Source: Candidatus Gottesmanbacteria bacterium
GTDB lineage: Bacteria; Patescibacteriota; Microgenomatia; 2-02-FULL-39-11
Direction of reading: 5' to 3'
NCBI GenBank assembly: GCA_016186795.1
Contig: JACPKY010000002.1
Location: 1,053,892 to 1,117,891 of the forward strand
DNA length: 64,000 bases
In this document: positions 1-64,000 of the stretch, piece after piece
Position numbering within the stretch: position 1 is the first letter of the stretch
Layout of the letters: each line of letters starts with the position of its first letter
The notes under the pieces: generated by a model
The model's input: the letters and a program-made list of their open reading frames with translations, nothing else
Told to the model about the DNA's origin: nothing
The model's database searches: none
Position numbers and translations under genes: made by a program

Positions 1-33
1 AACTGGGCACAAAAAGGAACGAGAGTCGAAGTC

Positions 34-62
34 TTTTAAATTACTTTTCCCACTGTTATAAT
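34..62 (+). promoter_or_regulatory. Sigma70-like promoter upstream of trxA; TTTAAA at 35-40 and extended -10 TGtTATAAT at 54-62
   Basis: Hexamers read directly with 16 nt spacing. Lies about 40 nt upstream of the trxA ATG, which is preceded by an AAAGGA SD. Confidence 0.35.
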
Positions 63-103
63 GGATTTCCTAAATACTATTTCTTTTACGAAAGGATTTT
101 ATT

Positions 104-427
104 ATGGCAGAAGTAACCCTTACAGATGCAAATTTTGATAATGAGGTCCTGAAAGCGGTAGTTCCAGTGCTTGTTGATTTCTGGGCAGAGTGGTGTGGGC
201 CATGCCGGTTCCAAAATCCTATCCTTGAAGAGTTGGAGAAAGAGATTGGTGAGAAAGCAAAAGTAGGAAAACTCAATGTTGATGAAAATCCAAATACTGC
301 ATCAAAGTACGGGGTGATGAGTATTCCGACACTTATGCTTTTTCATAAAGGAAATATGGTGAAGCAGTGGATTGGGGTACAGAGTAAGGAAACGCTCTCT
401 GGGGAAATTAATAAGTTCGTGCAATAA
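104..427 (+). CDS. trxA: Thioredoxin
   Basis: 107 aa ORF with the canonical WCGPC active site (FWAEWCGPCR) and thioredoxin fold length. Good SD. Confidence 0.9.
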   Translation: MAEVTLTDANFDNEVLKAVVPVLVDFWAEWCGPCRFQNPILEELEKEIGEKAKVGKLNVDENPNTASKYGVMSIPTLMLFHKGNMVKQWIGVQSKETLSGEINKFVQ

Positions 428-436
428 TTCTTCATT

Positions 437-1402
437 TTGACTTCTCATATGGTGTACGACGTAATAATTCTTGGTTCTGGACCGGCAGGGTGGACAGCGG
501 GGATTTATACAGTCCGAGCCGGACACAAAACGCTTCTTATTGCAGGTATTCGTTGGGGTGGGCAACTGATGTTGACAACATTGGTTGAAAACTTCCCGGG
601 ATTTCCCGATGGTATCCAAGGACCAGAACTTATGATGAATATGCAAAAACAATCAGAAAAGCTTGGAGTTGAGGTAATGAATACTGATTTTACCCAAGCA
701 GATTTCACCTCAACTCCTTTCAAAATAACGGCAGATGGGAAAGTGTATGAAGCAAAATCGGTGATTATTACAACAGGTGCTGATAGTATTTGGCTGGGCG
801 TCCCAGGGGAAATGCAACTTCGGGGAAAAGGGGTATCAACGTGTGCAACGTGTGACGCATTTTTCTTTCGGAATAAAGACGTCGTGGTTGTGGGAGGCGG
901 AGACAGTGCAATGGAGGAAGCTCTTTATCTTTCTCAGGTAGCAAAATCTGTTACCATTGTCCATCGCCGAGATGCATTCCGGGCAAGTCGCGCGATGCAA
1001 GATCGGGTACTCGCAAATAAAAAAATAAAAATTCTCTGGAATAAAATGATCACCAAGTATCTTGGGACTGATCATGTTACAGGTGTTATGCTCAAAGATA
1101 CAGTTTCTGGGAGTGAAGAAGAATGGAAGACTGATGGCGTCTTTGTTGCCATTGGGCACAAGCCGAATACAGATTTTTTTAAAGGAATAGAGTTGGATAG
1201 TAAAGGGTACATCGTGCGAAAAGAAGTATTCGATAGGGATGGGCTTCTCAAGTATCGTTCCGCAACCAACGTGCCCGGAGTTTTTGTCGCAGGAGACGTT
1301 TTTGATTACCGCTATAAACAGGCAATAACTGCGGCAGGATTTGGTTGTATGGCGGCTCTTGACGCTGACCGCTACTTGTCAGAGCTCCATTCGTCCCCAT
1401 GA
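437..1402 (+). CDS. trxB: Thioredoxin-disulfide reductase
   Basis: 321 aa with N-terminal FAD dinucleotide motif GSGPAGWTAG, redox-active CATCD and NADPH motif VVGGGDSAMEEA. Immediately downstream of trxA. Confidence 0.9.
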   Translation: MTSHMVYDVIILGSGPAGWTAGIYTVRAGHKTLLIAGIRWGGQLMLTTLVENFPGFPDGIQGPELMMNMQKQSEKLGVEVMNTDFTQADFTSTPFKITADGKVYEAKSVIITTGADSIWLGVPGEMQLRGKGVSTCATCDAFFFRNKDVVVVGGGDSAMEEALYLSQVAKSVTIVHRRDAFRASRAMQDRVLANKKIKILWNKMITKYLGTDHVTGVMLKDTVSGSEEEWKTDGVFVAIGHKPNTDFFKGIELDSKGYIVRKEVFDRDGLLKYRSATNVPGVFVAGDVFDYRYKQAITAAGFGCMAALDADRYLSELHSSP

Positions 1403-2490
1403 ATGTTCCAAAAAAACCTACGTTTCTCGGACGTATCGTCCAACATACACACATTCTCGCAGGAGTCTTTTTATTGGTATGTTTTGGTCTTCTTGCGTTC
1501 CTTTTTTACGTTCAAAAGATAAAAAATTACGACATAAATCTTCTTTCTCCTGTCGGAGTTCGCAAGATTATACTTTCACGCGATCCTTTCTATGAAAAAG
1601 TTCTCCATTCAAGAACAATCGATCACTTCCCTCCCAATAGGTACTTTCCCCTCCATTTGATTCCCCGATTTACTCTTACCAAAGATCTTCCTGCATGGGG
1701 ATATGCCGTGATGGATCGAGATACGCGTGAACTCCTGTACGGGAAAAATCTAACAGGGCGCCTCCCCCTTGCATCTCTAGCGAAGGTAATGACATCAATT
1801 GTTGCTATTGAAAAAGCCCCGTTTGATCTTCTTACCACTGTTTCTCTCTCTGCTGCACAGGTAGGGGAAGCATCCATGGGTTTATCTTCTGGAGAGAAGG
1901 TAACGATCGAAGAATTGCTTTACGGATCAATGCTTCCTTCGGGAAATGACGCATCTGAAGTACTAAGTGAATCTGTAGGGAAATATATGTTGGGGATAGG
2001 GCAGGAGGTGACAGATGGTGGAGTGGCGAGGAAAACATTTTTAAACTCCATGAATGAGAAAGCGCAAGCCTTGGGAATGTTTGATACATATTTTTTTAAT
2101 CCTACTGGTCTTGATGAGGAAGAAAAAGAGAAAAGTAGCTTCTCAACAGTGCTTGATCTCTTGGCACTTACAAACTACGCACTTGGGAATGAGACATTTG
2201 CAAAAATTGTGGAAACTTCATTTGTCCAATTTCCTTATAAAGATGGGTATCATAAGGCGTTTTATCTGCAAAATATTCTTAGTCTTTCACAAGCATTTGA
2301 TGGAATTAAAGGAGTGAAACCGGGAAATTCTATTTTTGCCAAAGAGACGCTCATTTCTTATATTGAGCGCGATGGGAGAAGGCTCATTACCGTCATTTTG
2401 GGAAGTAATCATACGAGAGATGATGTACTGACGATCTATAAACAGATTTTTCCTGAATCAGCATCGAAAGCAAAGATTGTGAAAAAGTAA
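1399..2490 (+). CDS. Serine-type D-Ala-D-Ala carboxypeptidase (peptidase S11, PBP5/6-like) with N-terminal membrane anchor
   Basis: SxxK motif (LASLAKVM) and SGN motif (LPSGNDAS) typical of low-MW PBPs. N-terminal TM segment. ATGA overlap with the trxB stop. Confidence 0.65.
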   Translation: MNVPKKPTFLGRIVQHTHILAGVFLLVCFGLLAFLFYVQKIKNYDINLLSPVGVRKIILSRDPFYEKVLHSRTIDHFPPNRYFPLHLIPRFTLTKDLPAWGYAVMDRDTRELLYGKNLTGRLPLASLAKVMTSIVAIEKAPFDLLTTVSLSAAQVGEASMGLSSGEKVTIEELLYGSMLPSGNDASEVLSESVGKYMLGIGQEVTDGGVARKTFLNSMNEKAQALGMFDTYFFNPTGLDEEEKEKSSFSTVLDLLALTNYALGNETFAKIVETSFVQFPYKDGYHKAFYLQNILSLSQAFDGIKGVKPGNSIFAKETLISYIERDGRRLITVILGSNHTRDDVLTIYKQIFPESASKAKIVKK

Positions 2491-2516
2491 ATTCGCAATG
2501 AAGCGAATAAGACAAG

Positions 2517-2552
2517 GGAGTCGCCTACTGAGGCGACTTTTTTTATGATAAA
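2517..2552. terminator. Rho-independent terminator-like hairpin (AGTCGCCTactgAGGCGACT plus T-run) between convergent genes
   Basis: Perfect 8-bp stem with 4-nt loop followed by TTTTTTT. Located between the carboxypeptidase (+) and the NHL protein (-). Confidence 0.5.
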
Positions 2553-2633
2553 AATTGCATTATTACTTCTTGGAGTTGTATGGCTGCCTTGGATGCTGAT
2601 CGGTGGTTGATGGAGGAGTGGACGTAGATAACT

Positions 2634-5540
2634 CTATTTATAATTTATTGTTAATTTTGGGGCAAGAGAAGCTGACCCGTCAAAGCTTGTGACAAATTTT
2701 CTACCAAATTTTGCACCGGTACCTTTTAAGATAAGAGATAAATTATTTCCTGAATTCCAATCTGATTTGTTGACTATTTCCTGAATAATTGGAGAGATAT
2801 CGCCAAAACTATACCAGGTATTGGCTGTCCATTTGCTGTTGGAAGAGTGGTTAACTTTTGATTGAGTTAATGCTCTTTGGGAAGGTTTGTTGGTGTTAGT
2901 GAAGATGGGACTGTTGCCGATATTATCTCCTCTGATAGTAAAGCTCATACTTATCCATGGCGAGGTAGGAGAATATACTTCGAATTTGGCAGAGAGTATT
3001 TTGGCGCCTTTGGGTATAGATATATTTTGAAACCTCAATCCTGTATAGCTTGCGGTTGTAGTTGATCCAGTACCTAGCCAAATAGTTTTGAGAGAGGAAG
3101 AGAGAGTATCTCCATCCTGGTTGACGTCATCTGTAGAAGTGCTGACTTTGAATGTGGTGGTTTTGGGAGCGGGACTGGGTGTTGGAGTACGAGTCGGTGT
3201 GGCTGTGGGTTTGGGTGTAGCTGTAGGGAAGGGAGTAGGAGTCAGTGTGGGTGAAGATGATGGAATCGGCGATGGTGACGGAGTTGGTGATGGCGGATAA
3301 TTTTTGAGGGGATCAAAATAAACTAATACACGGCCCCGATTCAGATCTGCTATATATAGGTTATTATTCGAATCAAAGAGAGATGAGTAACCGTGAGAAA
3401 AGAAATCATTCAGACGGATATCAGGTTCCTTGCTAGTAAGAAGTGTGGTAGATGGATTCAGATATATTCCAGAAAATGAATTGGATTCGACAATTCCGCT
3501 ATATCCTACCGCCATACGGTTAGAGGAATCAAAAGCCATCTCATAAGCTCCCACCCTTGGCGATACCAAATCAGCATCGGGTGCAAATAGCGCTGTAGTG
3601 AGGTTTGTAAATTTACTCGCATTGAACTTCAAGATCCTCTTATTACCATGGTATTCAAGCGTATTATCAGCTACCCACACATTCCCTAGGCGATCAATTT
3701 TTACTGCTCCAGCCATGCAGATCGTATCAGCTGCTTGCCCTGATGGATCACCACCCGTGTTATTTCCTGCTATCCGATTACAATCAGTGCCCGTGGGACT
3801 CGTTTGTCCCAACACTACGTCAATGACAGGCGTTGTGAAAGGATTCTGAATTCTCAAAACTCTATTTTTATCTGGTTGTGCTAGCCAGAGGAAATTTCCA
3901 GATGGATCAACATCAATTCCTATGAAATCATTACCATCATAGTTCCAACTCATCGTACCACCACCCAATATAGGGAGTGGAGTCTCAAAACTAATCGCTC
4001 GTTTTAGAGGTTGTGCGCCTATAGAAAGAGGTAGTTGATATACATCGACAGTTCCTTTTCTTAGTACCCATAGATGGTTTTGATTATCTGCAGCGATTCT
4101 TCCCAAAGTCCAGGGATCTACATCCTCAAAAGAATTAACTCCCGCATATCCATCAGCGGGTTTCCCGTTTGTCAGCGATGACAAATCGTCCCAAAATACT
4201 ATTTTAAATCCATCTGAGAGAATAAATTGATTGTTAGCAATTACCATACCCCGGGGTGAGAAAGGACTTTTACTACTTCTCAAGTTATGCCCGTCCGGAG
4301 GATAAAATAATCTGTGGTTAGCAGAATAAATTTGACCAGAAACCGGAGTAGGAATAGGCGCTTCATAGCGATGGACGTCCTGATTAAAGATGGATGATGA
4401 GACAAAAACGTTGCCGTCGCTATCCAAACCGATCGAACCACGACTATCGCACATATTATCCCAGCACTGGCCGTTTTGCGGATTGATACAAACCGTCTGA
4501 TTTACCGAACCGCATTGACCATTTGGTTGGTAGGTATCCTTAAAAAGAACTTTTTTCACGCTACTACCATCAGGACTCCATAACTCAAGCATATTATTGC
4601 CATGATCAGCTACCCAGATACCTTCTCCGTTTGGATCAAATTCAATACCTGCTGGAGTACGCAGTTGCGATCCGAAAGTACTAGAGTAATTCATTCCATT
4701 GGTAAACGGCGGTTGGAATATCGAAATACGATCATTATATTCATCAGCTACATATACCCAACCGTTTTGCCCATCGACCCTCACAACAGCAGGCTCATTC
4801 ATCTGGTTAGGAGAAGATCCGCGGTTACGTGAAGTAAAATTAGGCTGTCCCAAAACCAGATCTGCAGTTTTTGATCCGGCAGGAAACCGTAGGACTCTAT
4901 GATTTGAAGAATCAGCTACCCATATATTTCCTTGCTGATCCACATCGACACCGGCAACAAAGCTCTCCTGATAACTCCCATTTCTTCCCATGCAAAGAGA
5001 CTGATCAGTTGGAGGAGGAATAGGGCCAGTTGCCAGATCTCCATCTGTAAAATTACATTTATTACCAGAAAAATCCACCTGTCCCCAGACATCATCAGCT
5101 ATAGTATCAGTCGTGAATGGATCAATGTATTTTAGTACGCGATTATTGTGGAAATCTGTAACATACAAACTTGAGTTAGAATCAACTGACATGCTTGCAA
5201 ATGACCCACCCTCTAATGGACTATTTTGTACAGAAGGAATTGAACATTGGCTGCTAGCTGATGCCGGTTTTCGTATTGGATAGTTTTCCATATTGCCGTC
5301 CTGATTACAACCTGAGTAGTCCCATCCAGATGGTTGTCCTAAAACAATATCAGCATGCTTATTAGTAGTGAAATTGCAACTCGATCCTGAACAATCAGAG
5401 TGGGTAGTACATTTTGTATCCGGGTTATTAGCACAAACTCCCAACGACAGATAGCCTAATATCCTGCTATTAGCACCATCATAGACATAAACCCTATTGG
5501 GATGTGTATTTCGATCTACAATCACTCCACCTGGATTCAT
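2634..5540 (-). CDS. Secreted NHL-repeat beta-propeller protein with Pro/Thr-rich linker and C-terminal jelly-roll-like domain; true N-terminus probably extends to about 5760
   Basis: Multiple NHL-type repeats (NHRVLRF, NNRVLKY, KNRVLRI, NRGRVLVY). [42 protein letters not shown] linker. The same frame stays open upstream of the listed ATG and encodes a TM or signal-anchor segment (IPFAIFLILLVSIPLTVFV) preceded by AAGGAG, but with no canonical in-frame start. Confidence 0.7.
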   Translation of the reverse strand: MNPGGVIVDRNTHPNRVYVYDGANSRILGYLSLGVCANNPDTKCTTHSDCSGSSCNFTTNKHADIVLGQPSGWDYSGCNQDGNMENYPIRKPASASSQCSIPSVQNSPLEGGSFASMSVDSNSSLYVTDFHNNRVLKYIDPFTTDTIADDVWGQVDFSGNKCNFTDGDLATGPIPPPTDQSLCMGRNGSYQESFVAGVDVDQQGNIWVADSSNHRVLRFPAGSKTADLVLGQPNFTSRNRGSSPNQMNEPAVVRVDGQNGWVYVADEYNDRISIFQPPFTNGMNYSSTFGSQLRTPAGIEFDPNGEGIWVADHGNNMLELWSPDGSSVKKVLFKDTYQPNGQCGSVNQTVCINPQNGQCWDNMCDSRGSIGLDSDGNVFVSSSIFNQDVHRYEAPIPTPVSGQIYSANHRLFYPPDGHNLRSSKSPFSPRGMVIANNQFILSDGFKIVFWDDLSSLTNGKPADGYAGVNSFEDVDPWTLGRIAADNQNHLWVLRKGTVDVYQLPLSIGAQPLKRAISFETPLPILGGGTMSWNYDGNDFIGIDVDPSGNFLWLAQPDKNRVLRIQNPFTTPVIDVVLGQTSPTGTDCNRIAGNNTGGDPSGQAADTICMAGAVKIDRLGNVWVADNTLEYHGNKRILKFNASKFTNLTTALFAPDADLVSPRVGAYEMAFDSSNRMAVGYSGIVESNSFSGIYLNPSTTLLTSKEPDIRLNDFFSHGYSSLFDSNNNLYIADLNRGRVLVYFDPLKNYPPSPTPSPSPIPSSSPTLTPTPFPTATPKPTATPTRTPTPSPAPKTTTFKVSTSTDDVNQDGDTLSSSLKTIWLGTGSTTTASYTGLRFQNISIPKGAKILSAKFEVYSPTSPWISMSFTIRGDNIGNSPIFTNTNKPSQRALTQSKVNHSSNSKWTANTWYSFGDISPIIQEIVNKSDWNSGNNLSLILKGTGAKFGRKFVTSFDGSASLAPKLTINYK

Positions 5541-5893
5541 TACCTTGAAAGGTGCTGTCTGATTGGGGTTCGATTGGTTAAAGTCGATTTTACCAATAAC
5601 AATATCTGCCCAACCATCAGAGGTGACTCCTCTTGTGGGTATGATGGGGGAGTTTTCTGCAAGGGATTGGGTCGTGTTTTTATATCTGGTGACAAAAACT
5701 GTGAGGGGGATACTAACTAAAAGTATGAGAAAAATAGCAAAAGGTATTTTGTGCGATTTTAGAAAGTCATTGGTTTGAAAAAAATAATTGGAAATAATAA
5801 GCTCCTTTTGAATATGCTGTATATATCTATATTTAATTAAAATTTGTTACAGGTCAATAGTGCGATTCACCCGGTAATTAAAACAAGTTCCGC

Positions 5894-5921
5894 GTTGACA
5901 GACGAAAATTTTCTGGTACAC
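5894..5921 (+). promoter_or_regulatory. Sigma70-like promoter (TTGACA-N16-TACACT) for the serA-serB leader
   Basis: Consensus -35 and an acceptable -10 read directly. Lies about 230 nt upstream of the serA-serB ATG, in a divergent intergenic region. Confidence 0.35.
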
Positions 5922-5924
5922 TCT

Positions 5925-6153
5925 GAGAAAGGAAAACGAAAAACGCTACTATACCGAATTTCCATCGGTAGACCCGCCAGCTGGCGGGGCGTTGTCTTCG
6001 AGAAATCCTTTGAGGAATAAGAAGCACCGGGAATTCCCGTTACAGAATGAATGAGCCCCAATGTACTATCGGGGAAATGTAGGTGGCACCATGGTTCGAC
6101 TTCGCTCACCACAAGCGAGCAAGCAACCGTCCTATAGAAGGGACGGTTTTTTT
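5925..6153 (+). promoter_or_regulatory. Structured 5' leader with T-box-like motif and intrinsic terminator immediately before serA-serB (candidate tRNA-Ser T-box riboswitch or attenuator)
   Basis: Several hairpins are present (TACCGAatttccaTCGGTA, CCCGCCAGCTGGCGGG, CGCTCaccacaaGCGAG). Sequence AAATGTAGGTGGCACCATGG (6075-6094) resembles the T-box consensus AAnnnGGGTGGnACCGCGG, with UGGC able to pair with the GCCA end of tRNA-Ser. Terminator CCGTCCtatagaagGGACGG plus T7 sits at 6127-6153, directly abutting the ATG. Confidence 0.3.
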
Positions 6154-7908
6154 ATGGCAAAAAAATTGAAACTCTTAATAACCGATAAAATTGATACAAC
6201 CAAACTAGATCCGCTTCGAGGGTATTTTGATATTGATACCCGAGTCGGAATCAAGACTGATGAACTACTTCGTGGTATCGCCTCATATCACACGATAATT
6301 ACGCGCTCTTCAACTGCGCTTCCGAAAGAAATTCTCACGAAAGCTGATAATCTCAAAATTATTGGAAGAGCGGGAATTGGCGTTGATAATATCGATATTT
6401 TCGAGGCAACCAAAAAAAGTATTGCAGTTTTGAATGCTCCCAAAGGGAATGCTCGAGTCACTGCTGAACATACAATTGGACTTCTGTTTGCTCTCTTTCG
6501 TCATGTTCCTCAGGCAAACGCTGATTTAAAAAAAGGTATTTGGGGGAAAAGTAAATATGTCGGGACTCAGGTGTATGGGAAAACACTCGGCATTATCGGG
6601 TTTGGAAATGTTGGAAAAGAGGTATACCGTTTGGCTCATGGAATTGGAATGGATGTTGTTGTTTGTGAGCCGTACGTCCGACTTCCGAAACAGGTTCGGA
6701 AAGTTACATTTGAGGAACTTTTGAAAGAGGCAGACATTCTTACGTTTCATGTTCCTCATACCTATCTTACAACCAACATGCTCAACCGGAAGACATTGGA
6801 GTTATGTAAAAAGGGTGTGTATATCATCAACTGCAGCCGAGGCGCGGTTGTTGAGGAAACGGCAATTCTTGAAGGACTAACGTCTGACCATATTGCCGGT
6901 TTTGCGGTTGATGTATTTGTGAAAGAACCAAAGGTGAATAAGAAACTTTTACAGTTTCCAAACGTTATTGCCACACCTCACATTGCCGGATCAACGATTG
7001 AATCACAACGCCTTAGTATCGAAGAGGTAGTGAGTGGAATTATTCACTATCTCAAAGGTCAACCGCCATCCAATCTTCTCAATCCTCAGGTTTTTAAAAA
7101 GCGACTCAAAAGGCGAAAAGGGAGACTTACGTTTGATGCTGTTATTTTTGATTGTGACTCAACACTTTCGGGAGTTGAGGGAATTGATGAACTTGCGCGT
7201 CAGTTGGGGAAAGGGGAGGAAGTTGCAAAACTTACCAAAGCTGCTATGGACGGTACTATGAATTTTGAACAGGTCTATGAAAGACGGTTTTCTCTCGTGC
7301 ACCCATCTCGGGAACATTTACATGACTTAGGAAAGCTCTATATCGAGAAACTTGTTACCGATGCAAAGGGAGTTATTGAAGCACTTACCTTTCTTGGGAA
7401 AGATGTGTACATTGTCAGTGGGGGATTTTCACCGGCACTTCTATCTCTTGGTAAATACTTAGGGATTCCCGAAAAAAATATCTTCGGAAATGACGTTATT
7501 CACGACGAGAATGGGAAGTACATTCGATTTGTTGAAGGGCCGCTTCGGAGAAATCATGGGAAATTACAAATTATTCGTCAGATTCCCGGGAAAAAATTAG
7601 TTGTCGGAGATAGTATCACGGATTTAGAAACGATTGAATACGTCGATCTATTCGTTGGATACGGAGGAGTGACAAGACGTGAGAAGGTAGAACGAGCTGC
7701 TCCAGTGTATGTCTATGCACAGAGTCTTACCCCAATTCTTATTCTTGCGGGCGGATTTGGAGAGTGTGTCAAACTCCTTTCAACAAAATACCGCAAATAT
7801 GTCGGGAAGGGACTCGATCTTCTGATGCACCCAAACCACGTTAAGGTTGAGAAAAACCTTCTGTCAGAGCTTTCTCAATTTAAAGATCTCGCGTACTACA
7901 ATGGGTAA
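6154..7908 (+). CDS. Bifunctional D-3-phosphoglycerate dehydrogenase / phosphoserine phosphatase fusion (SerA N-terminal, SerB-like HAD C-terminal)
   Basis: N-terminal D-isomer 2-hydroxyacid dehydrogenase domain (GIIGFGNVGKEV NAD motif, catalytic region INCSRGAVVEE...TPHIAGST). C-terminal HAD domain with motif I FDCDSTL, EGIDELA...GEEVAKLT...FEQ as in SerB, and motif IV GDSITD. Start taken at the MAKKLKLL ATG (6154) rather than the tracker's 6061, because the upstream part overlaps the leader and terminator. Confidence 0.8.
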   Translation: MAKKLKLLITDKIDTTKLDPLRGYFDIDTRVGIKTDELLRGIASYHTIITRSSTALPKEILTKADNLKIIGRAGIGVDNIDIFEATKKSIAVLNAPKGNARVTAEHTIGLLFALFRHVPQANADLKKGIWGKSKYVGTQVYGKTLGIIGFGNVGKEVYRLAHGIGMDVVVCEPYVRLPKQVRKVTFEELLKEADILTFHVPHTYLTTNMLNRKTLELCKKGVYIINCSRGAVVEETAILEGLTSDHIAGFAVDVFVKEPKVNKKLLQFPNVIATPHIAGSTIESQRLSIEEVVSGIIHYLKGQPPSNLLNPQVFKKRLKRRKGRLTFDAVIFDCDSTLSGVEGIDELARQLGKGEEVAKLTKAAMDGTMNFEQVYERRFSLVHPSREHLHDLGKLYIEKLVTDAKGVIEALTFLGKDVYIVSGGFSPALLSLGKYLGIPEKNIFGNDVIHDENGKYIRFVEGPLRRNHGKLQIIRQIPGKKLVVGDSITDLETIEYVDLFVGYGGVTRREKVERAAPVYVYAQSLTPILILAGGFGECVKLLSTKYRKYVGKGLDLLMHPNHVKVEKNLLSELSQFKDLAYYNG

Positions 7909-9262
7909 AAAAAATTTTCCGATTCGTGCGCTTATAAAAAGGATTGGTGAGAGAAAAATTTCTTTCGATAAAACGGTATTGAGACAGCACTTTCGCGATC
8001 GTTCATTTCATAAAGAACATGTTCCAGATGCGGTAGTGTTTCCGAAGGATTTAAACGATGTCGTCAATATCATTCTGTTTGCAAAAGAATGGAAAATTCC
8101 AGTCACACCTTGGGGAGGAGGATCTGGCCTTGAGGGGAATAGTATTCCAATTCGTGGTGGAATTTCTTTGGATATGACCCGCATGAATAAAATCATCCAT
8201 GTCTATCAGAAAGATTTTCAGGTTCGGGTACAGCCGGGAATTTCAGGCGAAGTACTCAATAGGAAACTGGAAAAGTACAATGTCTGTGTACCAGCTTTTC
8301 CAGGAAGTGCAGATATTGCAACTGTTGGGGGAATGGTAGCAACAAATGCAGGAGGGATGTATACCCTTCAATATGGAGTAGTTGGTGATTGGGTTCTGGA
8401 GCTTACTGTTGTTGATGGGAATGGAAAAGTCATAAAGGTAGGAAGCAGGTCTTTTAAAAGCGTTGCCGGATACGATCTGAAACATCTTTTTATAGGATCT
8501 GAGGGAACGTTGGGAGTTATTTGTGAAATTGTATTCCGGGTAGGTCATATTCCTGATGGGAAAAGAACAGGAATTATTTCCTCGTCATCGGAAAGAAAAC
8601 TTTTCGAACTTGCAGATACTATTCTTGCCAAATTATCCCCTGCCGCACTTGAATTTTTGGATGAGGAGTATGGTCGATTGATAAACACTGTACAGGGAAG
8701 GAAAGTATTTCCCGGACCATCGCTTATCGTTGAATTCCATGGGAGTAAGCTTGAAAGTGAGGAAAAAAATCTTGTCCAACTTTGCAAAAAAGTAGGCGCT
8801 TTGTATCATCCGTGGAAGAATAGAAATAGCCAATCAATCTGGCAGGTACGGAAGAGTGTGAGAATGTCATTGCAAGAGTCGTTCCCTCAAAAAGGAATCA
8901 TGCTTGGTGATGTTGGAATGCCAAGAAGTTTTATTCCTGTGTTTATCAAAAAAATGAAAGCGATAGGGAAGAAAATGGGAGTGAAGACCGCGATTTTTGG
9001 GCATCTCGGGGATGGGAATTTTCATGCCTGGTCATTTTATGATTTAGGAAATGAGAAATCTTTTGATCGTGCAAAACGCTGTAATGAAAAGCTTGTTTCA
9101 TTTGTGATAGCAAATGGCGGGACGTGTACGGCAGAGCATGGAGTTGGTATTGGGAAACGGGAGTTTTTAAAGCTCGAGCATGGAGATACCATGGACGAAT
9201 TTCATAAAGTGAAAAAATTATTTGATCCAATGGGGATTTTAAATCCTGGGAAAGTAATTTAA
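7901..9262 (+). CDS. FAD-linked oxidase of the GlcD / D-lactate dehydrogenase / D-2-hydroxyglutarate dehydrogenase family
   Basis: FAD-binding PCMH domain signature (PWGGGSGLEGNSIP, GGMVATNAGG) and family-typical C-terminal domain (AEHGVGIGKREFL). Start ATG at 7901 overlaps the serA-serB stop (ATGGGTAA). Confidence 0.7.
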   Translation: MGKKNFPIRALIKRIGERKISFDKTVLRQHFRDRSFHKEHVPDAVVFPKDLNDVVNIILFAKEWKIPVTPWGGGSGLEGNSIPIRGGISLDMTRMNKIIHVYQKDFQVRVQPGISGEVLNRKLEKYNVCVPAFPGSADIATVGGMVATNAGGMYTLQYGVVGDWVLELTVVDGNGKVIKVGSRSFKSVAGYDLKHLFIGSEGTLGVICEIVFRVGHIPDGKRTGIISSSSERKLFELADTILAKLSPAALEFLDEEYGRLINTVQGRKVFPGPSLIVEFHGSKLESEEKNLVQLCKKVGALYHPWKNRNSQSIWQVRKSVRMSLQESFPQKGIMLGDVGMPRSFIPVFIKKMKAIGKKMGVKTAIFGHLGDGNFHAWSFYDLGNEKSFDRAKRCNEKLVSFVIANGGTCTAEHGVGIGKREFLKLEHGDTMDEFHKVKKLFDPMGILNPGKVI

Positions 9263-9483
9263 TGTTTCATTTCTTTGCTTGCCCAAAGAAATGAAACAAA
9301 GAAAGGGCACCCTAGTGAACGTTTTCTTGTTTTTCTAACTTCGGGCAGTTCGGTGGATCCTCCCCATTGTATTCGTGGGGTTTCCACACGTTAGCCACTC
9401 AGTAAGAAAAACTACGTAAACGTTCAGAAGGGAAAATTTAGAAATAAGAAGATATTACTTTATAATAAATAAAGGAGGAATAT

Positions 9484-10758
9484 ATGTTAGACATAAAATT
9501 CATCAGGGAAAATCTAGAGAAAGTTAAGACGGCTGCCAAGAATAAAAATAGGGAAGTCGATTTTGAAAAACTATTGGACCTTGACGAAAAACATCGGAGT
9601 CTTACTCAGGAAGTAGAAAAGGTACGAGCAGAGAGAAACGTGATAAGTCAACAGAGAACAGTAAACAGTAAACAGTTAACAGATAACAGTGAGCAGAGAA
9701 CAAAGGGAAGAGAGTTAAAAGAGCAATTGAAGAGATTAGAGGAAGGACAGAAAAAAATTACAGAAGAGCTCAACCTGTTGCTTCTTACAGTTCCCAATGT
9801 TCCCCATGAGAGCGTTCCAGTAGGTAAAGATGCATCGGGAAATAAAGAGGTGGCAAAGTGGGGGAACCTTCCCAAATTTGATTTCCCCCCCAAAGATCAT
9901 ATAACCCTTGCCAAAGATCTTGATCTTGTTGATTTTGATCGAGGGGTGAAAGTTGGTGGGTTCCGTCAATATTTTCTGAAAAACGAAGGTGCCCTTCTTG
10001 AGATGGCAGTATTGACACATGCATATAGAAAAATTGCCAAAAAAGGGTATATTCCGCTTGTCGCACCAAGCATTGTGAAAGAATTCACACTTCTCGGCAA
10101 CGGTCAATTCCCGTGGGGAAGAGAAGAGGTGTACCATCTTGAGAAAGATAATATGTATTTGGCAGGGACAGCTGAGGTTCCGGTGACAGCTTATTTCTCA
10201 GGAGAGGTTTTGGACGAAAGGATTCTTCCCAAAAAATTTGTTGCATTCTCTTCCTGTTTTAGAAGGGAGGCAGGAAGTTACGGGAAGGATACCAAGGGCC
10301 TTTATAGACTTCATCAATTTAATAAAGTCGAGCAAGTTATTGTCACAAACAACGAGGAGAAACAGTCATTGGAATTTCTTGAGGAACTTCGGAAAAATTC
10401 AGAGGAAATTTTGCAGGATTTAGAACTTCCCTATAGGGTACTTCTTATGTGCACAGGAGATATGGGAGAGCCGCAAGTGAAGAAATATGATATCGAAACC
10501 TGGATGCCAAGCCGAAACGCCTATGGGGAAACGATGTCAGATTCGTTCATGGGGGATTTCCAAGCACGGCGTTTAAATATTCGTTATAGGACTGGTAAAA
10601 ATGTGTTACAATTTTGTCATACGCTTAATAATACTGCGATCGCATCTCCCAGAATTCTTATCGCAATTTTTGAAAACTGTCAAAGGGAAGATGGTAGTAT
10701 TACAGTTCCTAAGGTGCTCCAAGATTTTGTAGGAACTGATGTAATCACGAAACGATGA
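9484..10758 (+). CDS. serS: Seryl-tRNA synthetase
   Basis: Characteristic N-terminus MLDIKFIRENLEKV and coiled-coil tRNA-binding arm. Class II motifs (FRRE, GLYRLHQFNKVEQ, motif 3 region). 424 aa. Strong SD AAAGGAGG. Confidence 0.9.
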   Translation: MLDIKFIRENLEKVKTAAKNKNREVDFEKLLDLDEKHRSLTQEVEKVRAERNVISQQRTVNSKQLTDNSEQRTKGRELKEQLKRLEEGQKKITEELNLLLLTVPNVPHESVPVGKDASGNKEVAKWGNLPKFDFPPKDHITLAKDLDLVDFDRGVKVGGFRQYFLKNEGALLEMAVLTHAYRKIAKKGYIPLVAPSIVKEFTLLGNGQFPWGREEVYHLEKDNMYLAGTAEVPVTAYFSGEVLDERILPKKFVAFSSCFRREAGSYGKDTKGLYRLHQFNKVEQVIVTNNEEKQSLEFLEELRKNSEEILQDLELPYRVLLMCTGDMGEPQVKKYDIETWMPSRNAYGETMSDSFMGDFQARRLNIRYRTGKNVLQFCHTLNNTAIASPRILIAIFENCQREDGSITVPKVLQDFVGTDVITKR

Positions 10759-12143
10759 ATGGTGCAAACGGTCGAATACATATTTATAGATCGATTGTAC
10801 GGAACGGTCTTGAGATACGGGTAGGCAGGAAAAAGAAGTACCTTCTGACGTATCCCACCTCTATTTGGCAAGAGTTCCCCGAGGTGTACCGCCAGACATT
10901 TGCGGATTCTCTGACATACTTTATGACCATGCATTTATCTTTGGTAAATGCGCATTCACTGGTATACCACTTTCCACCGCCAATAACTGAACCGTTTTTC
11001 TTCAAAGGTATGATCTACTCACTTGGAGAAACCGTTTTGACCGATAGTGGCAATGTCACCATGACTGAGCTTCTGCGCCTTTTTTACAACAAAAGTTTTG
11101 GTACTGAATTTTTGGGTCGTCCCAGATATGCTCGGTTCAAAAATGTCAACAGGAATAGTTGGAAACGGGCGGTTATCCCGTTTTCTTTTGGAAAAGATAG
11201 TCTCCTTACCTTTGCTCTTACAAGGGAGCTTGGTATTACTCCGTATCCAGTTTTTTTCCGGGAACCGCACTCTGCGTTTGAGAATCGGCACAAAGCAAAA
11301 CTTGCCAGCCGTTTCTTTGATGAATTTGATATTGATGTCAACTTTTATCCCTTAACCGCCGGATGGCTTAGGCAAACCGAGGATAAGCTCTGGGGTTGGG
11401 ATTTACTCCTTACCCAATATACGATGCTTCTTATTCCGTTTATTTTTGGAATACGGAGTAAATATCTTTTCTGGGCGCATGAGGCAGGATGTAATGATAC
11501 GTTTATAGACCGCGAAGGATTCATCGTCAATCCTGTGTTTGAACAGAGTGCGAAATGGCTCCTTTCGTCAAATGCTATGGCTAAGGCATTAGGGTGTAAC
11601 GCTATCTTTGCTAGTCTCATTGAGCCGTTAAACGATTTGGCGATACTAAAAATTCTCCATTTCCGTTATCCGGAAATCGGAAAGTATCAGCTCTCCTGTT
11701 TTGCCGATGAAGAGCCATCAAAGACTCGGAGGTGGTGCGGAATCTGTTCAAAGTGCGCCCGGATTTATATTTTTCTTGTTGCTCTTGGGATCGATCCGAA
11801 GCGCGTCGGATTTACCCAAGTGATGTTGGGAAAAGAAAAGCGGCGGCTTTTCCCTGTATTTCCCAGAAAAAGCGGTGTTTTGGATAGTGCATATGATCAA
11901 TCTGGGTTGGGGAGAGACGAACAGATTCTGGCATTTACTATGGCTGTTGAGCGCGGAGTCAATGGAGAGTTGATCCACGAATTTAAAAAAATGTTTGGAA
12001 GGGAAGCGCGGAGTCGGAAAAAGGAGTTGAAGGAACGATTTTTTTCTGTCTATCCATCCCGCACAATTACTTACGAGCTTAAAAAACCACTATATACAAT
12101 TTATGAAGAAGAACTGAAACCCCTTCGGACAGGCTCTTTCTAA
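10755..12143 (+). CDS. PP-loop superfamily ATP pyrophosphatase-like protein with C-terminal Cys cluster (function unknown)
   Basis: SFGKDS motif resembling the PP-loop SGGxDS in a Rossmann-like context (VIPFSFGKDSLLTFAL). C-terminal WCGICSKCARIY zinc-ribbon-like motif reminiscent of QueC/TtcA-type enzymes. ATGA overlap with the serS stop. Confidence 0.45.
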   Translation: MNGANGRIHIYRSIVRNGLEIRVGRKKKYLLTYPTSIWQEFPEVYRQTFADSLTYFMTMHLSLVNAHSLVYHFPPPITEPFFFKGMIYSLGETVLTDSGNVTMTELLRLFYNKSFGTEFLGRPRYARFKNVNRNSWKRAVIPFSFGKDSLLTFALTRELGITPYPVFFREPHSAFENRHKAKLASRFFDEFDIDVNFYPLTAGWLRQTEDKLWGWDLLLTQYTMLLIPFIFGIRSKYLFWAHEAGCNDTFIDREGFIVNPVFEQSAKWLLSSNAMAKALGCNAIFASLIEPLNDLAILKILHFRYPEIGKYQLSCFADEEPSKTRRWCGICSKCARIYIFLVALGIDPKRVGFTQVMLGKEKRRLFPVFPRKSGVLDSAYDQSGLGRDEQILAFTMAVERGVNGELIHEFKKMFGREARSRKKELKERFFSVYPSRTITYELKKPLYTIYEEELKPLRTGSF

Positions 12144-12144
12144 G

Positions 12145-13140
12145 ATGTACGACCTTATTATTATTGGTGCTGGACCAGCTGGTCTTACTTCCTCAATTTA
12201 CGCATCTTGTTTTCATCTAAAACATATTGTACTCAGTAAAACTATCGGCGGACAACTCCTTTTTGCTCCGGATATTCTCAACTATCCGGGATTTGAAAGT
12301 ATTTCAGGAGAAGAGTTAACAAATCGAATGGTTAGCCAAGTAAAAAAAAGAGGAGGAGAAATTGTTGAGCAGGCGGTTGAAAAGATTTCCAAAATTGAAA
12401 ATACTACTACAAACGGGAAATCGACCATTGCGTATGAAGTAACAACAGAGAAAAGTGAGGCGTTTCAGGGAAAAGCTGTCATTTTAGCAACCGGAACAGA
12501 GAGAAGAAAGCTTAATGTTCCCGGTGAAGTCCAATATACTGCCAAAGGAGTTCATTACTGTGCAACATGTGAAAAATTTGATTATGAAAATAAAGTTTCG
12601 GCAGTTATTGGAGGTGCAAATTCAGCAGTACAGGCAGCTGTTGAACTTGCCCAAGCAGCGTCAAAAGTATACATCTTGTATCGGGGAAGTGAGCTTCGGG
12701 GTGATCCAATTTGGGTAAGTCAGGTAACCAAAAATCCGATAATTGAGATTCTTTACCATACGCAGGTAAAAGAGATTGTCGGAGACGGAAAGAATGTAAC
12801 AGGAGTAAAAATCTCAACAGGAAAACCGACAGAGCAGCAGGAAAAAGTACTTCCACTTGATAAAGTGTTTATTGAAATTGGAGGAGTACCCGGAACTGCT
12901 TTGGTAATTCCCATTGGTGTTAGTATGGATCCTGGAGGGTACATAAAAGTAGATGAACATTTGGTAACATCAGCACCGGGGGTTTTTGCCGCAGGAGATC
13001 TGGTAAGCTACGGACTTTCAATTGAACAAATATCATCTGCTGTGGGACTTGGAGCTCGAGCATCAGCCTCAGCTTTCGCCTATATAAAAGAAGAGAAAAA
13101 AGCCCCAACCCTTTGGGGTGGAAGTCAGATAAAACGGTAA
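12145..13140 (+). CDS. Thioredoxin reductase-like FAD/NAD(P)-dependent disulfide oxidoreductase (second TrxB paralog)
   Basis: GAGPAGLTSSIY FAD motif, CATCEKFDY redox-motif position as in TrxB, second Rossmann motif VIGGANSAVQAAVELA. 331 aa. Confidence 0.75.
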   Translation: MYDLIIIGAGPAGLTSSIYASCFHLKHIVLSKTIGGQLLFAPDILNYPGFESISGEELTNRMVSQVKKRGGEIVEQAVEKISKIENTTTNGKSTIAYEVTTEKSEAFQGKAVILATGTERRKLNVPGEVQYTAKGVHYCATCEKFDYENKVSAVIGGANSAVQAAVELAQAASKVYILYRGSELRGDPIWVSQVTKNPIIEILYHTQVKEIVGDGKNVTGVKISTGKPTEQQEKVLPLDKVFIEIGGVPGTALVIPIGVSMDPGGYIKVDEHLVTSAPGVFAAGDLVSYGLSIEQISSAVGLGARASASAFAYIKEEKKAPTLWGGSQIKR

Positions 13141-13170
13141 ATTTTCCTCAAACTCGCAATATCCTATAGT

Positions 13171-13199
13171 TTGACATCATTGATGAAATTTGATAGCAT
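13171..13199 (+). promoter_or_regulatory. Sigma70-like promoter TTGACA-N17-TAGCAT (shared TGATAGCATCGC motif) upstream of small membrane protein cluster A
   Basis: Perfect -35 and a TAGCAT -10 with 17-nt spacer. The same 12-mer TGATAGCATCGC recurs at 18980 upstream of cluster B. Confidence 0.4.
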
Positions 13200-13533
13200 C
13201 GCAGCGCTTGATTTTCAAGCGGATTTTTTGTGGTTGTTGACAAACGAAGTGAGTCTTACAACCACAAATGGTGGAAATTCTTTATCAAAAGGATTTTCGA
13301 ATCCATTCTTGCTCTTTAAAATACTTCACTTTTTCATAATGAGGTGATTCGCTATGAGGAATTACTATGGATTAATTCCTTTTTGTGGATCACCTCGCAG
13401 GATGTGATTCTAATTTCTCTCATGTGACCAGCCTGAAAGGGAGAGTGGGTCGGTGAAACGATAGCCGATCAAACCCACTAGGACACTGCGTTAGTCGAGA
13501 GAATCGAGAGAATACAGTTAACGAGGTAAGCAA

Positions 13534-13752
13534 ATGAAAAATATCGACAGGTGGGTACAAACGGCGATTGGTTTTATCGCCTTTGTAGTAGGATTAGTGA
13601 TCTTGTTGGCGATGTTTTTCACGTCTGTGCTTCCCGGAGGCAAGACTACAGTCGATCAAGGTTTGTATATCTTTCTCGGTATAGGTCTTGTATCCGGAGG
13701 GGCTGCTATTGCGATTGCCCCTTGGCGAGGACGTGGACCGCCAGGAGACTAA
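13534..13752 (+). CDS. Small membrane protein (2 predicted TM helices), hypothetical
   Basis: 72 aa with two hydrophobic helices. First gene of a three-gene small membrane protein cluster. Good SD (GAGGTAAG). Confidence 0.4.
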   Translation: MKNIDRWVQTAIGFIAFVVGLVILLAMFFTSVLPGGKTTVDQGLYIFLGIGLVSGGAAIAIAPWRGRGPPGD

Positions 13753-13807
13753 AGACTAAACATGTTTCCCGCTTGTCCTAGGGAAACATATTCGTTAAAG
13801 GAGGGAT

Positions 13808-14017
13808 ATGACACCGATCCGCGGATTGATGATCGCGATTGCGATGGCGATTATTGGTCTACTTCGGGGCGTGGAGGCGATGTTGAATCTCGACTACACC
13901 CCCGAATTGTGGACCATTTTTGTCTTTGGAAATTTGACATACTTCTGGATCCTTTTGATCGTCGTATTTCTTGGGACGATCATCTATATCCGGATGAAGG
14001 AGGTGAAAGGGAAATAA
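13808..14017 (+). CDS. Small membrane protein (2 TM), hypothetical
   Basis: 69 aa with two hydrophobic helices. Chosen over the overlapping alternative frame 13762-14049 because of its hydropathy pattern and the GGAGGGATATG SD. Confidence 0.35.
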   Translation: MTPIRGLMIAIAMAIIGLLRGVEAMLNLDYTPELWTIFVFGNLTYFWILLIVVFLGTIIYIRMKEVKGK

Positions 14018-14071
14018 GAACTGGCGATCGAATCGGAAAAAGAAAGTAGAAATCGAAGGGGGAAGAAAAAA

Positions 14072-14779
14072 ATGAAAGGCACGATTCAAATCACGCCACG
14101 GCTCCAAAAATTCGGCTGGCGATTTCTTGCAATCGCAGGGTTCGCCGAGTTGATTATCGCCGTTGTCACCATTCTGCAAGGAACTGTGTTGGGATTGATC
14201 CTGTTGGTGATTGCAGGGTTCACCCTGTGGGAAGCATTCCGTTGGGCGAAGAATGAAGAGAAACATAAAAAGGAGGAATGGACAGTATTCTCCTTCCTAA
14301 TGGGCGGATTAGCAATGATTCTGCTCATCAACCTTGACCTGTCCTGGTTGATCATCTTAGGGATTGGAGCGAGCCTCCTTTTCCTATCGCGCATCATCTG
14401 GGATCAGTTTCCAAAGCAAGAGATTGTCGCCGGATATCTACTCTACTTTGGTATCATTGGTACAGCCATCGCCGGAGGGGGGATTTTCAAAGATCTCGAG
14501 TGGGTGATTCCACTCGGAATCATCTCGGTCCTGATGGTGGGAATTGGGACCTGGATGTTTGAGGGTGCATTTCGGGGTGCCATTCGCTTCTTTTGGGCGA
14601 TAAGTGGGCTTGTTTCCCTCAAGATAGCCCATCTCCTCAATAATCTTTCGGTGGTGATCGATCCGCAAACGAAAATAGTGACAGTCGGATTTATGATCAT
14701 GGTGGCGATCATCTTCGCCATTGCGGCGTGGCGTGTTGCCGGAGCGCCCCCAGTTGTGAAGAAAACAGAGGAAAAATAG
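14072..14779 (+). CDS. Polytopic membrane protein (about 6-7 TM), hypothetical
   Basis: 235 aa, hydrophobic throughout. GGGGGAAG SD. Third member of cluster A. Confidence 0.5.
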   Translation: MKGTIQITPRLQKFGWRFLAIAGFAELIIAVVTILQGTVLGLILLVIAGFTLWEAFRWAKNEEKHKKEEWTVFSFLMGGLAMILLINLDLSWLIILGIGASLLFLSRIIWDQFPKQEIVAGYLLYFGIIGTAIAGGGIFKDLEWVIPLGIISVLMVGIGTWMFEGAFRGAIRFFWAISGLVSLKIAHLLNNLSVVIDPQTKIVTVGFMIMVAIIFAIAAWRVAGAPPVVKKTEEK

Positions 14780-14951
14780 CGGAAAAAGGTTGTCCATTGA
14801 CTAAGTTGATGGACAACCTATCCAAATCGGGCCAGAGTATTCTCCTAAAGGAGGATATGAGATGTGGAAAGTGGAGATGTATTCGTGTAGGTTTTTGAGC
14901 AACCAAGAAAATTGGTTTTTCAAACTGCTCACACGAATATATCAATAAAAA

Positions 14952-15000
14952 AAGAAACCCTCTAGCAAACTATTGCGTTTGTTCAGAGGGTTTTTTTGTG
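14952..15000. terminator. Long hairpin plus T-run terminator (AAACCCTCTagcaaac...gtttgttcAGAGGGTTTTTTT)
   Basis: Nested inverted repeat followed by T7. Downstream of the cluster A membrane gene and upstream of vapB. Confidence 0.45.
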
Positions 15001-15037
15001 GTTGACTATCGCGTCTAATGGTGTATACTTATGATGT

Positions 15038-15322
15038 ATGTTGCAAAGGACGAATATCTATCTTCCGACCGACCTTATCAACCTCCTCAAACAGAAAGCT
15101 ACAAAGGAGAACGTTACCATGGCTGAACTTATTCGAAAAGTACTGAAGAAAGAAGCGGAAAATATGAAAGGGAATGCTGCCTCTTCCCTCCTTGCTCTTG
15201 CCCGTCGTGCACCGGAAGTGAAAAGTAGTATAAAAGACTTGAGTAAAAAGCATGATTATTATTTATACGTCGAACCGCACGAGCGAAAGCAGAGGCAACT
15301 CCGAAAGAAAAAAAGCAAATGA
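15038..15322 (+). CDS. vapB: Ribbon-helix-helix (CopG/VapB-like) antitoxin
   Basis: 94 aa. N-terminal NIYLPTDLINLLKQKA...MAELIRKVL is typical of RHH antitoxins. 4-nt ATGA overlap with the downstream PIN gene. Confidence 0.55.
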   Translation: MLQRTNIYLPTDLINLLKQKATKENVTMAELIRKVLKKEAENMKGNAASSLLALARRAPEVKSSIKDLSKKHDYYLYVEPHERKQRQLRKKKSK

Positions 15323-15741
15323 CCCCACTTTTCATTGACACAAGCGCGTTGATAGCTCTTCATTATTCACAAGATTCCTCTCATGCTAAAGCTCTTCACA
15401 TTTTGGAAAGTATCTCGCAGCGTCGATGCAGTTTTTATACAGCAGTAAATGTTCTTATAGAATCTCTTACCATTATCAGTCAGAGAGTTAATAAACACTA
15501 TGCGGTTGAGCTGCTGGATGAGTTACGGTCAGGAAAATATACAATTGTTCATCCCAGTGAGAATCTCATATCGGAAGCTGAAACAATTTTCCGCTCAATA
15601 CGGTCCAAAAATATTTCCTATAGCGACTGTATTAGTTTTGCGGTAATGCGGATGTATAATATCGGGTGGGTTTTCTCATTTGATATTCACTTCAAAAAAC
15701 AGGGATTCAAGCGCATTGGCATCGATGGAAAATTACAGTAA
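15319..15741 (+). CDS. vapC: PIN-domain ribonuclease toxin
   Basis: 140 aa with PIN N-terminal signature [11 protein letters not shown] and acidic residues spaced as in VapC. Translationally coupled to the RHH gene. Confidence 0.7.
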
Positions 15742-16761
15742 TTTTTCCTGCTTTGACTCACCTTTCTTGGGAATCCCAAAGTGTTCGTAGGCTTTCTCGG
15801 TTGCTTCCCGGCCTCGTGGAGTCCGCTTGAGAAGCCCTATTTGGAGAAGATAGGGTTCAATGACTTCTTCTATTGTACCAATATCTTCAGAAATCGTTGC
15901 GGCCATGGTTTCGATACCAACAGGACCACCTCCATGTTTTTCGATGATTGATTTAAGAAGTCTCCGATCGGATTCATCAAGGCCCATGGTATCAATTTCC
16001 AAAAGGGAAAACGCTTCCTCAAGAACTAGAGTATCAACGTGTTCTTTCCCTTTCACTTGGGCAAAATCCCGGGCGCGTTTGAGAAGTTTGAGAGCAATTC
16101 GGGGAGTACCTCTTGCCCGTTTGGATAGCTCAGTTCGGGCTTTCTCCTCAAGGGTGATACGGAGTTTTCCTGCGGCTTTTTTTAAAATATTTTCTAAATC
16201 TTGTGCAGGATAAAAATTAAGACGATGAATAAGACCAAATCGATCCCGCAAAGGAGCAGACATGAGACCAATTCTTGTTGTTGCGCCAATAATCGTAAAT
16301 TTCGGAAGATCAAGTCTGAGAGTCCGTGCAGATGGTCCTTTGCCGATAACAATATCAAGAGCAAAATCCTCCATGGCGGGGTAGAGCGTTTCCTCAACAA
16401 CTTTATTGAGCCGGTGAATTTCATCAATAAAAAGAACATCTCCTGGTTCAAGGTTGGTAAGGATTGAGGCAAGATCACCTGATCTTTCTATTGCAGGGCC
16501 TGAGGTGATTCGGATATTAACTCCCATTTCTTTCGATAAGATATGGGCAAGCGTTGTTTTCCCAAGCCCAGGTGGTCCGTAGAGAAGAATATGTTCCAAG
16601 ACTTCTTTCCTTTTCTTGGCAGCAGTAAGAGCAACGGTGAGGGCTTTTTTTACTCGTTCTTGACCTTCAAACTCATTCCAGGAAGAAGCACGCAGAGAAA
16701 CAAACAGTTTTTCCTCTTCTGGGGTTTCTTTTGATTTTTTGATATCCGGTGTATCTGCCAT
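15733..16761 (-). CDS. ruvB: Holliday junction DNA helicase RuvB
   Basis: Walker [12 protein letters not shown], sensor motifs and RuvB C-terminal winged helix. 342 aa. Confidence 0.95.
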
Positions 16762-16762
16762 G

Positions 16763-17335
16763 TTACTTTTTCCCTAAAAATTTCAACGCCTGCCGTATTT
16801 TATCCGACGTTGTTCCGTGAACGTCTCGTAACGATTTTACCGCTTCTTTTGCCTCAGTTGCACTAAATCCGAATGTTTTTAATGCGTCGAGTATTTCTTT
16901 TGTTTCACCGCTTTCCTCAGCTAAATTTAGTATCCCAATACTTCCAAGTTTTGGACGAAGCTCGATGATGATTTTTTGCGCGTTTTTGCGTCCCAAGCGG
17001 GGAACGGTCATGAAAAACTCAACATCCCCTTTGACAATTGCTTCTTTGATTCTCTCGGATTTATTGGAAAAAACAGAAACAGCAGTTTTTGGTCCGATTC
17101 CTGAAATTGTCAGGAAGAGTTCAAAAAGGGCAAGATCATCGGGAGTGGCAAAGCCGTACAAGTCGAGAGCATCTTCTTTGACATACGTAAAAATAAAAAG
17201 CGATATTTCCTGATTAAGTTGGCTATCCGCAACGATGTGAGGAGGGACAAACACTTTATACCCGACACCATGAGTAAACAGAATAAGTGAATTAAAATTT
17301 TTGAATTTTACCGTGCCTTCCAAGTAATTGATCAT
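16763..17335 (-). CDS. ruvA: Holliday junction branch migration protein RuvA
   Basis: MINYLEGTV...[10 protein letters not shown]-terminus, HhH motifs (ISGIGPKTA). 190 aa. Directly upstream of ruvB. Confidence 0.9.
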
Positions 17336-17833
17336 TTATAATCCTCTCATTTTCAGCTTCTCTAGTTTATACGAAAAACAGTGAGTGAGTGCAATAGCAG
17401 CAGCGTCGGCAACGTCGTCTGGTTTTAAAATTTCCGGAAGTTTCAAAACCTGTTTGACCATCATTTGTATCTGATTTTTCTCTGCATGTCCATATCCTGT
17501 GAGAGACAGTTTCACCTGCATTGGTGTGTATTCGGCAACGTCAACATCTTTTTGAGCAAGAGCAAGTTGGATTACGCCCCGTGCCTGACCAACCGTAAAT
17601 GCAGTTGTGACATTGGTATTGAAAAAAAGCTTTTCGAGAACCGCGACATCTGGTTTATACATATCGAGGATATTGAGAATTTTCGTATATATTGAAGAAA
17701 GCCTCTTTGCGTGGGGAGTTTTTGCAGGCGTAGTGATTGCATCTGAGTACTCAAGACGGATGTTGCCATTGTTTTCTTCAATGATCGCAAGGCCAACAGT
17801 TGCCAGTCCAGGATCAAGTCCAAGCACCTTCAT
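17336..17833 (-). CDS. ruvC: Crossover junction endodeoxyribonuclease RuvC
   Basis: MKVLGLDPGLATVGLAIIE start with catalytic D7. 165 aa. First gene of the ruvCAB operon. Confidence 0.9.
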   Translation of the reverse strand: MKVLGLDPGLATVGLAIIEENNGNIRLEYSDAITTPAKTPHAKRLSSIYTKILNILDMYKPDVAVLEKLFFNTNVTTAFTVGQARGVIQLALAQKDVDVAEYTPMQVKLSLTGYGHAEKNQIQMMVKQVLKLPEILKPDDVADAAAIALTHCFSYKLEKLKMRGL

Positions 17834-17889
17834 CGAGTCATTATATCACTCATTGTGCATACAGCTTTGATATCCTATAATTCGCGGAT

Positions 17890-18951
17890 ATGGTTGAACA
17901 GGACGATCCAGGAAGACCACACGGGGCTATCCATATTACGCGAAGAGATTTTTTCAAATTAGGAGGCGTGGCAGCTCTGACGATGCTTTTGGGACTAAAA
18001 GATTCCGGTGAACCGATACCGGAACAGGTACGACCATACCCTCAGCCGGGATGGTTAGAAACCGCACATCCTGGCAGGCCTGATTTTATAAACTTTTCAG
18101 ATGGGCATGCAAACTATCTTCGTCATCTTTCTTTGAATAGTCCGGTATTAAGACATAGTTTAAAAGCCGCATATACTGATTTATTTCATGATTCGTTTCC
18201 AAATAGTCCAAGGCTGGGAAATGTTTTTAGGCAGCATCTTGGTTATGCAAGAGGGACTCTTTCTGAGATTTATCCAGGTTTTGAACCATCGGTTGAAAAC
18301 CAAGTCCATGTGGCGCTTTTTTCTATGGCAGCAATGCTCTCTCCCTATTTTACTTTCCGCGAGATACGAGATTTTGGAGTTGAACTCAATGTGCCGGATG
18401 GTGAGTTAGATCGCTTTTTACGTCCTCTCCGAAGCATTAATGGCCAACTGCCACATGTGTATCCGGTCGATGTCGCACGATGTCAGTCTCAACTGGATGC
18501 AGTAGCCAGGTGCATTGGAGGGGATCGGGCGATTCATTTTGTGCAGCATCTTTTTTTAACTTCACAATATTTATATATTCTTCGGCATGGGCTTCGCGAG
18601 GTGCAGACTCTTCCTGGTCAACCAATTTTGCAAATTCTTTATCCATCTCCTTTCATGCAAGCGGGGATTACTGATGTAGGAGCACAAGTTTACTGGGAAG
18701 CGAAAGAGACGATTGATCAATTGAGCGGAAGAATCAATGCAGATGTTGAGGCTCAGGATATTGCAACAGGGTTTTTGGATAGTCATGTGAGAGAGGATTT
18801 CCGCGCAAATACGGCAGGGCTTTATGCGGGAATTCTTCTTTCAAGGCAGTCTTTGACAGAAAATGATGTTGATTGGTTTTGTAATTATCTTAACCAGGAT
18901 GGTTTCTATACGATTTCGCAGAATATCTCCTCAGAGCCAGTACTTGTATAA
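17890..18951 (+). CDS. Hypothetical exported protein with twin-arginine (Tat)-like signal peptide
   Basis: N-terminus ...HITRRDFFKLGGVAALTMLLG matches the S/T-R-R-x-F-L-K Tat consensus followed by a hydrophobic stretch. 353 aa. No recognisable catalytic motifs. Confidence 0.45.
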   Translation: MVEQDDPGRPHGAIHITRRDFFKLGGVAALTMLLGLKDSGEPIPEQVRPYPQPGWLETAHPGRPDFINFSDGHANYLRHLSLNSPVLRHSLKAAYTDLFHDSFPNSPRLGNVFRQHLGYARGTLSEIYPGFEPSVENQVHVALFSMAAMLSPYFTFREIRDFGVELNVPDGELDRFLRPLRSINGQLPHVYPVDVARCQSQLDAVARCIGGDRAIHFVQHLFLTSQYLYILRHGLREVQTLPGQPILQILYPSPFMQAGITDVGAQVYWEAKETIDQLSGRINADVEAQDIATGFLDSHVREDFRANTAGLYAGILLSRQSLTENDVDWFCNYLNQDGFYTISQNISSEPVLV

Positions 18952-18959
18952 AATTCTTT

Positions 18960-18988
18960 TTGCAATGTTTTTGGGAATCTGATAGCAT
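18960..18988 (+). promoter_or_regulatory. Sigma70-like promoter TTGCAA-N17-TAGCAT (TGATAGCATCGC motif) upstream of small membrane protein cluster B
   Basis: Hexamers and the 12-mer are shared with the cluster A promoter. Followed by an AGGAGG SD and the ATG at 19043. Confidence 0.4.
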
Positions 18989-19042
18989 CGCCTTGCTCTT
19001 TAACAACTTCATCCGAAACGTTGTGATCGGCAGGAGGTACAG

Positions 19043-19240
19043 ATGGGACTTAGTCATTGGTTTTTCGCGCTGGCGCTTCTCTTTTTGGCGCTAGCGGGGG
19101 GTGGTTGTATCCTTTACGGCGGATTTTGGATCATCCAAGCGATGCTCCAAGGCCAAGAAATTCCAGGAGATGCAATTTCTGTATTTCTCCTTGGGATTTT
19201 GTTTCTTCTCTTATGTATAGCGGGGTTGCGCCGGTTTTAA
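19043..19240 (+). CDS. Small membrane protein (2 TM), hypothetical
   Basis: 65 aa with two hydrophobic helices and a Gly-rich turn. AGGAGG SD. Confidence 0.4.
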   Translation: MGLSHWFFALALLFLALAGGGCILYGGFWIIQAMLQGQEIPGDAISVFLLGILFLLLCIAGLRRF

Positions 19241-19253
19241 AAGGAGGAAAAGG

Positions 19254-19445
19254 TTGAGAAAAAACTTTCCCCGGATTGATCATACAGGAGGATGTCTGAT
19301 TTTGTTCGGGCTACTGTTTATTGCAATGGGACTCCTTGTAATTGCAGTAAGCAATGGCCTGTGGGCGTTAGCAGGGTGCGGTCTTTTCACTCTCGCATGC
19401 GGTGTTTACCTCATGTGGGAAGTGTTAGAAAGGAGAGGAAGATGA
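19254..19445 (+). CDS. Small membrane protein (2 TM), hypothetical
   Basis: 63 aa with two hydrophobic helices. GGAGGAAAAGG SD. Stop overlaps the next start (ATGA). Confidence 0.4.
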   Translation: MRKNFPRIDHTGGCLILFGLLFIAMGLLVIAVSNGLWALAGCGLFTLACGVYLMWEVLERRGR

Positions 19446-19744
19446 ACATACTGATTTTCTTTGCGATTATTGCACTCACAAGTGCGGTACTTGCCTGGCA
19501 GGTGAAGCGCCGATGGCCCAATGTTCTTGGTCTTTTTTTGATGGGGTTGATTCCCATCGCATTCGGCGTTTTCATGACAGGAATGAGTTTGATGGCAGGA
19601 ACGGCTGTGAGCATACCGGGAGTGTTGGCGATTTTTCCAGGGGTAGCATTCTGGATGATCGCGTTTATCGCGCGGGGAAAGAGGGCGGACCCAGTCGTTG
19701 ACATCCACGAGTTTTTCCATCAGGCGCGAGGGCAAAAAGATTGA
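19442..19744 (+). CDS. Small membrane protein (3 TM), hypothetical
   Basis: Start taken at the internal ATG (MNILIFFAIIAL...) coupled to the upstream stop. Hydrophobic. Confidence 0.45.
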   Translation: MNILIFFAIIALTSAVLAWQVKRRWPNVLGLFLMGLIPIAFGVFMTGMSLMAGTAVSIPGVLAIFPGVAFWMIAFIARGKRADPVVDIHEFFHQARGQKD

Positions 19745-20084
19745 TCATCCCGGATAAATCAAGAAAGAAGGCCAGGGAGAGACCTGATTGTTAGGAAACA
19801 AACAGGTCTCTTCTGAAAGGGGGCGAAATGCTTATCGTTCAGATACTTCTCGAATTTTGGCCGCAGCTTTTCATTGCGGCTGTCGGAATTTTCGTTGGTG
19901 TCCGCTTCGCATGGGATACCATCATGAATTTTCCGATCGAGATAGAGAATGACGATTGGGATTAAAGAGGGAAAAGAAATCTTGTAGATTTTGATTCCCT
20001 CTTGGGAGGGTTTTTGGATGAAGTGTATTGGTAGGCAGTTTTGGGAGATGAATCCGTTCATCTTCTGAATCTCTACCAATACAA

Positions 20085-20145
20085 GGAAAAGAGCAAAAGA
20101 AATTTCCCCTCAAGGAAATATACGCATTTCCACGAGGGGATTTTT
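20085..20145. repeat. Hairpin element copy 1 with conserved 5' flank AAAGAGCAAAAGAAATTTCCCCT plus T-run
   Basis: Conserved 23-mer followed by a nested palindrome (TCCCCTC..GGAAAT..ATTTCC..GAGGGGA) and TTTTT. Confidence 0.4.
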
Positions 20146-20344
20146 GATGGTGAGGAGCGGAGCGACGAATCCATTAGTGACTGTTGACAAAAAAATTCTA
20201 TAGGACTAGGCTGTGGGCAAGCTCTTTAATTTTTCTACATCTGAACTATTCATCTCACCAAAATGCAGGAGTTGACTCAATATGAGTCCATGAGACTGCA
20301 TTTCCGAACGAAATCGAGACTAACGCGAAAGGAGGTGAGACCTA

Positions 20345-20722
20345 ATGAGTAATAGTCCAAAAACGACGAATGATTGGTTGGATCCGAATGCCAGCCCAGT
20401 GATTCACGCGGTCGTTTTGCTCCTGTTCGCAGTTGCAGTCTATTTGTGGGCACTCCCCACACTTCTGCGAATTCCAAATCCTGCCGCGTTCTGGGTCACA
20501 TGCGGGCTCTTGTTTGTTGCGACGTTATGGGTTCTTCGCAACTACCTGAGCACCCATCCGATAATAGTACTGTTGACGTTCGTGTTGATTGTGGTGGCGT
20601 TTGCACTGTTGCAAACAGCGATCCTCGTGTTCAACCTCGCCAACTTTGCCATTGTTATCGGGTTGATCATTCTCGTTCATGGGGTCGGCGTTCGGTATCA
20701 ATTGAGGGGATCGTGGTACTAA
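20345..20722 (+). CDS. Membrane protein (4 TM), hypothetical
   Basis: 125 aa, strongly hydrophobic. GGAGG SD. Flanked by the two direct-repeat hairpin elements. Confidence 0.45.
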   Translation: MSNSPKTTNDWLDPNASPVIHAVVLLLFAVAVYLWALPTLLRIPNPAAFWVTCGLLFVATLWVLRNYLSTHPIIVLLTFVLIVVAFALLQTAILVFNLANFAIVIGLIILVHGVGVRYQLRGSWY

Positions 20723-20927
20723 GCTGACGGTGATTTCAACTCTACTCATGGAAATCAAGACTTAGTACACATCCAGCATGAAAAGGTCTCTCTATTAGAG
20801 GTGAAAAGAGGATGGAGAGACCTTCTCCAAGTAAATTTGTGAAGTGAAAGTAGAGAATATATATGTGGTTTGTTTCGGAGTGTAGGAAATTTCCTATTTT
20901 CCGATACTTACCACATATATAAAAATA

Positions 20928-20995
20928 AAGAGCAAAAAGAATTTCCCCTTTCATTCTCTTAGGCAGGATGAGGAGGGGAAATTTGGTAATAGTTG
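20928..20995. repeat. Hairpin element copy 2 (AAAGAGCAAAAAGAATTTCCCCT...AGGGGAAATT)
   Basis: Same 5' 23-mer with one indel as copy 1 and a 10-bp stem AATTTCCCCT/AGGGGAAATT, in the same orientation. Confidence 0.4.
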
Positions 20996-21012
20996 ATCTA
21001 CAATAGAGCAAT

Positions 21013-21888
21013 ATGAGGTGGGAACTTCTCTTAGGAATAAATCTTCTCTGCGGAGTAACACGAGAAACTCTAAATAAGAAGATAACTCATCTTGTTGACC
21101 CCAAAGTTGGGATCCTCTACCTTTTTACCTTCAACGGGATTCTTTTTCTCATACTTCAGATACTCATGCATGGATTTACTCTGCGGTGGAATTTTACACT
21201 CATTCTTGCCGGTGTCCTTTTTACGGTTGCATACGTGAGCTATTATCATGCCATTCGAATCTCTCTTTCCCAGTCGATCCTGTTTTCATCGTATTCACTT
21301 CTTGTGACGATTTTCCTTGCTGCGCTCTTTCTTGGTGAATCAAGTTATTTTGATATTCTCACCCCTCGAGGGATAAAAGTTGTTTTGGGTATAATTCTTG
21401 CCTGTGTTGCCATGTGGTATCTCCTTCATGAAGGGAGAAAGTCAGAACTTAAACTTGAAAGACGGTGGTTTCTCTATATTCTCCTTACAATAGTCGGAAC
21501 GGGAGTTGGATCGTTTATGAGCCTTTATGGACTCCATACATTATCATTTGGTTCACTTGAAGTCGTATTAAATCAAACTGTTGGATCACTGCCTCCTTTA
21601 ATTCTCTGGATTGTTCTAACAAAGAAAAGTAGTTTCAGGATTTCACAGACGGGTTTACGACTAATTGGAATAAACTCAATCTTCAACTCAGGGTCGATTC
21701 TCGCCTTTTTTGAACTTGCGAAATACATACCCTCAACTAAACTGTATCCTATACAAACGGTACTTCTTATCATCCTTACCATGATCTCTGGAATTATTTT
21801 CTTCCATGAAGAAAATACGTTTAAAGGGACACGGGCACTTGGAATGGGATTGGGACTTATCGGTATTCTCCTTCTTTCTTTTGCATAA
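21013..21888 (+). CDS. Polytopic membrane protein, possibly DMT/EamA-type transporter
   Basis: 291 aa with about 10 TM helices arranged as two similar halves. No catalytic motifs. Confidence 0.4.
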   Translation: MRWELLLGINLLCGVTRETLNKKITHLVDPKVGILYLFTFNGILFLILQILMHGFTLRWNFTLILAGVLFTVAYVSYYHAIRISLSQSILFSSYSLLVTIFLAALFLGESSYFDILTPRGIKVVLGIILACVAMWYLLHEGRKSELKLERRWFLYILLTIVGTGVGSFMSLYGLHTLSFGSLEVVLNQTVGSLPPLILWIVLTKKSSFRISQTGLRLIGINSIFNSGSILAFFELAKYIPSTKLYPIQTVLLIILTMISGIIFFHEENTFKGTRALGMGLGLIGILLLSFA

Positions 21889-21892
21889 GTGT

Positions 21893-22426
21893 ATGACAAT
21901 CCAATCAAATACGACTGATCCTCAAGATGAGCTCTTTGATATTGTTGATACCAACGATGTCGTCGTCGGCTCGGCAACACGCCGTGAAGTTCATGCGAAT
22001 AAAAAGTTGATTCACAGAAGTATTAACGTTTTGGTATATAACAAGACTGGTGCGCTCTTTTTCCAAAAACGGAGTCCGACAAAAGATACTGATCGGGAAA
22101 AATGGACAATTTCATGCAGCGGTCACGTGGAGAGAGGGGGAGACTATAAAGAAGCCGCACATAGGGAACTACAGGAAGAACTTGGTGTCGATATGGAAAT
22201 TGAAAAAGTTGATAAGTTTGTCTGTTTTGCTCCTTACGAGACGGAAATGGCGATGGTTTTTAAAGCTTCTTATGAAGGGCCGTTTCTTTTAAACGAAACT
22301 GAAATAAGCTCGGGTACATTTTTTACTCAAAATGAGCTATTAAAGCAATTAGAAGAGGGAAAGATTAAATTGAGTTTTATGGCAGAAAAGATACTGGGAA
22401 AAATTGGATGGCTGAAAGGGTATTGA
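21893..22426 (+). CDS. Nudix hydrolase
   Basis: Nudix box GHVERGGDYKEAAHRELQEELGV (Gx5Ex7REUxEExGU). Start taken at the internal ATG after the upstream transporter stop. Confidence 0.8.
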   Translation: MTIQSNTTDPQDELFDIVDTNDVVVGSATRREVHANKKLIHRSINVLVYNKTGALFFQKRSPTKDTDREKWTISCSGHVERGGDYKEAAHRELQEELGVDMEIEKVDKFVCFAPYETEMAMVFKASYEGPFLLNETEISSGTFFTQNELLKQLEEGKIKLSFMAEKILGKIGWLKGY

Positions 22427-22457
22427 TTATGCATCTTTCTTTATTAGTATATAAATA

Positions 22458-22667
22458 ATGGAAGAAGAATTTGGAAAATATAAGCAGGGAGGGCGAAGGC
22501 CCGATCGGACAACAAGCGGAAAAAAATGGGGCGATCCGGTTTCGTTTCCTTGGGAAGAAGAAGAGAAACGAAAACATGCTGGAAAAGAGCTTGTTCCAGT
22601 AAAAAGAGAGCAGCCGGCTCCACCTTTAAAGCGTGAAGCTCCGCCGCCTCCGCCCCCTAAGCCATAA
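22458..22667 (+). CDS. Small charged, Pro-rich hypothetical protein (doubtful)
   Basis: 69 aa, low complexity (EEEEKRK, APPPPPPKP). No SD. May be non-coding. Confidence 0.2.
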   Translation: MEEEFGKYKQGGRRPDRTTSGKKWGDPVSFPWEEEEKRKHAGKELVPVKREQPAPPLKREAPPPPPPKP

Positions 22668-22753
22668 ATCTACTGTTTTAATGTTGACTTTTGACAATTG
22701 AGTTTTCTGTTTGCTGTTGCTAGACTATCATACATTATATATAAGGAGACGAT

Positions 22754-24034
22754 ATGATTGGACAAAACCCCTTTGAGAATGCCTTAACCCAGCTTGAAGG
22801 AGCGCTCAAGTACCTCTCGTTATCTCAAGCACAAATTGAACGGATAAAAAACCCTGAGAAAGTCATATCAGTTACCTTTCCCGTCGTCATGGATGACGGA
22901 AACGTTGAGTTGTTTCATGGGTACCGTGTGCAGCATAGTAGTCTCCTTGGACCATACAAAGGCGGAATCCGGTTCCACCCGCAAGTGGATATGGATGAGG
23001 TACAGGCTCTTGCCTTCTGGATGACGATCAAATGTGCAGTTGTTGGGATCCCTATGGGAGGAGGGAAAGGTGGGGTCGAGGTTGACCCTAAAAACCTATC
23101 AATTGCCGAGCTGGAACGGTTAAGTCGTGCCTATGTCCGAGCAATTGCCGTTGATATTGGTCCGAATACCGATGTTCCAGCGCCAGATGTCAATACCACG
23201 CCTCAGATTATGAAGTGGATGGCTGAGGAGTATCTCGATATTCGGAACTCAAAATTTAAGATTAGAAACGAGAATGAAAAAAATATGCTCATGGCAACAT
23301 TTACCGGAAAACCGCTTGATTTTGGAGGGAGTGAAGGACGGACTGAGGCAACGGGAAAAGGAGGATACTATGTCTTACTTTCTCTTTTGAAAAAAATCAA
23401 TCTGAAGGGTCGATACGGAGAAAAGTTAACTGTTGCAGTGCAAGGGTTTGGGAACGTTGGATACTTTATCGCAAAATTTCTTCACGACTATGGTATGAGA
23501 GTTGTAGCTCTCTCTGATTCGAAAGGCGGGATCGTTGTGAAAGATATAAAAGCGGATAGTTTCAATCCCGAAAAAGTGCTTTCCTGTAAGAAAGAAAAAG
23601 GGTCACTTGGTGAGTGCTTCGGAAAATCGATATCGAATGAAGAGCTTCTTCAGTTGCCTGTTGATATTTTAGTTCCAGCCGCTCTGGAAAATCAGATTAC
23701 ACGCGAAAACGCAGGGAAAATTCAGGCATCTATCGTTTTGGAAATGGCCAATGGTCCGACAACCTCTGAGGCAGATGAAATCCTTTTTAAGCGAAAGGTT
23801 CATGTTGTCCCTGATGTGTTAGCAAATTCAGGAGGAGTGACTGTTTCCAGTTTTGAATGGGAGCAGAATCTGAAAAGCGAACATTGGAACGCTTCTGAGG
23901 TTGAGAGAAAATTAAAGGAAAAAATGGAAAGCGCGTTTGAAGCCGTTTGGGAAAAACAGATAGAAAAAAAGGTGGATCTTCGCACCGCAAGTTATATTGT
24001 TGCAATCACACAAATCATGGAAAAGTTCGTTTAG
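22754..24034 (+). CDS. gdhA: NAD(P)-dependent glutamate dehydrogenase
   Basis: GPYKGGIRFHP and GGGKGG motifs of the Glu/Leu/Phe/Val dehydrogenase family. Rossmann GFGNVG. 426 aa. AAGGAG SD. Confidence 0.9.
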   Translation: MIGQNPFENALTQLEGALKYLSLSQAQIERIKNPEKVISVTFPVVMDDGNVELFHGYRVQHSSLLGPYKGGIRFHPQVDMDEVQALAFWMTIKCAVVGIPMGGGKGGVEVDPKNLSIAELERLSRAYVRAIAVDIGPNTDVPAPDVNTTPQIMKWMAEEYLDIRNSKFKIRNENEKNMLMATFTGKPLDFGGSEGRTEATGKGGYYVLLSLLKKINLKGRYGEKLTVAVQGFGNVGYFIAKFLHDYGMRVVALSDSKGGIVVKDIKADSFNPEKVLSCKKEKGSLGECFGKSISNEELLQLPVDILVPAALENQITRENAGKIQASIVLEMANGPTTSEADEILFKRKVHVVPDVLANSGGVTVSSFEWEQNLKSEHWNASEVERKLKEKMESAFEAVWEKQIEKKVDLRTASYIVAITQIMEKFV

Positions 24035-24093
24035 GGAGAAAAATTCCGGTTGACAGATACCAAAGGAATTTGTTACGCTAACATCTGTTCCAC

Positions 24094-24918
24094 TTGACAA
24101 TGCCAGCAAAGAAACTTGATTTAAAAAAAGACGTACCACAGGTCCTTCCTCAGAAATCGCAAGAGCGAAAAAACACTCTTACCTACGTTTTGATAGGCCT
24201 TTTAGTCGTTGCCGCCTTCGCATTGGGAAATCTTTATACGCGGGTGCAGATGCTGGAAAAAGGAATTGGTGGGTCGGGAGGGTCGGCAGGAAAAGAGACA
24301 ATTCCAGTTGCCAATCCGACACAACCGGTGAAAGCAGATCTTGTTGTGAACGACACCGATCCAACGCTTGGACCCAAAGATGCCAAAGTGACTGTTATTG
24401 AGTTTGCCGATTTCCAGTGCCCATTTTGCGGAGCGTTTTCCGGACTTGACACTGCAATGGTACAAAATATGAAAGGGAGGGACGCGTCTTGGGAACCAAC
24501 GGTTCCGAATCTGAAGAAAGACTACGTAAATACCGGCAAAGTCCGTTTCGTGTGGAAAGATTATCCATTTTTGGGGCAAGAATCAACCTGGGCTGCTGCA
24601 GCTGCCCGTTGTGCCCAGGATCAGGGGAAATTTTGGGAGTACCACGACTATCTTTTCTCTCACCAGAGCGGTGAAAATCAGGGAGCATTTTCCAAAGACA
24701 ACTTAAAGAAGTTTGCGGCAGCAATCAATTTAAAAACTGCTGACTTTAATAATTGTGTCGATAGTGGAAAATACGAAAAGAGTATGCCGGATGCTCTTTC
24801 GTATGGTCAAAGTGTCGGAGTTTCCGGCACACCGGCAACATTTGTGAACGGTCAGCTTGTCTCTGGAGCTGCCTCGTATTCTACATTCAAAGCCATGATT
24901 GATGCGGCTTTGAAGTAA
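24094..24918 (+). CDS. Membrane-anchored DsbA-family thiol:disulfide oxidoreductase
   Basis: N-terminal TM anchor then thioredoxin fold with CPFC active site (FADFQCPFCGAF). 274 aa. Confidence 0.8.
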   Translation: MTMPAKKLDLKKDVPQVLPQKSQERKNTLTYVLIGLLVVAAFALGNLYTRVQMLEKGIGGSGGSAGKETIPVANPTQPVKADLVVNDTDPTLGPKDAKVTVIEFADFQCPFCGAFSGLDTAMVQNMKGRDASWEPTVPNLKKDYVNTGKVRFVWKDYPFLGQESTWAAAAARCAQDQGKFWEYHDYLFSHQSGENQGAFSKDNLKKFAAAINLKTADFNNCVDSGKYEKSMPDALSYGQSVGVSGTPATFVNGQLVSGAASYSTFKAMIDAALK

Positions 24919-24932
24919 TCATTTCTTTGGTA

Positions 24933-24961
24933 TTGACAGGAAAATTTCCTCTTGGTACAAT
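24933..24961 (+). promoter_or_regulatory. Near-consensus sigma70 promoter TTGACA-N17-TACAAT
   Basis: Hexamers read directly. Immediately after the dsbA-like stop. Confidence 0.45.
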
Positions 24962-24967
24962 GGGTGC

Positions 24968-25109
24968 TACTTTTGGAGATAGCTTTTCAACGAACGTAAT
25001 GGAAAAAAATCAACGCACAAACTTACAACGAAAAGGCCATTTATGGTGCGCGTTTTAGACTGAAGGGAACATACTTCCTTTGAAAAGCTGACTCTGTCAG
25101 CTTTTTTTA
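24968..25109 (+). ncRNA. Candidate small RNA (about 140 nt) bounded by a consensus promoter and an intrinsic terminator
   Basis: Predicted TSS about 24968. Terminator AAGCTGACtctGTCAGCTT plus T7 at 25085-25109. Contains only a 19-codon ORF (MEKNQRTNLQRKGHLWCAF). No match to known RNA families recognisable by eye. Confidence 0.3.
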
Positions 25110-25224
25110 TTTCCAAAAAGTATTAAAAACTTAATATTGACACCTCATTTGTCCCGAAAATCTTTGCGATCCGACTAAAGGAGGGAGCAATTAGATTTTC
25201 GAGATCCCGTATTGTCTGCGAGCA

Positions 25225-25297
25225 GGGCTCGTAGTTCAGCGGGTAGAACATCTCATTTGCAATGAGAAGGTAGGCGGTTCGAGTCCGCCCGAGTCCA
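25225..25297 (+). tRNA. tRNA-Ala (anticodon UGC)
   Basis: Cloverleaf traced by hand. Acceptor GGGCTCG/CGAGTCC with G3:U70, D arm GTTC/GAAC, anticodon loop TTTGCAA (UGC), T arm GGCGG-TTCGAGT-CCGCC, discriminator A. CCA not encoded. Confidence 0.85.
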
Positions 25298-25374
25298 CCT
25301 AGGTATCGGATGAGCAAAGATTACGGGATCCACGAAATTGTAGCTGCTCGTTCTGACTCGCAGACAATTTCGGG

Positions 25375-25414
25375 ACAATGAGAAGGTAGGGAGTTCGAGT
25401 CTCCCACGGTCTAC
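25375..25414 (+). other. tRNA-like 3' half fragment (duplicate of the anticodon-3', variable and T-arm region of tRNA-Ala)
   Basis: CAATGAGAAGGTAGGGAGTTCGAGTCTCCC closely parallels GCAATGAGAAGGTAGGCGGTTCGAGTCCGCC of the upstream tRNA. No matching 5' half was found. Lies in the right arm of an inverted repeat flanking the tRNA. Confidence 0.3.
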
Positions 25415-25904
25415 CCTAACAACCAGAATTAGGAATTGAGAATTAAGAATGAAGAAAAATCTTCTTGATTCATACTTCTTTATTCTTAATTCGAGATGAG
25501 AGCTCTTTAAAAAGTGAACAGGAAAATAATGACGATCCACGCCGCCGTCCTGGCGGAGTGGAGAGGTCCACAACGTAAGAAATCGCATTACGATTTCAAC
25601 GTTGTAGGAACGTGCAAATTGCTATGCAATTTGTTACGTTCCATCTTTACGTCTTAAAGTCTACTCATAAAGTCGACAATGGATGCCTTGGTGGTTTTGG
25701 CCGAGGAAGGACGCATGCATACTTGCGATATCGTCGGGAAGGCAGTCAGCAGCCTTTGATCCGGTGGTTTCCGAATGGGGCAACCCCCCCGACTAAGTCG
25801 GGGAGCCATACAGACAAATCCCGAGCAATCGGGAACATAGCCGTATGGTAGGTAAGCAGGTGAACTGAAACATCTAACTAACCTGAAGAAAAGACATCAA
25901 TAGA

Positions 25905-25936
<32 letters not shown>

Positions 25937-26767
25937 CAGCCTAAACCCTGTCGAAAGACAGGGGGTTGTAGGGCTTCCGATATGGGATGAGATGCAGGTA
26001 GCGGAATTGCTTGGAATAGCAAACCATAGAGCGTGAAAGTCGTGTACGCGAAACCTAAATCTCCTCTAGGGAGTACCTAAGTACTACGGGGCACGGCAAA
26101 ACCCCGTAGGAAGCTGGGACGTCCACGTTCCAAGGCTAAATACCAAAACCAACCGATAGTGAACGAGTACCGTGAGGGAAAGGTGAAAAGCACCCCGGTG
26201 AGGGGAATGAAATAGTACCTGAAATTGTCGACTAACAAACAGTGAGAGTCCCGATTTAATCGGGATGATCACGTGCCTATTGAAGAATGAACCGATGAGT
26301 TGTCGTAACGTTCCAAGTCTAACCAACTTTGTTGGGGAGGCGCAGTGAAAGCGAGCCCTAATTGGGCTATTTAGGAGCGGACGACAGACCCGAAACCGGG
26401 TGAGCTAACCATGGACAGGGTGAGTCCCGAGGAAACTCGGGAGGAGGCCCGAACCCTTCAGAGCTGCAAATCTGTGGGACGATCTGTGGTTAGGGGTAAT
26501 ATGCCTATCGAACCCGGAGATAGCTGGTTCTCCTCGAAATATATTTAGGTATAGCGTCCGTTTATACGATCCTGGGGGTAGAGCACTGAATGGGTTACCA
26601 AGCGTAAGCGAGGCAGCTCAATCAAACTCCGAATACCAGTGACGTTATACGGGCAGTCAGTCCGGCTCGGCTAAGCGAGTCAGGTCGAGTGGGGGAAAAA
26701 CCCAAACTCCCAATTAAGGTCCCTAAATCTTGACTAAGTTGAAAAGGAAGTGAGATTTCTAAAACAC

Positions 26768-26812
<45 letters not shown>

Positions 26813-27653
26813 CAGCTCACTGGACGAGAGGTCTTGCGCCGAAAATGAACGGGGATCAAGTCAAGTGCCGAAATTGGAGGTCTTATCGCAAGATAAGGCA
26901 GTAGAGGAGCGTTCCTATCGCAGTGAAGGTGTGCCGTAAGGCTAGCTGGAGTGATAGGAAGTGCGAATGTCGGTATGAGTAGCGTAATTTCGGTGAAAAT
27001 CCGAAGCGCCGTAAGCCCAAGGTTTCCGTCCCAACGTTGATCGGGGACGGGTAAGTCGGATCTAAGGCAAGTCCCGATTTAATCGGGAGTAGCTCGATGT
27101 AGAAGCCGTTGATATTCGGCTACAATGGAGAAAGGTTTCATAAGGGGAAGACGAAATTGGAGAGACAGATCCCGATTTAATCGGGACTAAGCCATAAGAT
27201 AGTAGTAACTGGAAAATCCGTTATTGCGTTTAATCAAGTGGTGATGGAGAGTCCAAAGAGCAATCTGCGGGCAATTCTGTACCTTTTCAGGTTCCAAGAA
27301 AACTCTCACTATGTTCTGGGGCGCAAGTCTCAGAAAACTTTCTTTATTTCCGTACCGCAAACCGACACAGGTGGGCTGGTAGAGTATACCAAGGCGATCG
27401 GGAGAAAATGGCTCAAGGAACTCGGCAAAACAGCTGGGCGTAACCTATGGGAGATGCCCTGCCTCACGAAAGTGGGGCCACAGCAAAAGACACTTACCAA
27501 CTGTTTAACTAAAACACAGGTCTCTGCAAAGCCGAAAGGCAACGTATAGGGGCTGACGCCTGCCCAGTGCACGTAGGTTAAGAATCATGGGTGACCCCGA
27601 TTTAATCGGGAAAGCTTGAGATTCAAGCCCGTGTGAACGGCAGCAGTAACTAT

Positions 27654-28243
27654 GAAACCGGAAATCCGGAGTTGTAGTTGTAAAATGTGACTATATGCTG
27701 GGACATCCCGTGTATCTGAACATACGAGAAAATATCAAAAATTAAATATCAAATATCAAAAATACATAGTAAAAATCAAATTTTTCGCGTAAAAAATGTT
27801 CAGTGGGGATAATCAGCAGGTAACCGCGCCAAAAATTTCATATTTAGGCGGGGGAATCCTCAGAGACCATAAGTCACATCCTAAATGATTTAGGAATGAT
27901 ATGGTCCGGACTCATGGGCGACCATGAGACTCTGTAAGCAATCAGAGTCCGCCAGTTGGCGGATAACAATTCGAACTGTTCTATGGTGAAACCTGAAAGA
28001 AGGTTCGCTGCCATAGTGAGGTGTAAACCCTCCGTTATGTGCGTATGCCGATACGCGCTAAAACGAAAACTTGACTATATGCTGGAAACACTCGTGTATC
28101 CAACGGTACCGCAATGAGGTAAAAATCTGTTTGGTGGAGTCAATCAGCAGGAAAGATCCCGATTAAATCGGGAAATCCTCAGAGACTATACGTCAGGATT
28201 CGCCTCAAGAGGCGAAATAAGATATAGTCCAAACTTCGAACAT
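27654..28243 (+). mobile_element. ORF-less group I intron insertion at the 23S position equivalent to E. coli U1917 (H69 loop), apparently with two tandem intron cores
   Basis: Insertion splits GTAACTAT | ...AGCGAAATTCC. P/Q/R/S-like elements occur twice: ATGCTGGGACA, AATCAGCAGG, CCTCAGAGACCATA, GATATGGTCC at 27690-27900, then ATGCTGGAAACA, AATCAGCAGG, CCTCAGAGACTATA, AAGATATAGTCC at 28070-28220. IGS GTAGTT can pair with the exon end AACTAT. The 3' end has a P9 hairpin before the exon. Confidence 0.6.
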
Positions 28244-28256
28244 ATCGAAGATTTAG

Positions 28257-28299
<43 letters not shown>

Positions 28300-28374
28300 A
28301 GAATGAGTAAGTGACTGTCTTGAGCCGTTGCCCGGCGAAATTGAAATGGCTGTGAAGATGCGGCCTACTTGCAC

Positions 28375-28405
<31 letters not shown>

Positions 28406-28762
28406 CAACTTGGCATTGAGAAGGCGTTTGAAACTGTCGAGTATAGGAGGGAGTCCCGCAAGGGACACAAGTGGAATACCTCTCTTTTCAAACGTTGACC
28501 CTTATCTCTTGGCCGCACAAATATCCGGCAGGGAGACAGTGTCTGGTGGGCAGTTTCGCTGGGGAGGTGGCCTCCAAAATCGTAACGGAGGCGTACATAA
28601 GGTTGGCTTAACACCAATGGAAACGGTGTTGTACGTGCAAACGCATAAGCCAGCTTCACTGCGAGACCTACAAGTCGAGCAGATGCGAAAGCAGGTGTTA
28701 GTGATCCTCGGATCCGCAGTGGTTGCGGACCGAGCTTAACGGATAAAAGCTACCCCGGGGAT

Positions 28763-29628
28763 ACATTCTGTGTCCCGTCCCGATAGTATATACTAATATC
28801 GGGACTTGGAACGGCTAATAACGGTGGAATCCAAAACTGTGGTAAGTTACGGTCTTTACTTACACGAGGCACAGTTTGGACAATACCGTGGGAAGTTAGG
28901 AAAATGAATAAACATAAACAATCGATTCTGACTGGAATGATTTTAGGAGATGCTTATTTACAGAAGACTGGAAAAAACAACGCGCGTATCCGACTTGAGC
29001 ATAGCGAAAAATCTAGAGATTATCTTCTCTGGAAAGGAGCTTGCTTTCCTGAATATTTTCAGGGAAAACCAAAAAGATACGTACGATTTAATCCGATCTT
29101 TAAAAAAACGTATATCTATCTGAGATGGCAATCATCTGCATCTCCTGAGATAGGCAAATTGCAGCGATTATTTTATATCGATCATAAAAAAATCATTCCC
29201 AAGGATCTCGATGAACTTTTGGTTGATCCAATTTCACTGGCTGTATGGTATCAAGATGATGGTTATTACTATAAACGAGACAAAATGGCTTATATTTATT
29301 TGCCCAGAATTTCTTCAGATGAGTTAAATGTATTGATGCATACACTACAGAAAAATTTTGGAATAAATCCAAGAGTAAAAGTGAAGAAAAGAGGAAATAG
29401 AGTCTTGGTATTTCCGGTTGAAGAGACAAAGAAATTATTTTCTCTCATTGAACCATATATTATACCTTCCATGAGGTATAAAATTTCCTAACCCCGTATC
29501 GACTGAGCATTAAGTTGCGAGGTCCCGATAAAGTATCGGGACAAGATGCCGTCTCCCTCACATACAAGTATGTGAGGGATGAAGATATAGTCAACGCCCC
29601 GATGTAAATCGGGGAAATATTATACGTG
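28763..29628 (+). mobile_element. Group I intron at the 23S position equivalent to E. coli U2449, carrying a LAGLIDADG homing endonuclease ORF
   Basis: Splits GGGGAT | AACAGGCTGAT. Ends with the omega G in ...TATACGTG. S element GAAGATATAGTC is near the 3' end. Several CCCGAT...ATCGGG hairpins are present. Confidence 0.7.
28904..29491 (+). CDS. LAGLIDADG-family homing endonuclease (intron-encoded)
   Basis: 195 aa inside the intron, same strand as the rRNA. LAGLIDADG-like motifs LTGMILGDAYL and AVWYQDDGYYY. Paralogous (about 35-40% identity by eye) to the ORF in the next intron. Confidence 0.7.
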   Translation: MNKHKQSILTGMILGDAYLQKTGKNNARIRLEHSEKSRDYLLWKGACFPEYFQGKPKRYVRFNPIFKKTYIYLRWQSSASPEIGKLQRLFYIDHKKIIPKDLDELLVDPISLAVWYQDDGYYYKRDKMAYIYLPRISSDELNVLMHTLQKNFGINPRVKVKKRGNRVLVFPVEETKKLFSLIEPYIIPSMRYKIS

Positions 29629-29647
29629 AACAGGCTGATCGCGTCCG

Positions 29648-29691
<44 letters not shown>

Positions 29692-29692
29692 T

Positions 29693-30536
29693 CTGCAAAG
29701 TGCAGAGTGGGCCCTTTGCCTAGTAATAGGCAAAAGCAAATTTGGCTCATAACGGTGGAGCCCTCTATATAACTTGATATAATTTATATATGGGTAATAC
29801 CGTAGGAAGTCGAGGAGTTTTAACTAGTAGACAAAGAGAAATTCTCGTTGGAACATTGCTGGGAGATGCGCACTTGGAGAAGAACGGAAGATATACTCGC
29901 TTACGTGTAGATCATTATGATAGACACAAAGAGTATATATTCTGGTTAGTCAATGAGTTTCTACCATTTTCTTTAAAACCTCGTCGAATTATTGAGGTCG
30001 ATAAAAGAAATGGGAAGACTTATACAAGATGGCATTTTTCCACAAAAAGTTTATCAAATTTTGATCCATTCAGAGAACTATTTTACTTTCAGGGAAGGAA
30101 AATTATTCCTTCTAACCTTGATCGTATAATTACACCTTTGTCTCTAGCTATTTGGTATATGGATGATGGATTTAAAAGACAGGATTCTAAAGGTTTCTAT
30201 CTTTGCACATCATCCTTTACGAGTGAAGAACAAAATATCTTGCAAAAATTATTGCATAAGCGCTTCAACCTGGATACCAAGATTCATCATCAACATGAAT
30301 TATCACGAATCTTTGTTCCTTCCGCGTATGCGGATGTATTTAATAATTTGGTTAAGCCATTTGTTCTTCCAATCTTTAGTTATAAACTCCTTTGACCCTC
30401 TAACGACTTCCCAATTTTATTGGGAGATTTTAACTATTTATTAGTTAGGATAATACGCCAAGCCCCCGCAGTCCGCCAGCTGGCGGATCGGGGTGATGGT
30501 ATAGTCTAACCCTTACGGAAACGTGAGATAAGGTTG
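29693..30536 (+). mobile_element. Group I intron near the 23S position equivalent to E. coli 2499-2500, carrying a second LAGLIDADG homing endonuclease ORF
   Basis: Splits GATGTCGGCTC | CATCCTATCCTGGGGCTGAAG. S-like element GATGGTATAGTC and an omega G precede the exon. Shares the GGCT(A/C)ATAACGGTGGA 5' segment with the neighbouring intron. Confidence 0.7.
29790..30395 (+). CDS. LAGLIDADG-family homing endonuclease (intron-encoded)
   Basis: 201 aa. Motifs LVGTLLGDAHL and AIWYMDDGF. Collinear with the ORF at 28904-29491. Confidence 0.7.
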   Translation: MGNTVGSRGVLTSRQREILVGTLLGDAHLEKNGRYTRLRVDHYDRHKEYIFWLVNEFLPFSLKPRRIIEVDKRNGKTYTRWHFSTKSLSNFDPFRELFYFQGRKIIPSNLDRIITPLSLAIWYMDDGFKRQDSKGFYLCTSSFTSEEQNILQKLLHKRFNLDTKIHHQHELSRIFVPSAYADVFNNLVKPFVLPIFSYKLL

Positions 30537-30629
30537 CATCCTATCCTGGGGCTGAAGAAGGTCCCAATGGTCCGGCTGTTCGCCGGTTAAAAGGGTACGC
30601 GAGCTGGGTTCAGAACGTCGTAAGACAGT

Positions 30630-30975
30630 AGACCTTAGTAGTTCGACACTACTATAATGAGCTGTCTTTCCTTCACCGTTTTGAACAATAAGAGAATTGA
30701 AGGAATCCTATAATATAAGTATTATAGGGATAAATTTGGCTAAATGCTGGAAACTCCGAGTATCTTGTGCTACCTTAATTTAATAAGAAAGGTAAAAATG
30801 CAACAAGTGCGGACAATTAGCAGGAAAGATCCCGATTAAATCGGGAAATCCTCAGAGACTATATGCCAGATGATGTACCGTATGGTGCGTCAAAGATATA
30901 GTCCGAACTGCATGGCGACATGCAGACCGTAGCAGAAATGTTTACGGCCACAAAGAAATTGTGAGTAACAAATTG
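30630..30975 (+). mobile_element. ORF-less group I intron at the 23S position equivalent to E. coli 2593
   Basis: Splits GTAAGACAGT | TCGGTCTCTATCC. P (AAATGCTGGAAAC), Q (AATTAGCAGG), R (CCTCAGAGACTATA) and S (AAGATATAGTCC) elements are all present. IGS CTGTCT pairs with the exon AGACAG. Confidence 0.65.
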
Positions 30976-31329
30976 TCGGTCTCTATCCGGTGCAAGCGTT
31001 GGATACTTGAGGGGAGCTCTTGCTAGTACGAGAGGACTGCGAGGGAGGAATCCCTGGTGAGCCAGTTGTTTCCCATTGGGAGCAAAGCTGGGTAGCTACA
31101 TTCCTACGGGATAAGCGCTGAAAGCATCTGAAGCGCCAAGCCCACCCCAAGATAAGGTATCCCTTTAGACCCCTTGTAGAATACAAGGTTGATAGGCGGA
31201 AAGTGTACACACGGCAACGTGCTTAGCTTATCCGTACTAATTGGTCGAGAGTAAATTTTAAGTCGCATAAGATGGAATAATCCTGTTCACTTTTTAGAGA
31301 GCATTTATACTCTAGGCACTTTTTGTACT

Positions 31330-31455
31330 TGAGCCTTTCGGTCTCTGAAGCTGGGTGGAACTACCTCTTTCCATTCCGAACAGAGTCGTCAAATACCCAA
31401 GCGCCGACGATAGTGATCCCGCAAGGGATTGCGAAAATAAGTCGAGGCCGGAGGA
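31330..31455 (+). rRNA. rrf: 5S rRNA
   Basis: Aligns by eye to the bacterial 5S core. GGTGGAACTACCTC..CCATTCCGAACAGAG..AGCGCCGACGATAGTG..GGGATTGCGA corresponds to GGTGGTCCCACCTGACCCCATGCCGAACTCAGAAG..AGCGCCGATGGTAGTG..AGAGTAGGGAACTGCC. The ends are approximate. Confidence 0.65.
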
Positions 31456-31544
31456 CTCAAGTATAGAAAAAACCTTGCCCAATACTACAAGGGTGCGCTA
31501 TACTAAATGCACATGAAAACAGAAGAAAGGACGGACAATGACTC

Positions 31545-32702
31545 GTGACAAAACAAACTCAAAAATCAAAAATCAAAAGTCAAAAATATAAAACGTCGGT
31601 TGAATCCCCAAAGAAAAAGACAAGTACTCCCCGAAAAACTCAAAGCGAGCCGCGAACTATGGACGAGCTTATTGCGCAAGTAGGTGATGTCGGGCTTGGG
31701 TTGAAACGCGGCGAGACGTCCGAAGGAGTTGTTGTTTCTGCAAGTGCCCGAGAGGTTCTCATTGATATCGGCAAAAAAAGTTTTGGTATTATTGCCAATT
31801 GGGAACTTGAACAGGTAAAAGATTATGCCGCAACACTAAAAGTCGGTGATAAAGTTGTTGCCCAAGTTATCAATCCGGAAAATGACATGGGGTATGTGAC
31901 ATTATCTCTTCGGAAAACATCAAACGAACGAAGATGGGGACTTCTTACAGAGAAAAAAGACAAAGGTGAAGATATCGAAGTGTTAGGTCTTGAGTCCGCA
32001 AAAGGAGGACTCTTAGTTGAGTGGCAAAGCTTACGTGGATTTATTCCAGCAACACAGCTTGATTCATCTTTTAGCGCAAATCCGGCAAATCTCATTGGAA
32101 GAAGAATTCAAGTGAAAGTTTTAGAGATTGATCCAACGATTAATAGGCTCGTACTATCGCAAAAAGCATCTACGTTGGGAATTTCACCAATGGTCCTCAA
32201 ATCAAAACTAGAAAAGATTAAACCGGATCAAACGCTCAAAGGAGTGGTTTCTGGCATTGCACCATTTGGACTGTTTGTTGATGTGGATGGGTTGGAAGGA
32301 CTTGTCCATATTTCAGAAATTGCGTGGGAAAAGGTTGAATCTCCTTCTCAGTTTTTCAAAGTCGGTGAGAAAGTGGATGTGGTCGTTCTTGATGTGAATC
32401 TTGAGGAAGGGAAACTGAATCTCTCCATCAAACGATTAACACCAGATCCATGGAAGAACATTACCGATCGGTATAGTCCTGACACAACAATCACAGGTAC
32501 TGTTGTTCGTCTTGCTCCATACGGTGTATTTGTGCAATTAGAAATGGGAGTGGAGGGGTTGATCCACATAAGCAAAATTCCCTCCGGAAGTGAACCAAAA
32601 GTTGGAGAGAAAATTGAGTGCATTGTTGAAAATGTTGATCCCACGAAACGAAAAATTTCCCTCACACTTGTTCCTCACGAAAAACCAGTAGGGTACCGCT
32701 AA
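31545..32702 (+). CDS. rpsA: 30S ribosomal protein S1 with Lys-rich N-terminal extension
   Basis: Four S1 (OB-fold) repeats recognisable (GxV..I...G.FV motifs, e.g. KGVVSGIAPFGLFVDV, GTVVRLAPYGVFVQL). GTG start as listed. K-rich N-terminus is encoded by AAAATCAAAA repeats. Confidence 0.8.
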   Translation: MTKQTQKSKIKSQKYKTSVESPKKKTSTPRKTQSEPRTMDELIAQVGDVGLGLKRGETSEGVVVSASAREVLIDIGKKSFGIIANWELEQVKDYAATLKVGDKVVAQVINPENDMGYVTLSLRKTSNERRWGLLTEKKDKGEDIEVLGLESAKGGLLVEWQSLRGFIPATQLDSSFSANPANLIGRRIQVKVLEIDPTINRLVLSQKASTLGISPMVLKSKLEKIKPDQTLKGVVSGIAPFGLFVDVDGLEGLVHISEIAWEKVESPSQFFKVGEKVDVVVLDVNLEEGKLNLSIKRLTPDPWKNITDRYSPDTTITGTVVRLAPYGVFVQLEMGVEGLIHISKIPSGSEPKVGEKIECIVENVDPTKRKISLTLVPHEKPVGYR

Positions 32703-32751
32703 AATAGTACAATTCCGTACTAAAACAATGATACAATGACAGGCGAAGGTT

Positions 32752-34065
32752 ATGCGTTCACGTTCTGATTTTATCTGTCAACAGTGTGGGTATAAGAGTC
32801 CATCTTTTTTAGGAAAATGTCCCAATTGTGGAGCGTGGAATAGTTTGGTGGAGACTGTCGAGAGGAAAGAATCAGCATCCCTTTGGGGAAAAAATAAACG
32901 GGTAAAAAAGGAGGGCAACAAAGCTATAGAGCTATCGAAAGTCGCAACAGCAAAAGTTGAAAGAATTTCATCGAGGATGAAAGAGTTTGATCAAGTTCTT
33001 GGTGGAGGAATTGTTCCGGGATCACTTATTCTCCTTGCTGGTGATCCTGGTATTGGTAAATCTACCCTCACTCTTCAACTTATCTCCACAATTGGTGGAC
33101 TCTATGTTTCTGGAGAAGAATCTGCCGAACAAGTGAAGCTTCGTGCCAAAAGGATGAAGCTTCCAACAGGCAAAATTTATATTTTACCGGAGACAAACAT
33201 GGAAACAATTCTTGCCCAAGCAAAAGAGAATAGAGGAAAATTATCACTTCTTATTATCGATTCGATTCAAACGCTTTGGTCAGAAGAGTTAACCGGTACT
33301 CCAGGAGCCGTTGGTCAAGTGCGCGAATGTACGCTTAAATTATTAGAATTTGCCAAAAGGGAACATCTCCCGGTAATTCTTATTGGCCATGTGACCAAAG
33401 AAGGAACGATCGCTGGTCCAAAAGTACTTGAACACATTGTGGATACAGTTTTGTATCTTGAGGGCGAAAGATATCAATCTTTGCGTCTTCTTCACACGAC
33501 AAAAAATCGATTTGGTCCAGTTGATGAGGTTGGTGTTTTTTCCTTGGAAGATACCGGGATGATGGAGGTTGCCAATCCGTCGAAACTCTTCTTAGGAGAA
33601 AGTAAGAACGCCGCCGGTTCTGTCGTAATAGCCACTCTTGAAGGAACACGACCGATTTTAGTTGAAGTCCAGGCGTTAACGGTTGCAACACAGATACCCA
33701 TTCCTCGGCGAATAGGGAATGGAATAAATGTCAATAGACTGCAAATGCTTCTTGCAATCCTGCAAAAACACCTTCACCTTCCCCTTGGGAGTTTTGATGT
33801 CTTTGTCAACGTTGCCTCCGGCATAAAGATATTTGAGCCAGCGGGAGATTTGGGAATTTGTCTTGCCATTATTTCTTCTTTTAAAAATAAAGCTTTGCCT
33901 TCTAAGACTGTTGCCATCGGGGAGGTAGGACTCCTTGGAGAGACGCGAACTGTCATAGGAATTGAAAGACGGATCAAAGAAGCAAAAAAGCTCGGTTTCA
34001 ATAATTTCGTGACTCCGAAAGAGTTTTCTTCGATCTCTCAAGTATCACGGATGCCTTTTCGGTAA
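32752..34065 (+). CDS. radA: DNA repair protein RadA/Sms
   Basis: N-terminal C4 zinc finger CQQCGYKSPSFLGKCPNCGAWNS, Walker A GDPGIGKSTL, KNRFG motif and C-terminal Lon-protease-like domain. 437 aa. Confidence 0.9.
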   Translation: MRSRSDFICQQCGYKSPSFLGKCPNCGAWNSLVETVERKESASLWGKNKRVKKEGNKAIELSKVATAKVERISSRMKEFDQVLGGGIVPGSLILLAGDPGIGKSTLTLQLISTIGGLYVSGEESAEQVKLRAKRMKLPTGKIYILPETNMETILAQAKENRGKLSLLIIDSIQTLWSEELTGTPGAVGQVRECTLKLLEFAKREHLPVILIGHVTKEGTIAGPKVLEHIVDTVLYLEGERYQSLRLLHTTKNRFGPVDEVGVFSLEDTGMMEVANPSKLFLGESKNAAGSVVIATLEGTRPILVEVQALTVATQIPIPRRIGNGINVNRLQMLLAILQKHLHLPLGSFDVFVNVASGIKIFEPAGDLGICLAIISSFKNKALPSKTVAIGEVGLLGETRTVIGIERRIKEAKKLGFNNFVTPKEFSSISQVSRMPFR

Positions 34066-34074
34066 AATCATTGT

Positions 34075-35346
34075 ATGAAGAAAAAGGGTAATAAAAAAGA
34101 GGTTATGCTCCACAGAAATATCCTCATTCTTTTTCTTCTTCTCCTTGGAGTTGTAATTCTTCTGAGTGCCATTCAAAAAATTCAGACGTGGCAGTCACGA
34201 GGCGCATCTATTTCCCAAACTTCTTCCTCTCGTGTTTCCAAAAGTAAGCTCGGAGTTTTCATTACCGATGCAACAGAGGGGGCAAGGAAAATAGTAGAAG
34301 CCGGGCCTCGGGTGATAAAAGTATTGAATCCGAATGGTAACCCTGGTCTTCAAGATATTATAAGGCAGTACAAAACTGCCTACCCCGATGGAATTGTCGT
34401 TGTTCGATTCTGGGTTCCCCAAGCGGTGCAGTATGATGAAGGTTTCGTCCCTGAGGAAGCAGCAGAAGACTTCTGGTCACGGTTCCTTCTCCCAGGTGTC
34501 AGTTCATTGCCAGTTGATGTGCGGAGTAAGATTGACTATCTCAATGGTACCAACTACATTGAGAATTTTTCCTGGAATACACTTGAGACACCATCTCATC
34601 AGGAGTGGTTTTCCCGTTTTTGGGTAAAACTTTCAGACCTCATCGCGGAGAATGGCTTCAAACCCAACGTCGGTGAGTTTTATGTTGCCGGTCTTGATGC
34701 AAACCATATTGATGGAATTGTGACCATGCTTGAAAAAGCCAAGAGTGATTCTGGAATTTGGAGTTACCACGGGTATACCGTTAAATACACGACGAATCCA
34801 GCAATCGAGAAGGATTTTTCTCTCCATTACCGGCAGTTTTACGATTATATCCAAACAAAATATCCCGATCTTTCGAGTCTGAAGATGCTTCTTTCTGAAG
34901 GAGGAGTCGATTGTGAGGGACGTAAAACAGATGGTTGGAATGGATCTGATCCTCCAGAAGGTGATAGGTTGCATGATTACTGTACAGCAAAAGATGATAC
35001 TGAGGCGGGAGGGAGGAAACTTTCCCGGGGGAATAAGGAGGATTTCATCTACTGGCTGAAATGGTATGACAGTGAGTTGCAAAAAGATTCTTATATACTG
35101 GGAATCACTCTTTATGCAATCGGACTAAGTAGAGGAGATTCAGGTGAACTTGAGCCAATTGCTGAGTGGCTCGCCCAGTATCTCAAAGATCAGGGATCAT
35201 CGACATCTGACGGAGATCTGACGCCAACCAAGAAACCCGCCTGTATACCAAACTGGTGTGTAATTGAGGATTCACCTTGCTGTTTTGATCCTATGTGTAT
35301 TTTCCTCGGATCCTTCGGATATAATGCAGATCGATGTTCTCGGTAA
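34075..35346 (+). CDS. Hypothetical exported protein (N-terminal TM anchor, possible TIM-barrel glycosidase-like core, Cys-rich C-terminus)
   Basis: 423 aa. Signal anchor ILILFLLLLGVVILL. C-terminal CIPNWCVIEDSPCCFDPMC cluster. No confident family assignment. Confidence 0.45.
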   Translation: MKKKGNKKEVMLHRNILILFLLLLGVVILLSAIQKIQTWQSRGASISQTSSSRVSKSKLGVFITDATEGARKIVEAGPRVIKVLNPNGNPGLQDIIRQYKTAYPDGIVVVRFWVPQAVQYDEGFVPEEAAEDFWSRFLLPGVSSLPVDVRSKIDYLNGTNYIENFSWNTLETPSHQEWFSRFWVKLSDLIAENGFKPNVGEFYVAGLDANHIDGIVTMLEKAKSDSGIWSYHGYTVKYTTNPAIEKDFSLHYRQFYDYIQTKYPDLSSLKMLLSEGGVDCEGRKTDGWNGSDPPEGDRLHDYCTAKDDTEAGGRKLSRGNKEDFIYWLKWYDSELQKDSYILGITLYAIGLSRGDSGELEPIAEWLAQYLKDQGSSTSDGDLTPTKKPACIPNWCVIEDSPCCFDPMCIFLGSFGYNADRCSR

Positions 35347-35834
35347 CCGTAACATGGATGGCTAATCCTCTAGGAAAAGGTGGTCATCGGCAGATATATC
35401 TAGAATTGATATCAAACCTTTCACTCATTGGGTCCTGCCGCGCGGCAGCCCCACACCCACCCACTAGGGGACCCCGGCTGTGGGGCTCCCCGCCTTGCGT
35501 CACCCACACTTTCATCAGTTGATGAAAGTCTCGATCTAGATTCTACAAAAGAGAACATGTACCAACCACAGTACTATTTTCCCGTTACAGGATAGTATCT
35601 TCTTTTTCTTCCTTCATCCCTTAGGTCTTCGTATAATCTATCCCTTTTTTAACGGAATTTTCCATCAACATCCTTATCCACACAAGTGTGTATAATTTTT
35701 GTATATTGTCTCAAGGCTCTATAACTTATTAATATTACTATAGGTATATATGTTTCTCTCTTATCTATTACTATAGGTACTTGACAAGACTATCCGAATG
35801 GTGCTAGCATGATTTTATATCGGGCTAAGGGCTA

Positions 35835-35987
35835 TGATTAGTAGAATCTTAGAAAAGCTAAATTCGTTGAGAAAGAAAGAAACTCGGCCACGAGATTTTG
35901 AGTGGGAGAGGTTTCAGAAGCAAGCAAAAGAACAGTTTGTAGAGCTCAAGAAAAAAGGATTAAGTATTCCTGTTGTGACTCTATAGA
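35835..35987 (+). CDS. Possible 50-aa small protein (MISRILEKLNSLRKKETRPRDFEWERFQKQAKEQFVELKKKGLSIPVVTL) inside the ORF-poor island
   Basis: Preceded by TAAGGG and a TTGACA-N18-TAGCAT promoter (35782-35811). Its 5' end is duplicated 200 bp downstream with ATG mutated to ACG. Not in the ORF track because it is under 60 aa. Confidence 0.2.
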
Positions 35988-36561
35988 AGCGTTATCAAAA
36001 AAAGAGCATCACTAACGCTAGCGGGCTAAGGGCTACGATTAGTAATGCTCTTTTATATTGGTTGGAAACATCGACAACGTCTACATGTTTCAACAACCGA
36101 TTATGATGTGTATCATACTCCCGTTTTTACTGTCAAGAATATATTGGATGCCTAATAGTACCTCTTTTTCTCGTCCTGGTAATACAAAATCATACATATA
36201 TTTCTAGTGTGTTTCTTTTGAGTATCACTCTACCAGCAGAGTTTTTTCTCCATTTTCGCAATTTATCCTATTCCACAAGCCTTTTTCTTGACATACCAGT
36301 TTCCTCATGATAGAATGGCCCGTTAAATCAATCCGTCAGCTGACGGACTGTCCTATGAAACAGTGCCCATCAAGTTTCTCATTCGTATTGTCAGTATATT
36401 TACTCTGGTAATCGCCGTATGGTAGGTGGGACCAGAGTTTTTTTTGTACAAGCGCACTAATTGTATCTTTTTTAAGGGGTGGATAAGGTGTAGGGCAGGC
36501 ATCTTATCCCCCCGTTAAAGGGGATAGACGTGCGCTTGTAACCTTTTTGTACGTGGATTTT

Positions 36562-38949
36562 TTACAAAAGAGTATTGACTTTATAGATTTTTGTCGTTCC
36601 AGATTCAAAGACAACATCACCAATCTCTTCCAGTTTCTCCTCATTCAGATTCTTGTATTTTTGTCGTTCAAGAGTTCCTACAAAAATATATTCAACCTTG
36701 TACTTCTTGATAATATTTCTCGTTATCTCCCTATCTTCCAATTCATACAGCTGGGCAACTTCTGGAATTCTCCTTCCTGCTTCATCGTATGAGCCTCTCC
36801 AGAGCCATTCGTGCACTGGCCAGCCAATGATAGTCGGAAGCCCGGTGTAGGCCGATACGCGTCCATAATCGGTATAGGAGTCACCGTTTGCCTCGGCAAT
36901 GACTGGCTGATTGGTACATTCTCTCCCTGTGACATCGCTGCACTGGATATTTTTATTTATCCACTCAACTGCTAGCGCATCATCAGGGTATTGATCAGAA
37001 AACCACTGGAATCCATCAAGACCACGATAGGTTCTTAGTCCACCATAGTACGAGTTAATTGCAAACAAGGGATAAATAGCAACGAGAGTAAAAAGAAAGA
37101 TAAATCCGCTGGTGTAAAGGAAATAGAACGCATACTTTCCTGTTTCTTTGGCATGAAGTTTGAGCCGGAAAACGATATATGCTGAAGATATTCCCAGCAT
37201 CATAAACGCCTGGTAACCAAGTTTAAACATCGTGTTCGCCCGATAGTGGGCAGGATAGATATCTTTCAGGTAAAAATACTCAGGAAAGATAAGAAGAAGA
37301 CTTGAAACGAAAAGAAGGATCAGAATAAACCCATCAGAGGGGAAAAGGTCAATGTAGAGAATTTTGAGGAGAAATTTTTTCCAGAAAGGAGGTGCATTTC
37401 CTTTCGATGGTACGAGCTGTTTGAAGAATTTTTTTAGCGTAAAAAGGAAAAATGCCAAAACGTTGTAGTAGAAAAATCCCCACAGAACTGCCATCATCCA
37501 GAGAGGTGATTTCTGACACTTGCCTTCCTCAAAAAGAAGCGGGCCAAGTGTCTTTCCCTCAAGCGATTTCGGAGCGCATAAAACGCCGATTCCTGAAGCA
37601 AACGGTTTGAAGTTGAGAGAAAATGGTAAACTTGCCAAAAGGAAGAAGAAAAAGAGGAAAAGACAGGAAGAAAAGGTTTTATAGAGGAGTTGGAAAAAAG
37701 TCCATGACGGATTTTTCCCAAAACTTTGCATATTTTTTAGAAATATCGTAAGTCCTGCAATAACTAAATAAATGAATCCATCCCAGGCATTGGTCATATA
37801 CATAATGGCAAGGAGTATTCCCAAGAAAAGGAGAGTAGGGAGGGCGACACCGGTATGATCTTCGAAATCTTTGGCAAATTGAGAAAGGGAAAACTGTTTG
37901 GGTGCTGGACTTTTTAATTTTTCATTTTCATCAGTCTCACGTTTTTTTGTAGCAAGAAGTGCAAGAAGAGCAAGTATCAAAAGGACCATTGGGATATCCG
38001 AGACATGGCCGTGGAGGTCTGCAACGACGAAAGAATAGATAGGGAATTCATGGATTGTGAAAGGAATAAACCTGGTTGCATTGGGATACCAGTACTTATC
38101 CGGTTCATACCCGAAAGAAAGCTTCCAGAATGGTTCCGGGTTCTCATTGGGGTAGCCAGATGTCAGAACATAAAGAGTATGGAGGTTTCCGCCAAAGGAA
38201 ACAAGAAATGCCGTCAGAAGTCCAATAACGATGTAACGGAAACGAATTGGTGGAAGGTCATCAATTTTCCCTTTCACCTTTTTTATTCCTTTTTGAACTG
38301 TTGCCGCAATAAAGGCAAGATTAAATCCAAGGGAAAATGAGAGGGTGAATGTGAAGGCAAAGACTGTTGCCATCATGAGGTTGTAGGTGATACTTGCCGG
38401 AATTCCTGAAAGCTTTGTTAAAAAGGCCATAATGTAATGGCCAAAGTAGTAATAGTTGATGAAGTACCCTCCTGGGTAATCAGGTGATTTCGTCAGCCAC
38501 ATATCGGCTGGTGGAAAAGAGGTGCCCCGAAGGATTGAGCTGACAAATCCAAAATCCATGAACTTTTCAAGACCGTGTATGGAGGGTTCATGCGCGCGAA
38601 CATATGACCAGAATCCGAGAGTGAGGAGGAAAAATAGCTCTTCTGCGATAATCAGTTTTTTTGGAAGTCTTCGAAGGGAGACTAAAAATTCAGGCTTTTT
38701 GAAAAACCAGAGACTGACAAGAAACCAAGCTAAGATGGTAAGAATAAGTGGGATGCGGGCAAATGGAAGAAGTTGAAGGCTTCCCAAAAGCCAAACGGTA
38801 TATGCAGGGAGGAGAATTCCTATAATTTTACTGAAGATAAATCCTTTGTCACGAAAATTTCCAAAGAGCGAGAGTGTTACAGGAAGAGAAATCCAGCCGA
38901 GAATGGAAATGACGAACCACCAGGTAAAGACAGAGAAAATATCGGACAT
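36562..38949 (-). CDS. Large polytopic membrane protein, putative GT-C-type glycosyltransferase (DUF2298/YYY-like) with C-terminal extracytoplasmic domain
   Basis: 795 aa with at least 15 TM helices followed by a soluble about 200-aa C-terminal domain (..GWPVHEWLWRGSYDE..). This architecture is shared with lipid-carrier-dependent GT-C transferases. Family assignment is tentative. Confidence 0.5.
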   Translation of the reverse strand: MSDIFSVFTWWFVISILGWISLPVTLSLFGNFRDKGFIFSKIIGILLPAYTVWLLGSLQLLPFARIPLILTILAWFLVSLWFFKKPEFLVSLRRLPKKLIIAEELFFLLTLGFWSYVRAHEPSIHGLEKFMDFGFVSSILRGTSFPPADMWLTKSPDYPGGYFINYYYFGHYIMAFLTKLSGIPASITYNLMMATVFAFTFTLSFSLGFNLAFIAATVQKGIKKVKGKIDDLPPIRFRYIVIGLLTAFLVSFGGNLHTLYVLTSGYPNENPEPFWKLSFGYEPDKYWYPNATRFIPFTIHEFPIYSFVVADLHGHVSDIPMVLLILALLALLATKKRETDENEKLKSPAPKQFSLSQFAKDFEDHTGVALPTLLFLGILLAIMYMTNAWDGFIYLVIAGLTIFLKNMQSFGKNPSWTFFQLLYKTFSSCLFLFFFFLLASLPFSLNFKPFASGIGVLCAPKSLEGKTLGPLLFEEGKCQKSPLWMMAVLWGFFYYNVLAFFLFTLKKFFKQLVPSKGNAPPFWKKFLLKILYIDLFPSDGFILILLFVSSLLLIFPEYFYLKDIYPAHYRANTMFKLGYQAFMMLGISSAYIVFRLKLHAKETGKYAFYFLYTSGFIFLFTLVAIYPLFAINSYYGGLRTYRGLDGFQWFSDQYPDDALAVEWINKNIQCSDVTGRECTNQPVIAEANGDSYTDYGRVSAYTGLPTIIGWPVHEWLWRGSYDEAGRRIPEVAQLYELEDREITRNIIKKYKVEYIFVGTLERQKYKNLNEEKLEEIGDVVFESGTTKIYKVNTLL

Positions 38950-38978
38950 AATGGGTATTATAGTGGCTTTTTCCTTCC

Positions 38979-39593
38979 TTGAGAAGGCAGGATTTTTTCA
39001 TCCATCGTGCTATAATGAGCGCCATGCGGACAAAGCCGATCCGGATAGGCCTTGATTTTGATGGTGTTGTTGCCTATAACCCTTTTCGGGTGGTACGAGC
39101 TCCTTGGGCGTACTTTAAACGCAATATCTTAGGGATAAAAAAACTTACCTTCTTCTATCCCCAGAATGCCAGGCAGAGGATTTTTTGGAAAATTCTTCAC
39201 CAATCAAGTATGTTTCCGGCAAACGGGGTTGATCATTTAAGAGCGCTTATTACATCGAAGGAAATAGAAGTGTATCTTATCACGGGAAGGTATGGATTTT
39301 TGCGTGATCATCTTTATCAGTGGCTTGATAGGCACGAGATGTCGAAACTTTTTCATGATATTGTTATTAATAAAAAAGATGAACAGCCGCATATTTTTAA
39401 GGAAAAAGCAATCAAAAAGATAAAGCCTGCTGTTTTTGTTGAAGATAACCTTGATATTGTAGAATATCTAAACGGTCGGACTCCTACAAAAATCTACTGG
39501 ATTTACAATATTACCGACAGGTTTCATCCCTACCCGTATAAATTTCCCTATCTTCTGAAAGCGCTGAAAGCACTTCCGAAACTATCTCCATGA
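38979..39593 (+). CDS. HAD-superfamily hydrolase (putative sugar-phosphate or nucleotide phosphatase)
   Basis: Motif I IGLDFDGVV (DxDG). About 200 aa. True start may be one of the internal Met codons (about 39015-39024) given the tight divergent spacing. Confidence 0.5.
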   Translation: MRRQDFFIHRAIMSAMRTKPIRIGLDFDGVVAYNPFRVVRAPWAYFKRNILGIKKLTFFYPQNARQRIFWKILHQSSMFPANGVDHLRALITSKEIEVYLITGRYGFLRDHLYQWLDRHEMSKLFHDIVINKKDEQPHIFKEKAIKKIKPAVFVEDNLDIVEYLNGRTPTKIYWIYNITDRFHPYPYKFPYLLKALKALPKLSP

Positions 39594-40732
39594 TCCGTGT
39601 TCTTATTACCCTGACGTATTACTCTCCATATGTATCGGGTCTGACAATGTATGTGAAGCGTCTTTCAGAACATTTAGATAAAAGGAGATTCTCGGTGAGA
39701 GTTCTTACGATGCGCCATACTGCATCGCTAAAGTCTACAGAAATTATTAATCAAATTCCAGTTATTCGAGCCTCGTATTTTGCAAAGATAAGTAAAGGGT
39801 TTCTTTCTTTTAATTATATTTGGAAAAGCTTGCAGGAAGTACGAACATGTGATGTTGTTGTTATCAATCTTCCCCAACCGGAAGGGCTATTTCCCGCTCT
39901 CTTTGCATCACTTTTTAGGAAAAAGCTTGTTTCGATCTATCATTGTGATGTCGTTTTACCACGGACACGATTGAATCAAATGATCGAAGCAATTCTTGAT
40001 GGAGTACATAGGGTGATATTGAAACGTTCAGATACGATTGTAAACAACTCATTCGATTTTGCTAAAAACTCACGGATCCTTCCACAGTTTTTGGGAAAAA
40101 CTATATATATTTATCCACCTATATATTTTCCAAAGATAGATAAACGAATACAAAATATTATCGGAAAGAAGATAAAGGGCGAAACCTTCTATTCCATTGG
40201 TATTGTGACCAGAATTGCAGCAGAGAAAGGTTTGGAGTATGTACTTGAGGCAATTCCACGTATTAGGAAACATCTGAAAGGTAAACCATTTCGTATATTC
40301 CTTGCTGGTCCGGAATCTATCGTTGGCGAGGATGCATATAGACGTATGATCATGAAACTCATGGAAAAGTACAAAGAATATATTCTCTACCTAGGACAGT
40401 TGGATGATCACGAGATGGGGGCATTCTACTCACTTCTGGATGTTCTTGCTGTTCCGTCAGTGAATTCAACTGAAGCATTCGGGATGGTACAAATTGAGGC
40501 GATGTCGTTGGGTGTTCCAGTAGTTGCAACAGATTTACCAGGTGTACGCGTGCCTATTCAGAAATCTTCTATGGGTATTATCGTTCCTCCGTACAACTCG
40601 GAGAAGTTGGCACAGGCAATTACAATGCTACTTACAAAAAGAAGCTCATATAGGCGTTTTGTCCCATTTGTACGGAGGGAATTTTCAATTGGAAAAACGA
40701 TTGGTGAGTTTCGAAAGGTTCTGGGAGGGTGA
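39590..40732 (+). CDS. GT4-family glycosyltransferase (retaining, GT-B fold)
   Basis: C-terminal EAFGMVQIEAMSLGVPVVATDLPG (E-x7-E motif region). 380 aa. ATGA overlap with the HAD gene. Confidence 0.85.
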   Translation: MIRVLITLTYYSPYVSGLTMYVKRLSEHLDKRRFSVRVLTMRHTASLKSTEIINQIPVIRASYFAKISKGFLSFNYIWKSLQEVRTCDVVVINLPQPEGLFPALFASLFRKKLVSIYHCDVVLPRTRLNQMIEAILDGVHRVILKRSDTIVNNSFDFAKNSRILPQFLGKTIYIYPPIYFPKIDKRIQNIIGKKIKGETFYSIGIVTRIAAEKGLEYVLEAIPRIRKHLKGKPFRIFLAGPESIVGEDAYRRMIMKLMEKYKEYILYLGQLDDHEMGAFYSLLDVLAVPSVNSTEAFGMVQIEAMSLGVPVVATDLPGVRVPIQKSSMGIIVPPYNSEKLAQAITMLLTKRSSYRRFVPFVRREFSIGKTIGEFRKVLGG

Positions 40733-40736
40733 ATAT

Positions 40737-41447
40737 ATGAAGGAATCTCTCTCTTATGCCAAAGTCCGACTGCACCGAGTACCATACTATATTGGATCCC
40801 TCTTTCTCCTATTTTCCTCTCTTACCTTCAAATCACGTCTAAATCTGATAGTTAATCTTATCAATCCTTTCAGAAAAACCCGTCTTATTTCTTTCAAGAA
40901 ATATCATCTCTCTTTTTGGTATAGGACGATCCTTGATCTTCTCGTTTTAAAAGAAGTCATTCTCGATGGAGAGTACACCCTTCCAGAGGTTGTCCTAACA
41001 AGAAGAGACACCGTTGTCGTTGATATAGGTGCGGGCTTTGGCGACTATGCAATCCTTATGGCAAGAAGGTTCCCGTGGGTGAAAGTTTACGCATTTGAGC
41101 CTGATCCAATGTACTTTTCGCTTTTGCAAAAAAACATTCGGCAAAACCTGGTTGGGAGTGTTTACCCGTTCAAACAGGCAGTTTCATCTATTCCTGAAAT
41201 ATTTAAAAAAGCAAAAATTTCCCGTATTGATGTTCTGAAAATGGATTGCGAAGGGTGTGAATTTAACATAATAAAAAAAGGCTCATCCCGTATGATAAAA
41301 AGAGTAGGGAAGATTGTCATGGAATATCATGAGAGGGGAGAACATACAAAGGAAAAACTTTCAGCAACCCTTGGGAGATACTTTCATCACGTGATTATTA
41401 CTTCCCAGAAGGACGTCCCGCATATCGGTCATATTTTTGCCTACTAA
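40737..41447 (+). CDS. FkbM-family SAM-dependent methyltransferase
   Basis: VVDIGAGFGDYAILMARRFPWVKVYAFEPDP (SAM-binding motif I and post-I) and FkbM-like C-terminal half. Start taken at the ATG 5 nt after the GT4 stop rather than the overlapping tracker start. Confidence 0.75.
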   Translation: MKESLSYAKVRLHRVPYYIGSLFLLFSSLTFKSRLNLIVNLINPFRKTRLISFKKYHLSFWYRTILDLLVLKEVILDGEYTLPEVVLTRRDTVVVDIGAGFGDYAILMARRFPWVKVYAFEPDPMYFSLLQKNIRQNLVGSVYPFKQAVSSIPEIFKKAKISRIDVLKMDCEGCEFNIIKKGSSRMIKRVGKIVMEYHERGEHTKEKLSATLGRYFHHVIITSQKDVPHIGHIFAY

Positions 41448-42999
41448 GAGTATTCCTTCGAAAGATTACTACGAAGATAAGAAAGAAGAGGGGAAAGTAA
41501 AACAGGAGAAGAAGGTGCAGGTTATAGATATTTGGGAACGTAGCGTCAAAGAATAGTTTTATATTGAAAGTGAGATTTTCTGGTGTGAAAAAAGGCAAAT
41601 GAAGCCAAGAAAGATAAAATCTATGCTCTCCGGAAACATGAGGGGCAAAGTGAGTGAGATTTGAATACCAGCCGTTTTCAATGGAAAAGAATATACCAAC
41701 GAGAGTGGTTATTCGGATGATAGAGATAAATAAAGTATGTTTCATTCTTGAGAGGGTATCAAGGAAAAAGCCAAATCCCAAAAGAGAGACCACAGCAACC
41801 GGAAGAAAGTAGCGTGTATCGTACATATTCGTTGCCCAAAAGATTGTTAACTTTGATGAGGCAACAAACATAATAAGGATAGAGAGAAACATGAAAATAG
41901 CTTCTCGTTTTTTTTTCTTAAGGAAGAAAATCCACCCGACTATTGCAAAAAATAGTGCCGGGGTTTGAATAAAGATTCCTTTGTAGGGCCAGACTGTTGC
42001 AAACAGTGCGCCCATTTGTCTACTTATGGTAGGGTGATCCCAGTAGAATGTGAGAAGATGTGGGTCGATTGGTCCAAAACTAAAAAGGTTGGTTGCCACA
42101 CTTGGAAGAAGAGGAGTTTGAAAAAGGTTTTCGGGATTGTTCATCCAGGTAAAGTATGCTTTATGGAGATGAGGATTGGTAAAAGGATTTCTAAATACTT
42201 TGAAATTATAGAAAAAGATACTTAAAAGCAGTGGCAGAAGTCCCAAAACAAAAAGAGAGATGGGAAGAGAACTTCTTTTTTTAAACTTTATTAAATAATA
42301 CAGAATAAAAATTGGAATAATAAAAAATTTAGAGTAATCAACATACAGGGCAAACCCTACCATAATTCCCGAGGCAAGCACGTATCTAAGTCTTACGGAA
42401 GAAATGGCAAAGTACCAGCTTAAAAGAAAAAAGGTAATAAAAGTAGGCTCTCGAAAAAAGCTGGCACTGTATTTCCACATTAGCGTTCCTGCACCTATAA
42501 TGATGGCTGTGAAAAATGAGCTTTTTTTCGATATGCCAATTTTTAAGCAGATGAGGAAAGAAATAGCAACTCCAAGTGCTCCAATTGACGCGGTTGAAAG
42601 ATAGGTAAGCGCCTGGAGAATACTGTCTTCATCAACCGCAGGATGTCTTCCTCCATAGGGATAGTTTCCCAAAGGCAAGATATGTTTTCCAGCAATGTAA
42701 AAGGGGATAGAGAGGATAGATAAACCTGGCTCACGGTCAAGATAGTAATGAGAATTAGCTAATGCATAGTCAACCCGATACGTCCACTTCCGAAAATCAT
42801 CAATTGCAAACGTTCCCTTCTCTGCAATTGCTTGAGTTAGAGCATACTGGGATCCATCAGCACTATTCATACCTCCAACAGTACTTGAAAAGTAGAGAGC
42901 CGTAAAAAGAAAGAATAGAAAAAGCGAAGCTATATTGGTAGATACAATCTGTCTCTTTCGCATGGAGAAAGTGTAGCAGAGTTGATATACTCCTTCCAT
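41398..42999 (-). CDS. Polytopic membrane protein, putative GT-C glycosyltransferase
   Basis: 533 aa with about 12-13 TM helices. N-terminal positive n-region (MRKRQ, possible real start at 42963). No soluble catalytic motifs. Placement among GT-C-like genes. Confidence 0.5.
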   Translation of the reverse strand: MEGVYQLCYTFSMRKRQIVSTNIASLFLFFLFTALYFSSTVGGMNSADGSQYALTQAIAEKGTFAIDDFRKWTYRVDYALANSHYYLDREPGLSILSIPFYIAGKHILPLGNYPYGGRHPAVDEDSILQALTYLSTASIGALGVAISFLICLKIGISKKSSFFTAIIIGAGTLMWKYSASFFREPTFITFFLLSWYFAISSVRLRYVLASGIMVGFALYVDYSKFFIIPIFILYYLIKFKKRSSLPISLFVLGLLPLLLSIFFYNFKVFRNPFTNPHLHKAYFTWMNNPENLFQTPLLPSVATNLFSFGPIDPHLLTFYWDHPTISRQMGALFATVWPYKGIFIQTPALFFAIVGWIFFLKKKKREAIFMFLSILIMFVASSKLTIFWATNMYDTRYFLPVAVVSLLGFGFFLDTLSRMKHTLFISIIRITTLVGIFFSIENGWYSNLTHFAPHVSGEHRFYLSWLHLPFFTPENLTFNIKLFFDATFPNIYNLHLLLLFYFPLFFLIFVVIFRRNTLSRQKYDRYAGRPSGK

Positions 43000-43011
43000 A
43001 CATACCGCTCT

Positions 43012-44535
43012 ATGAAAAAACAGGTTTTACTTTTTCTCATTTTGATTCTGGGGGCGATATTTCGGCTGTACCAACTTGACTCGTTACCCGGAGAAATGTG
43101 GGGAGATGTTGCGGAAGGATTTGAGTTTACCCAATTTATTTTTGATGGGAAATGGCCGTGGTATTTTGTGTTGGGTAATGGCCCCTTATTTTTCTATTTT
43201 GCAGCGGTACCCTCATTACTTCTTGGGCTATCGTTTTTTTCTCTAAAACTTTCCAGTGTTCTTATTGGTCTTGCTCTTATCTTTGTAACGTATGTATTTG
43301 CCAAGGAATTAGCTGGAACAAAAGTGGCGCTTTTGACCTCTCTTTTTATTGCCGTGTCGCGCTGGCCTGTCACACTTTCCAGACTTGGGATGATGATTAT
43401 CCTTGTTCCTTTTACTGTTATTGTCGTGTTTTACCTCCTTCTGAAAGCCTTTCAGACCAATCGTTTACGGTACTGGATAGGGAGTGGTTTGACTTTGGGT
43501 ATTGGTCTTTACAACTATCCGGTTTTTGCCATGGTCATGCCGATAACTATTTTTGTCGTTGGGATTTGCTTTCTTCTGGTGCAAAAAAGTAAAAGCACTA
43601 GGTATGTCAAAGGTATTCTTCTGGCATGCGCTGCATTTTTCCTTATCGCGTTTTCATTTATTCAGATGATCTGGGTTGAGAAAGATGTGTGGTTTGCACC
43701 GGGGAGTTACTTTGCCAGTAAATTGGTAACTGCGGATGGAACGCTTCTTCCCGACTGGAATGAACGACTGATCGACAATATTAAGCGAAGCGCTGGCATG
43801 TTCCACATCCAAGGCCACAGCTCTTTTCGAGTGAATGTCTCAAATGTTCCACATCTGGATTCCATCTCCGGAGTCTTTTTCCTTATTGGTCTTGTTTGGT
43901 GTGTTGTTCGCATGAAGAAGTATCGGTATCTTGTTTTTATCCCGCTACTTTTGTTGCAGCTGCCACAGATTTTGGTTCTGAATGTCCCTGGGGATGTGCC
44001 AAATGCCGGCCGCTCAAGCGGCGTTATACCATTCACCTATTTTCTGGTTGCAATGGGACTTATGTTTTACTATAAAGTTTTACGGCGATTCCATATTCCA
44101 TTATTTTTTTCAATCCCTCTTATTCTTATCATTTTTGCCCATGTCGTATATGTCAACACGTTTCTCTATTTTGTTACCTATGCATATGGATTACCGAATC
44201 AAAATACAGCGTACTCCAAAATTCTTGCTCGCCATATTGATGCGTTGCCACAGAATGTTTCTATCTACCTGGGAGCATGTTGTTGGGGTGATTGGGGACA
44301 GCCGGATGGAAAGCCTATCTATTTTTCACTTTCCAATAGGAAGCGGAATGTAGTTAATCAAAGGCTGGTTTCATCATGTGAAGATATTGATGCAAGACCC
44401 GCCGAAGTAATACTTTCTCCCAAAGAGAAAGAAAAAGCAGCACTTTTTGATGATTGCGGCAAGGGAACTGTCCAGACGGATTCGGAGAATGGCCAGGAAA
44501 TTTATAGTTACATTGAAATTCCAAAGACTTTTTGA
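43012..44535 (+). CDS. GT39/ArnT/PMT-like GT-C glycosyltransferase (lipid-phosphate-sugar dependent)
   Basis: N-terminal region LILILGAIFRLYQLDSLPGEMWGDVAEGFEF matches the first-loop signature of the PMT_2/ArnT family (RL..L.......DE). About 13 TM helices and a C-terminal soluble domain. Start taken at the ATG (MKKQVLL). Confidence 0.65.
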   Translation: MKKQVLLFLILILGAIFRLYQLDSLPGEMWGDVAEGFEFTQFIFDGKWPWYFVLGNGPLFFYFAAVPSLLLGLSFFSLKLSSVLIGLALIFVTYVFAKELAGTKVALLTSLFIAVSRWPVTLSRLGMMIILVPFTVIVVFYLLLKAFQTNRLRYWIGSGLTLGIGLYNYPVFAMVMPITIFVVGICFLLVQKSKSTRYVKGILLACAAFFLIAFSFIQMIWVEKDVWFAPGSYFASKLVTADGTLLPDWNERLIDNIKRSAGMFHIQGHSSFRVNVSNVPHLDSISGVFFLIGLVWCVVRMKKYRYLVFIPLLLLQLPQILVLNVPGDVPNAGRSSGVIPFTYFLVAMGLMFYYKVLRRFHIPLFFSIPLILIIFAHVVYVNTFLYFVTYAYGLPNQNTAYSKILARHIDALPQNVSIYLGACCWGDWGQPDGKPIYFSLSNRKRNVVNQRLVSSCEDIDARPAEVILSPKEKEKAALFDDCGKGTVQTDSENGQEIYSYIEIPKTF

Positions 44536-44774
44536 TTTTCTCAATGGATCTTCCCAATTTTTCGCAAAATAGGGTTCGTGGAAAGAGTCTGTATGCTGTA
44601 TTTCTCGGGAAATCCTTCGGAAATTACAGTTTCCGCTTTCCTTTTCGAAATACAGCAACATACTCTAATCCACCTGCACAAATTTTGTTCAAAAATGGGA
44701 AGATCCTCATTATTTGATACCTACACGGATTTTGTTCGAAAAGGTAGGAATGTATCGGAAGATTGGGGGTTAAA

Positions 44775-46475
44775 TTAATTTACAAACAGGCTGTAGTTTC
44801 TGGAATAACGGATAATTTTTCCATTGGGATCAAGGCTTTTAAATTTCTCCTCAAAAATGTGGGGGAGTGTCATGATATAAAGATATTTCTCATCCGGCCG
44901 AAACGAGCGGATAAAGTTGTCGTGGTAATCCGTTTGAATTGACAATACGTTCTTCTCCGGAGAAAAATAGTACACTTTCTGAAAAACAAATCCCGGAAAT
45001 GAGGCAATGTACACGTGTCGATTTGGATATTTGGTATCAATCAAATTGACAAGACGTAGGTCTGCGTTATTGTTTTCCTTCTGTGATTGCTCTATAAAAT
45101 ACAACTCGTTTTGTGCAAGGATTACGAGAATAAAAATCACTGTAACAGAAACACGAACAAAGATTGGTAAACGTTTTATGCGCAAAAATACTGAGAAAGG
45201 AAGACTCATAATGATGGTAAGAAATGGAAATGCCAAAGATGCACGATGGAATGCAGGAGGGGGAATAGAAAAAACCATACCCGTAACGAATGAGACGAGT
45301 ATGACACAGAGGATAAGGAATATGCCAATATTTCTTAGAAAGAGTACAAGTGCAATAACTGTTCCAAGAGCTGTAAGTATAAGGGAATATCTGTCAAAGA
45401 AAGCGAGATTGCCGAAATTGTAACCGCCGTGACCTCCAATATCATCTGTGTACAGTGATTGGAGTGAAAGACGGATATTTTTTTCAACAAACGGAAAAGG
45501 ACTTTTCCCTTCCTCTATTTTTTGGGAAGCGTCTGACCACGATCCAGTGAGAAGCGATACTTGGTTTATTCGAGAGAGAAAGTAATTGTCAAACCGAAGT
45601 CCGTAAAGAGCAAACGGTCCGAATGTGATGGTAAATCCAACGAGTGCTATGAGAAAATCCCGTAAGATTTTCAGAGAATGTATTTTCACAAGCTGGAAGA
45701 GAAAGGTAATAATTAAGAAGGGAAACGCAATAAAAGACGTGATGTAGAAAAGGTAATTGAATCCTGTGATAACACCCAAAATACCAGCTTTGGGAAGCGT
45801 TGGACTTTTCAGATATAAAAGAGCGACATAGAAAAAGACAAGAAAGAGAGCGGTACTTGAGACGAAGTGAAGTCCAAGTGTTTCAAGATATAAGCTTGGT
45901 GCAGAGAAAGCATAGAGGCAAACTGCAATTGCTGCAGTTTTTTTGTCCCGAAGGATTTTTACCAAGAGATAGAGAAACATTGAGTTTATCAAAACGTACG
46001 GAAGTATTGAGTATTTGATGCTCATAAATGAAGGAGGGACAAGGAAAAAGAAGAACTGTTGCAGGATAAAAAACGGTGTTGGAAACCGAGAAACCCATTC
46101 GCCCTTATTTTCTGGAATTCCTGAAAAGAAATTCAGTTTGGTAAAGTCATGCGTTTCGGAAAAGTAGGCTGTGATGACATCATCCATATGGATTCGTGTT
46201 GGATTCATATTGGCAAGGCGGATCCCGAGTGGAAGGAGGAGGATAAGAACTAAGAGGATAAGTTTGGGATAGAAGTTCACTTGAGGTAGATGAATATGTT
46301 GCTTAACAAGATTTGAGATAAGGTATGCACTAATTGAGAAAACCCAAATAAGTGGAAATATCGGATGATAAACACTTCGCCATATAAAAAATGCCAGAAT
46401 AGTACTGCCAACAATTGAGATAAAGAAGAGAAACACATTCATAGGCGCTGGCGGTATGCAGGGAAGAATTTCCAT
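44775..46475 (-). CDS. Polytopic membrane protein, putative GT-C glycosyltransferase
   Basis: 566 aa with at least 12 TM helices and a C-terminal soluble segment. Overlaps the upstream GT2 gene end, consistent with an operon. Confidence 0.5.
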   Translation of the reverse strand: MEILPCIPPAPMNVFLFFISIVGSTILAFFIWRSVYHPIFPLIWVFSISAYLISNLVKQHIHLPQVNFYPKLILLVLILLLPLGIRLANMNPTRIHMDDVITAYFSETHDFTKLNFFSGIPENKGEWVSRFPTPFFILQQFFFFLVPPSFMSIKYSILPYVLINSMFLYLLVKILRDKKTAAIAVCLYAFSAPSLYLETLGLHFVSSTALFLVFFYVALLYLKSPTLPKAGILGVITGFNYLFYITSFIAFPFLIITFLFQLVKIHSLKILRDFLIALVGFTITFGPFALYGLRFDNYFLSRINQVSLLTGSWSDASQKIEEGKSPFPFVEKNIRLSLQSLYTDDIGGHGGYNFGNLAFFDRYSLILTALGTVIALVLFLRNIGIFLILCVILVSFVTGMVFSIPPPAFHRASLAFPFLTIIMSLPFSVFLRIKRLPIFVRVSVTVIFILVILAQNELYFIEQSQKENNNADLRLVNLIDTKYPNRHVYIASFPGFVFQKVYYFSPEKNVLSIQTDYHDNFIRSFRPDEKYLYIMTLPHIFEEKFKSLDPNGKIIRYSRNYSLFVN

Positions 46476-47170
46476 CTAAAAAGAGTTTTTACAGCATCAA
46501 TGGCATCTCCTGCTGTGAGTTTTTTTCCAGAGAGGTGCGACCTTCCCTCATAACTTATTGGAACTTCAACAATTGGGATTTTTTGCCTTATAAGCCGGGC
46601 AGTAATTTCTGGCTCCATATCAAAGCGGTTAGCAAGAGGCGTATTTTTTTTGAGAAAAGAAGTTGGCAAAAGTTTATACCCTGTTTCCATGTCACTTAAG
46701 TTGGTTTTGAAGAGAATATTTGTCATCCATGTAAGGAAGAGATTACCCAGTTTATAGGTCAATGGTATAATCGTATCTTTCTTAGTAAAACGGCTTCCAT
46801 AGATAGCGATCAACCCTTTTCTCTCCAGAAGAACATTGAGGAGAGTCGGAATCTCTTGAGGTTTATATTCAAAGTCAGCATCTTGGATAAGAATATAATC
46901 ACCAGTTGCTTTTGCAATTCCACTTCTAATTGCAGCTCCTTTCCCTAGATTTTTTTTATGGGATATAAGAATAAGTTTATTTTGTTTTTTGTTTTTTGTC
47001 TGCCCTGAGCCGAGCCGAAGGGTTATCTGTTGTCTGGTTCCATCGGTTGATCCATCATCGATGATAATTATTTCTTTTTGACATGAAAGAGGAACGCTGA
47101 TTACCTCTTCTAACACCTTTCCGATTGTTCGTTCTTCATTGTAGACAGGGATTAAGATTGTGAGTTTCAT
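46439..47170 (-). CDS. GT2-family polyprenyl-phosphate sugar synthase-like glycosyltransferase (Dpm1/GtrB/ArnC-like)
   Basis: MKLTILIPVYNEE...IIIDDGSTDGT (DxD-containing GT-A N-terminus), QDADF motif, 243 aa with no TM. Typical of enzymes making polyprenyl-P-hexose donors. Confidence 0.85.
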   Translation of the reverse strand: MKLTILIPVYNEERTIGKVLEEVISVPLSCQKEIIIIDDGSTDGTRQQITLRLGSGQTKNKKQNKLILISHKKNLGKGAAIRSGIAKATGDYILIQDADFEYKPQEIPTLLNVLLERKGLIAIYGSRFTKKDTIIPLTYKLGNLFLTWMTNILFKTNLSDMETGYKLLPTSFLKKNTPLANRFDMEPEITARLIRQKIPIVEVPISYEGRSHLSGKKLTAGDAIDAVKTLFRWKFFPAYRQRL

Positions 47171-47184
47171 TGTAAAGGATAATT

Positions 47185-49056
47185 CTACCGAAGGGAATCT
47201 ATTCCGAGAAGTTTTCCATAATCAACTTGCTTCACTTTCTTAAATACAATTACTTTGGGATGATCGTAGACGGTGAAGGATTCATCGGCATAATCATCAA
47301 TGTAGACTAATCCTTCTTCGCCACATGATTGTGAAGGTTTTGAGACAATTCCATAGCGCATGAATGGAGGAGTTATACAGATGTGAATACCTGGGAGCAA
47401 AATTGTCGGCCGGGAAGTGAATTCCGCAATTTTTTCAAATCCCAAGTTTCCATCAAAAAGTGACTGGTAGTATTTTGAGATGACTGGATACCGGTCGCTT
47501 GTCGAAACAAGTGATCCATACGCACGATTACTTGAAAGAATAATATAATTGGCATCTTCTAGTTTCGGAAGTAGAACTGCCCATTTTTCCTTATTGTCCG
47601 TGCCATAGACTGGTAGTTCAATTCCTTGATAGATTTGCCAGGATTTCTCATTGACAGTAAGGGGAAGGAAGTCATCCCAGTGTTCACCGGCAATTGAGCT
47701 TCCGGCAGGAATATTCTCATAGATCCATTGTGATGCTTTTAAACGAGTGATAGGACGGTTATAGATGGACATGAACGCAACGGGGTAGAGAAGAAGAAAA
47801 CCGATACCGAAAACAAGAGCTATCCGTATTACTCGTTTCGGGAGTATTTGAAGGAGATACTGTATTCCAAACCCTGCAACCAGAGCAAGGAATGGATAGA
47901 TTGGATGAAAGTAGCGAAGATTCATAGCAAACTGCCCCCCTTGATATCCAAAAAGGAGAAGTATCCATAAGAATGAAAGAAAAAGAGGGAAAAATCCAAG
48001 GGAAAAGAAAATTACTAGGGTTTTCCGGAGGGTTTTTTGTCGTAAAGAATAGAACAAGAAAAAAATCCCCACGATGAGGATTACCGTTAACGGAACTCCC
48101 AAGCCAAAAAAGATTGTATGTTTGAGAGGGTAGAGATATGCTTTGGTATGGATCCATTGGACTGCCGGTGGAAATGCTGCTGTTGGATTACCAAGAGCCT
48201 GAAGCTCCTTCCAGTTCGCAATGACTTTCGGGTTTAGAGAAAGTGTAAATATTCGTGAATCGGCAAAAAGATACGGCTGGGCAAATCGAAGCGAGAGATA
48301 AGTGCTTAGTATGAAAGTTAAGGCGCAGAAAAAAATGAGGCGAATTTTTTTTACTTTAAGAGCAAAATAGATTCCTCCAAGTCCTATGATTGGAAGAAAG
48401 AGAAGACTGGTAATCTTTGATCCGATTGAAAGGCCAAAGCTTATTCCCATTAAAAGCGAGAGAAGCTCAAGGCGCATTGGCGTAAGGTGCTTTTCTTCGA
48501 TAGATGCAAGGATTTTAATAAGGAAATAGAAAGTAAGGGTTAGGAAAAACGTAAGATAAATATCAACAGTGTAGAAATGGGCAAGTTGGATAGAAAGAAC
48601 CGTTACGCCATAAAGTAAGGCTGAAATATGTGGAATAAACAAACCTATACCTCGCTTAATTTTTGCTAGCAAAATGATAATCTTTCCAATTTTGTAGACA
48701 AGAATAAGTGTTAACAAATCAACAATTCCAGAGAGAAACCTTCCCAGAAGTGTAACATTGATGTAAGTGTCCCACCCGAAAAATCCTGCAATCCATTTGG
48801 TGAAAAAAATCGGAAAAGTGCCATAGACATAGAAGCCAAAGCCCATATTGTGTGGATTGAGTGTGGATGTATTTGTATCAAGATATCCCTTAATATCTTT
48901 GGGCCATTGCAGAGCCGTTGTGACCATCGTCAGGAAGCGTTCATCCGGATGAAGATGGTAGTTTTGATCCCAGTTATTCCCGTAGAGACGGAAAAAGGCA
49001 GCGAGAAGAAAAATTCCAACTATTACCAAAGTTGGAAGCAATTTTTTTGTATTCAT
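47185..49056 (-). CDS. Polytopic membrane protein, putative GT-C glycosyltransferase
   Basis: 623 aa. N-terminal FFRLYGNNWDQNYHLHPDERF first-loop acidic motif similar to the 684-aa paralog at 51174-53228. At least 13 TM helices and a C-terminal soluble domain. Confidence 0.55.
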   Translation of the reverse strand: MNTKKLLPTLVIVGIFLLAAFFRLYGNNWDQNYHLHPDERFLTMVTTALQWPKDIKGYLDTNTSTLNPHNMGFGFYVYGTFPIFFTKWIAGFFGWDTYINVTLLGRFLSGIVDLLTLILVYKIGKIIILLAKIKRGIGLFIPHISALLYGVTVLSIQLAHFYTVDIYLTFFLTLTFYFLIKILASIEEKHLTPMRLELLSLLMGISFGLSIGSKITSLLFLPIIGLGGIYFALKVKKIRLIFFCALTFILSTYLSLRFAQPYLFADSRIFTLSLNPKVIANWKELQALGNPTAAFPPAVQWIHTKAYLYPLKHTIFFGLGVPLTVILIVGIFFLFYSLRQKTLRKTLVIFFSLGFFPLFLSFLWILLLFGYQGGQFAMNLRYFHPIYPFLALVAGFGIQYLLQILPKRVIRIALVFGIGFLLLYPVAFMSIYNRPITRLKASQWIYENIPAGSSIAGEHWDDFLPLTVNEKSWQIYQGIELPVYGTDNKEKWAVLLPKLEDANYIILSSNRAYGSLVSTSDRYPVISKYYQSLFDGNLGFEKIAEFTSRPTILLPGIHICITPPFMRYGIVSKPSQSCGEEGLVYIDDYADESFTVYDHPKVIVFKKVKQVDYGKLLGIDSLR

Positions 49057-49145
49057 ATCGTTGAATAACTTTTTTACTATAGCATTGATTTTCTATAACA
49101 GAAAGAGAGAAGAACCAAAGAAAGAAAACTTGGCAGAGGTTGCAC

Positions 49146-49175
49146 TTGACTTTCCAGTTTATTATATCTTATAGT
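49146..49175 (+). promoter_or_regulatory. Sigma70-like promoter TTGACT-N18-TATAGT upstream of the beta-helix/PA14 gene
   Basis: Hexamers read directly. Predicted TSS about 49185, immediately before the open reading frame that continues into 49427. Confidence 0.35.
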
Positions 49176-49426
49176 GTAATTATTAATACATCCTCTCTTA
49201 CTATCTGATCAACGTTATTACGACATTTATCACTTTTGTCCTTGCAACTTCAACATTCATTGCAAGTTGGTTTCCTCAGGAGATAGTTCGTGCTGAAACT
49301 GGCGGAGTACCAGCAGTTGATGTCAATTTTAGTCAAAACGTCGAAGAGTGGTGGGCGACTCATCCATTTAATCCTCAAAATCCAAACGCCATCCCAATTG
49401 GTGGTATTTCATCACCGAGTTTCCAG

Positions 49427-51160
49427 GTGAATGTAAAAAGCCAGTTTAATAGCAATATTCAAACGGCAATTGAGTCTCTTCCTCAAAGTGGTGGAACGCT
49501 TATTTTTGATCCTGGGACGTATGTGAACAATATCTCATTGGTGGGAAGAAGTAATGTTCACTTTATCGCACCAAATGGAGGGGTTACAATCCTTGGAGGA
49601 TTTTCAACATCAAGTAGTCTTGAGACTCCTTCTAATATCGCAGGGGGACCGTTGGCGGTAAATTATAGCAGTTTCAATCGGTGTTTATTTTATAATGACG
49701 ACCCCAACCATCAAGCTTGTGTTGATACTGTTTTGAACCCAATTAAAAATATTTACTTTAAAAATATTACATTTGATGGGGAAAATGTCGCTCAGGTGGC
49801 TTTTTTTATAAGAGCTGCACGAGATGTGGTTTTTGATAGTGTAACATTCCAAAACTTTGTTGATCCCAAGGCCTATCATGCTGGTCCTGTTAATGGAAAT
49901 GCAACACTTGCCAATATCTGGTGTCGAGGTTGTCACTTCATTGGATCCCAACGGTATGCATGGGTTCTTGATGGAGTACATGGAGGAGGAATTATTAACT
50001 CTCGGGTTGAAAATGGTTTTGGTTCTGGGGCAATACTTTTTTTAACCAATGATGATTTTACGGTTGACCTTAATAAAAACGGAACGTTTGATTTAGCCGA
50101 ACAGCGTATGAGTAACTATGGAGTGGTGCATGGGAATTCATTTGCTGGAAGTTACGCCATTGTGAATGCAACTGGTGCAAATATACTTATCAAGGATAAC
50201 ACTGTTGATGGCATCATAACGAATTTCGCTACATTTGATATCCGTAATTCAAACCGCGCAGTAGCCTACGAATACTATGGAAATCGCATTGTAGAGAATA
50301 CGACAAATGGGGTAGCAAATTATTTTAGCGAGTTTGGTGGGCCGCTCCCATGTCCGAGTTCTTCTTATCCCAACCCAGATTACTGCGGTCGTATTGGAAA
50401 ATATGCAGTTCGCGCAAATACTATTAATAATTCACCAAGTCTTGATTATCTTGTCTACCATGACCCCAATACTCAGGTCGTGGATGGTCCAAATACTATC
50501 TGTGACAATATAGTGAATGGGGGTTCAAGTAGTGAAAATACTTCTAGTTGTTCTCCAACTCCCTCAAGTACTCCTACACCGTCTTTACTACCCACTCCAA
50601 CTCAGATACCGACACCTACTCCTACTCGAACACCTACACCTTCTCCTACAAAAACTTTGACCCCAACGCCAACACATACACTCACGCCGACGAAAACTAT
50701 TACACCTACACCAACTCGGACACCCACCCCAATCCTCAATGGGCTTACAGGCGTATATTTTAATAACAAAGATTTGACAGCTAAAGTACTAACACGGATT
50801 GATCCGCGCATAAATTTTCGGTGGTATCAAGCTGCACCAGCGGACTCTATGCAGGCAGATACATTCTCAATCAGATGGACCGGATTTGTAAAACCAAAGT
50901 ACTCTCAATCCTATACCTTTTACGCACAAACAGATGATGGAGTCAGACTCTGGGTTAACAATATACTCATTATTGATAAATGGGTGAATAAAGGGGCAAC
51001 TGAGGTTGCGAGTACCCCTATCAAACTTTCTGCCAACACGAAGTACCCTATAAAGATGGAGTACTACGAGAATCTCCTTGATGCAACGGCAATTCTTCGA
51101 TGGAGTTCAGGTTCGCAAGGCAAAGAAGTCATTCCGAAAGCCAGTCTATTTGTCCAATAA
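49427..51160 (+). CDS. Secreted right-handed beta-helix (pectate-lyase-like) protein with Pro/Thr-rich linker and C-terminal PA14 domain; N-terminus probably extends upstream to about 49190
   Basis: Repetitive beta-helix pattern (NI.F.G...[27 protein letters not shown]). Linker [61 protein letters not shown]14 signature YFNNKDL....FRW.G..KP..S..YTF....DDGVRLWVN...IDKW. The frame is open for 240 nt upstream, encoding a hydrophobic signal-like segment, but has no canonical in-frame start. The tracker start is GTG. Confidence 0.7.
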
Positions 51161-51173
51161 TTTCCTCCCGTTC

Positions 51174-53228
51174 TTATAAAAAAAGAGATTTATATTCTTC
51201 CTTTGTGAGCAGCTTTTCTTTTTTATAGATTCGTATAACCGGGTGATCAAAGACAGTGTACGTTTCTTCGGCAGCTTCATCTGGAATTTCCAGAAAAATA
51301 GGTCCTATCCCAATAGTTGGATACGATGAAAATTCTTCTACCTTTTCAAATCCGAGTTTCCCCGTAAATAGTAGTTCATAGTAGCGTGTAACAAGAGGAT
51401 AAGAAGAATAAAGCCTGAGGTGGTTTGCAAAGATACGCCGGGAAGGGATAAAGATGTAATCGGCTTTTGAAAGATGGGTAATAAGCTGGTTAAATAGTTC
51501 GGGTGATTCATCCAGATGATAAAAGTCAAATGAGATAACCTCAAAATCCTTTTGCGGAACTATTCCTTTCGGCAGTCCAACCGGAATGTCAACCACATTT
51601 GCAGTTTCTGAGAGTACATAGGATTTATCCGGCAGAGTAGTCCAAATCCAGTACGAGGCAGAAATACGAGAGTCTGGTTGAGAGTATATGGACATGAATG
51701 CAATGCCGGGAAGAAAAGTCAAAATGCAAAGAACAAAAATGACATATTGTGTCATGGGATCTCTCGACTTCGCTCGGGATGACATTATGAGATAGGCTAT
51801 TCGATCTATATAATAGGCGGTAAACAGAGCAAAGAAGGGTAGAATCGGTGTCATAAACCGGGTCCACTTGGCAAAAAGAAAGGCGTTGGGTAAGAGATAA
51901 ACAAGAAATGAAATCACAACGATAATCCATCCAATCCTTCCAGTCGGGAATTTCAGTTCCCGCTTTCCTTTTCGGTATGCAGTAACAAACTCTAATCCAT
52001 CTGCATAAATGATACTCAATAGATTGGATTTCTTTTTGTGTTTTCTCTGAAGTTTGTTAAGTATTTTTGATAGTTTCTTAATAAGATAAGACAAAGTATC
52101 TACAAAAATGCTTAATACTAAGATTAAAAATCCAATCAAGCCGAGAATGAACACAGGCCAGCCGAGGGCATATGGGAATACTTTCTCTATCTGGAAAAGT
52201 ATTGGTATGGAATTGACGAACTGCCGTGTGTAGAAAGCCTGGTATGTACCGGTTGCGACAGCTTGCTCATATCCGAAAACTGAACCTAAGAAGTCTTTGT
52301 AGGCAACAATGTTATAGGGAGAGGAGATGATGAAAAAGAAGCTGCTACTAACAAAAAACAATGTAACAATGAAACAATAAAATAATGAAACAATGAATTG
52401 TTTTTTCCATAGAGAACGAATAAAGAGAATAAAAAGAGTAAAAAGGGGAGGAAAGAGGAAGAAAATCCCCGTGAGTTTACTGCCAAGAGCAATTCCGATG
52501 AGGAAACTTATGAAGAGAATAAACTGTATGAATTCTAGTGTTCGAGCTTGACGGGTTACCGGCTGGTACCCGTCTTGTCGAAAACTTCTCGACGAATAGA
52601 ATACGTCGTATTTGAGCATCTTGCATGAAAAATATACAATTCCCATAAAACAGAATGTAAGAAGTGACTCAGTTGTCCCGAAATGGGCCGATTGGATAAG
52701 AGCGGGAGTAAAGGCTACCAAAGCCGCAGTTAAAAGTGAAAAGTTTATAGTGAAAAGTTGACGGGCAAGATGATAGACAAAAATAACAGTCAAAGTTGAT
52801 GCAACGGCAGACCAAAAGCGGAGCCAAAATATAGCATAGTTAAAAGATGTTGCTCGGCTCTCTTGTGAAAGATATGGGTCAGCTTCATAGATAGGAAAAA
52901 GAGGTGGAGAGAGCGTCGATATGCTTCTATGGAGCTGGTCAGAGATATAGGAAAGATAAAGAGGAAACTGTCCGTAAGCGAAAAAGTGAGGATTGAGTGT
53001 GCAATTTCCTTCATTTGTTTCAGGAGCATTATTTTTGATTGTCGTAAATTCTTTCAAAAGACACTTGCCGATCTCAGGTGGTGTTGCGGGCAGACGAAAA
53101 CGGGTAATAGCTGCGGCCATATTGCGCTCGTCAGGATCAAAGAAATAAGGGGAATCGTGCATTAAACCGTAGAAACGTGTAAAAACTGTGAAGAAAAGAA
53201 TGGCAAAAAAGACGAAGTGACTTCTCAT
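51174..53228 (-). CDS. Polytopic membrane protein, putative GT-C glycosyltransferase
   Basis: 684 aa. N-terminal FTRFYGLMHDSPYFFDPDERN loop motif. Many TM helices and a C-terminal soluble domain. Last gene of the minus-strand operon beginning at 57111. Confidence 0.55.
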   Translation of the reverse strand: MRSHFVFFAILFFTVFTRFYGLMHDSPYFFDPDERNMAAAITRFRLPATPPEIGKCLLKEFTTIKNNAPETNEGNCTLNPHFFAYGQFPLYLSYISDQLHRSISTLSPPLFPIYEADPYLSQESRATSFNYAIFWLRFWSAVASTLTVIFVYHLARQLFTINFSLLTAALVAFTPALIQSAHFGTTESLLTFCFMGIVYFSCKMLKYDVFYSSRSFRQDGYQPVTRQARTLEFIQFILFISFLIGIALGSKLTGIFFLFPPLFTLFILFIRSLWKKQFIVSLFYCFIVTLFFVSSSFFFIISSPYNIVAYKDFLGSVFGYEQAVATGTYQAFYTRQFVNSIPILFQIEKVFPYALGWPVFILGLIGFLILVLSIFVDTLSYLIKKLSKILNKLQRKHKKKSNLLSIIYADGLEFVTAYRKGKRELKFPTGRIGWIIVVISFLVYLLPNAFLFAKWTRFMTPILPFFALFTAYYIDRIAYLIMSSRAKSRDPMTQYVIFVLCILTFLPGIAFMSIYSQPDSRISASYWIWTTLPDKSYVLSETANVVDIPVGLPKGIVPQKDFEVISFDFYHLDESPELFNQLITHLSKADYIFIPSRRIFANHLRLYSSYPLVTRYYELLFTGKLGFEKVEEFSSYPTIGIGPIFLEIPDEAAEETYTVFDHPVIRIYKKEKLLTKEEYKSLFL

Positions 53229-53279
53229 TTATGTCAAAAGGCAAATCGCAAATGTCAAAACCACATTTGAGTTTTGAGA

Positions 53280-54206
53280 TTACAAAACATACAATATCAA
53301 AATCACCCCAAGTCCCCAGATGAGAATGGAGGCAATGAGAGGAATGTCTGTGGTAATAATTTTTTCAGGTCTTTCACCTTGCGTTCCTTCGTATGCAAGC
53401 TGTGTGTAGCGCATGAGTCCATAGATGATAAAGGGGATTGTCACAACAAGCCATTTTCTGTCGAGTGCCTGAGGGAGAACGGTGGTGAGAAACGAGCGGA
53501 TAGGGGCGTTAAAAGTATGAGGTTCTTCCAAGAAGGCAAAAAGCGAGTAAGCCAAAATTGCTGCAGATCCAAACATTGACGTGTAGAAATCCAAAAGATG
53601 CTCCCGGTACTGGAAAAGCGATGGTCTCGTTTTTGTTCCGGCGCCTTCGCGTAAAAGTTCTGCATGGCGTTTGGTTGACGCAACGAAAAGAGCAACGAAA
53701 AGAATGGTAAGAAATAGCCAAAATGGCAAGTGATATCCGGTAATAACCTCTCCTGCAAATGCCCGAAGAATAAATGAGAAAGCAATTCCCAAAATATCAA
53801 AGACAGCGTATTTTTTCAAAATTGTCGAGTACAAGACATGGAGGAGCGTAAAAAGTGTCGAAACAGTGAAAAAGACCGTTGAGACAAAAATAGATCCGAT
53901 AAGACCAAAAAAGACAAGAAGGAATGCCAGTTCGATGGCAGTGTTGATAGAAAGGATTCCGGCTGCAATAGGACGGTTTTTCTTGTCAGGATGTACTTGG
54001 TCGTTTTTGACATCGATGACATCATTGAAAATGTACGAAGCAGAAGAGAGAGCACAGAAAATGATAAATCCGGTCAAACTCAAAAGAAAGTACTGAGGAT
54101 CAAACAGTTTTCCATTGAAGATGATTGCGGCAAAAACAATGAAGTTTTTTACCCACTGGTTAGGGCGAAGGACTCTGAAAACCGCAGGAATCGTTTTCAC
54201 CATCAT
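53280..54206 (-). CDS. UbiA-family prenyltransferase resembling decaprenyl-phosphate 5-phosphoribosyltransferase (DPPR synthase)
   Basis: RPNQWVKNFIVFAAIIF N-terminus and NDVIDVKNDQVHPDKKNRPIAAG (NDxxDxxxD Asp-rich motif), and 8-9 TM helices. The motifs resemble the RPKQWVKN/NDxxD arrangement I recall for mycobacterial DPPR synthase (recalled from memory, not checked against a reference sequence). Confidence 0.75.
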   Translation of the reverse strand: MMVKTIPAVFRVLRPNQWVKNFIVFAAIIFNGKLFDPQYFLLSLTGFIIFCALSSASYIFNDVIDVKNDQVHPDKKNRPIAAGILSINTAIELAFLLVFFGLIGSIFVSTVFFTVSTLFTLLHVLYSTILKKYAVFDILGIAFSFILRAFAGEVITGYHLPFWLFLTILFVALFVASTKRHAELLREGAGTKTRPSLFQYREHLLDFYTSMFGSAAILAYSLFAFLEEPHTFNAPIRSFLTTVLPQALDRKWLVVTIPFIIYGLMRYTQLAYEGTQGERPEKIITTDIPLIASILIWGLGVILILYVL

Positions 54207-54231
54207 AAGGAGTATTGTATAGATTTCATAT

Positions 54232-54348
54232 ATTAAATATCAAATATCAAAATAAGTATACCCTTCTTACTGTATCCCGATTAAATCGGGATCAGTCTAG
54301 AAGGAGTTATACCCGGAGCATTTTCAAGTGCGAAGGGTATATCTATAG
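54232..54348. repeat. Intergenic composite element sharing modules with 23S intron sequences (ATTAAATATCAAATATCAAAA plus ATCCCGATTAAATCGGGA hairpin, flanked by the inverted repeat ATACCCTTC/GAAGGGTAT)
   Basis: The A/T-rich 21-mer also occurs at 27739-27759 inside the L1917 intron. The hairpin is identical to those at 28158 and 30830. Confidence 0.4.
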
Positions 54349-55275
54349 ATAATAGATGACACCTCTTGCGACTTTGTTTCTTATCGCTGAAATTGACAGG
54401 GGTAGAAGAAAAGAGAGGACAAGGATAATAATATACGGAAAGGAAGCTAAGTATTTTCGGGAAAGTAATAGGATCAGGTAGTGGTAGAGATAGATATATA
54501 ATGCATGTCTTCCTAAGAACTCAAGCGGAAATAAACGCATTTTTGACCGAAAAATCAATATAAAGGGGAAAATAAAAAGGATCGACCAGGTAAATGAAAA
54601 AAATGTCGGAGATATTTCAGGAGGAAAAGATGGTAGGATCATATAACGAATTTCAGCTGCGATAAAGACAAATGACAGGAATAAAAGTATGAATTTACCG
54701 GGCTTTATCCTTGAGTATAAGATACCCAGATAAAAGATAAACAAATAGCCAGCACCGAAGAGTCGGCCTGCAGAACTAAACGGCCACGGCGGCATGCCCA
54801 TTTCCCAAAGAAGCCAAAAAGAGATAACGAACACAACAGGAACAGAAAGAAACGGGAGTATTTTACCTTTACGGGAGATAAAGTATAAAAATGGAAAAAT
54901 AATATAGAGCTGAAGGATGAGGTTGACAAAATAAAAGGTAGGTTGAAGGGTGAAATTAAAAAGGAGTGAAGTAAGTTTTGTTAAATCAGCTTGAGGGGTA
55001 AGCAAGAAATATGCAGTTAACGCGGCAAAAATATAATCAATAAACAACCTGGACCTTTTTGAATAAAAGGAAAATAGAGAATCTTTTTTCCTGTCATATG
55101 AGGATCCATTGGTTATTCCAGCCAGGAAAATAAACCAAGGAATTGTAAAAACCAAATGTTTCCAGATGAAAGGAATCTTATATTCAGAAAAAATATCCCA
55201 AGAGTGACCCAGAACAACAGCACAAATTGCTATCCCTTTGAGTGCGTCAATCCAGTTTTGTCTTTTGGAGGACAT
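54343..55275 (-). CDS. Acyltransferase family 3 (membrane-bound O-acyltransferase, OatA/OafA-like)
   Basis: N-terminal NWIDALKGIAICAVVLGHS signature and about 10 TM helices. Confidence 0.8.
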   Translation of the reverse strand: MSSKRQNWIDALKGIAICAVVLGHSWDIFSEYKIPFIWKHLVFTIPWFIFLAGITNGSSYDRKKDSLFSFYSKRSRLFIDYIFAALTAYFLLTPQADLTKLTSLLFNFTLQPTFYFVNLILQLYIIFPFLYFISRKGKILPFLSVPVVFVISFWLLWEMGMPPWPFSSAGRLFGAGYLFIFYLGILYSRIKPGKFILLFLSFVFIAAEIRYMILPSFPPEISPTFFSFTWSILFIFPFILIFRSKMRLFPLEFLGRHALYIYLYHYLILLLSRKYLASFPYIIILVLSFLLPLSISAIRNKVARGVIYYL

Positions 55276-55276
55276 C

Positions 55277-56689
55277 TTATTTGACTACATACTTTGCAAC
55301 CTCTTCTCCCATTTCTATTGCATAGTTTGTGCCTCGATCCCACGGATATACCATATCCATATTGGCTAAATACACGTGAGGGATAGGGGTATCAAATGGT
55401 GGTCGGATTTTGGAGTAGTTAAGGGGGAATACTGGTTGGGCGAAGGGACCCAAGAATAATTTACAATTTACTCCGCCAGCTGGCGGATGAAAATTAGGAT
55501 TAATTTTTATAAGATAGGGGAGGTAGGTTTCGAATATTTCTTTTGTAGACATTTTCAAATAGGGGTGGCCGGGCGGGAGGTAATTGGCAACCCACGCCAG
55601 GTGATTCCCACCGTAGTATTTCGGATCAATCATATTGGTTTGTTGAATAACTGCAATAAAGGGGAATGTCCGGTCATTTATATTGAGCCAGTATTCTTTG
55701 TCCAGAAATTTTTCTTTGGTAACAAGAAGAAGATTAAGGGCATGGAGATGGGGGATAGAGAGTAGATTTTTTGAATATTGTGCCCAACTTTTACTATTTT
55801 CCAGCGGGTCCTGCCGCTCGCGTATCCCATGAACTTGGTTCAGATCGCTCGCGAATTGAGTCAACTTGCTCCATAATCTCTTAGTCGCTCGCTCTCCCTT
55901 CGGTGAACCTCGCCATGGGAATCCCTCGCTTGCGTCACCCGCCAAATTTGAGATTTCTTTCTCAAACATCTTTACAAATACTACTGATGGGGTTGTGACA
56001 ATGACACAATCATATTTACTTATATCAGCAATATTAAATGTAGTATCTGTATAAATTTTCCCTCCATTTTTATTGATTTGAGAAGCAACAGCATCAACAA
56101 GTACTTTGTATCCGCCTTCAAGGTACCCAAGACGAAGAGTTCGTTTTTTTATTCTCGCCCAAAACCATGCCATGTTAATTAAAGAGGCATATTTCCCAAA
56201 TTTTCCCTTCAAAAGGGGCTCCCAGATGATTTTATACGCTTTTCCCCCATACAATTTTTGGGAAAAATCTATCGCCTTGTATTTCTCAAGATTTTGTCCT
56301 CCACTTTTTGAGAGCATTTTTAAATAAACTGTTGCCAAGCCAAATCTTACACGATCAACAATTGGTAGTGCAGAGAAAGAAAGTATCTGAGAAGGGGTAT
56401 TGAACGGGTACGATTTCCCACCGTAGTAAATCGATGTTAACGTCTTTGGGAAAATGAGTTTATCTTCAAGTCCAAGGTCTTTAATAAGACCTAGAGCCGC
56501 ATCATCATTCGTAAACCAGTGATGGTAGTGCTGTTCCACTTGCCACTTCCAGCTGGGAAGTTTGAAAGATCCAGCAAGACCTCCAAGAAACTTTTCCTTC
56601 TCAAAAAGAGATACCTGATTTCCGGATTTTGTGAGACTGTAAGCTGCAGAAAGTCCGGTAAATCCGCCACCGATGACTGCGATATTCAT
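55277..56689 (-). CDS. FAD/NAD(P)-binding oxidoreductase (amine-oxidase / CrtI / protoporphyrinogen-oxidase-like fold)
   Basis: N-terminal dinucleotide motif MNIAVIGGGFTGLSAAYSL and a GGKAYK-type second motif. 470 aa. Contains the tCCGCCAGCTGGCGGa palindrome in frame (HPPAGGVN). Confidence 0.65.
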   Translation of the reverse strand: MNIAVIGGGFTGLSAAYSLTKSGNQVSLFEKEKFLGGLAGSFKLPSWKWQVEQHYHHWFTNDDAALGLIKDLGLEDKLIFPKTLTSIYYGGKSYPFNTPSQILSFSALPIVDRVRFGLATVYLKMLSKSGGQNLEKYKAIDFSQKLYGGKAYKIIWEPLLKGKFGKYASLINMAWFWARIKKRTLRLGYLEGGYKVLVDAVASQINKNGGKIYTDTTFNIADISKYDCVIVTTPSVVFVKMFEKEISNLAGDASEGFPWRGSPKGERATKRLWSKLTQFASDLNQVHGIRERQDPLENSKSWAQYSKNLLSIPHLHALNLLLVTKEKFLDKEYWLNINDRTFPFIAVIQQTNMIDPKYYGGNHLAWVANYLPPGHPYLKMSTKEIFETYLPYLIKINPNFHPPAGGVNCKLFLGPFAQPVFPLNYSKIRPPFDTPIPHVYLANMDMVYPWDRGTNYAIEMGEEVAKYVVK

Positions 56690-57111
56690 TGTCCAAACTG
56701 GACTGAGGGAGAGTTCGCAATGGTGATGTTACTTCCTTGGTCAACTGCAGTAACTTGCGCTTTGCCCGAGATAGCCGATGAAAGCGTAAACTCTGCCATG
56801 CCGTTTTCATTGGTTGTAATCGTGTTTGAAGGGAGAATTGTGACGTTTGAGAGAGTACTTGAAAGGTTAACACCTCGATTGGCCATGACTTTGCCGCTTT
56901 CATCCCGAATATAGACGGTAACTTTTATATTTCCGTCAACTGGGACAATACCTCCGGTTGGGTAGTGGGCGATGACAAACGATTTTGTCGGTGATGGGAC
57001 TGTTGCACGTGCCTGAAAAATGCTTGTTGGTTGGACAGACAGAGCAACCATTGCTGCGGCAAAGAGGAAGAAAAAGAGGGCAGACAAAACCAGGAACTTT
57101 TTGTCTTTCAT
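56686..57111 (-). CDS. Small secreted protein with bacterial Ig-like (invasin/intimin-type) beta-sandwich domain
   Basis: Signal peptide MKDKKFLVLSALFFFLFAAAMVALSV (an alternative start 13 codons upstream gives MKTNAKIRSRS...), then an Ig-like pattern (VTVYIRDESGKVMANRGVNLS...AEFTLSS.ISG.A.VTA). Confidence 0.45.
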   Translation of the reverse strand: MKDKKFLVLSALFFFLFAAAMVALSVQPTSIFQARATVPSPTKSFVIAHYPTGGIVPVDGNIKVTVYIRDESGKVMANRGVNLSSTLSNVTILPSNTITTNENGMAEFTLSSAISGKAQVTAVDQGSNITIANSPSVQFGQ

Positions 57112-57190
57112 AGGAAGTGACCTTGACCGTATTTTTGCATTCGTTTTCATGTTTGTCAACTGGGGGTCAAAGATTATAATGATTATAGTC

Positions 57191-57715
57191 ATGACCGAAG
57201 GTTATAAATCACTTCCATTCTTCCAACAAGCGCAAGTAATATACGATTTTACGGTCGGTTTTTGTGAGCGATTCATCGATAAGAAATCCAGAACCACCGA
57301 CCAGATGACACAAGCTGCCCCATCCGGAAAGCAAAATATCGCCGAGGGGTACTTACAAAAGAGTACGGAGGGAAGACTGAAACTTCTGGGAGTGGCCAGA
57401 GGATCACTTGAAGAACTTTTGAATGATTATCTCGATTTTCTGAGGCAAAAAAGTCTTCCGCTGTGGTCGAAGGACTCAAGCGAGGCTCGAAAAGTGCGAA
57501 GCCTCGCATATAACAGTTATAAAAGTTATAACGATTATAAAAATTATATGGCAGCGCCAGAAGGTGCTGCAAACGCAATGGTTTGCCTGATCAATCAAAC
57601 CAATCAGCTTCTTGATCAGAAACTCCGGTGGATTGAACAGACGTTCATCCGAGAGGGCGGCTTCCGGGAGAATCTCTTCAAAAAGAGAAGAGCTTTCCTT
57701 GGGAAGGCGATATAA
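57191..57715 (+). CDS. Four-helix-bundle protein (PF05635-like; related to 23S IVS proteins and DGR Avd)
   Basis: Family signature pattern DQMTQAAPSGKQNIAEGY...LLGVARGSLEELLNDYLDF parallels Q.RRAA.SI.ANIAEG...ARGSL.EL of this family. Start taken at the internal ATG (MTEGYKSL). Confidence 0.65.
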   Translation: MTEGYKSLPFFQQAQVIYDFTVGFCERFIDKKSRTTDQMTQAAPSGKQNIAEGYLQKSTEGRLKLLGVARGSLEELLNDYLDFLRQKSLPLWSKDSSEARKVRSLAYNSYKSYNDYKNYMAAPEGAANAMVCLINQTNQLLDQKLRWIEQTFIREGGFRENLFKKRRAFLGKAI

Positions 57716-57827
57716 CAGTTATAAAAATTATACGATGACGCTCAAAATCTACACGAAGCATCATTCTCATAGGACCAATCAGCATGAAGAGAATTCTCTG
57801 AGAAAAATCTTCACTCGCCTCCGACGG

Positions 57828-60800
57828 ATGGAGAAACATCGGCTGTTTGCGATTTTCTTAGGAATACTTCTTGGGGCAACATCATTCTGGTGGATACCTC
57901 TTCTTCTTCCTAGAAAAACGGAGGCGGTGTGGTTTAACGACAATTGGGGATACAGACAAATTGTTGCAATAACCAATAGCGGGTCAAACCAAACAGATTA
58001 CCAGGTTGGAATAACTCTCGATACAGCAACACTTATCACTGCTGGAAAAATGCAAAGTGACTGCGACGATGTACGCGTGACTGATGTCAACGGGAAAGTC
58101 TTGCCTCATGTGATTGAAGAAGGTTCAGCTCCCTGCAACAATGCCTCAACTAAAATCTGGACAATGGTTCCATCGATTCCCACATCTGGTATCAATGTCT
58201 ATGTCTACTATGGGAACCCATCTGCAGTATCTGTTGAAAATGGAGGAGCTGTATTTACCTTTTTTGATAATTTTAATGGTACCACTATCGATGATGATGT
58301 CTGGACGCCAGAAAGTAATTTGGCTTATACAATATCTGGAGGAGTACTCGAGATTACCTCTGGGTCAATCTATTTAGACAACTCACTTGGTATCAGTTTC
58401 GCCGATGGCTATATTGCAGAAACCCGTCTTCTTTATGATGCAGTAGAAGGTGTTATGTACGGTGGCGTTCTTGAAGTTGCATCCTCCCAACAGGTTGCCA
58501 ATTCTAATGCAAATTCCGATGCTGCAATTCTATATATGAGAGATCAGAATTCGCAAAATGTTGTGACTTTTATTGCTGATGGTTCTGCAGCAAGCTGGAA
58601 CGTTCAATCTGGTCCGCTTCAGTTTGTCTCATCAGATAGCACTTATTATATTTTGGGAACTGGAGTGGGTTCAAGTAGCGTAAAGCTCTACAAAGATGGA
58701 TCGGTGCAAAATACCTATTCCTCAATAACCTGGTCAAAGACGATGAGCTATGTTTCTCTCGGTCGATTCACCACCGGGACAAACGTTTCGGATACAACCT
58801 ATGACTGGATACGGGTGAGAAAGTTTGCCGCAACTGAACCATCTGTTGGGTCTCCTTCAAGTGAGGAGAAAGGACCTGGGCCAATTGGGTATTGGAAATT
58901 GGATGAGGGCTATGGGACAACCGCAAATGATGGCACATCAAATAGTAACGAGGGGACACTGACCAATGGCCCGACGTGGGTGGCTGAGGATATGTGTGTG
59001 AGTGGAAAATGTTTGGAGTTTGATGGGAGCGATGATTACATTTTTGTTGGTGATCCAAGTGATGGAAGTCTTGATATGGGAACGGATGATTTCTCAATCA
59101 GCGGATGGCTTCGTACCGGAACAGATGCCTCACAAACCATTGTTGAAAAAGGCGCAACGAGTGATTCTATCGCTGGATACTGGTTTCTTTATGCAGCGGG
59201 AGCAGCAGCCGATGATCTTCAATTATCCATTGGAGACGGGGTAACTCGTGTGAATGCAGATTCAAAAAATGGACTAAATCTCACTGATAACAAATGGCAT
59301 CATTTTGCGGTAACTGCAGATAGAGACGGAGTTGCATCTTTTTATGTTGATGGACAAAATGTTGGCGATGAGGATATAAGCTCTTTTTCAGCTACGTCTA
59401 TCAGTACATCACGAAACCTCACAATCGGTAGAAATGCTACATTTACCCCTGATGGGTTTTTGGATGACGTAAAAATATACCGATATGTTCGAACCCGTGC
59501 TCAAGTAAAAGCAGATTATGCAGCAGGAAAGGCTGGGATTGGTCTTGCCAAACCTGCCGCTGGAGTCCTTGGGGCAGATAGTGATCAAAAAAATCAAACA
59601 CTTTCCCAGGGACTCGTCGGGTATTGGAAGATGGATGAGTCTGTCTGGACTCCCGTTAACTGTTCTGGGACCCCTGTTTTAGATTCTTCAGGAAATAGTC
59701 ATAACGGTCGCAGTTGTCCTGATACCACTGGGCCAACGGGAGGGGCTGTCGGCAAGTTTGGATACGCAGGTGATTTTGATGGCACAGAAGATTTTATCCG
59801 CGTCCCTGAAACTACTGCTCTTGATATCTCTGGGGCCATGACTGTTGCTGCATGGATCAAATTTGATACAAGTCAACTTCAGGGAATTATTTCTCATGAA
59901 GGTAATAGTTTAAATAACGGTTATGCACTTGATATGACTTCTGGTAATGTTGCGAGATTTCATATTTCAGATGCTGATAACGTCCAGTATTATTCAGGAG
60001 ACAGCCAAGCCCTTTCCACTGGTACGTGGTATCATATTGTCGGTGTTTATATTCCCTCTGTTGCAGTGCAAATCTATGTCAATGGAGCGCTGGTAAACCA
60101 AAATACCACCTCAATACCATCTACTCAGAGAGTTTCTACGTTGCTTTTTACTGAAATTGCAATAAGAGGGAATGAGCAGGATTTTTTTGACGGAAAAATT
60201 GATGAAGCTCGAATTTATAACCGTGCATTTCAACCCTCAGAAGTCTCCCTCCTTTACAACTTCGCCCCCGGGCCGGTGGGGTATTGGAAGATGGAAGAAG
60301 GAAGTGGAACAACAGCAAATGATACATCTGGAAACGCAAATACAGGCACGTTACAAGACTCTACTACCTGGTCTGCAGGGAAATACGGCAAGTCACTTAC
60401 GTTTGATGCTAGTGGTGATTATGTAAAAGTAGATGATAGTACATCGCTAGATATAACAGGGACAATAACAATGGAAGCGTGGGTAAATAGGGGGTCTTTG
60501 GCTGTGGGAAACTTTCCTCTGGCAATTACAAAAGAAAATTATGCCGGAGGATCCGGGTATTTACTGGGTGATTATCACGCAGGGAACGATCTCATGGGTT
60601 GCCGGATTAACGGTAATACTGATACCACCAATGGATTACTTCAGGAATCAACAGCTACCTATAACGAGTGGGTACATTATGCGTGCACGTTTGATGGAAC
60701 AACGATCAGTCTCTATAAAAACGGTATCCTTTTGGGTACAAAGACTCCTTCATTTTCGACGATAACGGCTAATAATGAACAATTAAGAATAGGCCCAAGT

Positions 60801-63617
60801 TATTCTGGGTATTTGGATGAAGCAAAAGTTTATAACTATGCCCGTACTCAGAAACAAATCATTGAAGATATGAATGCGGGACATCCAGCTGTTGGAAGTC
60901 CTGTGGGAAGTGCGGTTGGGTATTGGAAGCTTGATGAAGGACAGGGAACAACTGCGAATAATTCTGGAAATCAAGGATCTGCTCTTAATGGAACACTCAT
61001 CAATATGGCTTCTCCTGCAACGGCAACATCAGGATGGACCAATACCGGGAAATTTGCAAAAGCTCTTGTGTTTGATGGAAGTAATGATTATGTCAACCTT
61101 GGGCAACCAACAGCATTAAATCTTACTGAAAATATGACTGTTTCTGCATGGTTTACCACGAATGACCTAACAACATTGGCATTTGTGTATGCACAGTGCG
61201 ATAGTTCTGGAACCGGCGGGCAAATATTTATCGATATTGGGAGAACTGATAATGAGATTACTGTGGGATGGGGCAATACTGTTATTGATACAACTACAGT
61301 CGGGTTACAATCAAACAGATGGTACCATCTTGCTGTAGTTCGAACAGGTGTTTCTGGGAATTGGATGAGTCAGATATATATTAACGGACTCCTCAATAAA
61401 CAAAAGACGTCTATTTCAACGGATCCAGGGAGCATCCTTGATAACCATATTGGGTCATGTCAAAATACGTCGACCAATTGGGAAGGAAAGATTGATGAGG
61501 TGAAAGTGTATAACTATGCTTTAACGAGCGATGAGGTAAAACTCGACTACAATAGAAGTGCAGCAACGGTTTTAGGTACAACAACTGATGATCAAACAGC
61601 GTTTTCACTCACTCAAGGACTTGTTGGGTACTGGAAATTTGATGAGAGCTCAGGCGATGCCTCAGACTCTTCAGGAAACGCAACTACCCTTACCAATACA
61701 AATAGTGCTACCTATACAGCCGGAAAGTATTATAAAGCCGGCACAGCAGCTTCTTCCACAGATGCATGTTTTTCTGCAGCATCGAATTCGTATCTTGCCT
61801 CGGGTGGAAACAAAGATTACACTATTTCTTTCTGGTCTGTACGTACAGCAAACCCCGCCTCTGATAGATTTGTGGCGGCAAAATCAGACAAGGGAACTAA
61901 CGGCTCAACGAGCTGGGAGTGGTATTTCGTGGAAAATAATCTTTCTGGACCTGGATTCGTAGTCTCACCTGACGGGACTCTTGCAAGTGTTAGTTCTGTT
62001 GGCACAAACACCATAACATTAAATACATGGTTTTTTACTGTTGCTTGGTATGATAGTAAAGCTGGAACGATCAACATTCAATATGATAATGGTCCAGTAC
62101 AATCAACCGCCTTCACTTCCGGAATTTACAATGGTACTAATAACTTTACCGTTGGTTGCATCCAAAATGTGAGCTCTGTAATGCGCGCAATTGATGGAAA
62201 GGTAGATGAGTTTCGTATTTACAAACGAGTTCTATCTCCTTCTGAACGAGCCTATCTTTACACGTCGTCCATTCAAAATCTTGTTGCCGAGTGGAAACTG
62301 GATGAGGGAACAGGGACAACAGCCTATGATACCAGCGGTCAGGAAAGTACAAGTAAAAATTTCAAAGGAAATCTCGACTGGACTGGGGGAAAATTCGGAA
62401 GCAGTATGAACTTCCTTGGCAGTAATAGTGAATATATAGGATTTTCTGATGCGACTGCATTTGATCTTGGTGCTACAACCGAATCGTATAGTGTCTCGGC
62501 CTGGATGAAAACAACCACCAACTTCTCTGCTAATGCCCATCTTGTTGCGAAATATGATGGAGGAGCAGCATATCCATTCATTTTATACCTAAACACAAGT
62601 GAGCAAGCATGTTTTACCCTCCGTGGGACAAATAATCCTATTGCCTGTGGTTCAACGGCGCTAAATGACGGAAATTGGCATAATCTTGTGGGAGTACGCG
62701 ATGTAGTTGCAGATACGATTTATACCTATGTGGATGGAATTCTGGCAACAAGTACGACTGATACTACAACGGCAACAGCAGCAAATAACGCAAGTCTTAC
62801 TATTGGAAATGGAGGGACGTCATACACAACATTTGATTATACAGGACAAATTGACCAGGTCCAGATTTATAATTTGGCATTGACACAGTATCAAATTTCA
62901 CAGATATATAACCGGGGAGGGCCTATCGGTTGGTGGAAGTTTGATGAGTGTGAAGGGACAACCGCGAATGATTCTTCAGGAAATGGGAATAATGGGACAA
63001 TTGTTCCTGGTTCCTCGGGAACTACAGCTGTCGGGAATTGTCAAACATCCGCAACATCTATGTGGTATGACGGCAGAATTGGGAAACGTAACTCCTCTCT
63101 CGATTTTGACGGGACAGACGATTATGTCATGATTGGAACGGTATCTATGTATGAGTTAACAACGGCTTCATTTACTGCATGGATCTATCGAGAAGGAACC
63201 TGTTCATTTGATGATTGTGTCATTGTTGGGAACGGTCCTGGAGGAAACACAGGGTACACACTTGATATCGCGAGTGAATCTGGTCCTCCATACGTTTTGC
63301 GTATGGACATTCGCGATCTTCAAAAGGTGTATGGGAAGACCACTCTGGCAACCAATACATGGTATCATGTGGCAGGATCGTTTGATGGATCGTATATCCG
63401 CTTGTGGGTCAATGGTAAGCTTGAGACAATAGCTGCCCAAACGCAAACCCCTACCTATGCAAACCCGACAAAGATAGGTCTTGGTAACAGCGATATTCCC
63501 TTTAATGGGGATATTGATGACGTACGGATTTATAACTATGTCCTAACTGATGATCAAGTTATGGCCATTATGAATGAAGGAGCAGTTCGGTGGGGGCCGA
63601 TTTCGGGAACGCCTTGA
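57828..63617 (+). CDS. Giant (1929 aa) cell-surface protein: signal anchor, N-terminal DUF2341-like domain, then seven LamG_3 (concanavalin A-like lectin) repeats
   Basis: Start at MEKHRLFAIFLGILLGATSFWW (signal anchor). DUF2341-like region W.Y...I...N......Y....L....L......DCDDVRVTD..G..LPH..E.....N...IW..VP.I......YVYYGNP. Seven repeats of about 215-245 aa, each beginning GYWK(L/M/F)DE.G.T..D.SGN...G.L and ending with a (K/R)(I/V)YN motif, at DNA positions about 58882, 59622, 60272, 60910, 61624, 62290, 62928. Confidence 0.8.
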   Translation: MEKHRLFAIFLGILLGATSFWWIPLLLPRKTEAVWFNDNWGYRQIVAITNSGSNQTDYQVGITLDTATLITAGKMQSDCDDVRVTDVNGKVLPHVIEEGSAPCNNASTKIWTMVPSIPTSGINVYVYYGNPSAVSVENGGAVFTFFDNFNGTTIDDDVWTPESNLAYTISGGVLEITSGSIYLDNSLGISFADGYIAETRLLYDAVEGVMYGGVLEVASSQQVANSNANSDAAILYMRDQNSQNVVTFIADGSAASWNVQSGPLQFVSSDSTYYILGTGVGSSSVKLYKDGSVQNTYSSITWSKTMSYVSLGRFTTGTNVSDTTYDWIRVRKFAATEPSVGSPSSEEKGPGPIGYWKLDEGYGTTANDGTSNSNEGTLTNGPTWVAEDMCVSGKCLEFDGSDDYIFVGDPSDGSLDMGTDDFSISGWLRTGTDASQTIVEKGATSDSIAGYWFLYAAGAAADDLQLSIGDGVTRVNADSKNGLNLTDNKWHHFAVTADRDGVASFYVDGQNVGDEDISSFSATSISTSRNLTIGRNATFTPDGFLDDVKIYRYVRTRAQVKADYAAGKAGIGLAKPAAGVLGADSDQKNQTLSQGLVGYWKMDESVWTPVNCSGTPVLDSSGNSHNGRSCPDTTGPTGGAVGKFGYAGDFDGTEDFIRVPETTALDISGAMTVAAWIKFDTSQLQGIISHEGNSLNNGYALDMTSGNVARFHISDADNVQYYSGDSQALSTGTWYHIVGVYIPSVAVQIYVNGALVNQNTTSIPSTQRVSTLLFTEIAIRGNEQDFFDGKIDEARIYNRAFQPSEVSLLYNFAPGPVGYWKMEEGSGTTANDTSGNANTGTLQDSTTWSAGKYGKSLTFDASGDYVKVDDSTSLDITGTITMEAWVNRGSLAVGNFPLAITKENYAGGSGYLLGDYHAGNDLMGCRINGNTDTTNGLLQESTATYNEWVHYACTFDGTTISLYKNGILLGTKTPSFSTITANNEQLRIGPSYSGYLDEAKVYNYARTQKQIIEDMNAGHPAVGSPVGSAVGYWKLDEGQGTTANNSGNQGSALNGTLINMASPATATSGWTNTGKFAKALVFDGSNDYVNLGQPTALNLTENMTVSAWFTTNDLTTLAFVYAQCDSSGTGGQIFIDIGRTDNEITVGWGNTVIDTTTVGLQSNRWYHLAVVRTGVSGNWMSQIYINGLLNKQKTSISTDPGSILDNHIGSCQNTSTNWEGKIDEVKVYNYALTSDEVKLDYNRSAATVLGTTTDDQTAFSLTQGLVGYWKFDESSGDASDSSGNATTLTNTNSATYTAGKYYKAGTAASSTDACFSAASNSYLASGGNKDYTISFWSVRTANPASDRFVAAKSDKGTNGSTSWEWYFVENNLSGPGFVVSPDGTLASVSSVGTNTITLNTWFFTVAWYDSKAGTINIQYDNGPVQSTAFTSGIYNGTNNFTVGCIQNVSSVMRAIDGKVDEFRIYKRVLSPSERAYLYTSSIQNLVAEWKLDEGTGTTAYDTSGQESTSKNFKGNLDWTGGKFGSSMNFLGSNSEYIGFSDATAFDLGATTESYSVSAWMKTTTNFSANAHLVAKYDGGAAYPFILYLNTSEQACFTLRGTNNPIACGSTALNDGNWHNLVGVRDVVADTIYTYVDGILATSTTDTTTATAANNASLTIGNGGTSYTTFDYTGQIDQVQIYNLALTQYQISQIYNRGGPIGWWKFDECEGTTANDSSGNGNNGTIVPGSSGTTAVGNCQTSATSMWYDGRIGKRNSSLDFDGTDDYVMIGTVSMYELTTASFTAWIYREGTCSFDDCVIVGNGPGGNTGYTLDIASESGPPYVLRMDIRDLQKVYGKTTLATNTWYHVAGSFDGSYIRLWVNGKLETIAAQTQTPTYANPTKIGLGNSDIPFNGDIDDVRIYNYVLTDDQVMAIMNEGAVRWGPISGTP

Positions 63618-63655
63618 CAAATGATACTATAATGATTACCCTAAAATAGGCTGTT

Positions 63656-64000
63656 ATGGAGACGAAAAGTGAGAATCTTACCCCCAAAATACCCCTCCAC
63701 ATACTGTTAGGAATTTTTGCTCTTCTGAGTATAAATATCGCTTTTGTTGCTTTCTTGCTATCTAAATCAGAAAGGTTCAATCTCTTCACGCTTGCAAATG
63801 AAACGATCAAACAGTATGACGGCTTACTTGTTGAGATCGAAGGAGGACGATGTGAGGGTACCGAAAAAACTATTTGCCACAGGCTTGTCTATGAAAACGA
63901 TTATAAACGGGTCGTTAGTGTCGGAGCTGAAACAAGAACTATTCGATCGGAATTGAAAAGCGCCGCGGGTAGTGGGAAAAGAGTAACAATACGAGGAATA
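63656..64000 (+). CDS. Partial ORF (5' end) running off the window: membrane-anchored hypothetical protein
   Basis: ATG at 63656. The frame is open to the window end (115 codons). N-terminal TM IPLHILLGIFALLSINIAFVAFLL. Not in the ORF track because no stop lies within the window. Confidence 0.3.
   Translation, partial: METKSENLTPKIPLHILLGIFALLSINIAFVAFLLSKSERFNLFTLANETIKQYDGLLVEIEGGRCEGTEKTICHRLVYENDYKRVVSVGAETRTIRSELKSAAGSGKRVTIRGI

Follow-up and report, generated by a model that had tools for sequence, protein, structure and literature searches.

A divergent T-box leader, probably specific for tRNA-Ser, upstream of a serA-serB fusion in Candidatus Gottesmanbacteria

Introduction

In a 64,000-nucleotide stretch of a Candidatus Gottesmanbacteria genome (hereafter the window), a fusion gene for serine biosynthesis, serA-serB, is preceded on the plus strand by a conserved promoter, a leader of approximately 225 nt and an intrinsic terminator that abuts its ATG (5895-6153). 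This arrangement raises the question of which signal decides whether transcription proceeds into the gene. An earlier note on this DNA had proposed a T-box responding to tRNA-Ser. Published descriptions restrict T-boxes to Firmicutes, Actinobacteria, Chloroflexi and Deinococcus-Thermus, with a few cases in Deltaproteobacteria (PMC3766115, PMC2494555), and the searchable literature contains no report of a T-box in CPR/Patescibacteria.

We conclude, with a probability of approximately 0.88, that the leader is a Ser-specific T-box riboswitch controlling the serA-serB(-oxidase, probably -serS) operon. The analysis establishes the anatomy of the sequence, the gene context, its conservation and covariation, and the energies of helices that exclude one another; from these we infer that a tRNA is bound and which one, where transcription starts, a translational component and function without an elbow contact.

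Results

A promoter, a leader and a terminator precede the serA-serB fusion

The promoter is of the sigma-70 type (5895-5922, + strand) and lies where the earlier note had placed it. It consists of the -35 element TTGACA (5895-5900) followed, after a 16-nt spacer, by the -10 hexamer TACACT (5917-5922), which is preceded by TG (extended -10 TGgTACACT, 5914-5922); the two hexamers match at 10 of 12 positions. TTGACA is invariant in the nine leaders compared below, and TGn with a -10 hexamer is found in eight of them. Transcription would thus start near 5929. The A-rich 5' tail of the leader (5929-5941) is apparently unpaired, no conserved pairing partner for it being seen in the leader alignments. 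The leader folds more stably than shuffled sequences (z = -2.4). The whole-leader minimum free energy fold pairs distant segments and does not reproduce the conserved modules, and was not used.

The terminator (6125-6153, + strand), which had also been claimed to touch the ATG, is formed by a stem of 9 pairs (6125-6133 / 6140-6148), a loop (6134-6139) and a run of seven U (6147-6153), with the ATG at 6154. The upstream gene (2634-5540) is on the opposite strand and points away from the leader, so that the hairpin has nothing else to terminate; the alternative of a terminator serving a divergent transcript is thereby excluded.

The regulated gene (6154-7908, + strand) encodes a protein of 584 amino acids with 2-Hacid_dh, 2-Hacid_dh_C and Hydrolase/HAD domains, which corresponds to a SerA-like D-3-phosphoglycerate dehydrogenase fused to a SerB-like HAD phosphoserine phosphatase. 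Its N-terminus, MxKxKLLITDKID, is conserved; the public serAB gene call begins at the ATG at 6091, within the T-box. Downstream, on the same strand, are a gene for an FAD-linked oxidase (7847-9262) and serS, coding for seryl-tRNA synthetase (9484-10758). SerS is 100% identical to a protein recorded at NCBI for Candidatus Gottesmanbacteria. Four other loci (L006, L092, L094 and L095) have the same gene order, serAB-(oxidase)-serS, and in L091 serAB and the oxidase gene are followed by a gene without recorded family that is truncated by the contig end. Co-transcription of serS with serAB in this genome is likely, since the stretch from 7800 to 9484 contains no predicted intrinsic terminator, and is no more than likely in view of a promoter-like site at 9437-9466, ahead of serS. 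The gap before serS (9263-9483) carries no T-box.

The leader belongs to a conserved and covarying family

The comparison drew on eight orthologues of the leader, of which seven belong to genomes closely related to this Gottesmanbacteria genome and one to a member of Chloroflexia, giving nine sequences with that of the window. All eight have the same anatomy as the window leader, in line with the conservation in related genomes that the earlier note had pointed to as a check. A metagenome scan yielded three close loci (L011-L013) among 80, while a scan of genome contigs with a single protein query recovered distant SerA homologues only, and a covariance model of the family detected no member in the remaining SerA loci. 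The T-box is absent from the serAB loci that are divergent next to serC (L007-L010, L093 and L096), in which the gaps measure only 85-140 nt.

A whole-leader MAFFT alignment misplaced the 3' strand of the antiterminator on account of inserts in its helix A2, and was replaced by a further alignment, a fixed-register digest and a model-based alignment. Compensatory changes were found at 17 of 28 helix pairs, a number reached by none of 500 shuffles, and 98.7% of cells were paired on the natural sequences versus 40-51% in slid controls; the result holds when the pseudoknot is included. When a covariance model was built from the eight leaders without that of the window, it matched 5937-6138 with 118.2 bits (E = 1.9e-33). 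This leave-one-out match is full length, includes no non-standard pair and is the single match in 64 kb.

The outcome with the Rfam T-box model (RF00230) was borderline. A scan at the gathering score of 93 bits reported no T-box in the window, and the window leader reached 24 bits, which corresponds to E = 0.0027 over 601 nt and to E = 0.29 over 64 kb. The same model matches every orthologous leader over its full length, with 29-54 bits and E-values down to 3.7e-9 and 1.1e-9; the Chloroflexia leader (L102) scores 49 bits, also below 93. The low score of the window leader is explained by the truncated Stem I of this leader family and by a 28-nt insert in its own helix A2 that the Rfam model mis-aligns. 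Thus, the Rfam match alone is not significant at the scale of the window, and it is the comparative evidence that is decisive: the T-box family is real but divergent, and is missed by standard RNA annotation.

Stem I is short and carries a serine codon in an apical loop

Stem I (5942-5993, + strand) is short, and consists of a basal helix P1 (5942-5946 / 5989-5993) and, within it, two hairpins, one bearing the specifier and the other variable. P1 is 100% paired across the leaders, and 3 of its pairs show compensatory changes. The specifier hairpin (5952-5970, + strand) has a stem of 6 bp, UACCGA / UCGGUA, which is likewise 100% paired and shows compensatory changes at 5 of its 6 pairs, and closes with the apical loop AUUUCCA (5958-5964), whose UUCC is invariant (9/9 leaders). 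The second hairpin (5973-5988, + strand; CCCGCC-AGCU-GGCGGG) has counterparts of unrelated sequence in the family, being present in six of the nine leaders and missing from L013, L095 and L102; as it bears no conserved loop motif, it is not an elbow-binding platform. The platform formed by the AG bulge and the distal loop of a long Stem I is absent, and the Rfam alignment deletes approximately 58-72 nt of the distal Stem I of the model in the window leader and its orthologues.

A conserved K-turn (GA motif) was not found at the base of Stem I across the nine leaders. On the 3' side, the specifier hairpin is followed by GA in seven leaders and by AA in two; on the 5' side, GA occurs in two, the remainder having UA, AA, CA, UU or GC. 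Such sequences might represent a degenerate K-turn or a k-junction. A K-turn base of the Rfam style, made of AAGG (5930-5933)/UCUU and UGAGAA/CGAG, was considered and dropped, because it is missing in most homologues and lies partly upstream of the inferred start; in addition, CUUC (5996-5999) pairs instead with GAAG (6021-6024), and this pairing covaries.

Stem II, the F-box pseudoknot and Stem III follow in canonical order

Stem II (5996-6024, + strand) is built on the latter helix, CUUC / GAAG, in which 3 of 4 pairs show compensatory changes. Above it lies a purine-rich internal loop (GAGAAA and AAUAA), where GARA and UAA are conserved and the S-turn sequence AGUA/GAA is merely approximated, and then an apical helix, UCC (6006-6008) / GGA (6014-6016), in a part that varies between leaders and is missing in L092.

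The Stem IIA/B pseudoknot (6028-6048, + strand) includes an exact F-box, CCGUUA (6037-6042). Helix IIA, CGG (6028-6030) / CCG (6037-6039), is invariant, while IIB, in which the loop AUUC (6033-6036) pairs with GAAU (6045-6048), is 94% paired and has changed in a compensatory manner at two of its four pairs, examples being UACUC/GAGUA in L012 and GAUC/GAUU in L013. Stem III (6056-6074, + strand; CCCC 6056-6059 / GGGG 6071-6074, with GAG before it and AAA after) has a counterpart of differing sequence in all nine leaders, for example UACCGAU/AUCGGUA in L092 and GGGUUAUG/CAUAACC in L012.

The antiterminator and the terminator share one strand

The sequence that the earlier note had compared to the T-box consensus, AAATGTAGGTGGCACCATGG, was found at 6075-6094 with its UGGC at 6084-6087. 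It opens an antiterminator (6079-6135, + strand) in which helix A1 (GUAGG 6079-6083 / CCUAU 6131-6135) and helix A2 (AUGGUU 6091-6096 / AACCGU 6125-6130) flank the 7-nt T-box bulge UGGCACC (6084-6090). Both helices are 100% paired in the nine leaders, with compensatory changes at 3 pairs each. A2 is topped by a 28-nt insert (6097-6124) with a hairpin of its own (-6.0 kcal/mol); a similar insert of 24 nt is found in L094, and loops of 3-7 nt in the other seven leaders.

A single strand (AACCGUCCUAU; shared region 6125-6135) serves on the 3' side of the antiterminator and on the 5' side of the terminator, and the two structures are mutually exclusive, as folding confirmed for the shared CCGTCC strand named in the earlier note. 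The segment 6075-6139, folded alone, forms exactly the A1/bulge/A2 antiterminator (-16.3 kcal/mol), and this is the fold adopted by the nascent RNA up to 6139. Over 6075-6153, the terminator state is calculated at -20.0 kcal/mol and the antiterminator state at -14.4 kcal/mol. The hairpin and U-run are kept in all nine leaders.

Could the leader work without a tRNA sensor, as an attenuator that depends on a protein or on another signal, or as an ordinary terminator with a chance resemblance to a T-box? The sub-threshold Rfam match of the window leader would accommodate this, and tRNA sensing is argued from sequence comparison. Against it stand the six T-box modules in canonical order (Stem II, pseudoknot/F-box, Stem III, A1, UGGNACC bulge and A2), maintained by compensatory changes across orthologous serA-serB leaders whose proteins are just 43-76% identical, as well as the divergent orientation of the upstream gene described above. 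We consider this explanation close to refuted. The T-box that the earlier note had proposed before serA-serB was thus recovered as a covarying antiterminator/terminator pair conserved ahead of orthologous serA-serB genes.

The specifier and the bulge point to tRNA-Ser

We identify the specifier as UCC (Ser) at 5961-5963, followed by A5964, on the basis of sequence conservation and gene context. Canonical T-boxes maintain a purine after the specifier codon; here the base 3' of UCC is a purine in just five of the nine leaders. The third base of the codon is a C, which agrees with the T-box 'C rule', and apical-loop specifiers are known for T-boxes with a short Stem I (PMC7583486). Moreover, serA T-boxes have been proven in Paenibacillus (PMC8002221).

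At the other end of the sensor, the bulge starts with UGGC in eight leaders and with UGGU in one. G73 is the discriminator of bacterial tRNA-Ser and would pair with the C of UGGC. As no tRNA-Ser gene lies within the window or the 16 fetched loci, anticodon GGA and G73 are assumed.

Two other codons might be read by a T-box at this locus, and we regard both as very unlikely. The earlier note had pointed to a serine codon in a potential loop at 6005-6012; the UCC is indeed present at 6006-6008, but it forms one side of the apical helix in Stem II, paired with 6014-6016, and the segment is unconserved (CUCUAAAA in L094, missing in L092), so that it is not the specifier. The second candidate, UUC (Phe) at 5960-5962, lies in the same apical loop as our specifier, is as invariant as UCC and likewise ends in C. 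It would require tRNA-Phe, whose discriminator is A73, yet the bulge reads UGGC in nearly all leaders and all regulated genes are serine genes. We therefore retain UCC at 5961-5963 as the specifier.

The terminator hairpin may also gate translation

The sole purine-rich, SD-like stretch before the ATG, GAAGGGA (6137-6143, + strand), falls within the terminator, in its loop and 3' strand, and at least seven of the nine leaders share this arrangement (AAGGAGGAGG in L092, AGAGGG in L094 and L012). This placement of the only SD-like sequence suggests that the hairpin may gate translation as well.

Its logical extreme would be a T-box acting on translation only by SD sequestration, as in the short-Stem-I ileS leaders of Actinobacteria, with hairpin and U-run acting as a sequestrator rather than terminating transcription efficiently. 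A short Stem I with an apical specifier and an A2 insert is typical of translational T-boxes (PMC7583486), and in at least seven of the nine leaders the U-run serves as the spacer between SD and ATG. However, the stem of 9 bp is rich in G+C and runs directly into U7, as in a textbook intrinsic terminator, and the hairpin and U-run persist even in L095 and L102; the start codons of these two lie approximately 100-200 nt further downstream, so that the hairpin is unable to sequester the SD there. Regulation by translation alone is thus unlikely, and we favor a transcriptional T-box to which a translational component may be added.

Discussion

The anatomy of the leader suggests the following course of events. 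Transcription would begin near 5929, and the short Stem I would offer UCC (5961-5963), in its apical loop, to the anticodon GGA of tRNA-Ser; by analogy with short-Stem-I T-boxes, Stem II and the IIA/B pseudoknot would clamp the codon-anticodon duplex. An uncharged tRNA would pair through its 3'-terminal GCCA with UGGC (6084-6087) and stabilize A1 and A2; the antiterminator would then withhold strand 6125-6135 from the terminator, leaving polymerase to read into serAB with GAAGGGA single-stranded. With charged tRNA-Ser, the more stable terminator (6125-6148 and U7) would form, transcription would stop one base before the ATG, and the SD-like stretch would be paired in any full-length RNA.

A wider reading, which we put forward tentatively and rate somewhat below even odds as a whole, is that Gottesmanbacteria (CPR) and Chloroflexia share a T-box lineage that probably moved with the serA-serB fusion. 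Its members would terminate transcription without an elbow platform or a conserved K-turn, using only the apical-loop codon and the clamp of Stem II and pseudoknot, and would also gate translation through the SD in the 3' strand of the terminator, while sister Gottesmanbacteria would carry a Ser-codon leader-peptide attenuator instead at the same operon, a variant represented by L097 and L099 with their SSS codons. If true, this would contradict the generalization that transcriptional T-boxes require a long Stem I for fast tRNA capture, would place tRNA-sensing riboswitches in reduced CPR genomes, and would mean that one locus has exchanged two unrelated serine-sensing RNA mechanisms. De novo serine synthesis is retained in this CPR organism, whose genome measures approximately 1.1 Mb, and is predicted to be regulated by the charging of tRNA-Ser.

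Transcriptional T-boxes are said to depend generally on the elbow-binding platform, and the K-turn is considered likely to be required in those that contain Stem II (PMC7583486). A short Stem I without the platform is here combined with a real terminator, an arrangement treated as disfavored in the same review (PMC7583486), and the family is for this reason a natural test case for the need of the elbow contact and the K-turn. It also exposes a gap in annotation: gene callers extend the serAB ORF into the T-box, and with scores of 24-54 bits against a threshold of 93, routine RNA annotation is blind to the family.

As in canonical transcriptional T-boxes (RF00230; B. subtilis tyrS and glyQS type), a 7-nt UGGNACC bulge separates A1 from A2, the antiterminator has to compete with the terminator for its 3' strand, the specifier ends in C, and Stem II and Stem III are present together with the IIA/B pseudoknot and its F-box CCGUUA. 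The leader also controls the same kinds of genes, for amino-acid biosynthesis and an aminoacyl-tRNA synthetase. It differs in its CPR host and in a Stem I that has neither distal AG bulge nor distal loop, neither side-bulge Specifier Loop nor conserved GA/K-turn motif, approximately 60-70 nt of the Rfam Stem I being deleted, which goes along with the scores far below gathering.

With the ultrashort-Stem-I ileS T-boxes of Actinobacteria (M. tuberculosis, N. farcinica; PMC7583486), it shares the apical-loop specifier, the lack of an elbow platform, the Stem II domain with pseudoknot, the A2 insertions and an SD in the strand that the OFF hairpin sequesters. Unlike these, it is predicted to be specific for Ser (UCC / UGGC) and not for Ile, it has a true terminator of hairpin and U7 where the OFF state of ileS is an SD sequestrator without terminator, and in six of nine members an additional hairpin turns Stem I into a three-way junction; the K-turn, essential there, is unconserved here, and the hosts are Gottesmanbacteria and Chloroflexia.

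Also among the closest systems are the predicted UCC Ser T-boxes of Clostridium and the serA Ser T-box of Paenibacillus polymyxa (PMC8002221). The latter is likewise a leader for tRNA-Ser-dependent antitermination with seven U after the terminator, but its Stem I is long, with both an AG bulge and a distal loop, and it has no Stem IIA/B, an AGC specifier in a side bulge, and UGGU in the T-box bulge (PMC8002221).

Architecture of the leader

The leader of the serA-serB fusion gene is very probably a tRNA-Ser-sensing T-box riboswitch, a reading to which we assign a probability of nearly nine in ten, and the data support a divergent, terminator-type element with a short Stem I in a CPR bacterium. 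The earlier, sequence-only note had proposed a T-box here, and this proposal is supported overall, with the specifier moved to 5961-5963. Its promoter is borne out by -35/-10-like hexamers at 5895-5922 of the + strand, where TTGACA (5895-5900) and TACACT (5917-5922, with TG before it) are separated by a 16-nt spacer. The gene adjoining on the upstream side (2634-5540) lies on the minus strand and is directed away from the leader. The regulated gene (6154-7908, + strand) encodes 584 amino acids and was assigned as a SerA-SerB fusion because it combines 2-hydroxyacid dehydrogenase domains with a HAD phosphatase domain.

From 5' to 3', the predicted leader comprises P1 (5942-5946/5989-5993), the specifier hairpin (5952-5957/5965-5970, loop AUUUCCA), a variable hairpin (5973-5988), and Stem II, with a lower helix (CUUC 5996-5999/GAAG 6021-6024), a purine-rich internal loop and an apical helix (UCC 6006-6008/GGA 6014-6016). 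These are followed by Stem IIA (CGG 6028-6030/CCG 6037-6039), the F-box CCGUUA (6037-6042), the pseudoknot helix IIB (AUUC 6033-6036/GAAU 6045-6048) and Stem III (6056-6059/6071-6074). The antiterminator is formed by helices A1 (6079-6083/6131-6135) and A2 (6091-6096/6125-6130), which flank the T-box bulge UGGCACC (6084-6090), with a 28-nt insert (6097-6124) atop A2. Stem I is short, 60-70 nt being collapsed in alignments to RF00230, the Rfam T-box family; both the AG bulge and the distal loop are absent, and Stem I thus has no platform for the tRNA elbow. In six of the nine leaders compared (that of the window and eight orthologs), Stem I is a three-way junction owing to an extra, non-conserved hairpin, and the GA/K-turn motif showed no conservation on the 5' strand across the nine. 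The predicted mechanism would have to do without both a conserved K-turn and contact with the tRNA elbow.

Orthologous leaders and covariation

No T-box was detected in the window at Rfam gathering thresholds. At permissive thresholds, RF00230 (gathering score 93 bits) matches 5916-6115, with E values of 0.0027 over 601 nt and 0.29 over the whole window. The Rfam search suggested previously therefore gave a full-length match, but one of 24 bits that is below gathering and, taken alone, not significant at the scale of the window. The low score is explained by deletions in Stem I (approximately 58 nt of the model) and by the A2 insert, which the model fails to span, pairing the T-box with the wrong partner.

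Homologs of the fusion protein form two groups, of 51-76% identity (named members Gottesmanbacteria) and approximately 43% (Chloroflexota). A homologous leader precedes serAB in eight related loci (L006, L012, L013, L091, L092, L094, L095 and, from a Chloroflexia, L102), a positive outcome of the conservation check suggested in the earlier note. RF00230 matches all eight leaders over its full length with 29-54 bits, all below gathering, with a best E value of 3.7e-9 in a 56-kb search, and of 1.1e-9 for L102. A covariance model, R1, built from these eight leaders with the window excluded, matches 5937-6138 over its full length with 118.2 bits (E 1.9e-33) and all modeled pairs standard; this is its sole real match in the 64-kb window. 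The R1 element is absent from the other SerA loci among the 100 searched, and Gottesmanbacteria loci L007-L010, L093 and L096 carry the fusion gene without the T-box.

With the nine natural sequences aligned by the model, 98.7% of cells are standard pairs, versus 40-51% in controls with pairing partners slid by 1-3 columns; compensatory changes occur at 17 of the 28 pairs, and none of 500 shuffles attained the observed pairing and compensation values. A fixed-register 100-nt digest that includes the pseudoknot gave 98.5% of cells paired and compensatory changes at 18 of 29 pairs, both alignments being biased towards the structure, since the model itself fitted the first and the second was cut by hand. 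Registers were anchored on the invariant blocks UUCC, CCGGG..CCCG and GUGG.A, and slid controls collapse. Variants include UACCGA/UCGGUA, UGCCGG/CCGGCA, UAUCAG/CUGAUA and CUCCGA/UCGGAG in the specifier stem, GUAGG/CCUAU, UUAGG/CCUAA, AAAAG/CUUUU and UGGGG/CCUCA in A1, and AUUC/GAAU, GUUC/GAAC, GAUC/GAUU and UACUC/GAGUA in IIB.

Full-length SerA-SerB proteins (dehydrogenase plus HAD) with at least ~40% identity occurred only in Chloroflexia and Gottesmanbacteria among the matches listed, and the same T-box variant precedes this rare fusion gene in L102 and in Gottesmanbacteria. Gene and leader may thus have moved together by lateral transfer between the two groups, which is a reasonable reading. 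In L102, approximately 170 nt separate the T-box terminator from the serAB start; tandem GACGATGGAC/GACGATAGAC repeats and then their reverse complement form a long imperfect palindrome (L102:2840-2990), on which Rfam miRNA-like matches are spurious.

Specificity

Invariant triplets at a fixed unpaired position of Stem I are found only in the apical loop, whose last six bases (the entire loop in L094) read UUUCCA, UUUCCC, UUUCCG, AUUCCA or AUUCCC. The serine codon UCC at 5961-5963, with C in third position, is thus supported as the putative specifier. The UCC favored previously (6005-6012) lies at 6006-6008 and forms one strand of a helix in Stem II, within a variable segment that differs in L094 and L012 and is missing in L092. 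UUC (Phe) overlaps UCC in the loop and was also considered. The discriminator is G73 in bacterial tRNA-Ser and A73 in tRNA-Phe, and the bulge, which reads UGGC in eight of the nine leaders, would call for G73; this argues against UUC and fits the match to tRNA-Ser noted before. The gene context is that of serine throughout, with serAB and serS in 5/9 T-box loci and serAB and serC in the Chloroflexia locus.

The predicted switch

The antiterminator and the terminator (6125-6148) draw on one strand, 6125-6135 (AACCGUCCUAU), which supplies the 3' half of the former and the 5' half of the latter, so that the two structures are mutually exclusive, as the earlier note had anticipated. The terminator touching the ATG was likewise correctly recognized: a 9-bp hairpin (6125-6133/6140-6148) and U7 (6147-6153) are directly followed by ATG 6154. 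Over 6075-6153, computed energies are -14.4 kcal/mol for the antiterminator versus -20.0 for the terminator, and an RNA ending at 6139, which lacks the terminator 3' strand, folds exactly as A1, bulge, A2 and insert hairpin (-16.3 kcal/mol). The predicted arrangement is that of a classical T-box, which would be OFF by default and require a ligand stabilizing the weaker helix to turn ON.

Hairpin and U-run are retained even with the start codon 100-200 nt downstream, as in L095 and L102, and the OFF structure of the window appears to be a real terminator with a U-run. In at least seven of the nine leaders the U-run reaches the start codon or ends just short of it, and the sole SD-like purine stretch there is the terminator 3' strand (GAAGGGA 6137-6143 in the window, AAGGAGGAGG in L092). 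In the full-length RNA, the SD would therefore be masked by this hairpin as well, which suggests dual control of transcription and translation.

Public gene calls for the fusion proteins of the window (P0001, 605 aa) and L006 (P0002, 599 aa) extend beyond the conserved N-terminus. In the window, the called start must be ATG 6091, which falls within the T-box sequence (ACC-AUG-G), 21 codons 5' of the real start at 6154; as a result, the riboswitch is concealed by gene callers in a coding sequence.

Gene neighborhood

An FAD-linked oxidase (7847-9262; FAD_binding_4 and FAD-oxidase_C, GlcD/D-2-hydroxyglutarate dehydrogenase-like) directly follows serAB in the window, L091, L094 and the sister locus L097; in the window and L094 it separates serAB from serS. 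The 2-oxoglutarate reductase side reaction of SerA is reportedly coupled with D-2-hydroxyglutarate dehydrogenase, which fits this placement. A long perfect inverted repeat, GUUUCAUUUCUUUG ... CAAAGAAAUGAAAC (9263 to 9300), directly follows the oxidase stop codon without a U-run. The third gene is serS (seryl-tRNA synthetase, 9484-10758); a promoter-like site upstream (9437-9466; TTTAGA, 18 nt, TATAAT) implies that serS of this genome may be transcribed from a promoter of its own as well as by T-box read-through. In L006 and L094, serS starts only 13-30 nt after the preceding gene. The SerS protein of the window shares 100% identity with an NCBI protein from a Candidatus Gottesmanbacteria bacterium, which places the host among the CPR (Microgenomates).

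Elsewhere in the window, an rRNA locus (25225-31453) has the order tRNA-Ala, 23S, 5S, and 16S was not found in the 25 kb upstream. Group I introns exceed the Rfam threshold at 28035-28250 and 30673-30925, with weaker matches at 27644, 29440 and 30403 and interspersed ORFs (28904-29491, 29790-30395). Since the 23S match stops at 28861 and intron-like matches extend to 30925, the 3' part of 23S is probably split by large insertions.

A putative leader-peptide attenuator in sister genomes

In sister Gottesmanbacteria, the T-box is replaced by a small ORF with an attenuator, at L097:2852-2985 (= L011, L098; peptide MNSRTDVLNNYSPQSSSGISEGEVGV) and L099:193-331 (= L100; peptide MNTRTDVCNNYSPQSSSTKK), ahead of serAB-serC-serS or serAB-oxidase operons. 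The conserved ORF carries a serine run (MN[ST]RTDV[LC]NNYSPQSSS...) and is accompanied by four segments, CUCCCC, GGGGAGG, CCUCCCC and GGGAGG plus U-run. The free RNA is predicted to fold as 1:2 plus a 3:4 terminator; the 2:3 antiterminator results once the Ser codons and segment 1 are masked to mimic a stalled ribosome. These leaders look like classical ribosome-mediated, serine-sensing attenuators at the same locus; to our knowledge, no serine leader-peptide attenuator has been described.

Comparison with known T-boxes

T-boxes have been placed in Firmicutes, Actinobacteria, Chloroflexi, Deinococcus-Thermus and a few Deltaproteobacteria (PMC3766115, PMC2494555), and the short-Stem-I model of TBDB was applied only to Actinobacteria, or else to class I detections with truncated Stem I (PMC7778990). 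No report linking T-boxes to the candidate phyla radiation or Patescibacteria was found in the full-text literature searched; similar Chloroflexi elements may have been described before. As in the window leader, ileS T-boxes of Actinobacteria carry the codon in the apical loop of a short Stem I (PMC7583486), and the A2 insert of the window and L094 is a feature that the same review links with translational T-boxes. The serA T-box proven in Paenibacillus polymyxa combines a long Stem I with an AGC specifier and a UGGU bulge (PMC8002221), whereas the window leader has a short Stem I, UCC and UGGC.

Follow-up and report, generated by a model that had tools for sequence, protein, structure and literature searches.

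What does a member of Candidatus Gottesmanbacteria (CPR, Microgenomates), a candidate phylum lineage with a tiny genome, build with a gene set of about 20 kb dominated by membrane proteins and glycosyltransferases, and onto what is the product placed? The set lies at 36562–57111 of the window, the 64,000-nucleotide stretch of DNA analyzed here. An initial annotation, made from the sequence alone, had read it as a mycobacterium-like surface glycosylation system. All of the open reading frames that it listed are present, some shifted by a few codons, and Pfam and NCBIfam searches, run for each of them, returned family matches for most. The intergenic gaps are too short for another small gene.

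A UbiA-family enzyme and its flavoenzyme partner

The UbiA-family protein (53280–54206, minus strand) had been called DPPR-synthase-like, and this assignment held. Its best NCBIfam models are those for decaprenyl-phosphate phosphoribosyltransferase (NF008977, E 8.8e-60; NF008978, E 2.2e-58), compared with 1.9e-16 for the next non-DPPRS prenyltransferase model, although its scores fall just under both equivalog cut-offs (202.6 versus 234 and 197.7 versus 207). The closest solved structure is M. tuberculosis Rv3806c (PDB 8j8j, E 2.3e-32; DGGGP synthase, 1.8e-5). Mapping the substrate-contact residues of Rv3806c by alignment showed that 10 of 13 are identical (R22, K28, Y70, N73, D77, K87, R90, Y138, K143 and K191 in Rv3806c numbering); Q135 is replaced by H and Y157 by F, the latter a change also seen in some mycobacteria. 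The mapped positions are invariant among 17 orthologues. The residues contacting PRPP and ribose-5-phosphate are preserved, and the structure paper reported that the ribose-5-phosphate contacts are not conserved across the wider UbiA superfamily. Sequence comparison thus supports a polyprenyl-phosphate 5-phosphoribosyltransferase-like (PPPRS/DPPR-synthase-like) protein. Around distant relatives of the UbiA protein lie genes for SDR epimerases, PMT_2 and GT2 proteins, neighborhoods that agree with published three-component pentofuranose systems (PMC11127046).

The neighboring FAD oxidoreductase (55277–56689, minus strand) has an amine-oxidase/PPOX/phytoene-desaturase fold: it scores 371 bits against NF005560 (cut-off 252), matches Pfam Amino_oxidase and, as a profile, gives a full-length alignment with phytoene desaturase 5mog. 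An insertion of 59 aa (55778–55954) is missing from its orthologues. The fold is not the VAO/FAD_binding_4 fold of DprE1, and the enzyme is not of the DprE1 kind that the mycobacterial comparison in the initial annotation implied. We found no DprE1, DprE2-type reductase or SDR epimerase in the locus or window, where the sole VAO-type enzyme is GlcD-like and 45 kb distant, and no flippase of the GtrA, SMR, MATE or Wzx types. Because the flavoenzyme is not of the DprE1 kind and is accompanied by neither DprE2 nor a flippase, arabinose, and an epimerization leading to it, are no more than candidates here.

Genomes outside the CPR give this flavoenzyme a context. The same family occurs on proteobacterial plasmids (Agrobacterium, Burkholderia, Rhodobacteraceae and Rhizobium), in a cassette with a HAD–UbiA fusion, a DprE1-like FAD_binding_4 protein, a DprE2-like SDR, an NAD-epimerase and GtrA, the family member lying between the sugar epimerases and the GtrA flippase; in Embleya, it accompanies DegT and an ArnC-like GT2. 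The family is linked to polyprenyl-phosphate-sugar synthesis beyond the CPR. As it coexists with DprE1- and DprE2-like proteins in the proteobacterial cassettes, it is not simply a substitute for them. We infer that it modifies a lipid-linked sugar donor.

Polytopic proteins and accompanying enzymes

Six large proteins, each with 9–12 hydrophobic segments in a crude Kyte-Doolittle scan, had been annotated as GT-C transferases; the evidence supports PMT/ArnT-type GT-C enzymes for five (F, E, C, D and B), whereas GT-C status is not established for the DUF2298 protein. The expected acidic first-loop motif is present in most of them. GT-C F (51174–53228, minus strand) matches Pfam PMT above the gathering score (1e-8) and PMT_2 (1.2e-6). 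Its first loop bears a PDE motif, R18, P32, D33 and E34 are invariant, and its C-terminal outer domain measures 170 aa. Its paralogue E (47185–49056, minus strand; full-length blastp E 5e-34, hhalign 100%) has the first-loop motif HPDER, so that a PMT-type DE motif is common to both, and against the PDB the E/F profile matched Pmt1 best (1.8e-7), with ArnT at 3.7e-5. GT-C C (43012–44535, plus strand; Pfam PMT_2, 4.8e-12) aligns with D (hhalign 99.7%) and E (98.8%), is found in most related loci and forms part of the conserved core. Most homologues of D (44775–46442, minus strand) carry PF13231 (PMT_2), and the proposed AlphaFold comparison, run for this protein (AF2, pLDDT 94), gave STT3, ArnT, PglB, AglB, ALG12, AftA and Emb as top Foldseek matches, all GT-C. 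Polytopic protein B (41398–42963, minus strand) has no Pfam match of its own and was placed by profile-profile comparison as a distant PMT_2-type relative (96–98% hhalign probability with C, D and F; TMEM260 in the PDB, E 0.003); 4 of 59 sequences sampled from its 1735 relatives match PMT_2, and it is a variable accessory gene of the locus. The DUF2298/Chlor_Arch_YYY protein (36562–38949, minus strand; TIGR03662, E 2.1e-147; Pfam DUF2298, E 4e-97) aligns no more than weakly with E, though collinearly (hhalign 71–85%), and has no solved relative in a PDB search; it is a conserved core member and possibly a very distant GT-C.

The GT2 (46439–47170, minus strand; Pfam Glycos_transf_2, 1.5e-27), whose stop overlaps the start of D in a translationally coupled arrangement, is soluble, with no transmembrane segment. 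Its closest structures are ArnC (8.6e-13), DPMS (9e-11) and GtrB (1.9e-10), and its NCBIfam matches are AglJ, ArnC and PpgS, bearing out the earlier Dpm1/GtrB-like label and supporting assignment as a polyprenyl-phosphate hexose synthase-like enzyme. The 189-aa protein annotated as a HAD phosphatase (39024–39593, plus strand) contains a DxDG nucleophile motif; it has no match at the sequence level, but its structure model is clearly a HAD fold. The stop codon of its gene overlaps the start of a Leloir GT4 (39590–40732, plus strand; Pfam Glycos_transf_1, 2.8e-27) predicted to act in the cytoplasm, indicating translational coupling, and this adjacency is conserved in related loci, one of which (L021) has the two fused. 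Given this pairing and a distance of 14 kb from UbiA, the HAD protein is perhaps not the phosphoribose phosphatase. An FkbM-family SAM methyltransferase (40737–41447, plus strand; TIGR01444, E 4.6e-23; Pfam Methyltransf_21) is encoded in several related loci as well. The acyltransferase-3 family membrane protein (54343–55275, minus strand; Pfam Acyl_transf_3, E 5e-22) has no counterpart among them and is probably a glycan O-acyltransferase encoded by a variable accessory gene.

Conservation of the locus and candidate acceptors

The initial annotation judged that such a system would be unusual in a putative CPR genome. It is no oddity of one genome: the trait is conserved in Gottesmanbacteria and in Microgenomates of the Shapirobacteria type, whose genomes share a syntenic FAD–UbiA–GT-C–GT-C order. 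The core order recurs in 22–24 of about 30 related loci: the FAD gene lies upstream of UbiA in 24/30 (within 700 nt in 22/30), and UbiA is followed directly by an F/E-type GT-C in 24/28. C, HAD and DUF2298 come next in both groups. This arrangement is not chance.

The P/T-rich linkers exist: the PA14 protein (49427–51160, plus strand; C-terminal PA14 domain, E 1.9e-27) has one of 65 aa, and proline plus threonine reach 78% over 40 aa here, and the NHL protein, encoded elsewhere in the window, reaches 68%. Neither has an N-terminal hydrophobic signal, and the region of the PA14 protein described as a beta-helix matched no Pfam family. The PA14 protein is found in none of 46 related loci, and its gene splits the F–E pair, otherwise adjacent, in this genome only. 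Its position is weak evidence for a substrate role, and it is probably not a core part. The broader idea of P/T-rich surface proteins as targets gained independent support from other genomes. Directly upstream in Shapirobacteria-type loci are PilO-like genes, fn3/Ig genes and genes for P/T-rich proteins with LPxAG anchors, and in two loci (L008 and L017), FAD and UbiA enclose a complete set of type IV pilus genes, with a prepilin gene immediately before UbiA. This nesting with pilus genes or behind anchored P/T-rich proteins points to protein glycosylation, with type IV pilins and P/T-rich surface proteins equally plausible as targets. There is precedent in Pseudomonas indica and Kingella denitrificans, where pilA, tfpW and D-Araf genes cluster. 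Our window holds no pilus genes. Its operon begins with a small, membrane-anchored Ig-like protein (56686–57111, minus strand; Pfam Big_1, E 7.5e-11), whose start at 57111 agrees with its orthologues and whose gene shares its last 4 nt with the start of FAD. It has one transmembrane segment with a conserved PSPxKSF stretch behind it, and its gene lies directly upstream of FAD in Gottesmanbacteria loci. It is a candidate acceptor or accessory protein.

A proposed pathway and its alternatives

We consider it probable that these operons, conserved in Microgenomates, serve glycosylation outside the cytoplasm and draw on monosaccharide donors linked to polyprenyl phosphate, with surface proteins the most likely acceptors. 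The first step would take place on the cytoplasmic side of the membrane, where the UbiA-type enzyme would transfer ribose-5-phosphate from PRPP to polyprenyl phosphate; its sequence and conserved active-site residues support this step. A phosphatase would then remove the 5-phosphate; within the locus, no candidate other than the HAD-fold protein exists, and that protein may serve the GT4 instead. The flavoenzyme would next modify the lipid-linked pentose, as the gene order conserved in CPR and Proteobacteria suggests, with oxidation or epimerization the best guess for its chemistry. The Dpm1/ArnC-like GT2 would supply a second donor, a polyprenyl-phosphate hexose. Once both were flipped across the membrane, F, E and C, joined by B and D (both variable) and perhaps by the DUF2298 protein, would move the sugars to acceptors outside the membrane, the GT4 providing a primer sugar, FkbM methyl groups and the acyltransferase-3 acyl groups. 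Type IV pilins and/or the P/T-rich or Ig-like anchored proteins at the operon head would be the most likely acceptors, and a free lipoglycan a less likely one.

The same donor chemistry could instead yield a membrane-anchored lipoglycan or wall polysaccharide of the lipomannan/lipoarabinomannan or arabinan type, with the GT4 starting a glycolipid primer inside, the GT-Cs extending it outside with hexose and pentofuranose, methylation and acylation following, and proteins not serving as acceptors. The 4–6 GT-Cs per locus alongside FkbM and the acyltransferase-3 would fit such a product, as would the lack of pilus genes in the window. ArnT, which has a lipid acceptor, is also no more distant than Pmt1 among the solved relatives. 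The toolkit also resembles the mycobacterial LM/LAM pathway (GT4 to PimA, GT2 to Ppm1, UbiA to DPPR synthase, and many GT-Cs; PMC11127046). However, machinery to export or ligate a polymer is absent from the locus, as are genes related to phosphatidylinositol, its conserved upstream neighbors encode surface proteins and pilus components rather than lipid enzymes, and E and F share the PMT-type DE motif, with Pmt1 their closest solved relative; we regard this product as unlikely. For the main reading, the number of GT-Cs counts as an objection: with the accompanying GT4, methyltransferase and acyltransferase, it would also fit a polysaccharide or lipoglycan.

Two further readings concern the flavoenzyme. 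A mycobacterium-like D-arabinofuranose pathway, with a DprE1-type epimerase and PMT-like enzymes O-glycosylating the PA14 and NHL linkers, draws on the DPPRS-like UbiA, the existence of PT linkers and PMT-like enzymes, and the P/T-rich proteins that are conserved neighbors in other genomes; the amine-oxidase fold, the absence of DprE2 (with the GlcD-like enzyme so far off), the placement of the PA14 gene and the lack of recognizable signal peptides in both linker proteins make it improbable. UbiA and phytoene-desaturase-like flavoenzyme pairs are known in carotenoid and archaeal lipid pathways, and the full-length 5mog alignment would suit prenyl transfer with CrtI/GGR-like desaturation or reduction for a quinone, carotenoid or ether lipid, the glycosyltransferases being neighbors by coincidence. 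This we judge very improbable: PPPRS models beat any prenyltransferase model for UbiA by at least 40 orders of magnitude, UbiA keeps its ribose-5-phosphate contacts, the FAD–UbiA–GT-C order is conserved, and the proteobacterial homologue of the flavoenzyme sits between sugar epimerases and a GtrA flippase.

By sequence, the locus would belong with the known lipid-linked pentofuranose/GT-C systems, as a variant. The role of such a flavoenzyme partner in pathways of this kind has not been described previously. This CPR gene set most likely loads membrane lipids with sugar from PRPP and decorates surface molecules outside the cell.

Gene order and conservation of the locus

The locus (36562-57111) is arranged in three transcription blocks. 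The first runs on the minus strand from 57111 to 51174 and comprises a small Big_1 protein (56686-57111), a flavoenzyme (FAD; 55277-56689), an acyltransferase-3 (54343-55275), the UbiA protein (53280-54206) and the polytopic protein F (51174-53228). The second, also on the minus strand, extends from 49056 to 44775, with the polytopic proteins E (47185-49056) and D (44775-46442) on either side of a GT2 glycosyltransferase (46439-47170). The third is mixed, with C (43012-44535, plus), B (41398-42963, minus), an FkbM methyltransferase (40737-41447, plus), a GT4 (39590-40732, plus), a HAD protein (39024-39593, plus) and a DUF2298 protein, A (36562-38949, minus). Neighboring genes overlap by 4 nt at the Big_1/FAD, GT2/D and HAD/GT4 boundaries. 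All ORFs named in the initial annotation exist in the window, with a few starts refined using orthologues, and its observation of a glycan-assembly locus was largely confirmed; roughly 2% of the genome's DNA is devoted to the donor-lipid and GT-C system.

We compared the locus with 43 loci fetched through an alignment of UbiA orthologues and three found by exact-protein look-up, searching their ORFs with the window proteins and family HMMs. Of the 30 Microgenomates loci that could be assessed, 24 have a codirectional FAD gene upstream of UbiA, and in 22 the two are no more than 700 nt apart. The next gene after UbiA encodes an F/E-type GT-C in 24 of 28 loci, and at least 16 loci have F and E side by side. 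Further on, C, HAD and/or GT4, and DUF2298 recur in Gottesmanbacteria as well as in Shapirobacteria-type genomes, in which UbiA identity goes down to 44-56%; Roizmanbacteria keep only the FAD-UbiA pair. We considered whether the gene after UbiA in two Roizmanbacteria loci (L026, L028) is a divergent GT-C and rejected this, since it matches no profile and has one TM segment at most. B, D, GT2 and FkbM vary among related loci, and the acyltransferase-3 and a PA14 protein (49427-51160) occur in none of the other loci compared; in this genome, the PA14 gene, read from the other strand, occupies the very spot at which F and E are otherwise neighbors. The core thus comprises FAD, UbiA, F, E, C, HAD and/or GT4, and DUF2298, and its recurrence across loci marks it as a lineage trait rather than a peculiarity of one genome.

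On one side, the locus adjoins a 1.2-kb stretch (35347-36561) with no convincing ORF, in which a GC-rich segment (~35430-35540) folds better than its shuffles (z -3.08); a search of 35300-36600 gave no Rfam match, even at E values up to 1. On the other side lie a homologue of the 23S-rRNA-intervening-sequence protein (PF05635; 57020-57715) and a protein of 2001 aa (57612-63617) that combines seven LamG/Laminin_G_3 repeats with a DUF2341 domain and is probably a giant surface protein. Farther away, the 23S rRNA gene (25654-31453) is split by at least two group I introns (28035-28250 and 30673-30925), with LAGLIDADG homing-endonuclease ORFs in the same region (28904-29491 and 29790-30395), tRNA-Ala upstream (25225-25299) and 5S rRNA downstream (31337-31453). 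The Rfam LSU match stops at 28861, and the gene evidently extends further. Intron-split 23S rRNA with LAGLIDADG genes is usual for bacteria of the Candidate Phyla Radiation (CPR).

The UbiA protein and its flavoenzyme partner

The UbiA protein has the UbiA fold (PF01040, E 2.8e-21) with an NDxxDxxxD motif, in which N61, D62, D65 and D69 are invariant across 17 orthologues. The initial annotation had likened it to the mycobacterial phosphoribosyltransferase, and this part of its interpretation stood. The best NCBIfam models are those for decaprenyl-phosphate phosphoribosyltransferase, NF008977 (E 8.8e-60) and NF008978 (E 2.2e-58); the protein scores just under their equivalog cut-offs (202.6 vs 234 and 197.7 vs 207, respectively), yet they are still by far its top-scoring models. 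A third match, NF006088 (4.7e-46), is to a 482-residue model aligned in its C-terminal half only, and ordinary prenyltransferase models reach 1e-16 or worse. The nearest solved structure is M. tuberculosis Rv3806c (E 2.3e-32), followed by DGGGP synthase (1.8e-5).

Mapping the residue roles reported for Rv3806c (PMC10994848) by hand through the UbiA-Rv3806c alignment, we found that 10 of the 13 residues contacting the ribose, 5-phosphate and pyrophosphate of PRPP or the lipid phosphate are identical in UbiA (R22, K28, Y70, N73, D77, K87, R90, Y138, K143 and K191 of Rv3806c). Q135 is changed to His and Y157 to Phe, a variant also present in some mycobacteria; the sole lost contact position is K208, which an invariant Arg (R194) adjoins. 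The mapped contact positions are invariant in 17 UbiA orthologues of 62-100% identity. Because the sites that bind phosphoribose are not shared by the UbiA superfamily at large (PMC10994848), their retention here argues specifically for PRPP as the donor.

The constant partner of UbiA in the compared loci is the flavoenzyme, a full member of NF005560 (371 bits against a cut-off of 252) with the amine-oxidase/PPOX/phytoene-desaturase/UGM fold type. The proposal that it is a DprE1-type enzyme, and with it the arabinose analogy, was not borne out: its Pfam domains are Amino_oxidase/NAD_binding_8 rather than the VAO-type FAD_binding_4, and we found no DprE1/DprE2 pair (a VAO-type oxidase and an SDR reductase beside the PPPRS), with no SDR in the locus or the window. 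We also considered a VAO-type oxidase at 7847-9262 as a remote DprE1 and rejected it, as it carries FAD-oxidase_C (GlcD-like), lies 45 kb off and adjoins a 2-hydroxyacid dehydrogenase. In this region (6061-9262), a 615-aa 2-hydroxyacid dehydrogenase with a fused HAD hydrolase domain is followed by the overlapping GlcD-like oxidase (471 aa). The flavoenzyme itself contains a 59-aa in-frame insertion (aa 246-304; 55778-55954) with a GC content of 0.525, against ~0.40 locally; the insertion is in none of 11 aligned orthologues and has no second copy in the window.

All four proteobacterial plasmid homologues of the flavoenzyme that we inspected (Agrobacterium pDG3-1a, Burkholderia stagnalis plas2, Rhodobacteraceae pSC52_3 and Rhizobium tumorigenes pRt932) lie in one cassette type, annotated in the order HAD-UbiA fusion, FAD_binding_4 oxidase, SDR, NAD-epimerase, amine-oxidase-type flavoenzyme and GtrA. 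They match the window flavoenzyme over its full length at 24-27% identity, with family HMM E values of 1e-70 to 1e-75. In the cassette at L048:2446-8628, and also in loci L049, L051 and L052, the six genes are followed by 530-710-aa proteins without a family. This cassette, annotated and with no characterization found in our searches, appears to specify an elaborate pentofuranose-donor pathway. It has in common with the window the flavoenzyme homologue and a PPPRS-type UbiA; unlike the window, it has DprE1/E2-like genes, an SDR epimerase and GtrA, its UbiA is fused to HAD, and no homologues of E and F were detectable in it. In Embleya, a flavoenzyme homologue comes after a DegT aminotransferase and an ArnC-sized GT2. 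Judged by these gene neighborhoods, the flavoenzyme very probably acts on a lipid-linked monosaccharide, and since it coexists with DprE1/E2-like genes in the cassettes, it probably does more than stand in for them. Kelly et al. (PMC11127046) make no mention of an amine-oxidase-type enzyme of this kind in their main text, and literature searches on PRK07233 returned nothing relevant.

Glycosyltransferases and the proposed pathway

Six polytopic proteins had been described as GT-C enzymes, and for five of them Pfam, paralogy, profiles and a model of D upheld this description. F scores above the gathering threshold for Pfam PMT (PF02366; 35.5 bits vs 22.7), with further PMT_2/PMT-type matches, and E is its full-length paralogue. 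A joint E/F profile has yeast Pmt1 as its best PDB match (1.8e-7), along with ArnT and Pmt2, and the first loop carries an invariant R...PDE motif (P32, D33 and E34). F combines the PMT domain and DE motif of GT39 PMT enzymes; E and F contain no MIR domain or PMT_4TMC C-terminal module, their Pfam matches being confined to PMT, PMT_2 and TMEM260-like. C matches PMT_2, which most homologues of D also carry, and the top structural matches of the D model (pLDDT 94) are all GT-C proteins: STT3, ArnT (TM 0.56), PglB, AglB, ALG12, AftA and EmbA/B/C. B has no direct family match; profile-profile comparison (hhalign) connects it to C, D and F at 96-98% probability, and it weakly matches TMEM260 and Pmt1. 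An acidic motif (DE, DD or D) follows TM1 in the GT-C set, so that B-F show both the fold and the acidic first loop of GT-C enzymes, on the model for D and on sequence or profiles for the others.

The sixth, the DUF2298 protein A, is not firmly tied to GT-C: it aligns collinearly but weakly with E (hhalign, 71-85% probability), and its profile finds only noise and no sequence relative in the PDB. A is a full-length member of TIGR03662 (Chlor_Arch_YYY; 492.9 bits against a cut-off of 300.25), with N165, Y166, Y167 and Y168 of the YYY motif invariant. This recalls the TIGR03662 and TIGR03663 (Agl23-like) pairs of Chloroflexi and Archaea, families whose function is only loosely assigned at best. 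The PMT_2-type C near A matches TIGR03663 weakly, at 31.6 bits against a cut-off of 126, so far below that it is not a member. Literature searches on DUF2298 found only unrelated work.

The GT2 is a soluble 243-aa protein whose top PDB matches are ArnC, Pyrococcus dolichyl-phosphate-mannose synthase (DPMS) and GtrB; its NCBIfam matches (AglJ, ArnC, PpgS and dolichyl-phosphate hexose transferase) are all below equivalog cut-offs. With no hydrophobic segment, and thus no C-terminal transmembrane hairpin of the GtrB/ArnC kind, it resembles short Dpm1-type enzymes. The 189-aa HAD protein has no sequence relatives of known function in Pfam at E values up to 10, by phmmer against the PDB or with an 8-sequence profile, and its predicted structure (pLDDT 91) is unambiguously a HAD phosphatase fold with an invariant DxDG motif. 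It has the HAD fold and DxD nucleophile motif of HAD phosphoribose phosphatases (PRP), and it is neither fused nor adjacent to the phosphoribosyltransferase, the gene lying 14 kb from UbiA. Instead, it is translationally coupled to GT4, and in one related locus (L021:16912-18585, minus) a single 557-aa ORF fuses a HAD-like domain (residues 6-154) to GT4 (184-556), suggesting that both enzymes act on the same substrate. The HAD protein may serve a GT4-plus-phosphatase step instead of, or besides, dephosphorylation of the phosphoribosyl lipid.

The closest published scheme to the locus comes from Kelly et al. (PMC11127046), who describe a three-component pentofuranose system. It starts with polyprenyl-P-ribose-5-P, formed from PRPP by a UbiA-type synthase; the phosphate is cleaved off by a HAD domain, the pentose can be altered by an epimerase, and after export of the donor by a flippase the sugar is transferred outside the membrane by a GT-C. 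From family and fold assignments, conserved active-site residues and synteny, we infer all substrates and products of the same flow for the window: UbiA would make polyprenyl-P-ribose-5-P from PRPP, with HAD-type dephosphorylation, donor modification, export and GT-C transfer outside, and the GT2 would make a second donor, a hexose. The neighbors of distant UbiA relatives fit this three-component scheme, with an SDR epimerase directly after UbiA in a Phycisphaerae MAG and near it in a Gaiellaceae MAG, and PMT_2 and GT2 genes flanking it in a deltaproteobacterial MAG. We found no dedicated flippase (MATE, GtrA or SMR) among the locus proteins, and no gap is large enough for another gene.

In the Citrobacter youngae O1/O2 system of the same study (PMC11127046), ORF15 is a PPPRS with a HAD phosphoribose-phosphatase domain, accompanied by a MATE flippase and the GT-C ORF12/GT136. 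Like it, the window encodes a PPPRS of the UbiA type with PRPP as its presumed substrate, a phosphatase with the HAD fold, GT-C final transferases and an optional donor-modifying redox enzyme. In contrast to it, the window HAD is a separate protein, tied or fused to GT4 rather than UbiA; MATE and GtrA flippases are absent; four to six PMT/ArnT-like GT-Cs stand in place of a single GT136; the SDR or DprE1/E2 enzymes give way to an amine-oxidase-type flavoenzyme; and the host is a monoderm CPR bacterium, in which the acceptor would not be O antigen. The mycobacterial DPA/arabinan/LAM set (Rv3806c, Rv3807c, DprE1/DprE2, Emb/Aft GT-C, Ppm1 and Pmt) resembles the locus in that Rv3806c is the nearest solved UbiA relative, with substrate-contact residues kept, and in combining several GT-Cs with a GT2 polyprenyl-phosphate-hexose synthase and a GT4. 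It differs in that the window has no DprE1 (VAO fold), DprE2 or PAP2 phosphatase, and in that the window GT-Cs are PMT_2/PMT-like rather than Emb/Aft, with AftA and Emb only as lower-ranking structural matches.

A further likeness may be to the D-arabinofuranosylation of Pseudomonas aeruginosa group IV pilin (TfpW and PsPA7_6246-6249; bioRxiv 10.1101/2020.04.19.049825), where a GT-C uses a PPPRS-derived lipid-linked pentofuranose on type IV pilin. Where TfpW shows a DDX motif and TPR repeats, E and F show a DE motif and a C-terminal domain that is not of the TPR kind, and the DprE1/E2 and GtrA of the TfpW system are absent from the window. The locus is set apart from all described systems by having no flippase and no DprE1/E2 or SDR epimerase, and by a HAD gene apart from UbiA.

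Candidate acceptors and implications

The PA14 protein and an NHL-repeat protein (2634-5540) contain P/T linkers, and neither has an N-terminal hydrophobic signal in its longest ORF (49427-51160 for the PA14 protein). The idea that the PA14 protein is a substrate of the system found no support, as it is not a conserved neighbor and has no signal-like N-terminus. The window also contains no pilin, PilB, PilC or PilO genes.

Relatives of the locus carry other surface proteins at its upstream end. Two Gottesmanbacteria loci (L008:2324-9837 and L017:2581-9950) have a full set of type IV pilus genes inside the FAD-UbiA interval, codirectional with both and with no more than 85 nt between neighbors. 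Among the encoded proteins are PilB (T2SSE, 1.9e-127), PilC (T2SSF, 3.3e-49), four or five that begin with a GFTLIE-type prepilin N-terminus, and one of 660 aa that has LVIVD repeats and is minor-pilin-like. In both loci, the gene immediately before UbiA-F-E encodes a prepilin of 149 or 165 aa, an arrangement parallel to that in Pseudomonas indica and Kingella denitrificans, where pilA and tfpW cluster with the D-Araf genes (bioRxiv 10.1101/2020.04.19.049825); a GT-C gene adjoining a pilin gene, as in TfpW systems, is absent from the window and found only in these two loci. At least six Shapirobacteria-type loci have a PilO-like gene (PF04350, 1.8e-5) and a TM-anchored fn3/Ig protein upstream. 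The gene directly before FAD in L021 (7844-8473), L023 (4476-4958) and L025 (8205-8681) encodes a 158-209-aa protein that is anchored at its N-terminus, contains a stretch of 70-83% Pro+Thr and has LP(P/E)AG plus a hydrophobic tail at its C-terminus; these small proteins look mucin-like and sortase-type anchored, and L025 also has a canonical LPATG (966-2069). The equivalent slot in Gottesmanbacteria holds the small Big_1 protein with a conserved PSPxKSF stretch, to which the Shapirobacteria-type PT-rich proteins have no detectable homology beyond the N-terminal anchor (hhalign 36%).

These upstream genes lead us to favor surface proteins, namely pilins and/or anchored P/T-rich or Ig-like proteins, as the acceptors. 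The main rival, that the acceptor is a lipoglycan or polysaccharide, draws on the number of GT-C enzymes, on the GT4, methyltransferase and acyltransferase in the locus, and on ArnT being an equally close match; set against the pilus and stalk genes of the relatives, we think it rather unlikely. For surface proteins as acceptors, we tentatively propose that the amine-oxidase-fold flavoenzyme turns polyprenyl-phosphoribose into a new donor, from which the PMT-like GT-Cs would add sugar to type IV pili and to P/T-rich stalk proteins of the sortase-anchored kind. With the same reserve, Microgenomates would then use a lipid-linked pentose pathway of a kind not recognized before, built on a flavoenzyme family that also travels with DprE1/E2, epimerase and GtrA cassettes on proteobacterial plasmids and is not known to have been given a role.

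GT-C enzymes that draw on lipid-linked pentofuranose donors are known from mycobacteria, Pseudomonas pili and enterobacterial O antigens. This locus differs in its CPR host, its conservation across Microgenomates, its PMT-like GT-C paralogues with DUF2298, its want of the known epimerases and flippases and its centering on an unassigned flavoenzyme family also found in proteobacterial cassettes. CPR bacteria have ~1-Mb genomes and attach to hosts through their surface and pili, and we know of no description of their envelope glycans; literature searches for CPR with UbiA and glycosyltransferase, and for Patescibacteria with arabinofuranose, found nothing relevant. If the tentative proposal were true, the CPR would have its first defined system of surface glycosylation. 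The locus offers a testable entry point, since its enzymes are defined, its donors can be predicted and candidate acceptor proteins are at hand. The recurrence of the flavoenzyme in pentofuranose-donor operons of cultured Proteobacteria makes its chemistry workable in tractable organisms. The Rv3806c/DprE1 pathway is a tuberculosis drug target, and the flavoenzyme may add a new sugar or step to that paradigm. Together, these comparisons, read from genomes, suggest a lead, solid and open to testing, for work on the CPR envelope and on pentofuranose biochemistry.

Follow-up and report, generated by a model that had tools for sequence, protein, structure and literature searches.

In the 64-kb stretch of DNA analysed here (the window), a lectin-repeat surface-protein gene and a TIGR04258 four-helix-bundle (4HB) suffix cassette appear to lie side by side as two separate units, their adjacency most likely being positional; we put the probability of this reading at about 65%. 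The giant protein is predicted to be an ordinary membrane-anchored lectin-repeat surface protein, and the 4HB gene is a self-contained, widely scattered cassette, flanked and split by arrays of 9-base repeats, and no diversity-generating cofactor. The gene order of the initial annotation, with a four-helix-bundle gene at 57191-57715 directly before the giant ORF and both on the plus strand, was confirmed by the ORFs and by family matches. Its placing of the host among the CPR bacteria also held, with 100% identity between the 4HB protein and one of Ca. Gottesmanbacteria at NCBI.

The gene for the predicted giant surface protein and its surroundings

The giant gene runs from bp 57828-63617 (+) and encodes 1929 aa; a possible earlier ATG at 57735 would give 1960 aa. 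An identical 1929-aa product is predicted on two Logan contigs. Pfam matches and a hydrophobic N-terminal segment bore out the architecture first proposed for this ORF, i.e. an anchor, an N-terminal DUF2341 domain and seven LamG_3 domains. The transmembrane/signal-anchor helix (57831-57905, +) comprises aa 2-26, which are also helical in the AF2 model, and includes the hydrophobic stretch LFAIFLGILLGATSFWWIPLLL. The DUF2341 beta-sandwich is located at 58059-58307 (+; Pfam aa 78-160), with a score of 70.9 bits against a cut-off of 23.4, and the pLDDT of the model exceeds 90 across aa 41-100 and 111-150. At 58320-58847 (+; approximately aa 165-340), Foldseek identified a divergent ConA-like/GH16-like jelly-roll domain, for which the matches were structures with the GH16 and laminarinase folds (E = 3e-6, prob 1.0, TM ~0.45); it is modelled with low confidence at aa 206-269. 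An ExDxxE catalytic motif was not seen on inspection by eye. The seven tandem Laminin_G_3 domains (58887-63614, +) start at 58887, 59619, 60279, 60918, 61626, 62286 and 62928 and score 479.9 bits in seven stretches (cut-off 27.6). Repeats of about 220 aa with a conserved opener had been described; seven openers of the form [GAV][YEW]W[KE][LMF][DE]E were found (aa 354, 598, 818, 1031, 1267, 1487 and 1701), with units of 213-244 aa. Pairwise identity between the repeats is 20-38% for protein and 39-49% for DNA, and by their sequences they are old, diverged duplications without ongoing hypermutation.

The giant protein is most likely an N-terminally membrane-anchored extracellular rod of about nine beta-sandwich modules, namely DUF2341, one ConA-like domain and seven LamG_3 domains. 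Its exposure at the surface is predicted from the transmembrane anchor and the lectin-type folds. From its domain families, its most likely ligands are glycans of a partner cell or a matrix, and the same families agree with the earlier description of a membrane-anchored, multi-LamG, lectin-like surface protein. The same order of transmembrane segment, DUF2341, ConA-like and LamG_3 domains is found in the DUF2341/Laminin_G_3 surface proteins of Patescibacteria (annotated as 'DUF2341 domain-containing protein' at NCBI), among which the copy in the window has seven LamG_3 domains and 1929 aa. The DUF2341 homologues, all with PF10102, are 34-56% identical to it over the N-terminal 353 aa, and no full-length relative above 60% identity was found. 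TafC, a minor subunit of haloarchaeal Tat-fimbriae (NF052521; PMC11821415), was also considered. The giant protein scored 256.7 bits against NF052521, summed over 6 LamG stretches and below the equivalog cut-off of 410 bits. On this score, the repeated matching of one LamG domain and the bacterial host, a TafC identity was rejected; no TafA or TafE homologue was found among the annotated window genes.

The giant gene ends an envelope-glycosylation cluster of ~20 kb, with DUF2298, GT1/GT4, PMT-like glycosyltransferase, GT2, PA14, UbiA, acyltransferase and Big_1 families. The left border, outside the feature under study, is a divergent Big_1/Invasin_D3 gene (56686-57192, -; 168 aa, Pfam Big_1 42.4 bits), which heads a Big_1/FAD-oxidase/acyltransferase operon. 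The conserved operon is present at 23 metagenome loci, and at none of them does a 4HB or LamG gene adjoin it. On the other side, the next gene starts 39 nt past the giant stop (63656-64000 in the window, +). Its product, complete on contig L002, has 627 aa and an N-terminal transmembrane anchor; a family search gave no match, and NEP and SEIGD motifs were noticed by eye only. The 4.8 kb past the giant stop (~4.4 kb past the window end) hold the genes for this protein, Rho and a LysM-M23 protein.

The four-helix-bundle protein and the absence of a retroelement

The 4HB-suffix gene (57191-57715, +) encodes 174 aa, or 178 aa from the NCBI start at ATG 57179. The protein belongs to PF05635 (35.2 bits, cut-off 33.8), to TIGR02436 (35.8 bits, cut-off 24) and to TIGR04258 4helix_suffix (54.1 bits, cut-off 40), the last through aa 123-167 and profile positions 1-45 of 49. 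It consists of bundle helices 1-3, a Tyr-rich linker, and a long helix 4 with a C-terminal helix (the 'suffix'). Its AF2 model is helical (pLDDT 86.8), and the best Foldseek matches of the model were 2gsc (XCC0516) and 2rld (BT_0352), both at prob 1.0 and TM 0.6-0.7. A PDB profile search gave 2gsc as the sole match (E = 0.003), with the common motif QNIAEG...ARGSLEEL. Unlike these two non-DGR proteins of PF05635/TIGR02436, the 4HB protein has a Tyr-rich insertion of ~35 residues between helices 3 and 4 and the extra C-terminal helix of TIGR04258. Proteins of this non-DGR group go by the label '23S rRNA intervening sequence protein', whereas the 4HB gene lies outside any rRNA gene; the 23S introns of the window carry LAGLIDADG ORFs. 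The PADLOC defence-system models gave no match to the 4HB protein at E <= 0.01.

Diversity-generating retroelements (DGRs) are common in CPR, and their variable regions are usually located in a C-type-lectin or Ig fold. The 4HB protein could in principle be an Avd that works with a distant reverse transcriptase (RT) and template repeat to diversify a LamG repeat, which we consider highly improbable. The fold is indeed common to both (4dwl: prob 0.9, TM 0.71), and Avd, a four-helix bundle, resembles the PF05635 family (PMC10053308). However, in the comparison with Avd suggested by the initial annotation, 4dwl ranked 40th with 10% identity, behind the non-DGR structures 2gsc and 2rld, and Avd lacks the linker and the suffix. 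That annotation had also reported neither RT nor template repeat within the window and held a DGR to be unsupported, in agreement with the six-frame motif search, the family scan and self-BLAST. In six frames of the 64 kb no RT-like ORF with Y[x]DD was present, the sole YMDD being that of a LAGLIDADG intron ORF. RVT families were absent from the scanned ORFs of at least 150 aa (all but one, which is antisense within 23S rRNA). Neither an RT nor a template repeat/variable repeat pair was found in the 57 kb upstream of the 4HB/giant pair or, once the search was extended past position 64000 as had been advised, in the 4.8 kb past the giant stop. The 64 kb contain no long near-identical repeat: those that involve the giant gene reach at most 61 nt and 79% identity, and a 67-nt pair with 85% identity elsewhere in the window (51944 and 44617) has mixed mismatches. 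The adenine-specific variation that had been proposed for comparison is absent from the LamG repeats, in which mismatches are distributed over all four bases. The seventh Laminin_G_3 domain forms the C-terminus of the giant protein (aa 1701-1929), where only ConA-like families match, not the fold usual for a DGR target. In addition, the 4HB-suffix subfamily adjoins housekeeping genes in ~80 loci, and RT families are absent among the 25 most frequent families of each set of immediate neighbours. Because RT and template repeat are absent nearby, the PDB profile search finds 2gsc alone and 4dwl ranks 40th, the identification of the 4HB protein as Avd was rejected.

Nonamer arrays and the distribution of the cassette

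The 4HB-suffix gene is accompanied by three arrays of a nonamer. The degenerate 5' array (57174-57188) has 2 units (TTATAATGA TTATAG) directly before ATG 57191, and a relaxed nonamer pattern matches it at 57175. The internal array (57508-57548, +) has 4 units of TTATAANNN and encodes the Tyr-rich linker YNSYKSYNDYKNY. The 3' array (57710-57733) has 2-3 units, the first TATAA of which includes the TAA stop of the 4HB gene. A 23-nt direct repeat reported earlier does exist, with boundaries other than those first given: its exact extent is 57508-57530 and 57710-57732 (22/23 identical), and its first copy is part of the 9-nt tandem array at 57508-57548. That it joins the two ORFs, as had been thought, is not supported; it represents the internal and 3' arrays, two of the three that are characteristic of the 4HB-suffix family as a whole.

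The repeat is far beyond chance, since TATAA-N4-TATAA occurs in the 64-kb window solely at 57509, 57518, 57527 and 57711; in 548 kb of related loci it was counted 462 times, versus 5.1 expected from shuffles. In 767 kb of control CPR loci the nonamer motif had 1 match. Tandem TTATAANNN nonamers are located upstream of the start in 50/53 loci, in the linker in 52/53 and at or after the stop in 27/51, the 3' array being absent from about half of the cassettes. The 5' array of other CPR loci has 3-7 units (50/53). The linker Tyr residues are invariant and their codon is TAT in 258/261 cases, versus 181/251 at other conserved Tyr positions (p = 1.6e-20). Non-CPR homologues have a different nonamer, of the ATAGGTCCC or TATAAGACC type, in both linker and flanks. 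Solo arrays of the same nonamer occur at other intergenic sites, directly before the start codons of other genes.

More than 2000 relatives of the 4HB protein were found, of which the best 120 are 71-80% identical and span Gottesman-, Davies-, Levy- and Woesebacteria and Minisyncoccia. Upstream of the 4HB genes, 53 Pfam families were counted at 71 loci, the most frequent being ATP DNA ligase (13) and Tmk (10); on the downstream side there were 50 families at 64 loci, with sortase (11) the most frequent. ArgRS and tRNA-Arg are also among the neighbours, and in 16 loci tRNA-Arg(CCT) follows the 3' array. Of the ArgRS loci, L170 has the cassette, the syntenic L171 is empty and without array, L172 has a solo array without 4HB gene, and L173 and L174 are empty. 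With arrays that are family-wide, neighbours that are diverse and ArgRS loci that have the cassette, lack it or keep a solo array, the pairing in the window is most likely positional.

The cassette is ordered as 5' array, bundle helices 1-3, internal array, helix 4 with suffix, and 3' array, and would be gained and lost as one unit in intergenic spots beside unrelated genes. This putative mobility is deduced from presence/absence and from the high identity across classes. A transposase, integrase or target-site duplication was not found, and no 4HB-suffix copies were found in viral contigs. REP/RAYT systems, in which a single gene is flanked by short repeats associated with it, offer an analogy: here too a conserved small gene is bracketed by short-repeat arrays, solo arrays occur elsewhere and the repeat co-varies with the gene lineage. 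In contrast to REP/RAYT, the protein is no transposase, the repeats are 9-nt head-to-tail tandems and not hairpin REPs, and one array lies inside the coding sequence.

Links between the 4HB gene and the giant gene

The initial annotation had considered that the 4HB protein might serve the giant protein as a chaperone or variability cofactor, which the analysis does not support. Locus L035 makes a loose link conceivable, because this homologous locus repeats the arrangement, with a 4HB gene followed by a giant gene of the type TM-DUF2341-like-LamG; its product is 33% identical to that of the window over the repeats and has a near-identical inter-repeat segment. All three LamG ORFs in ~800 kb of 4HB flanks directly adjoin the 4HB gene (nominal p = 0.007), so that a non-random association of some kind with LamG genes or giant surface genes is possible. 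A role of the 4HB-suffix protein as a chaperone or assembly factor dedicated to giant surface proteins of the LamG type would be in line with this, with LamG genes beside 4HB genes in the window, L035, L084 and L020, and other giant ORFs in L035, L047 and L060. However, over 90% of the 4HB-suffix genes have no LamG neighbour and they adjoin dozens of unrelated genes, no 4HB gene lies upstream of the four DUF2341 homologues that were looked up as the closest, and the 4HB protein lacks a signal peptide, its predicted location being the cytosol. Order and orientation vary as well: the LamG gene lies upstream of the 4HB gene in L084 and L020, but downstream of it in the window and in L035. The counts are low, and variable regions may simply be where both giant genes and inserted cassettes tend to lie. 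We therefore regard a dedicated partnership as improbable.

The arrays may have a promoter role, as their sequence suggests. They would be tandem boxes resembling the -10 type, placed for leaderless or short-leader starts, on which the 4HB protein may act. Typically the 3' array abuts the start codon of the following gene, which in the window is ATG 57735 of the giant ORF. A rival view goes further: the 3' array would be the promoter of the giant gene with a leaderless start at ATG 57735, and the 4HB-suffix protein would bind the arrays and therefore control the giant gene as well as its own. The 3' array ends 1 nt ahead of this in-frame ATG and 5 nt ahead of the giant ATG in L035, in 5 loci the ArgRS start codon is embedded in the last 3' array unit, and the solo arrays are likewise placed directly before start codons. 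In L166 and L167, short tandem TATAAT boxes are found ahead of genes, the internal array is constrained at the DNA level, and the 5' array overlaps a sigma-70-like promoter match (57153-57180, +; TTGTCA-16-TATAAT, 11/12 matches, a consensus match only), whose -10 box is the first unit of this array. However, gene callers place the start of the giant protein at 57828 and not at 57735, no -35 element is reported for the 3' array, and about half of the cassettes lack this array. Nor is any DNA-binding motif recognised in the 4HB fold; what its relatives (Avd) bind is RT and RNA. Such coupled regulation of the two genes is, in our view, unlikely.

Somewhat better odds, still short of even, can be given to a broader proposal: the 4HB-suffix gene and its three arrays would form an undescribed small intergenic cassette in CPR and other phyla, with arrays that work as nucleotide sequence, serving as tandem -10-like starts and/or recombination sites, and are recognised by the 4HB-suffix protein. 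The array sequence may then co-evolve with the gene, as TTATAANNN in CPR and as the ATAGGTCCC and TATAAGACC types in Planctomycetota, Verrucomicrobiota and Doudnabacteria. If this proposal is true, the gene could be inserted or lost through recombination between arrays, with solo arrays as remnants, and in the window the giant surface-protein gene would owe its start site to the cassette.

A giant lectin-repeat surface protein

The gene call for the giant ORF (57828-63617, + strand, 1929 aa) is the same on two Logan contigs. The initial annotation described a protein with an anchor, a DUF2341 domain and seven LamG repeats behind the four-helix-bundle (4HB) gene, and this was confirmed: Pfam identified a DUF2341 domain (70.9 bits) and seven Laminin_G_3 stretches (479.9 bits) after a hydrophobic N-terminus, in agreement with seven GYWKxDE-type openers at aa 354, 598, 818, 1031, 1267, 1487 and 1701. 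Codon-aligned, the seven repeats are 20-38% identical in protein and 39-49% in DNA. A model of aa 1-353 (pLDDT 74) consists of a TM helix (aa 2-26) and two beta domains. DUF2341 is modelled confidently as a beta-sandwich; the second jelly-roll (approximately aa 145-335) matched GH16 and ConA-like folds in Foldseek (E = 3e-6), and no GH16 catalytic motif was seen in it. The protein lacks a C-terminal sorting signal and is therefore probably held by its N-terminal helix, with some nine beta-sandwich modules outside the cell. The domain families point to glycan or host binding.

The N-terminal part has its homologues among DUF2341 and DUF2341-LamG proteins (34-56% identity). Most of these come from Patescibacteria, and most are fragments lying at contig ends. 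Membership of TafC, a subunit of the haloarchaeal Tat-fimbria (PMC11821415), was rejected, as its 256.7 bits, against a cut-off of 410, come from adding up LamG matches. The giant protein is a further example of the already known giant lectin-repeat surface proteins of CPR bacteria.

The giant gene lies at the end of an envelope cluster of approximately 20 kb, which comprises genes for DUF2298, GT1/GT4, an FkbM methyltransferase, PMT-like glycosyltransferases, GT2, a PA14 protein, UbiA, an acyltransferase, an FAD oxidase and a Big_1 protein. At 63656, 39 nt past its stop codon, starts a gene whose product (627 aa) carries a TM anchor at its N-terminus; the gene is complete on the Logan contig L002 (L002:6101-7984), and the product had no match in Pfam, NCBIfam, PADLOC or PDB. 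By eye only, its NEP and SEIGD motifs hint at a clan GH-A-like glycosidase.

Elsewhere in the window, the rRNA operon (25654-31453) follows a tRNA-Ala(TGC) gene at 25225, with the 23S rRNA match at 25654-28861 and the 5S gene at 31337. It contains two group I introns (28035-28250 and 30673-30925) and two LAGLIDADG_2 ORFs (28904-29491 and 29790-30395). Intron ORFs probably interrupt the 23S gene further, and no 4HB gene lies within it.

The four-helix-bundle protein and the question of a retroelement

The conserved part of the 4HB ORF (+ strand) runs from the ATG at 57191 to 57715 (174 aa); the NCBI entry, a 'four helix bundle protein' of Candidatus Gottesmanbacteria, starts at the ATG at 57179 and has 178 aa. 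The protein scored 35.2 bits with PF05635, 35.8 bits with TIGR02436 and 54.1 bits, over aa 123-167, with TIGR04258 ('four helix bundle suffix'), of which it is a member. It has over 2000 relatives, and the top 120, at 71-80% identity, are spread over many CPR classes. In the AF2 model a Tyr-rich linker connects bundle helix 3 with a long helix (123-154), and the TIGR04258 'suffix' is therefore, as modelled, largely a displaced fourth helix. Residue 44 (57320-57322) is Pro, in place of the Arg (QAARSGKQNIAEG motif) present in at least 90% of close homologues. Membership of a defence system was considered and dropped, as PADLOC gave no match. In the literature, PF05635 proteins are described as uncharacterised and Avd-like (PMC10053308), and are now and then encoded within CPR rRNA insertions.

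The family relationship with Avd, the accessory protein of diversity-generating retroelements (DGRs), held up in kind and less so in closeness. The 4HB profile matched only 2gsc in PDB (E = 0.003), and the nearest structures to the AlphaFold model (pLDDT 86.8) were 2gsc and 2rld, both non-DGR PF05635 proteins, whereas Avd (4dwl) ranked 40th with 10% identity. Judged from the model, the fold relationship is real yet distant.

The initial annotation saw no reverse transcriptase (RT) or template repeat in the window, and six-frame, Pfam and self-BLAST searches all bore this out. A six-frame scan of the 64 kb for RT motif 5 yielded nothing RT-like, the only YMDD lying inside a LAGLIDADG intron ORF. 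Among the window ORFs of at least 150 aa (excepting one antisense within the 23S rRNA) Pfam identified no RT; housekeeping, rRNA operon and envelope genes were found instead. Self-BLAST of the window revealed no template/variable-type repeat. The longest self-matches within the giant gene (54-61 nt, 77-79% identity) lie at the conserved repeat openers. A 67-nt direct repeat (51944-52010 and 44617-44683, 85% identical) was rejected as a template/variable pair, since its mismatches are mixed and not adenine-specific; one copy lies in a PMT-like gene and the other is intergenic. Two imperfect palindromes were also noted (44546-44706, approximately 160 nt, and 20858-20921, 64 nt).

DGR parts past position 64000 and adenine-specific variation among the seven repeats had been raised as possibilities, and neither was found. 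Contig L002 reaches 4.8 kb beyond the giant gene stop, or about 4.4 kb beyond the end of the window, and encodes there the 627-aa protein, a 52-aa ORF, Rho and a LysM/M23 peptidase, with no RT. Mismatches between the codon-aligned repeats fall on all four bases. The DGR reading of the locus is not supported. The giant protein is useful as a candidate for host attachment or matrix binding and does not represent a diversification system. A caution for annotators is that 'Avd-like' neighbours of large CPR surface proteins are usually not DGR parts.

Neighbours of the four-helix-bundle gene

The 4HB protein had also been proposed as a chaperone or variability cofactor of the giant protein. Flanking genes were called in 80 genome loci of 4HB relatives and scanned with Pfam. 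Upstream neighbours belonged to 53 families, including ATP-dependent DNA ligase (13), thymidylate kinase (10) and NDK (3), and downstream neighbours to 50 families, including sortase (11) and ArgRS (3). In one homologous locus the ligase upstream of the 4HB gene (L023:1379-4138) has an intein with a LAGLIDADG_3 domain.

Conversely, a 4HB gene was found nowhere on the contigs of the four closest placeable DUF2341 homologues, which have integrase-SAM-like genes upstream in two cases, DUF3800 in one and unknowns in one. The small genes with phage-integrase SAM-like N-terminal domains that precede the closest DUF2341 homologues (L166:348-848 and L167:160-633) have 2-3 tandem TATAAT boxes upstream. 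Neither the giant gene nor an adjacent 4HB gene was present in 23 relatives of the neighbouring Big_1/oxidase operon. The FAD oxidase relatives, at most 53% identical, keep the Big_1 operon without either gene, so no clean empty site for the window locus was obtained among them.

Given the diverse 4HB neighbours and the DUF2341 and Big_1 relatives without 4HB, the pairing is not a conserved module, and the cofactor proposal is not supported. An HMM built from the seven LamG repeats detected only three LamG ORFs in all surveyed 4HB loci, and all three directly adjoin a 4HB gene (nominal p = 0.007): in L035 the 4HB gene precedes a TM-DUF2341-like-LamG giant 33% identical to that of the window, in L084 it follows a 705-aa LamG protein and in L020 a LamG fragment. 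Giant ORFs that had no Pfam match (1336 to more than 2300 aa) lie directly upstream of 4HB-suffix genes in L035:94-6948, L047:1-6924 and L060:2899-6909. Some non-random link of 4HB genes with LamG or giant surface genes may therefore exist.

Nonamer arrays and cassette states

The direct repeat reported at this locus is real (22/23 identical), with its copies now placed at 57508-57530 and 57710-57732; the first lies within a 9-nt tandem array. It was taken for a joint between the two ORFs and is instead part of arrays found family-wide with the 4HB-suffix gene, which together form a cassette. In 53 CPR loci, TATAA-N4-TATAA occurred 462 times (5.1 expected from shuffles), 382 of these at three fixed gene-relative places: a 5' array of 3-7 units 20-70 nt upstream of the start (50/53 loci), an internal array in the linker at +312 to +336 (52/53) and a 3' array at or after the stop codon (27/51). 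A control of 767 kb of other CPR loci contained one occurrence, and within the 64-kb window the pattern is confined to the 4HB gene. The 5' array begins where the upstream gene ends (or, if that gene is divergent, where it starts) and in most cases extends into the ATG; the 4HB gene often stops at the TAA of the first 3' unit.

The linker encodes an invariant YxxYxxYxxYxxY. Its Tyr codons are TAT in 258/261 cases, versus 181/251 at other conserved Tyr positions (p = 1.6e-20), and constraint therefore acts on the nucleotides as well. Homologues outside CPR have another nonamer, of the ATAGGTCCC or TATAAGACC type, in linker and flanks alike. Both types were seen in the linker and within 100 nt on either side in L073, L081, L082, L084 and L085 (non-CPR and Doudnabacteria), where the linker reads RSYxTYRTY; coding and flanking repeats thus co-vary. 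A reading of TTATAANNN as a DnaA box was dropped because it agrees with TTATCCACA at only about 5/9 positions and the cumulative GC skew is monotonic. Full-text searches, including TTATAA with CPR, found no description of the arrays.

The window 5' array (57174-57188) is degenerate and overlaps a sigma-70-like promoter match (11/12) at its -10 box. With this array, a short 3' array and the Pro at aa 44, the window cassette may be an ageing copy. Three independent Logan contigs (L002, L003 and L004) end in or just past the internal array (window 57520-57556), which suggests assembly ambiguity or copy-number variation in the population.

The 3' array is followed by tRNA-Arg(CCT) in 16 loci (L008, L015, L016, L025, L030-L033, L038-L040, L046, L049, L053, L054 and L056). 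In five others (L011, L012, L018, L024 and L044), and in L170, its last unit contains the ArgRS ATG. These two distinct arginine-related neighbours may reflect inherited synteny or be meaningful. The distance from the 3' array to the giant-gene ATG is 1 nt in the window (ATG 57735, a possible start ahead of the called one at 57828) and 5 nt in L035.

In some genomes solo arrays immediately precede the start codons of other genes. They were seen at intergenic junctions in L032:5697-6354, L025, L031, L033, L039, L040, L047:10634-11571, L041:8485 and L010:13564, often abutting the starts of consecutive genes of approximately 195 aa adjoining Tmk. At the ArgRS site, the full cassette is present in L170. 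In L171, which is syntenic with it, both 4HB gene and array are missing, and L173 and L174 are likewise empty (approximately 2400-2500 in all three), whereas L172 lacks the 4HB gene but has a solo TTATAANNN array (2471-2500) with the ArgRS ATG embedded. Judging by these states, the cassette is gained or lost whole, and a solo array can stay behind. A further TATAA nonamer array (four occurrences) lies within the ArgRS coding region at L170:4088-4128. No transposase or integrase for the cassette was found, and a scan of IMG/VR with two peptide patterns gave no match in viral contigs. The arrays may serve as promoters or leaderless starts, and may recombine with one another.

The direct repeat in the window is a small, visible part of a conserved architecture of three arrays, and this is the most interesting point of the locus. 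PF05635/TIGR04258 genes rank among the commonest unexplained small genes of CPR and other genomes, and Avd is to our knowledge the sole characterised relative of the family. Three 9-nt tandem arrays, strictly arranged at the nucleotide level, together with the presence, absence and solo-array states of the cassette at one chromosomal site, provide a concrete handle on this family.
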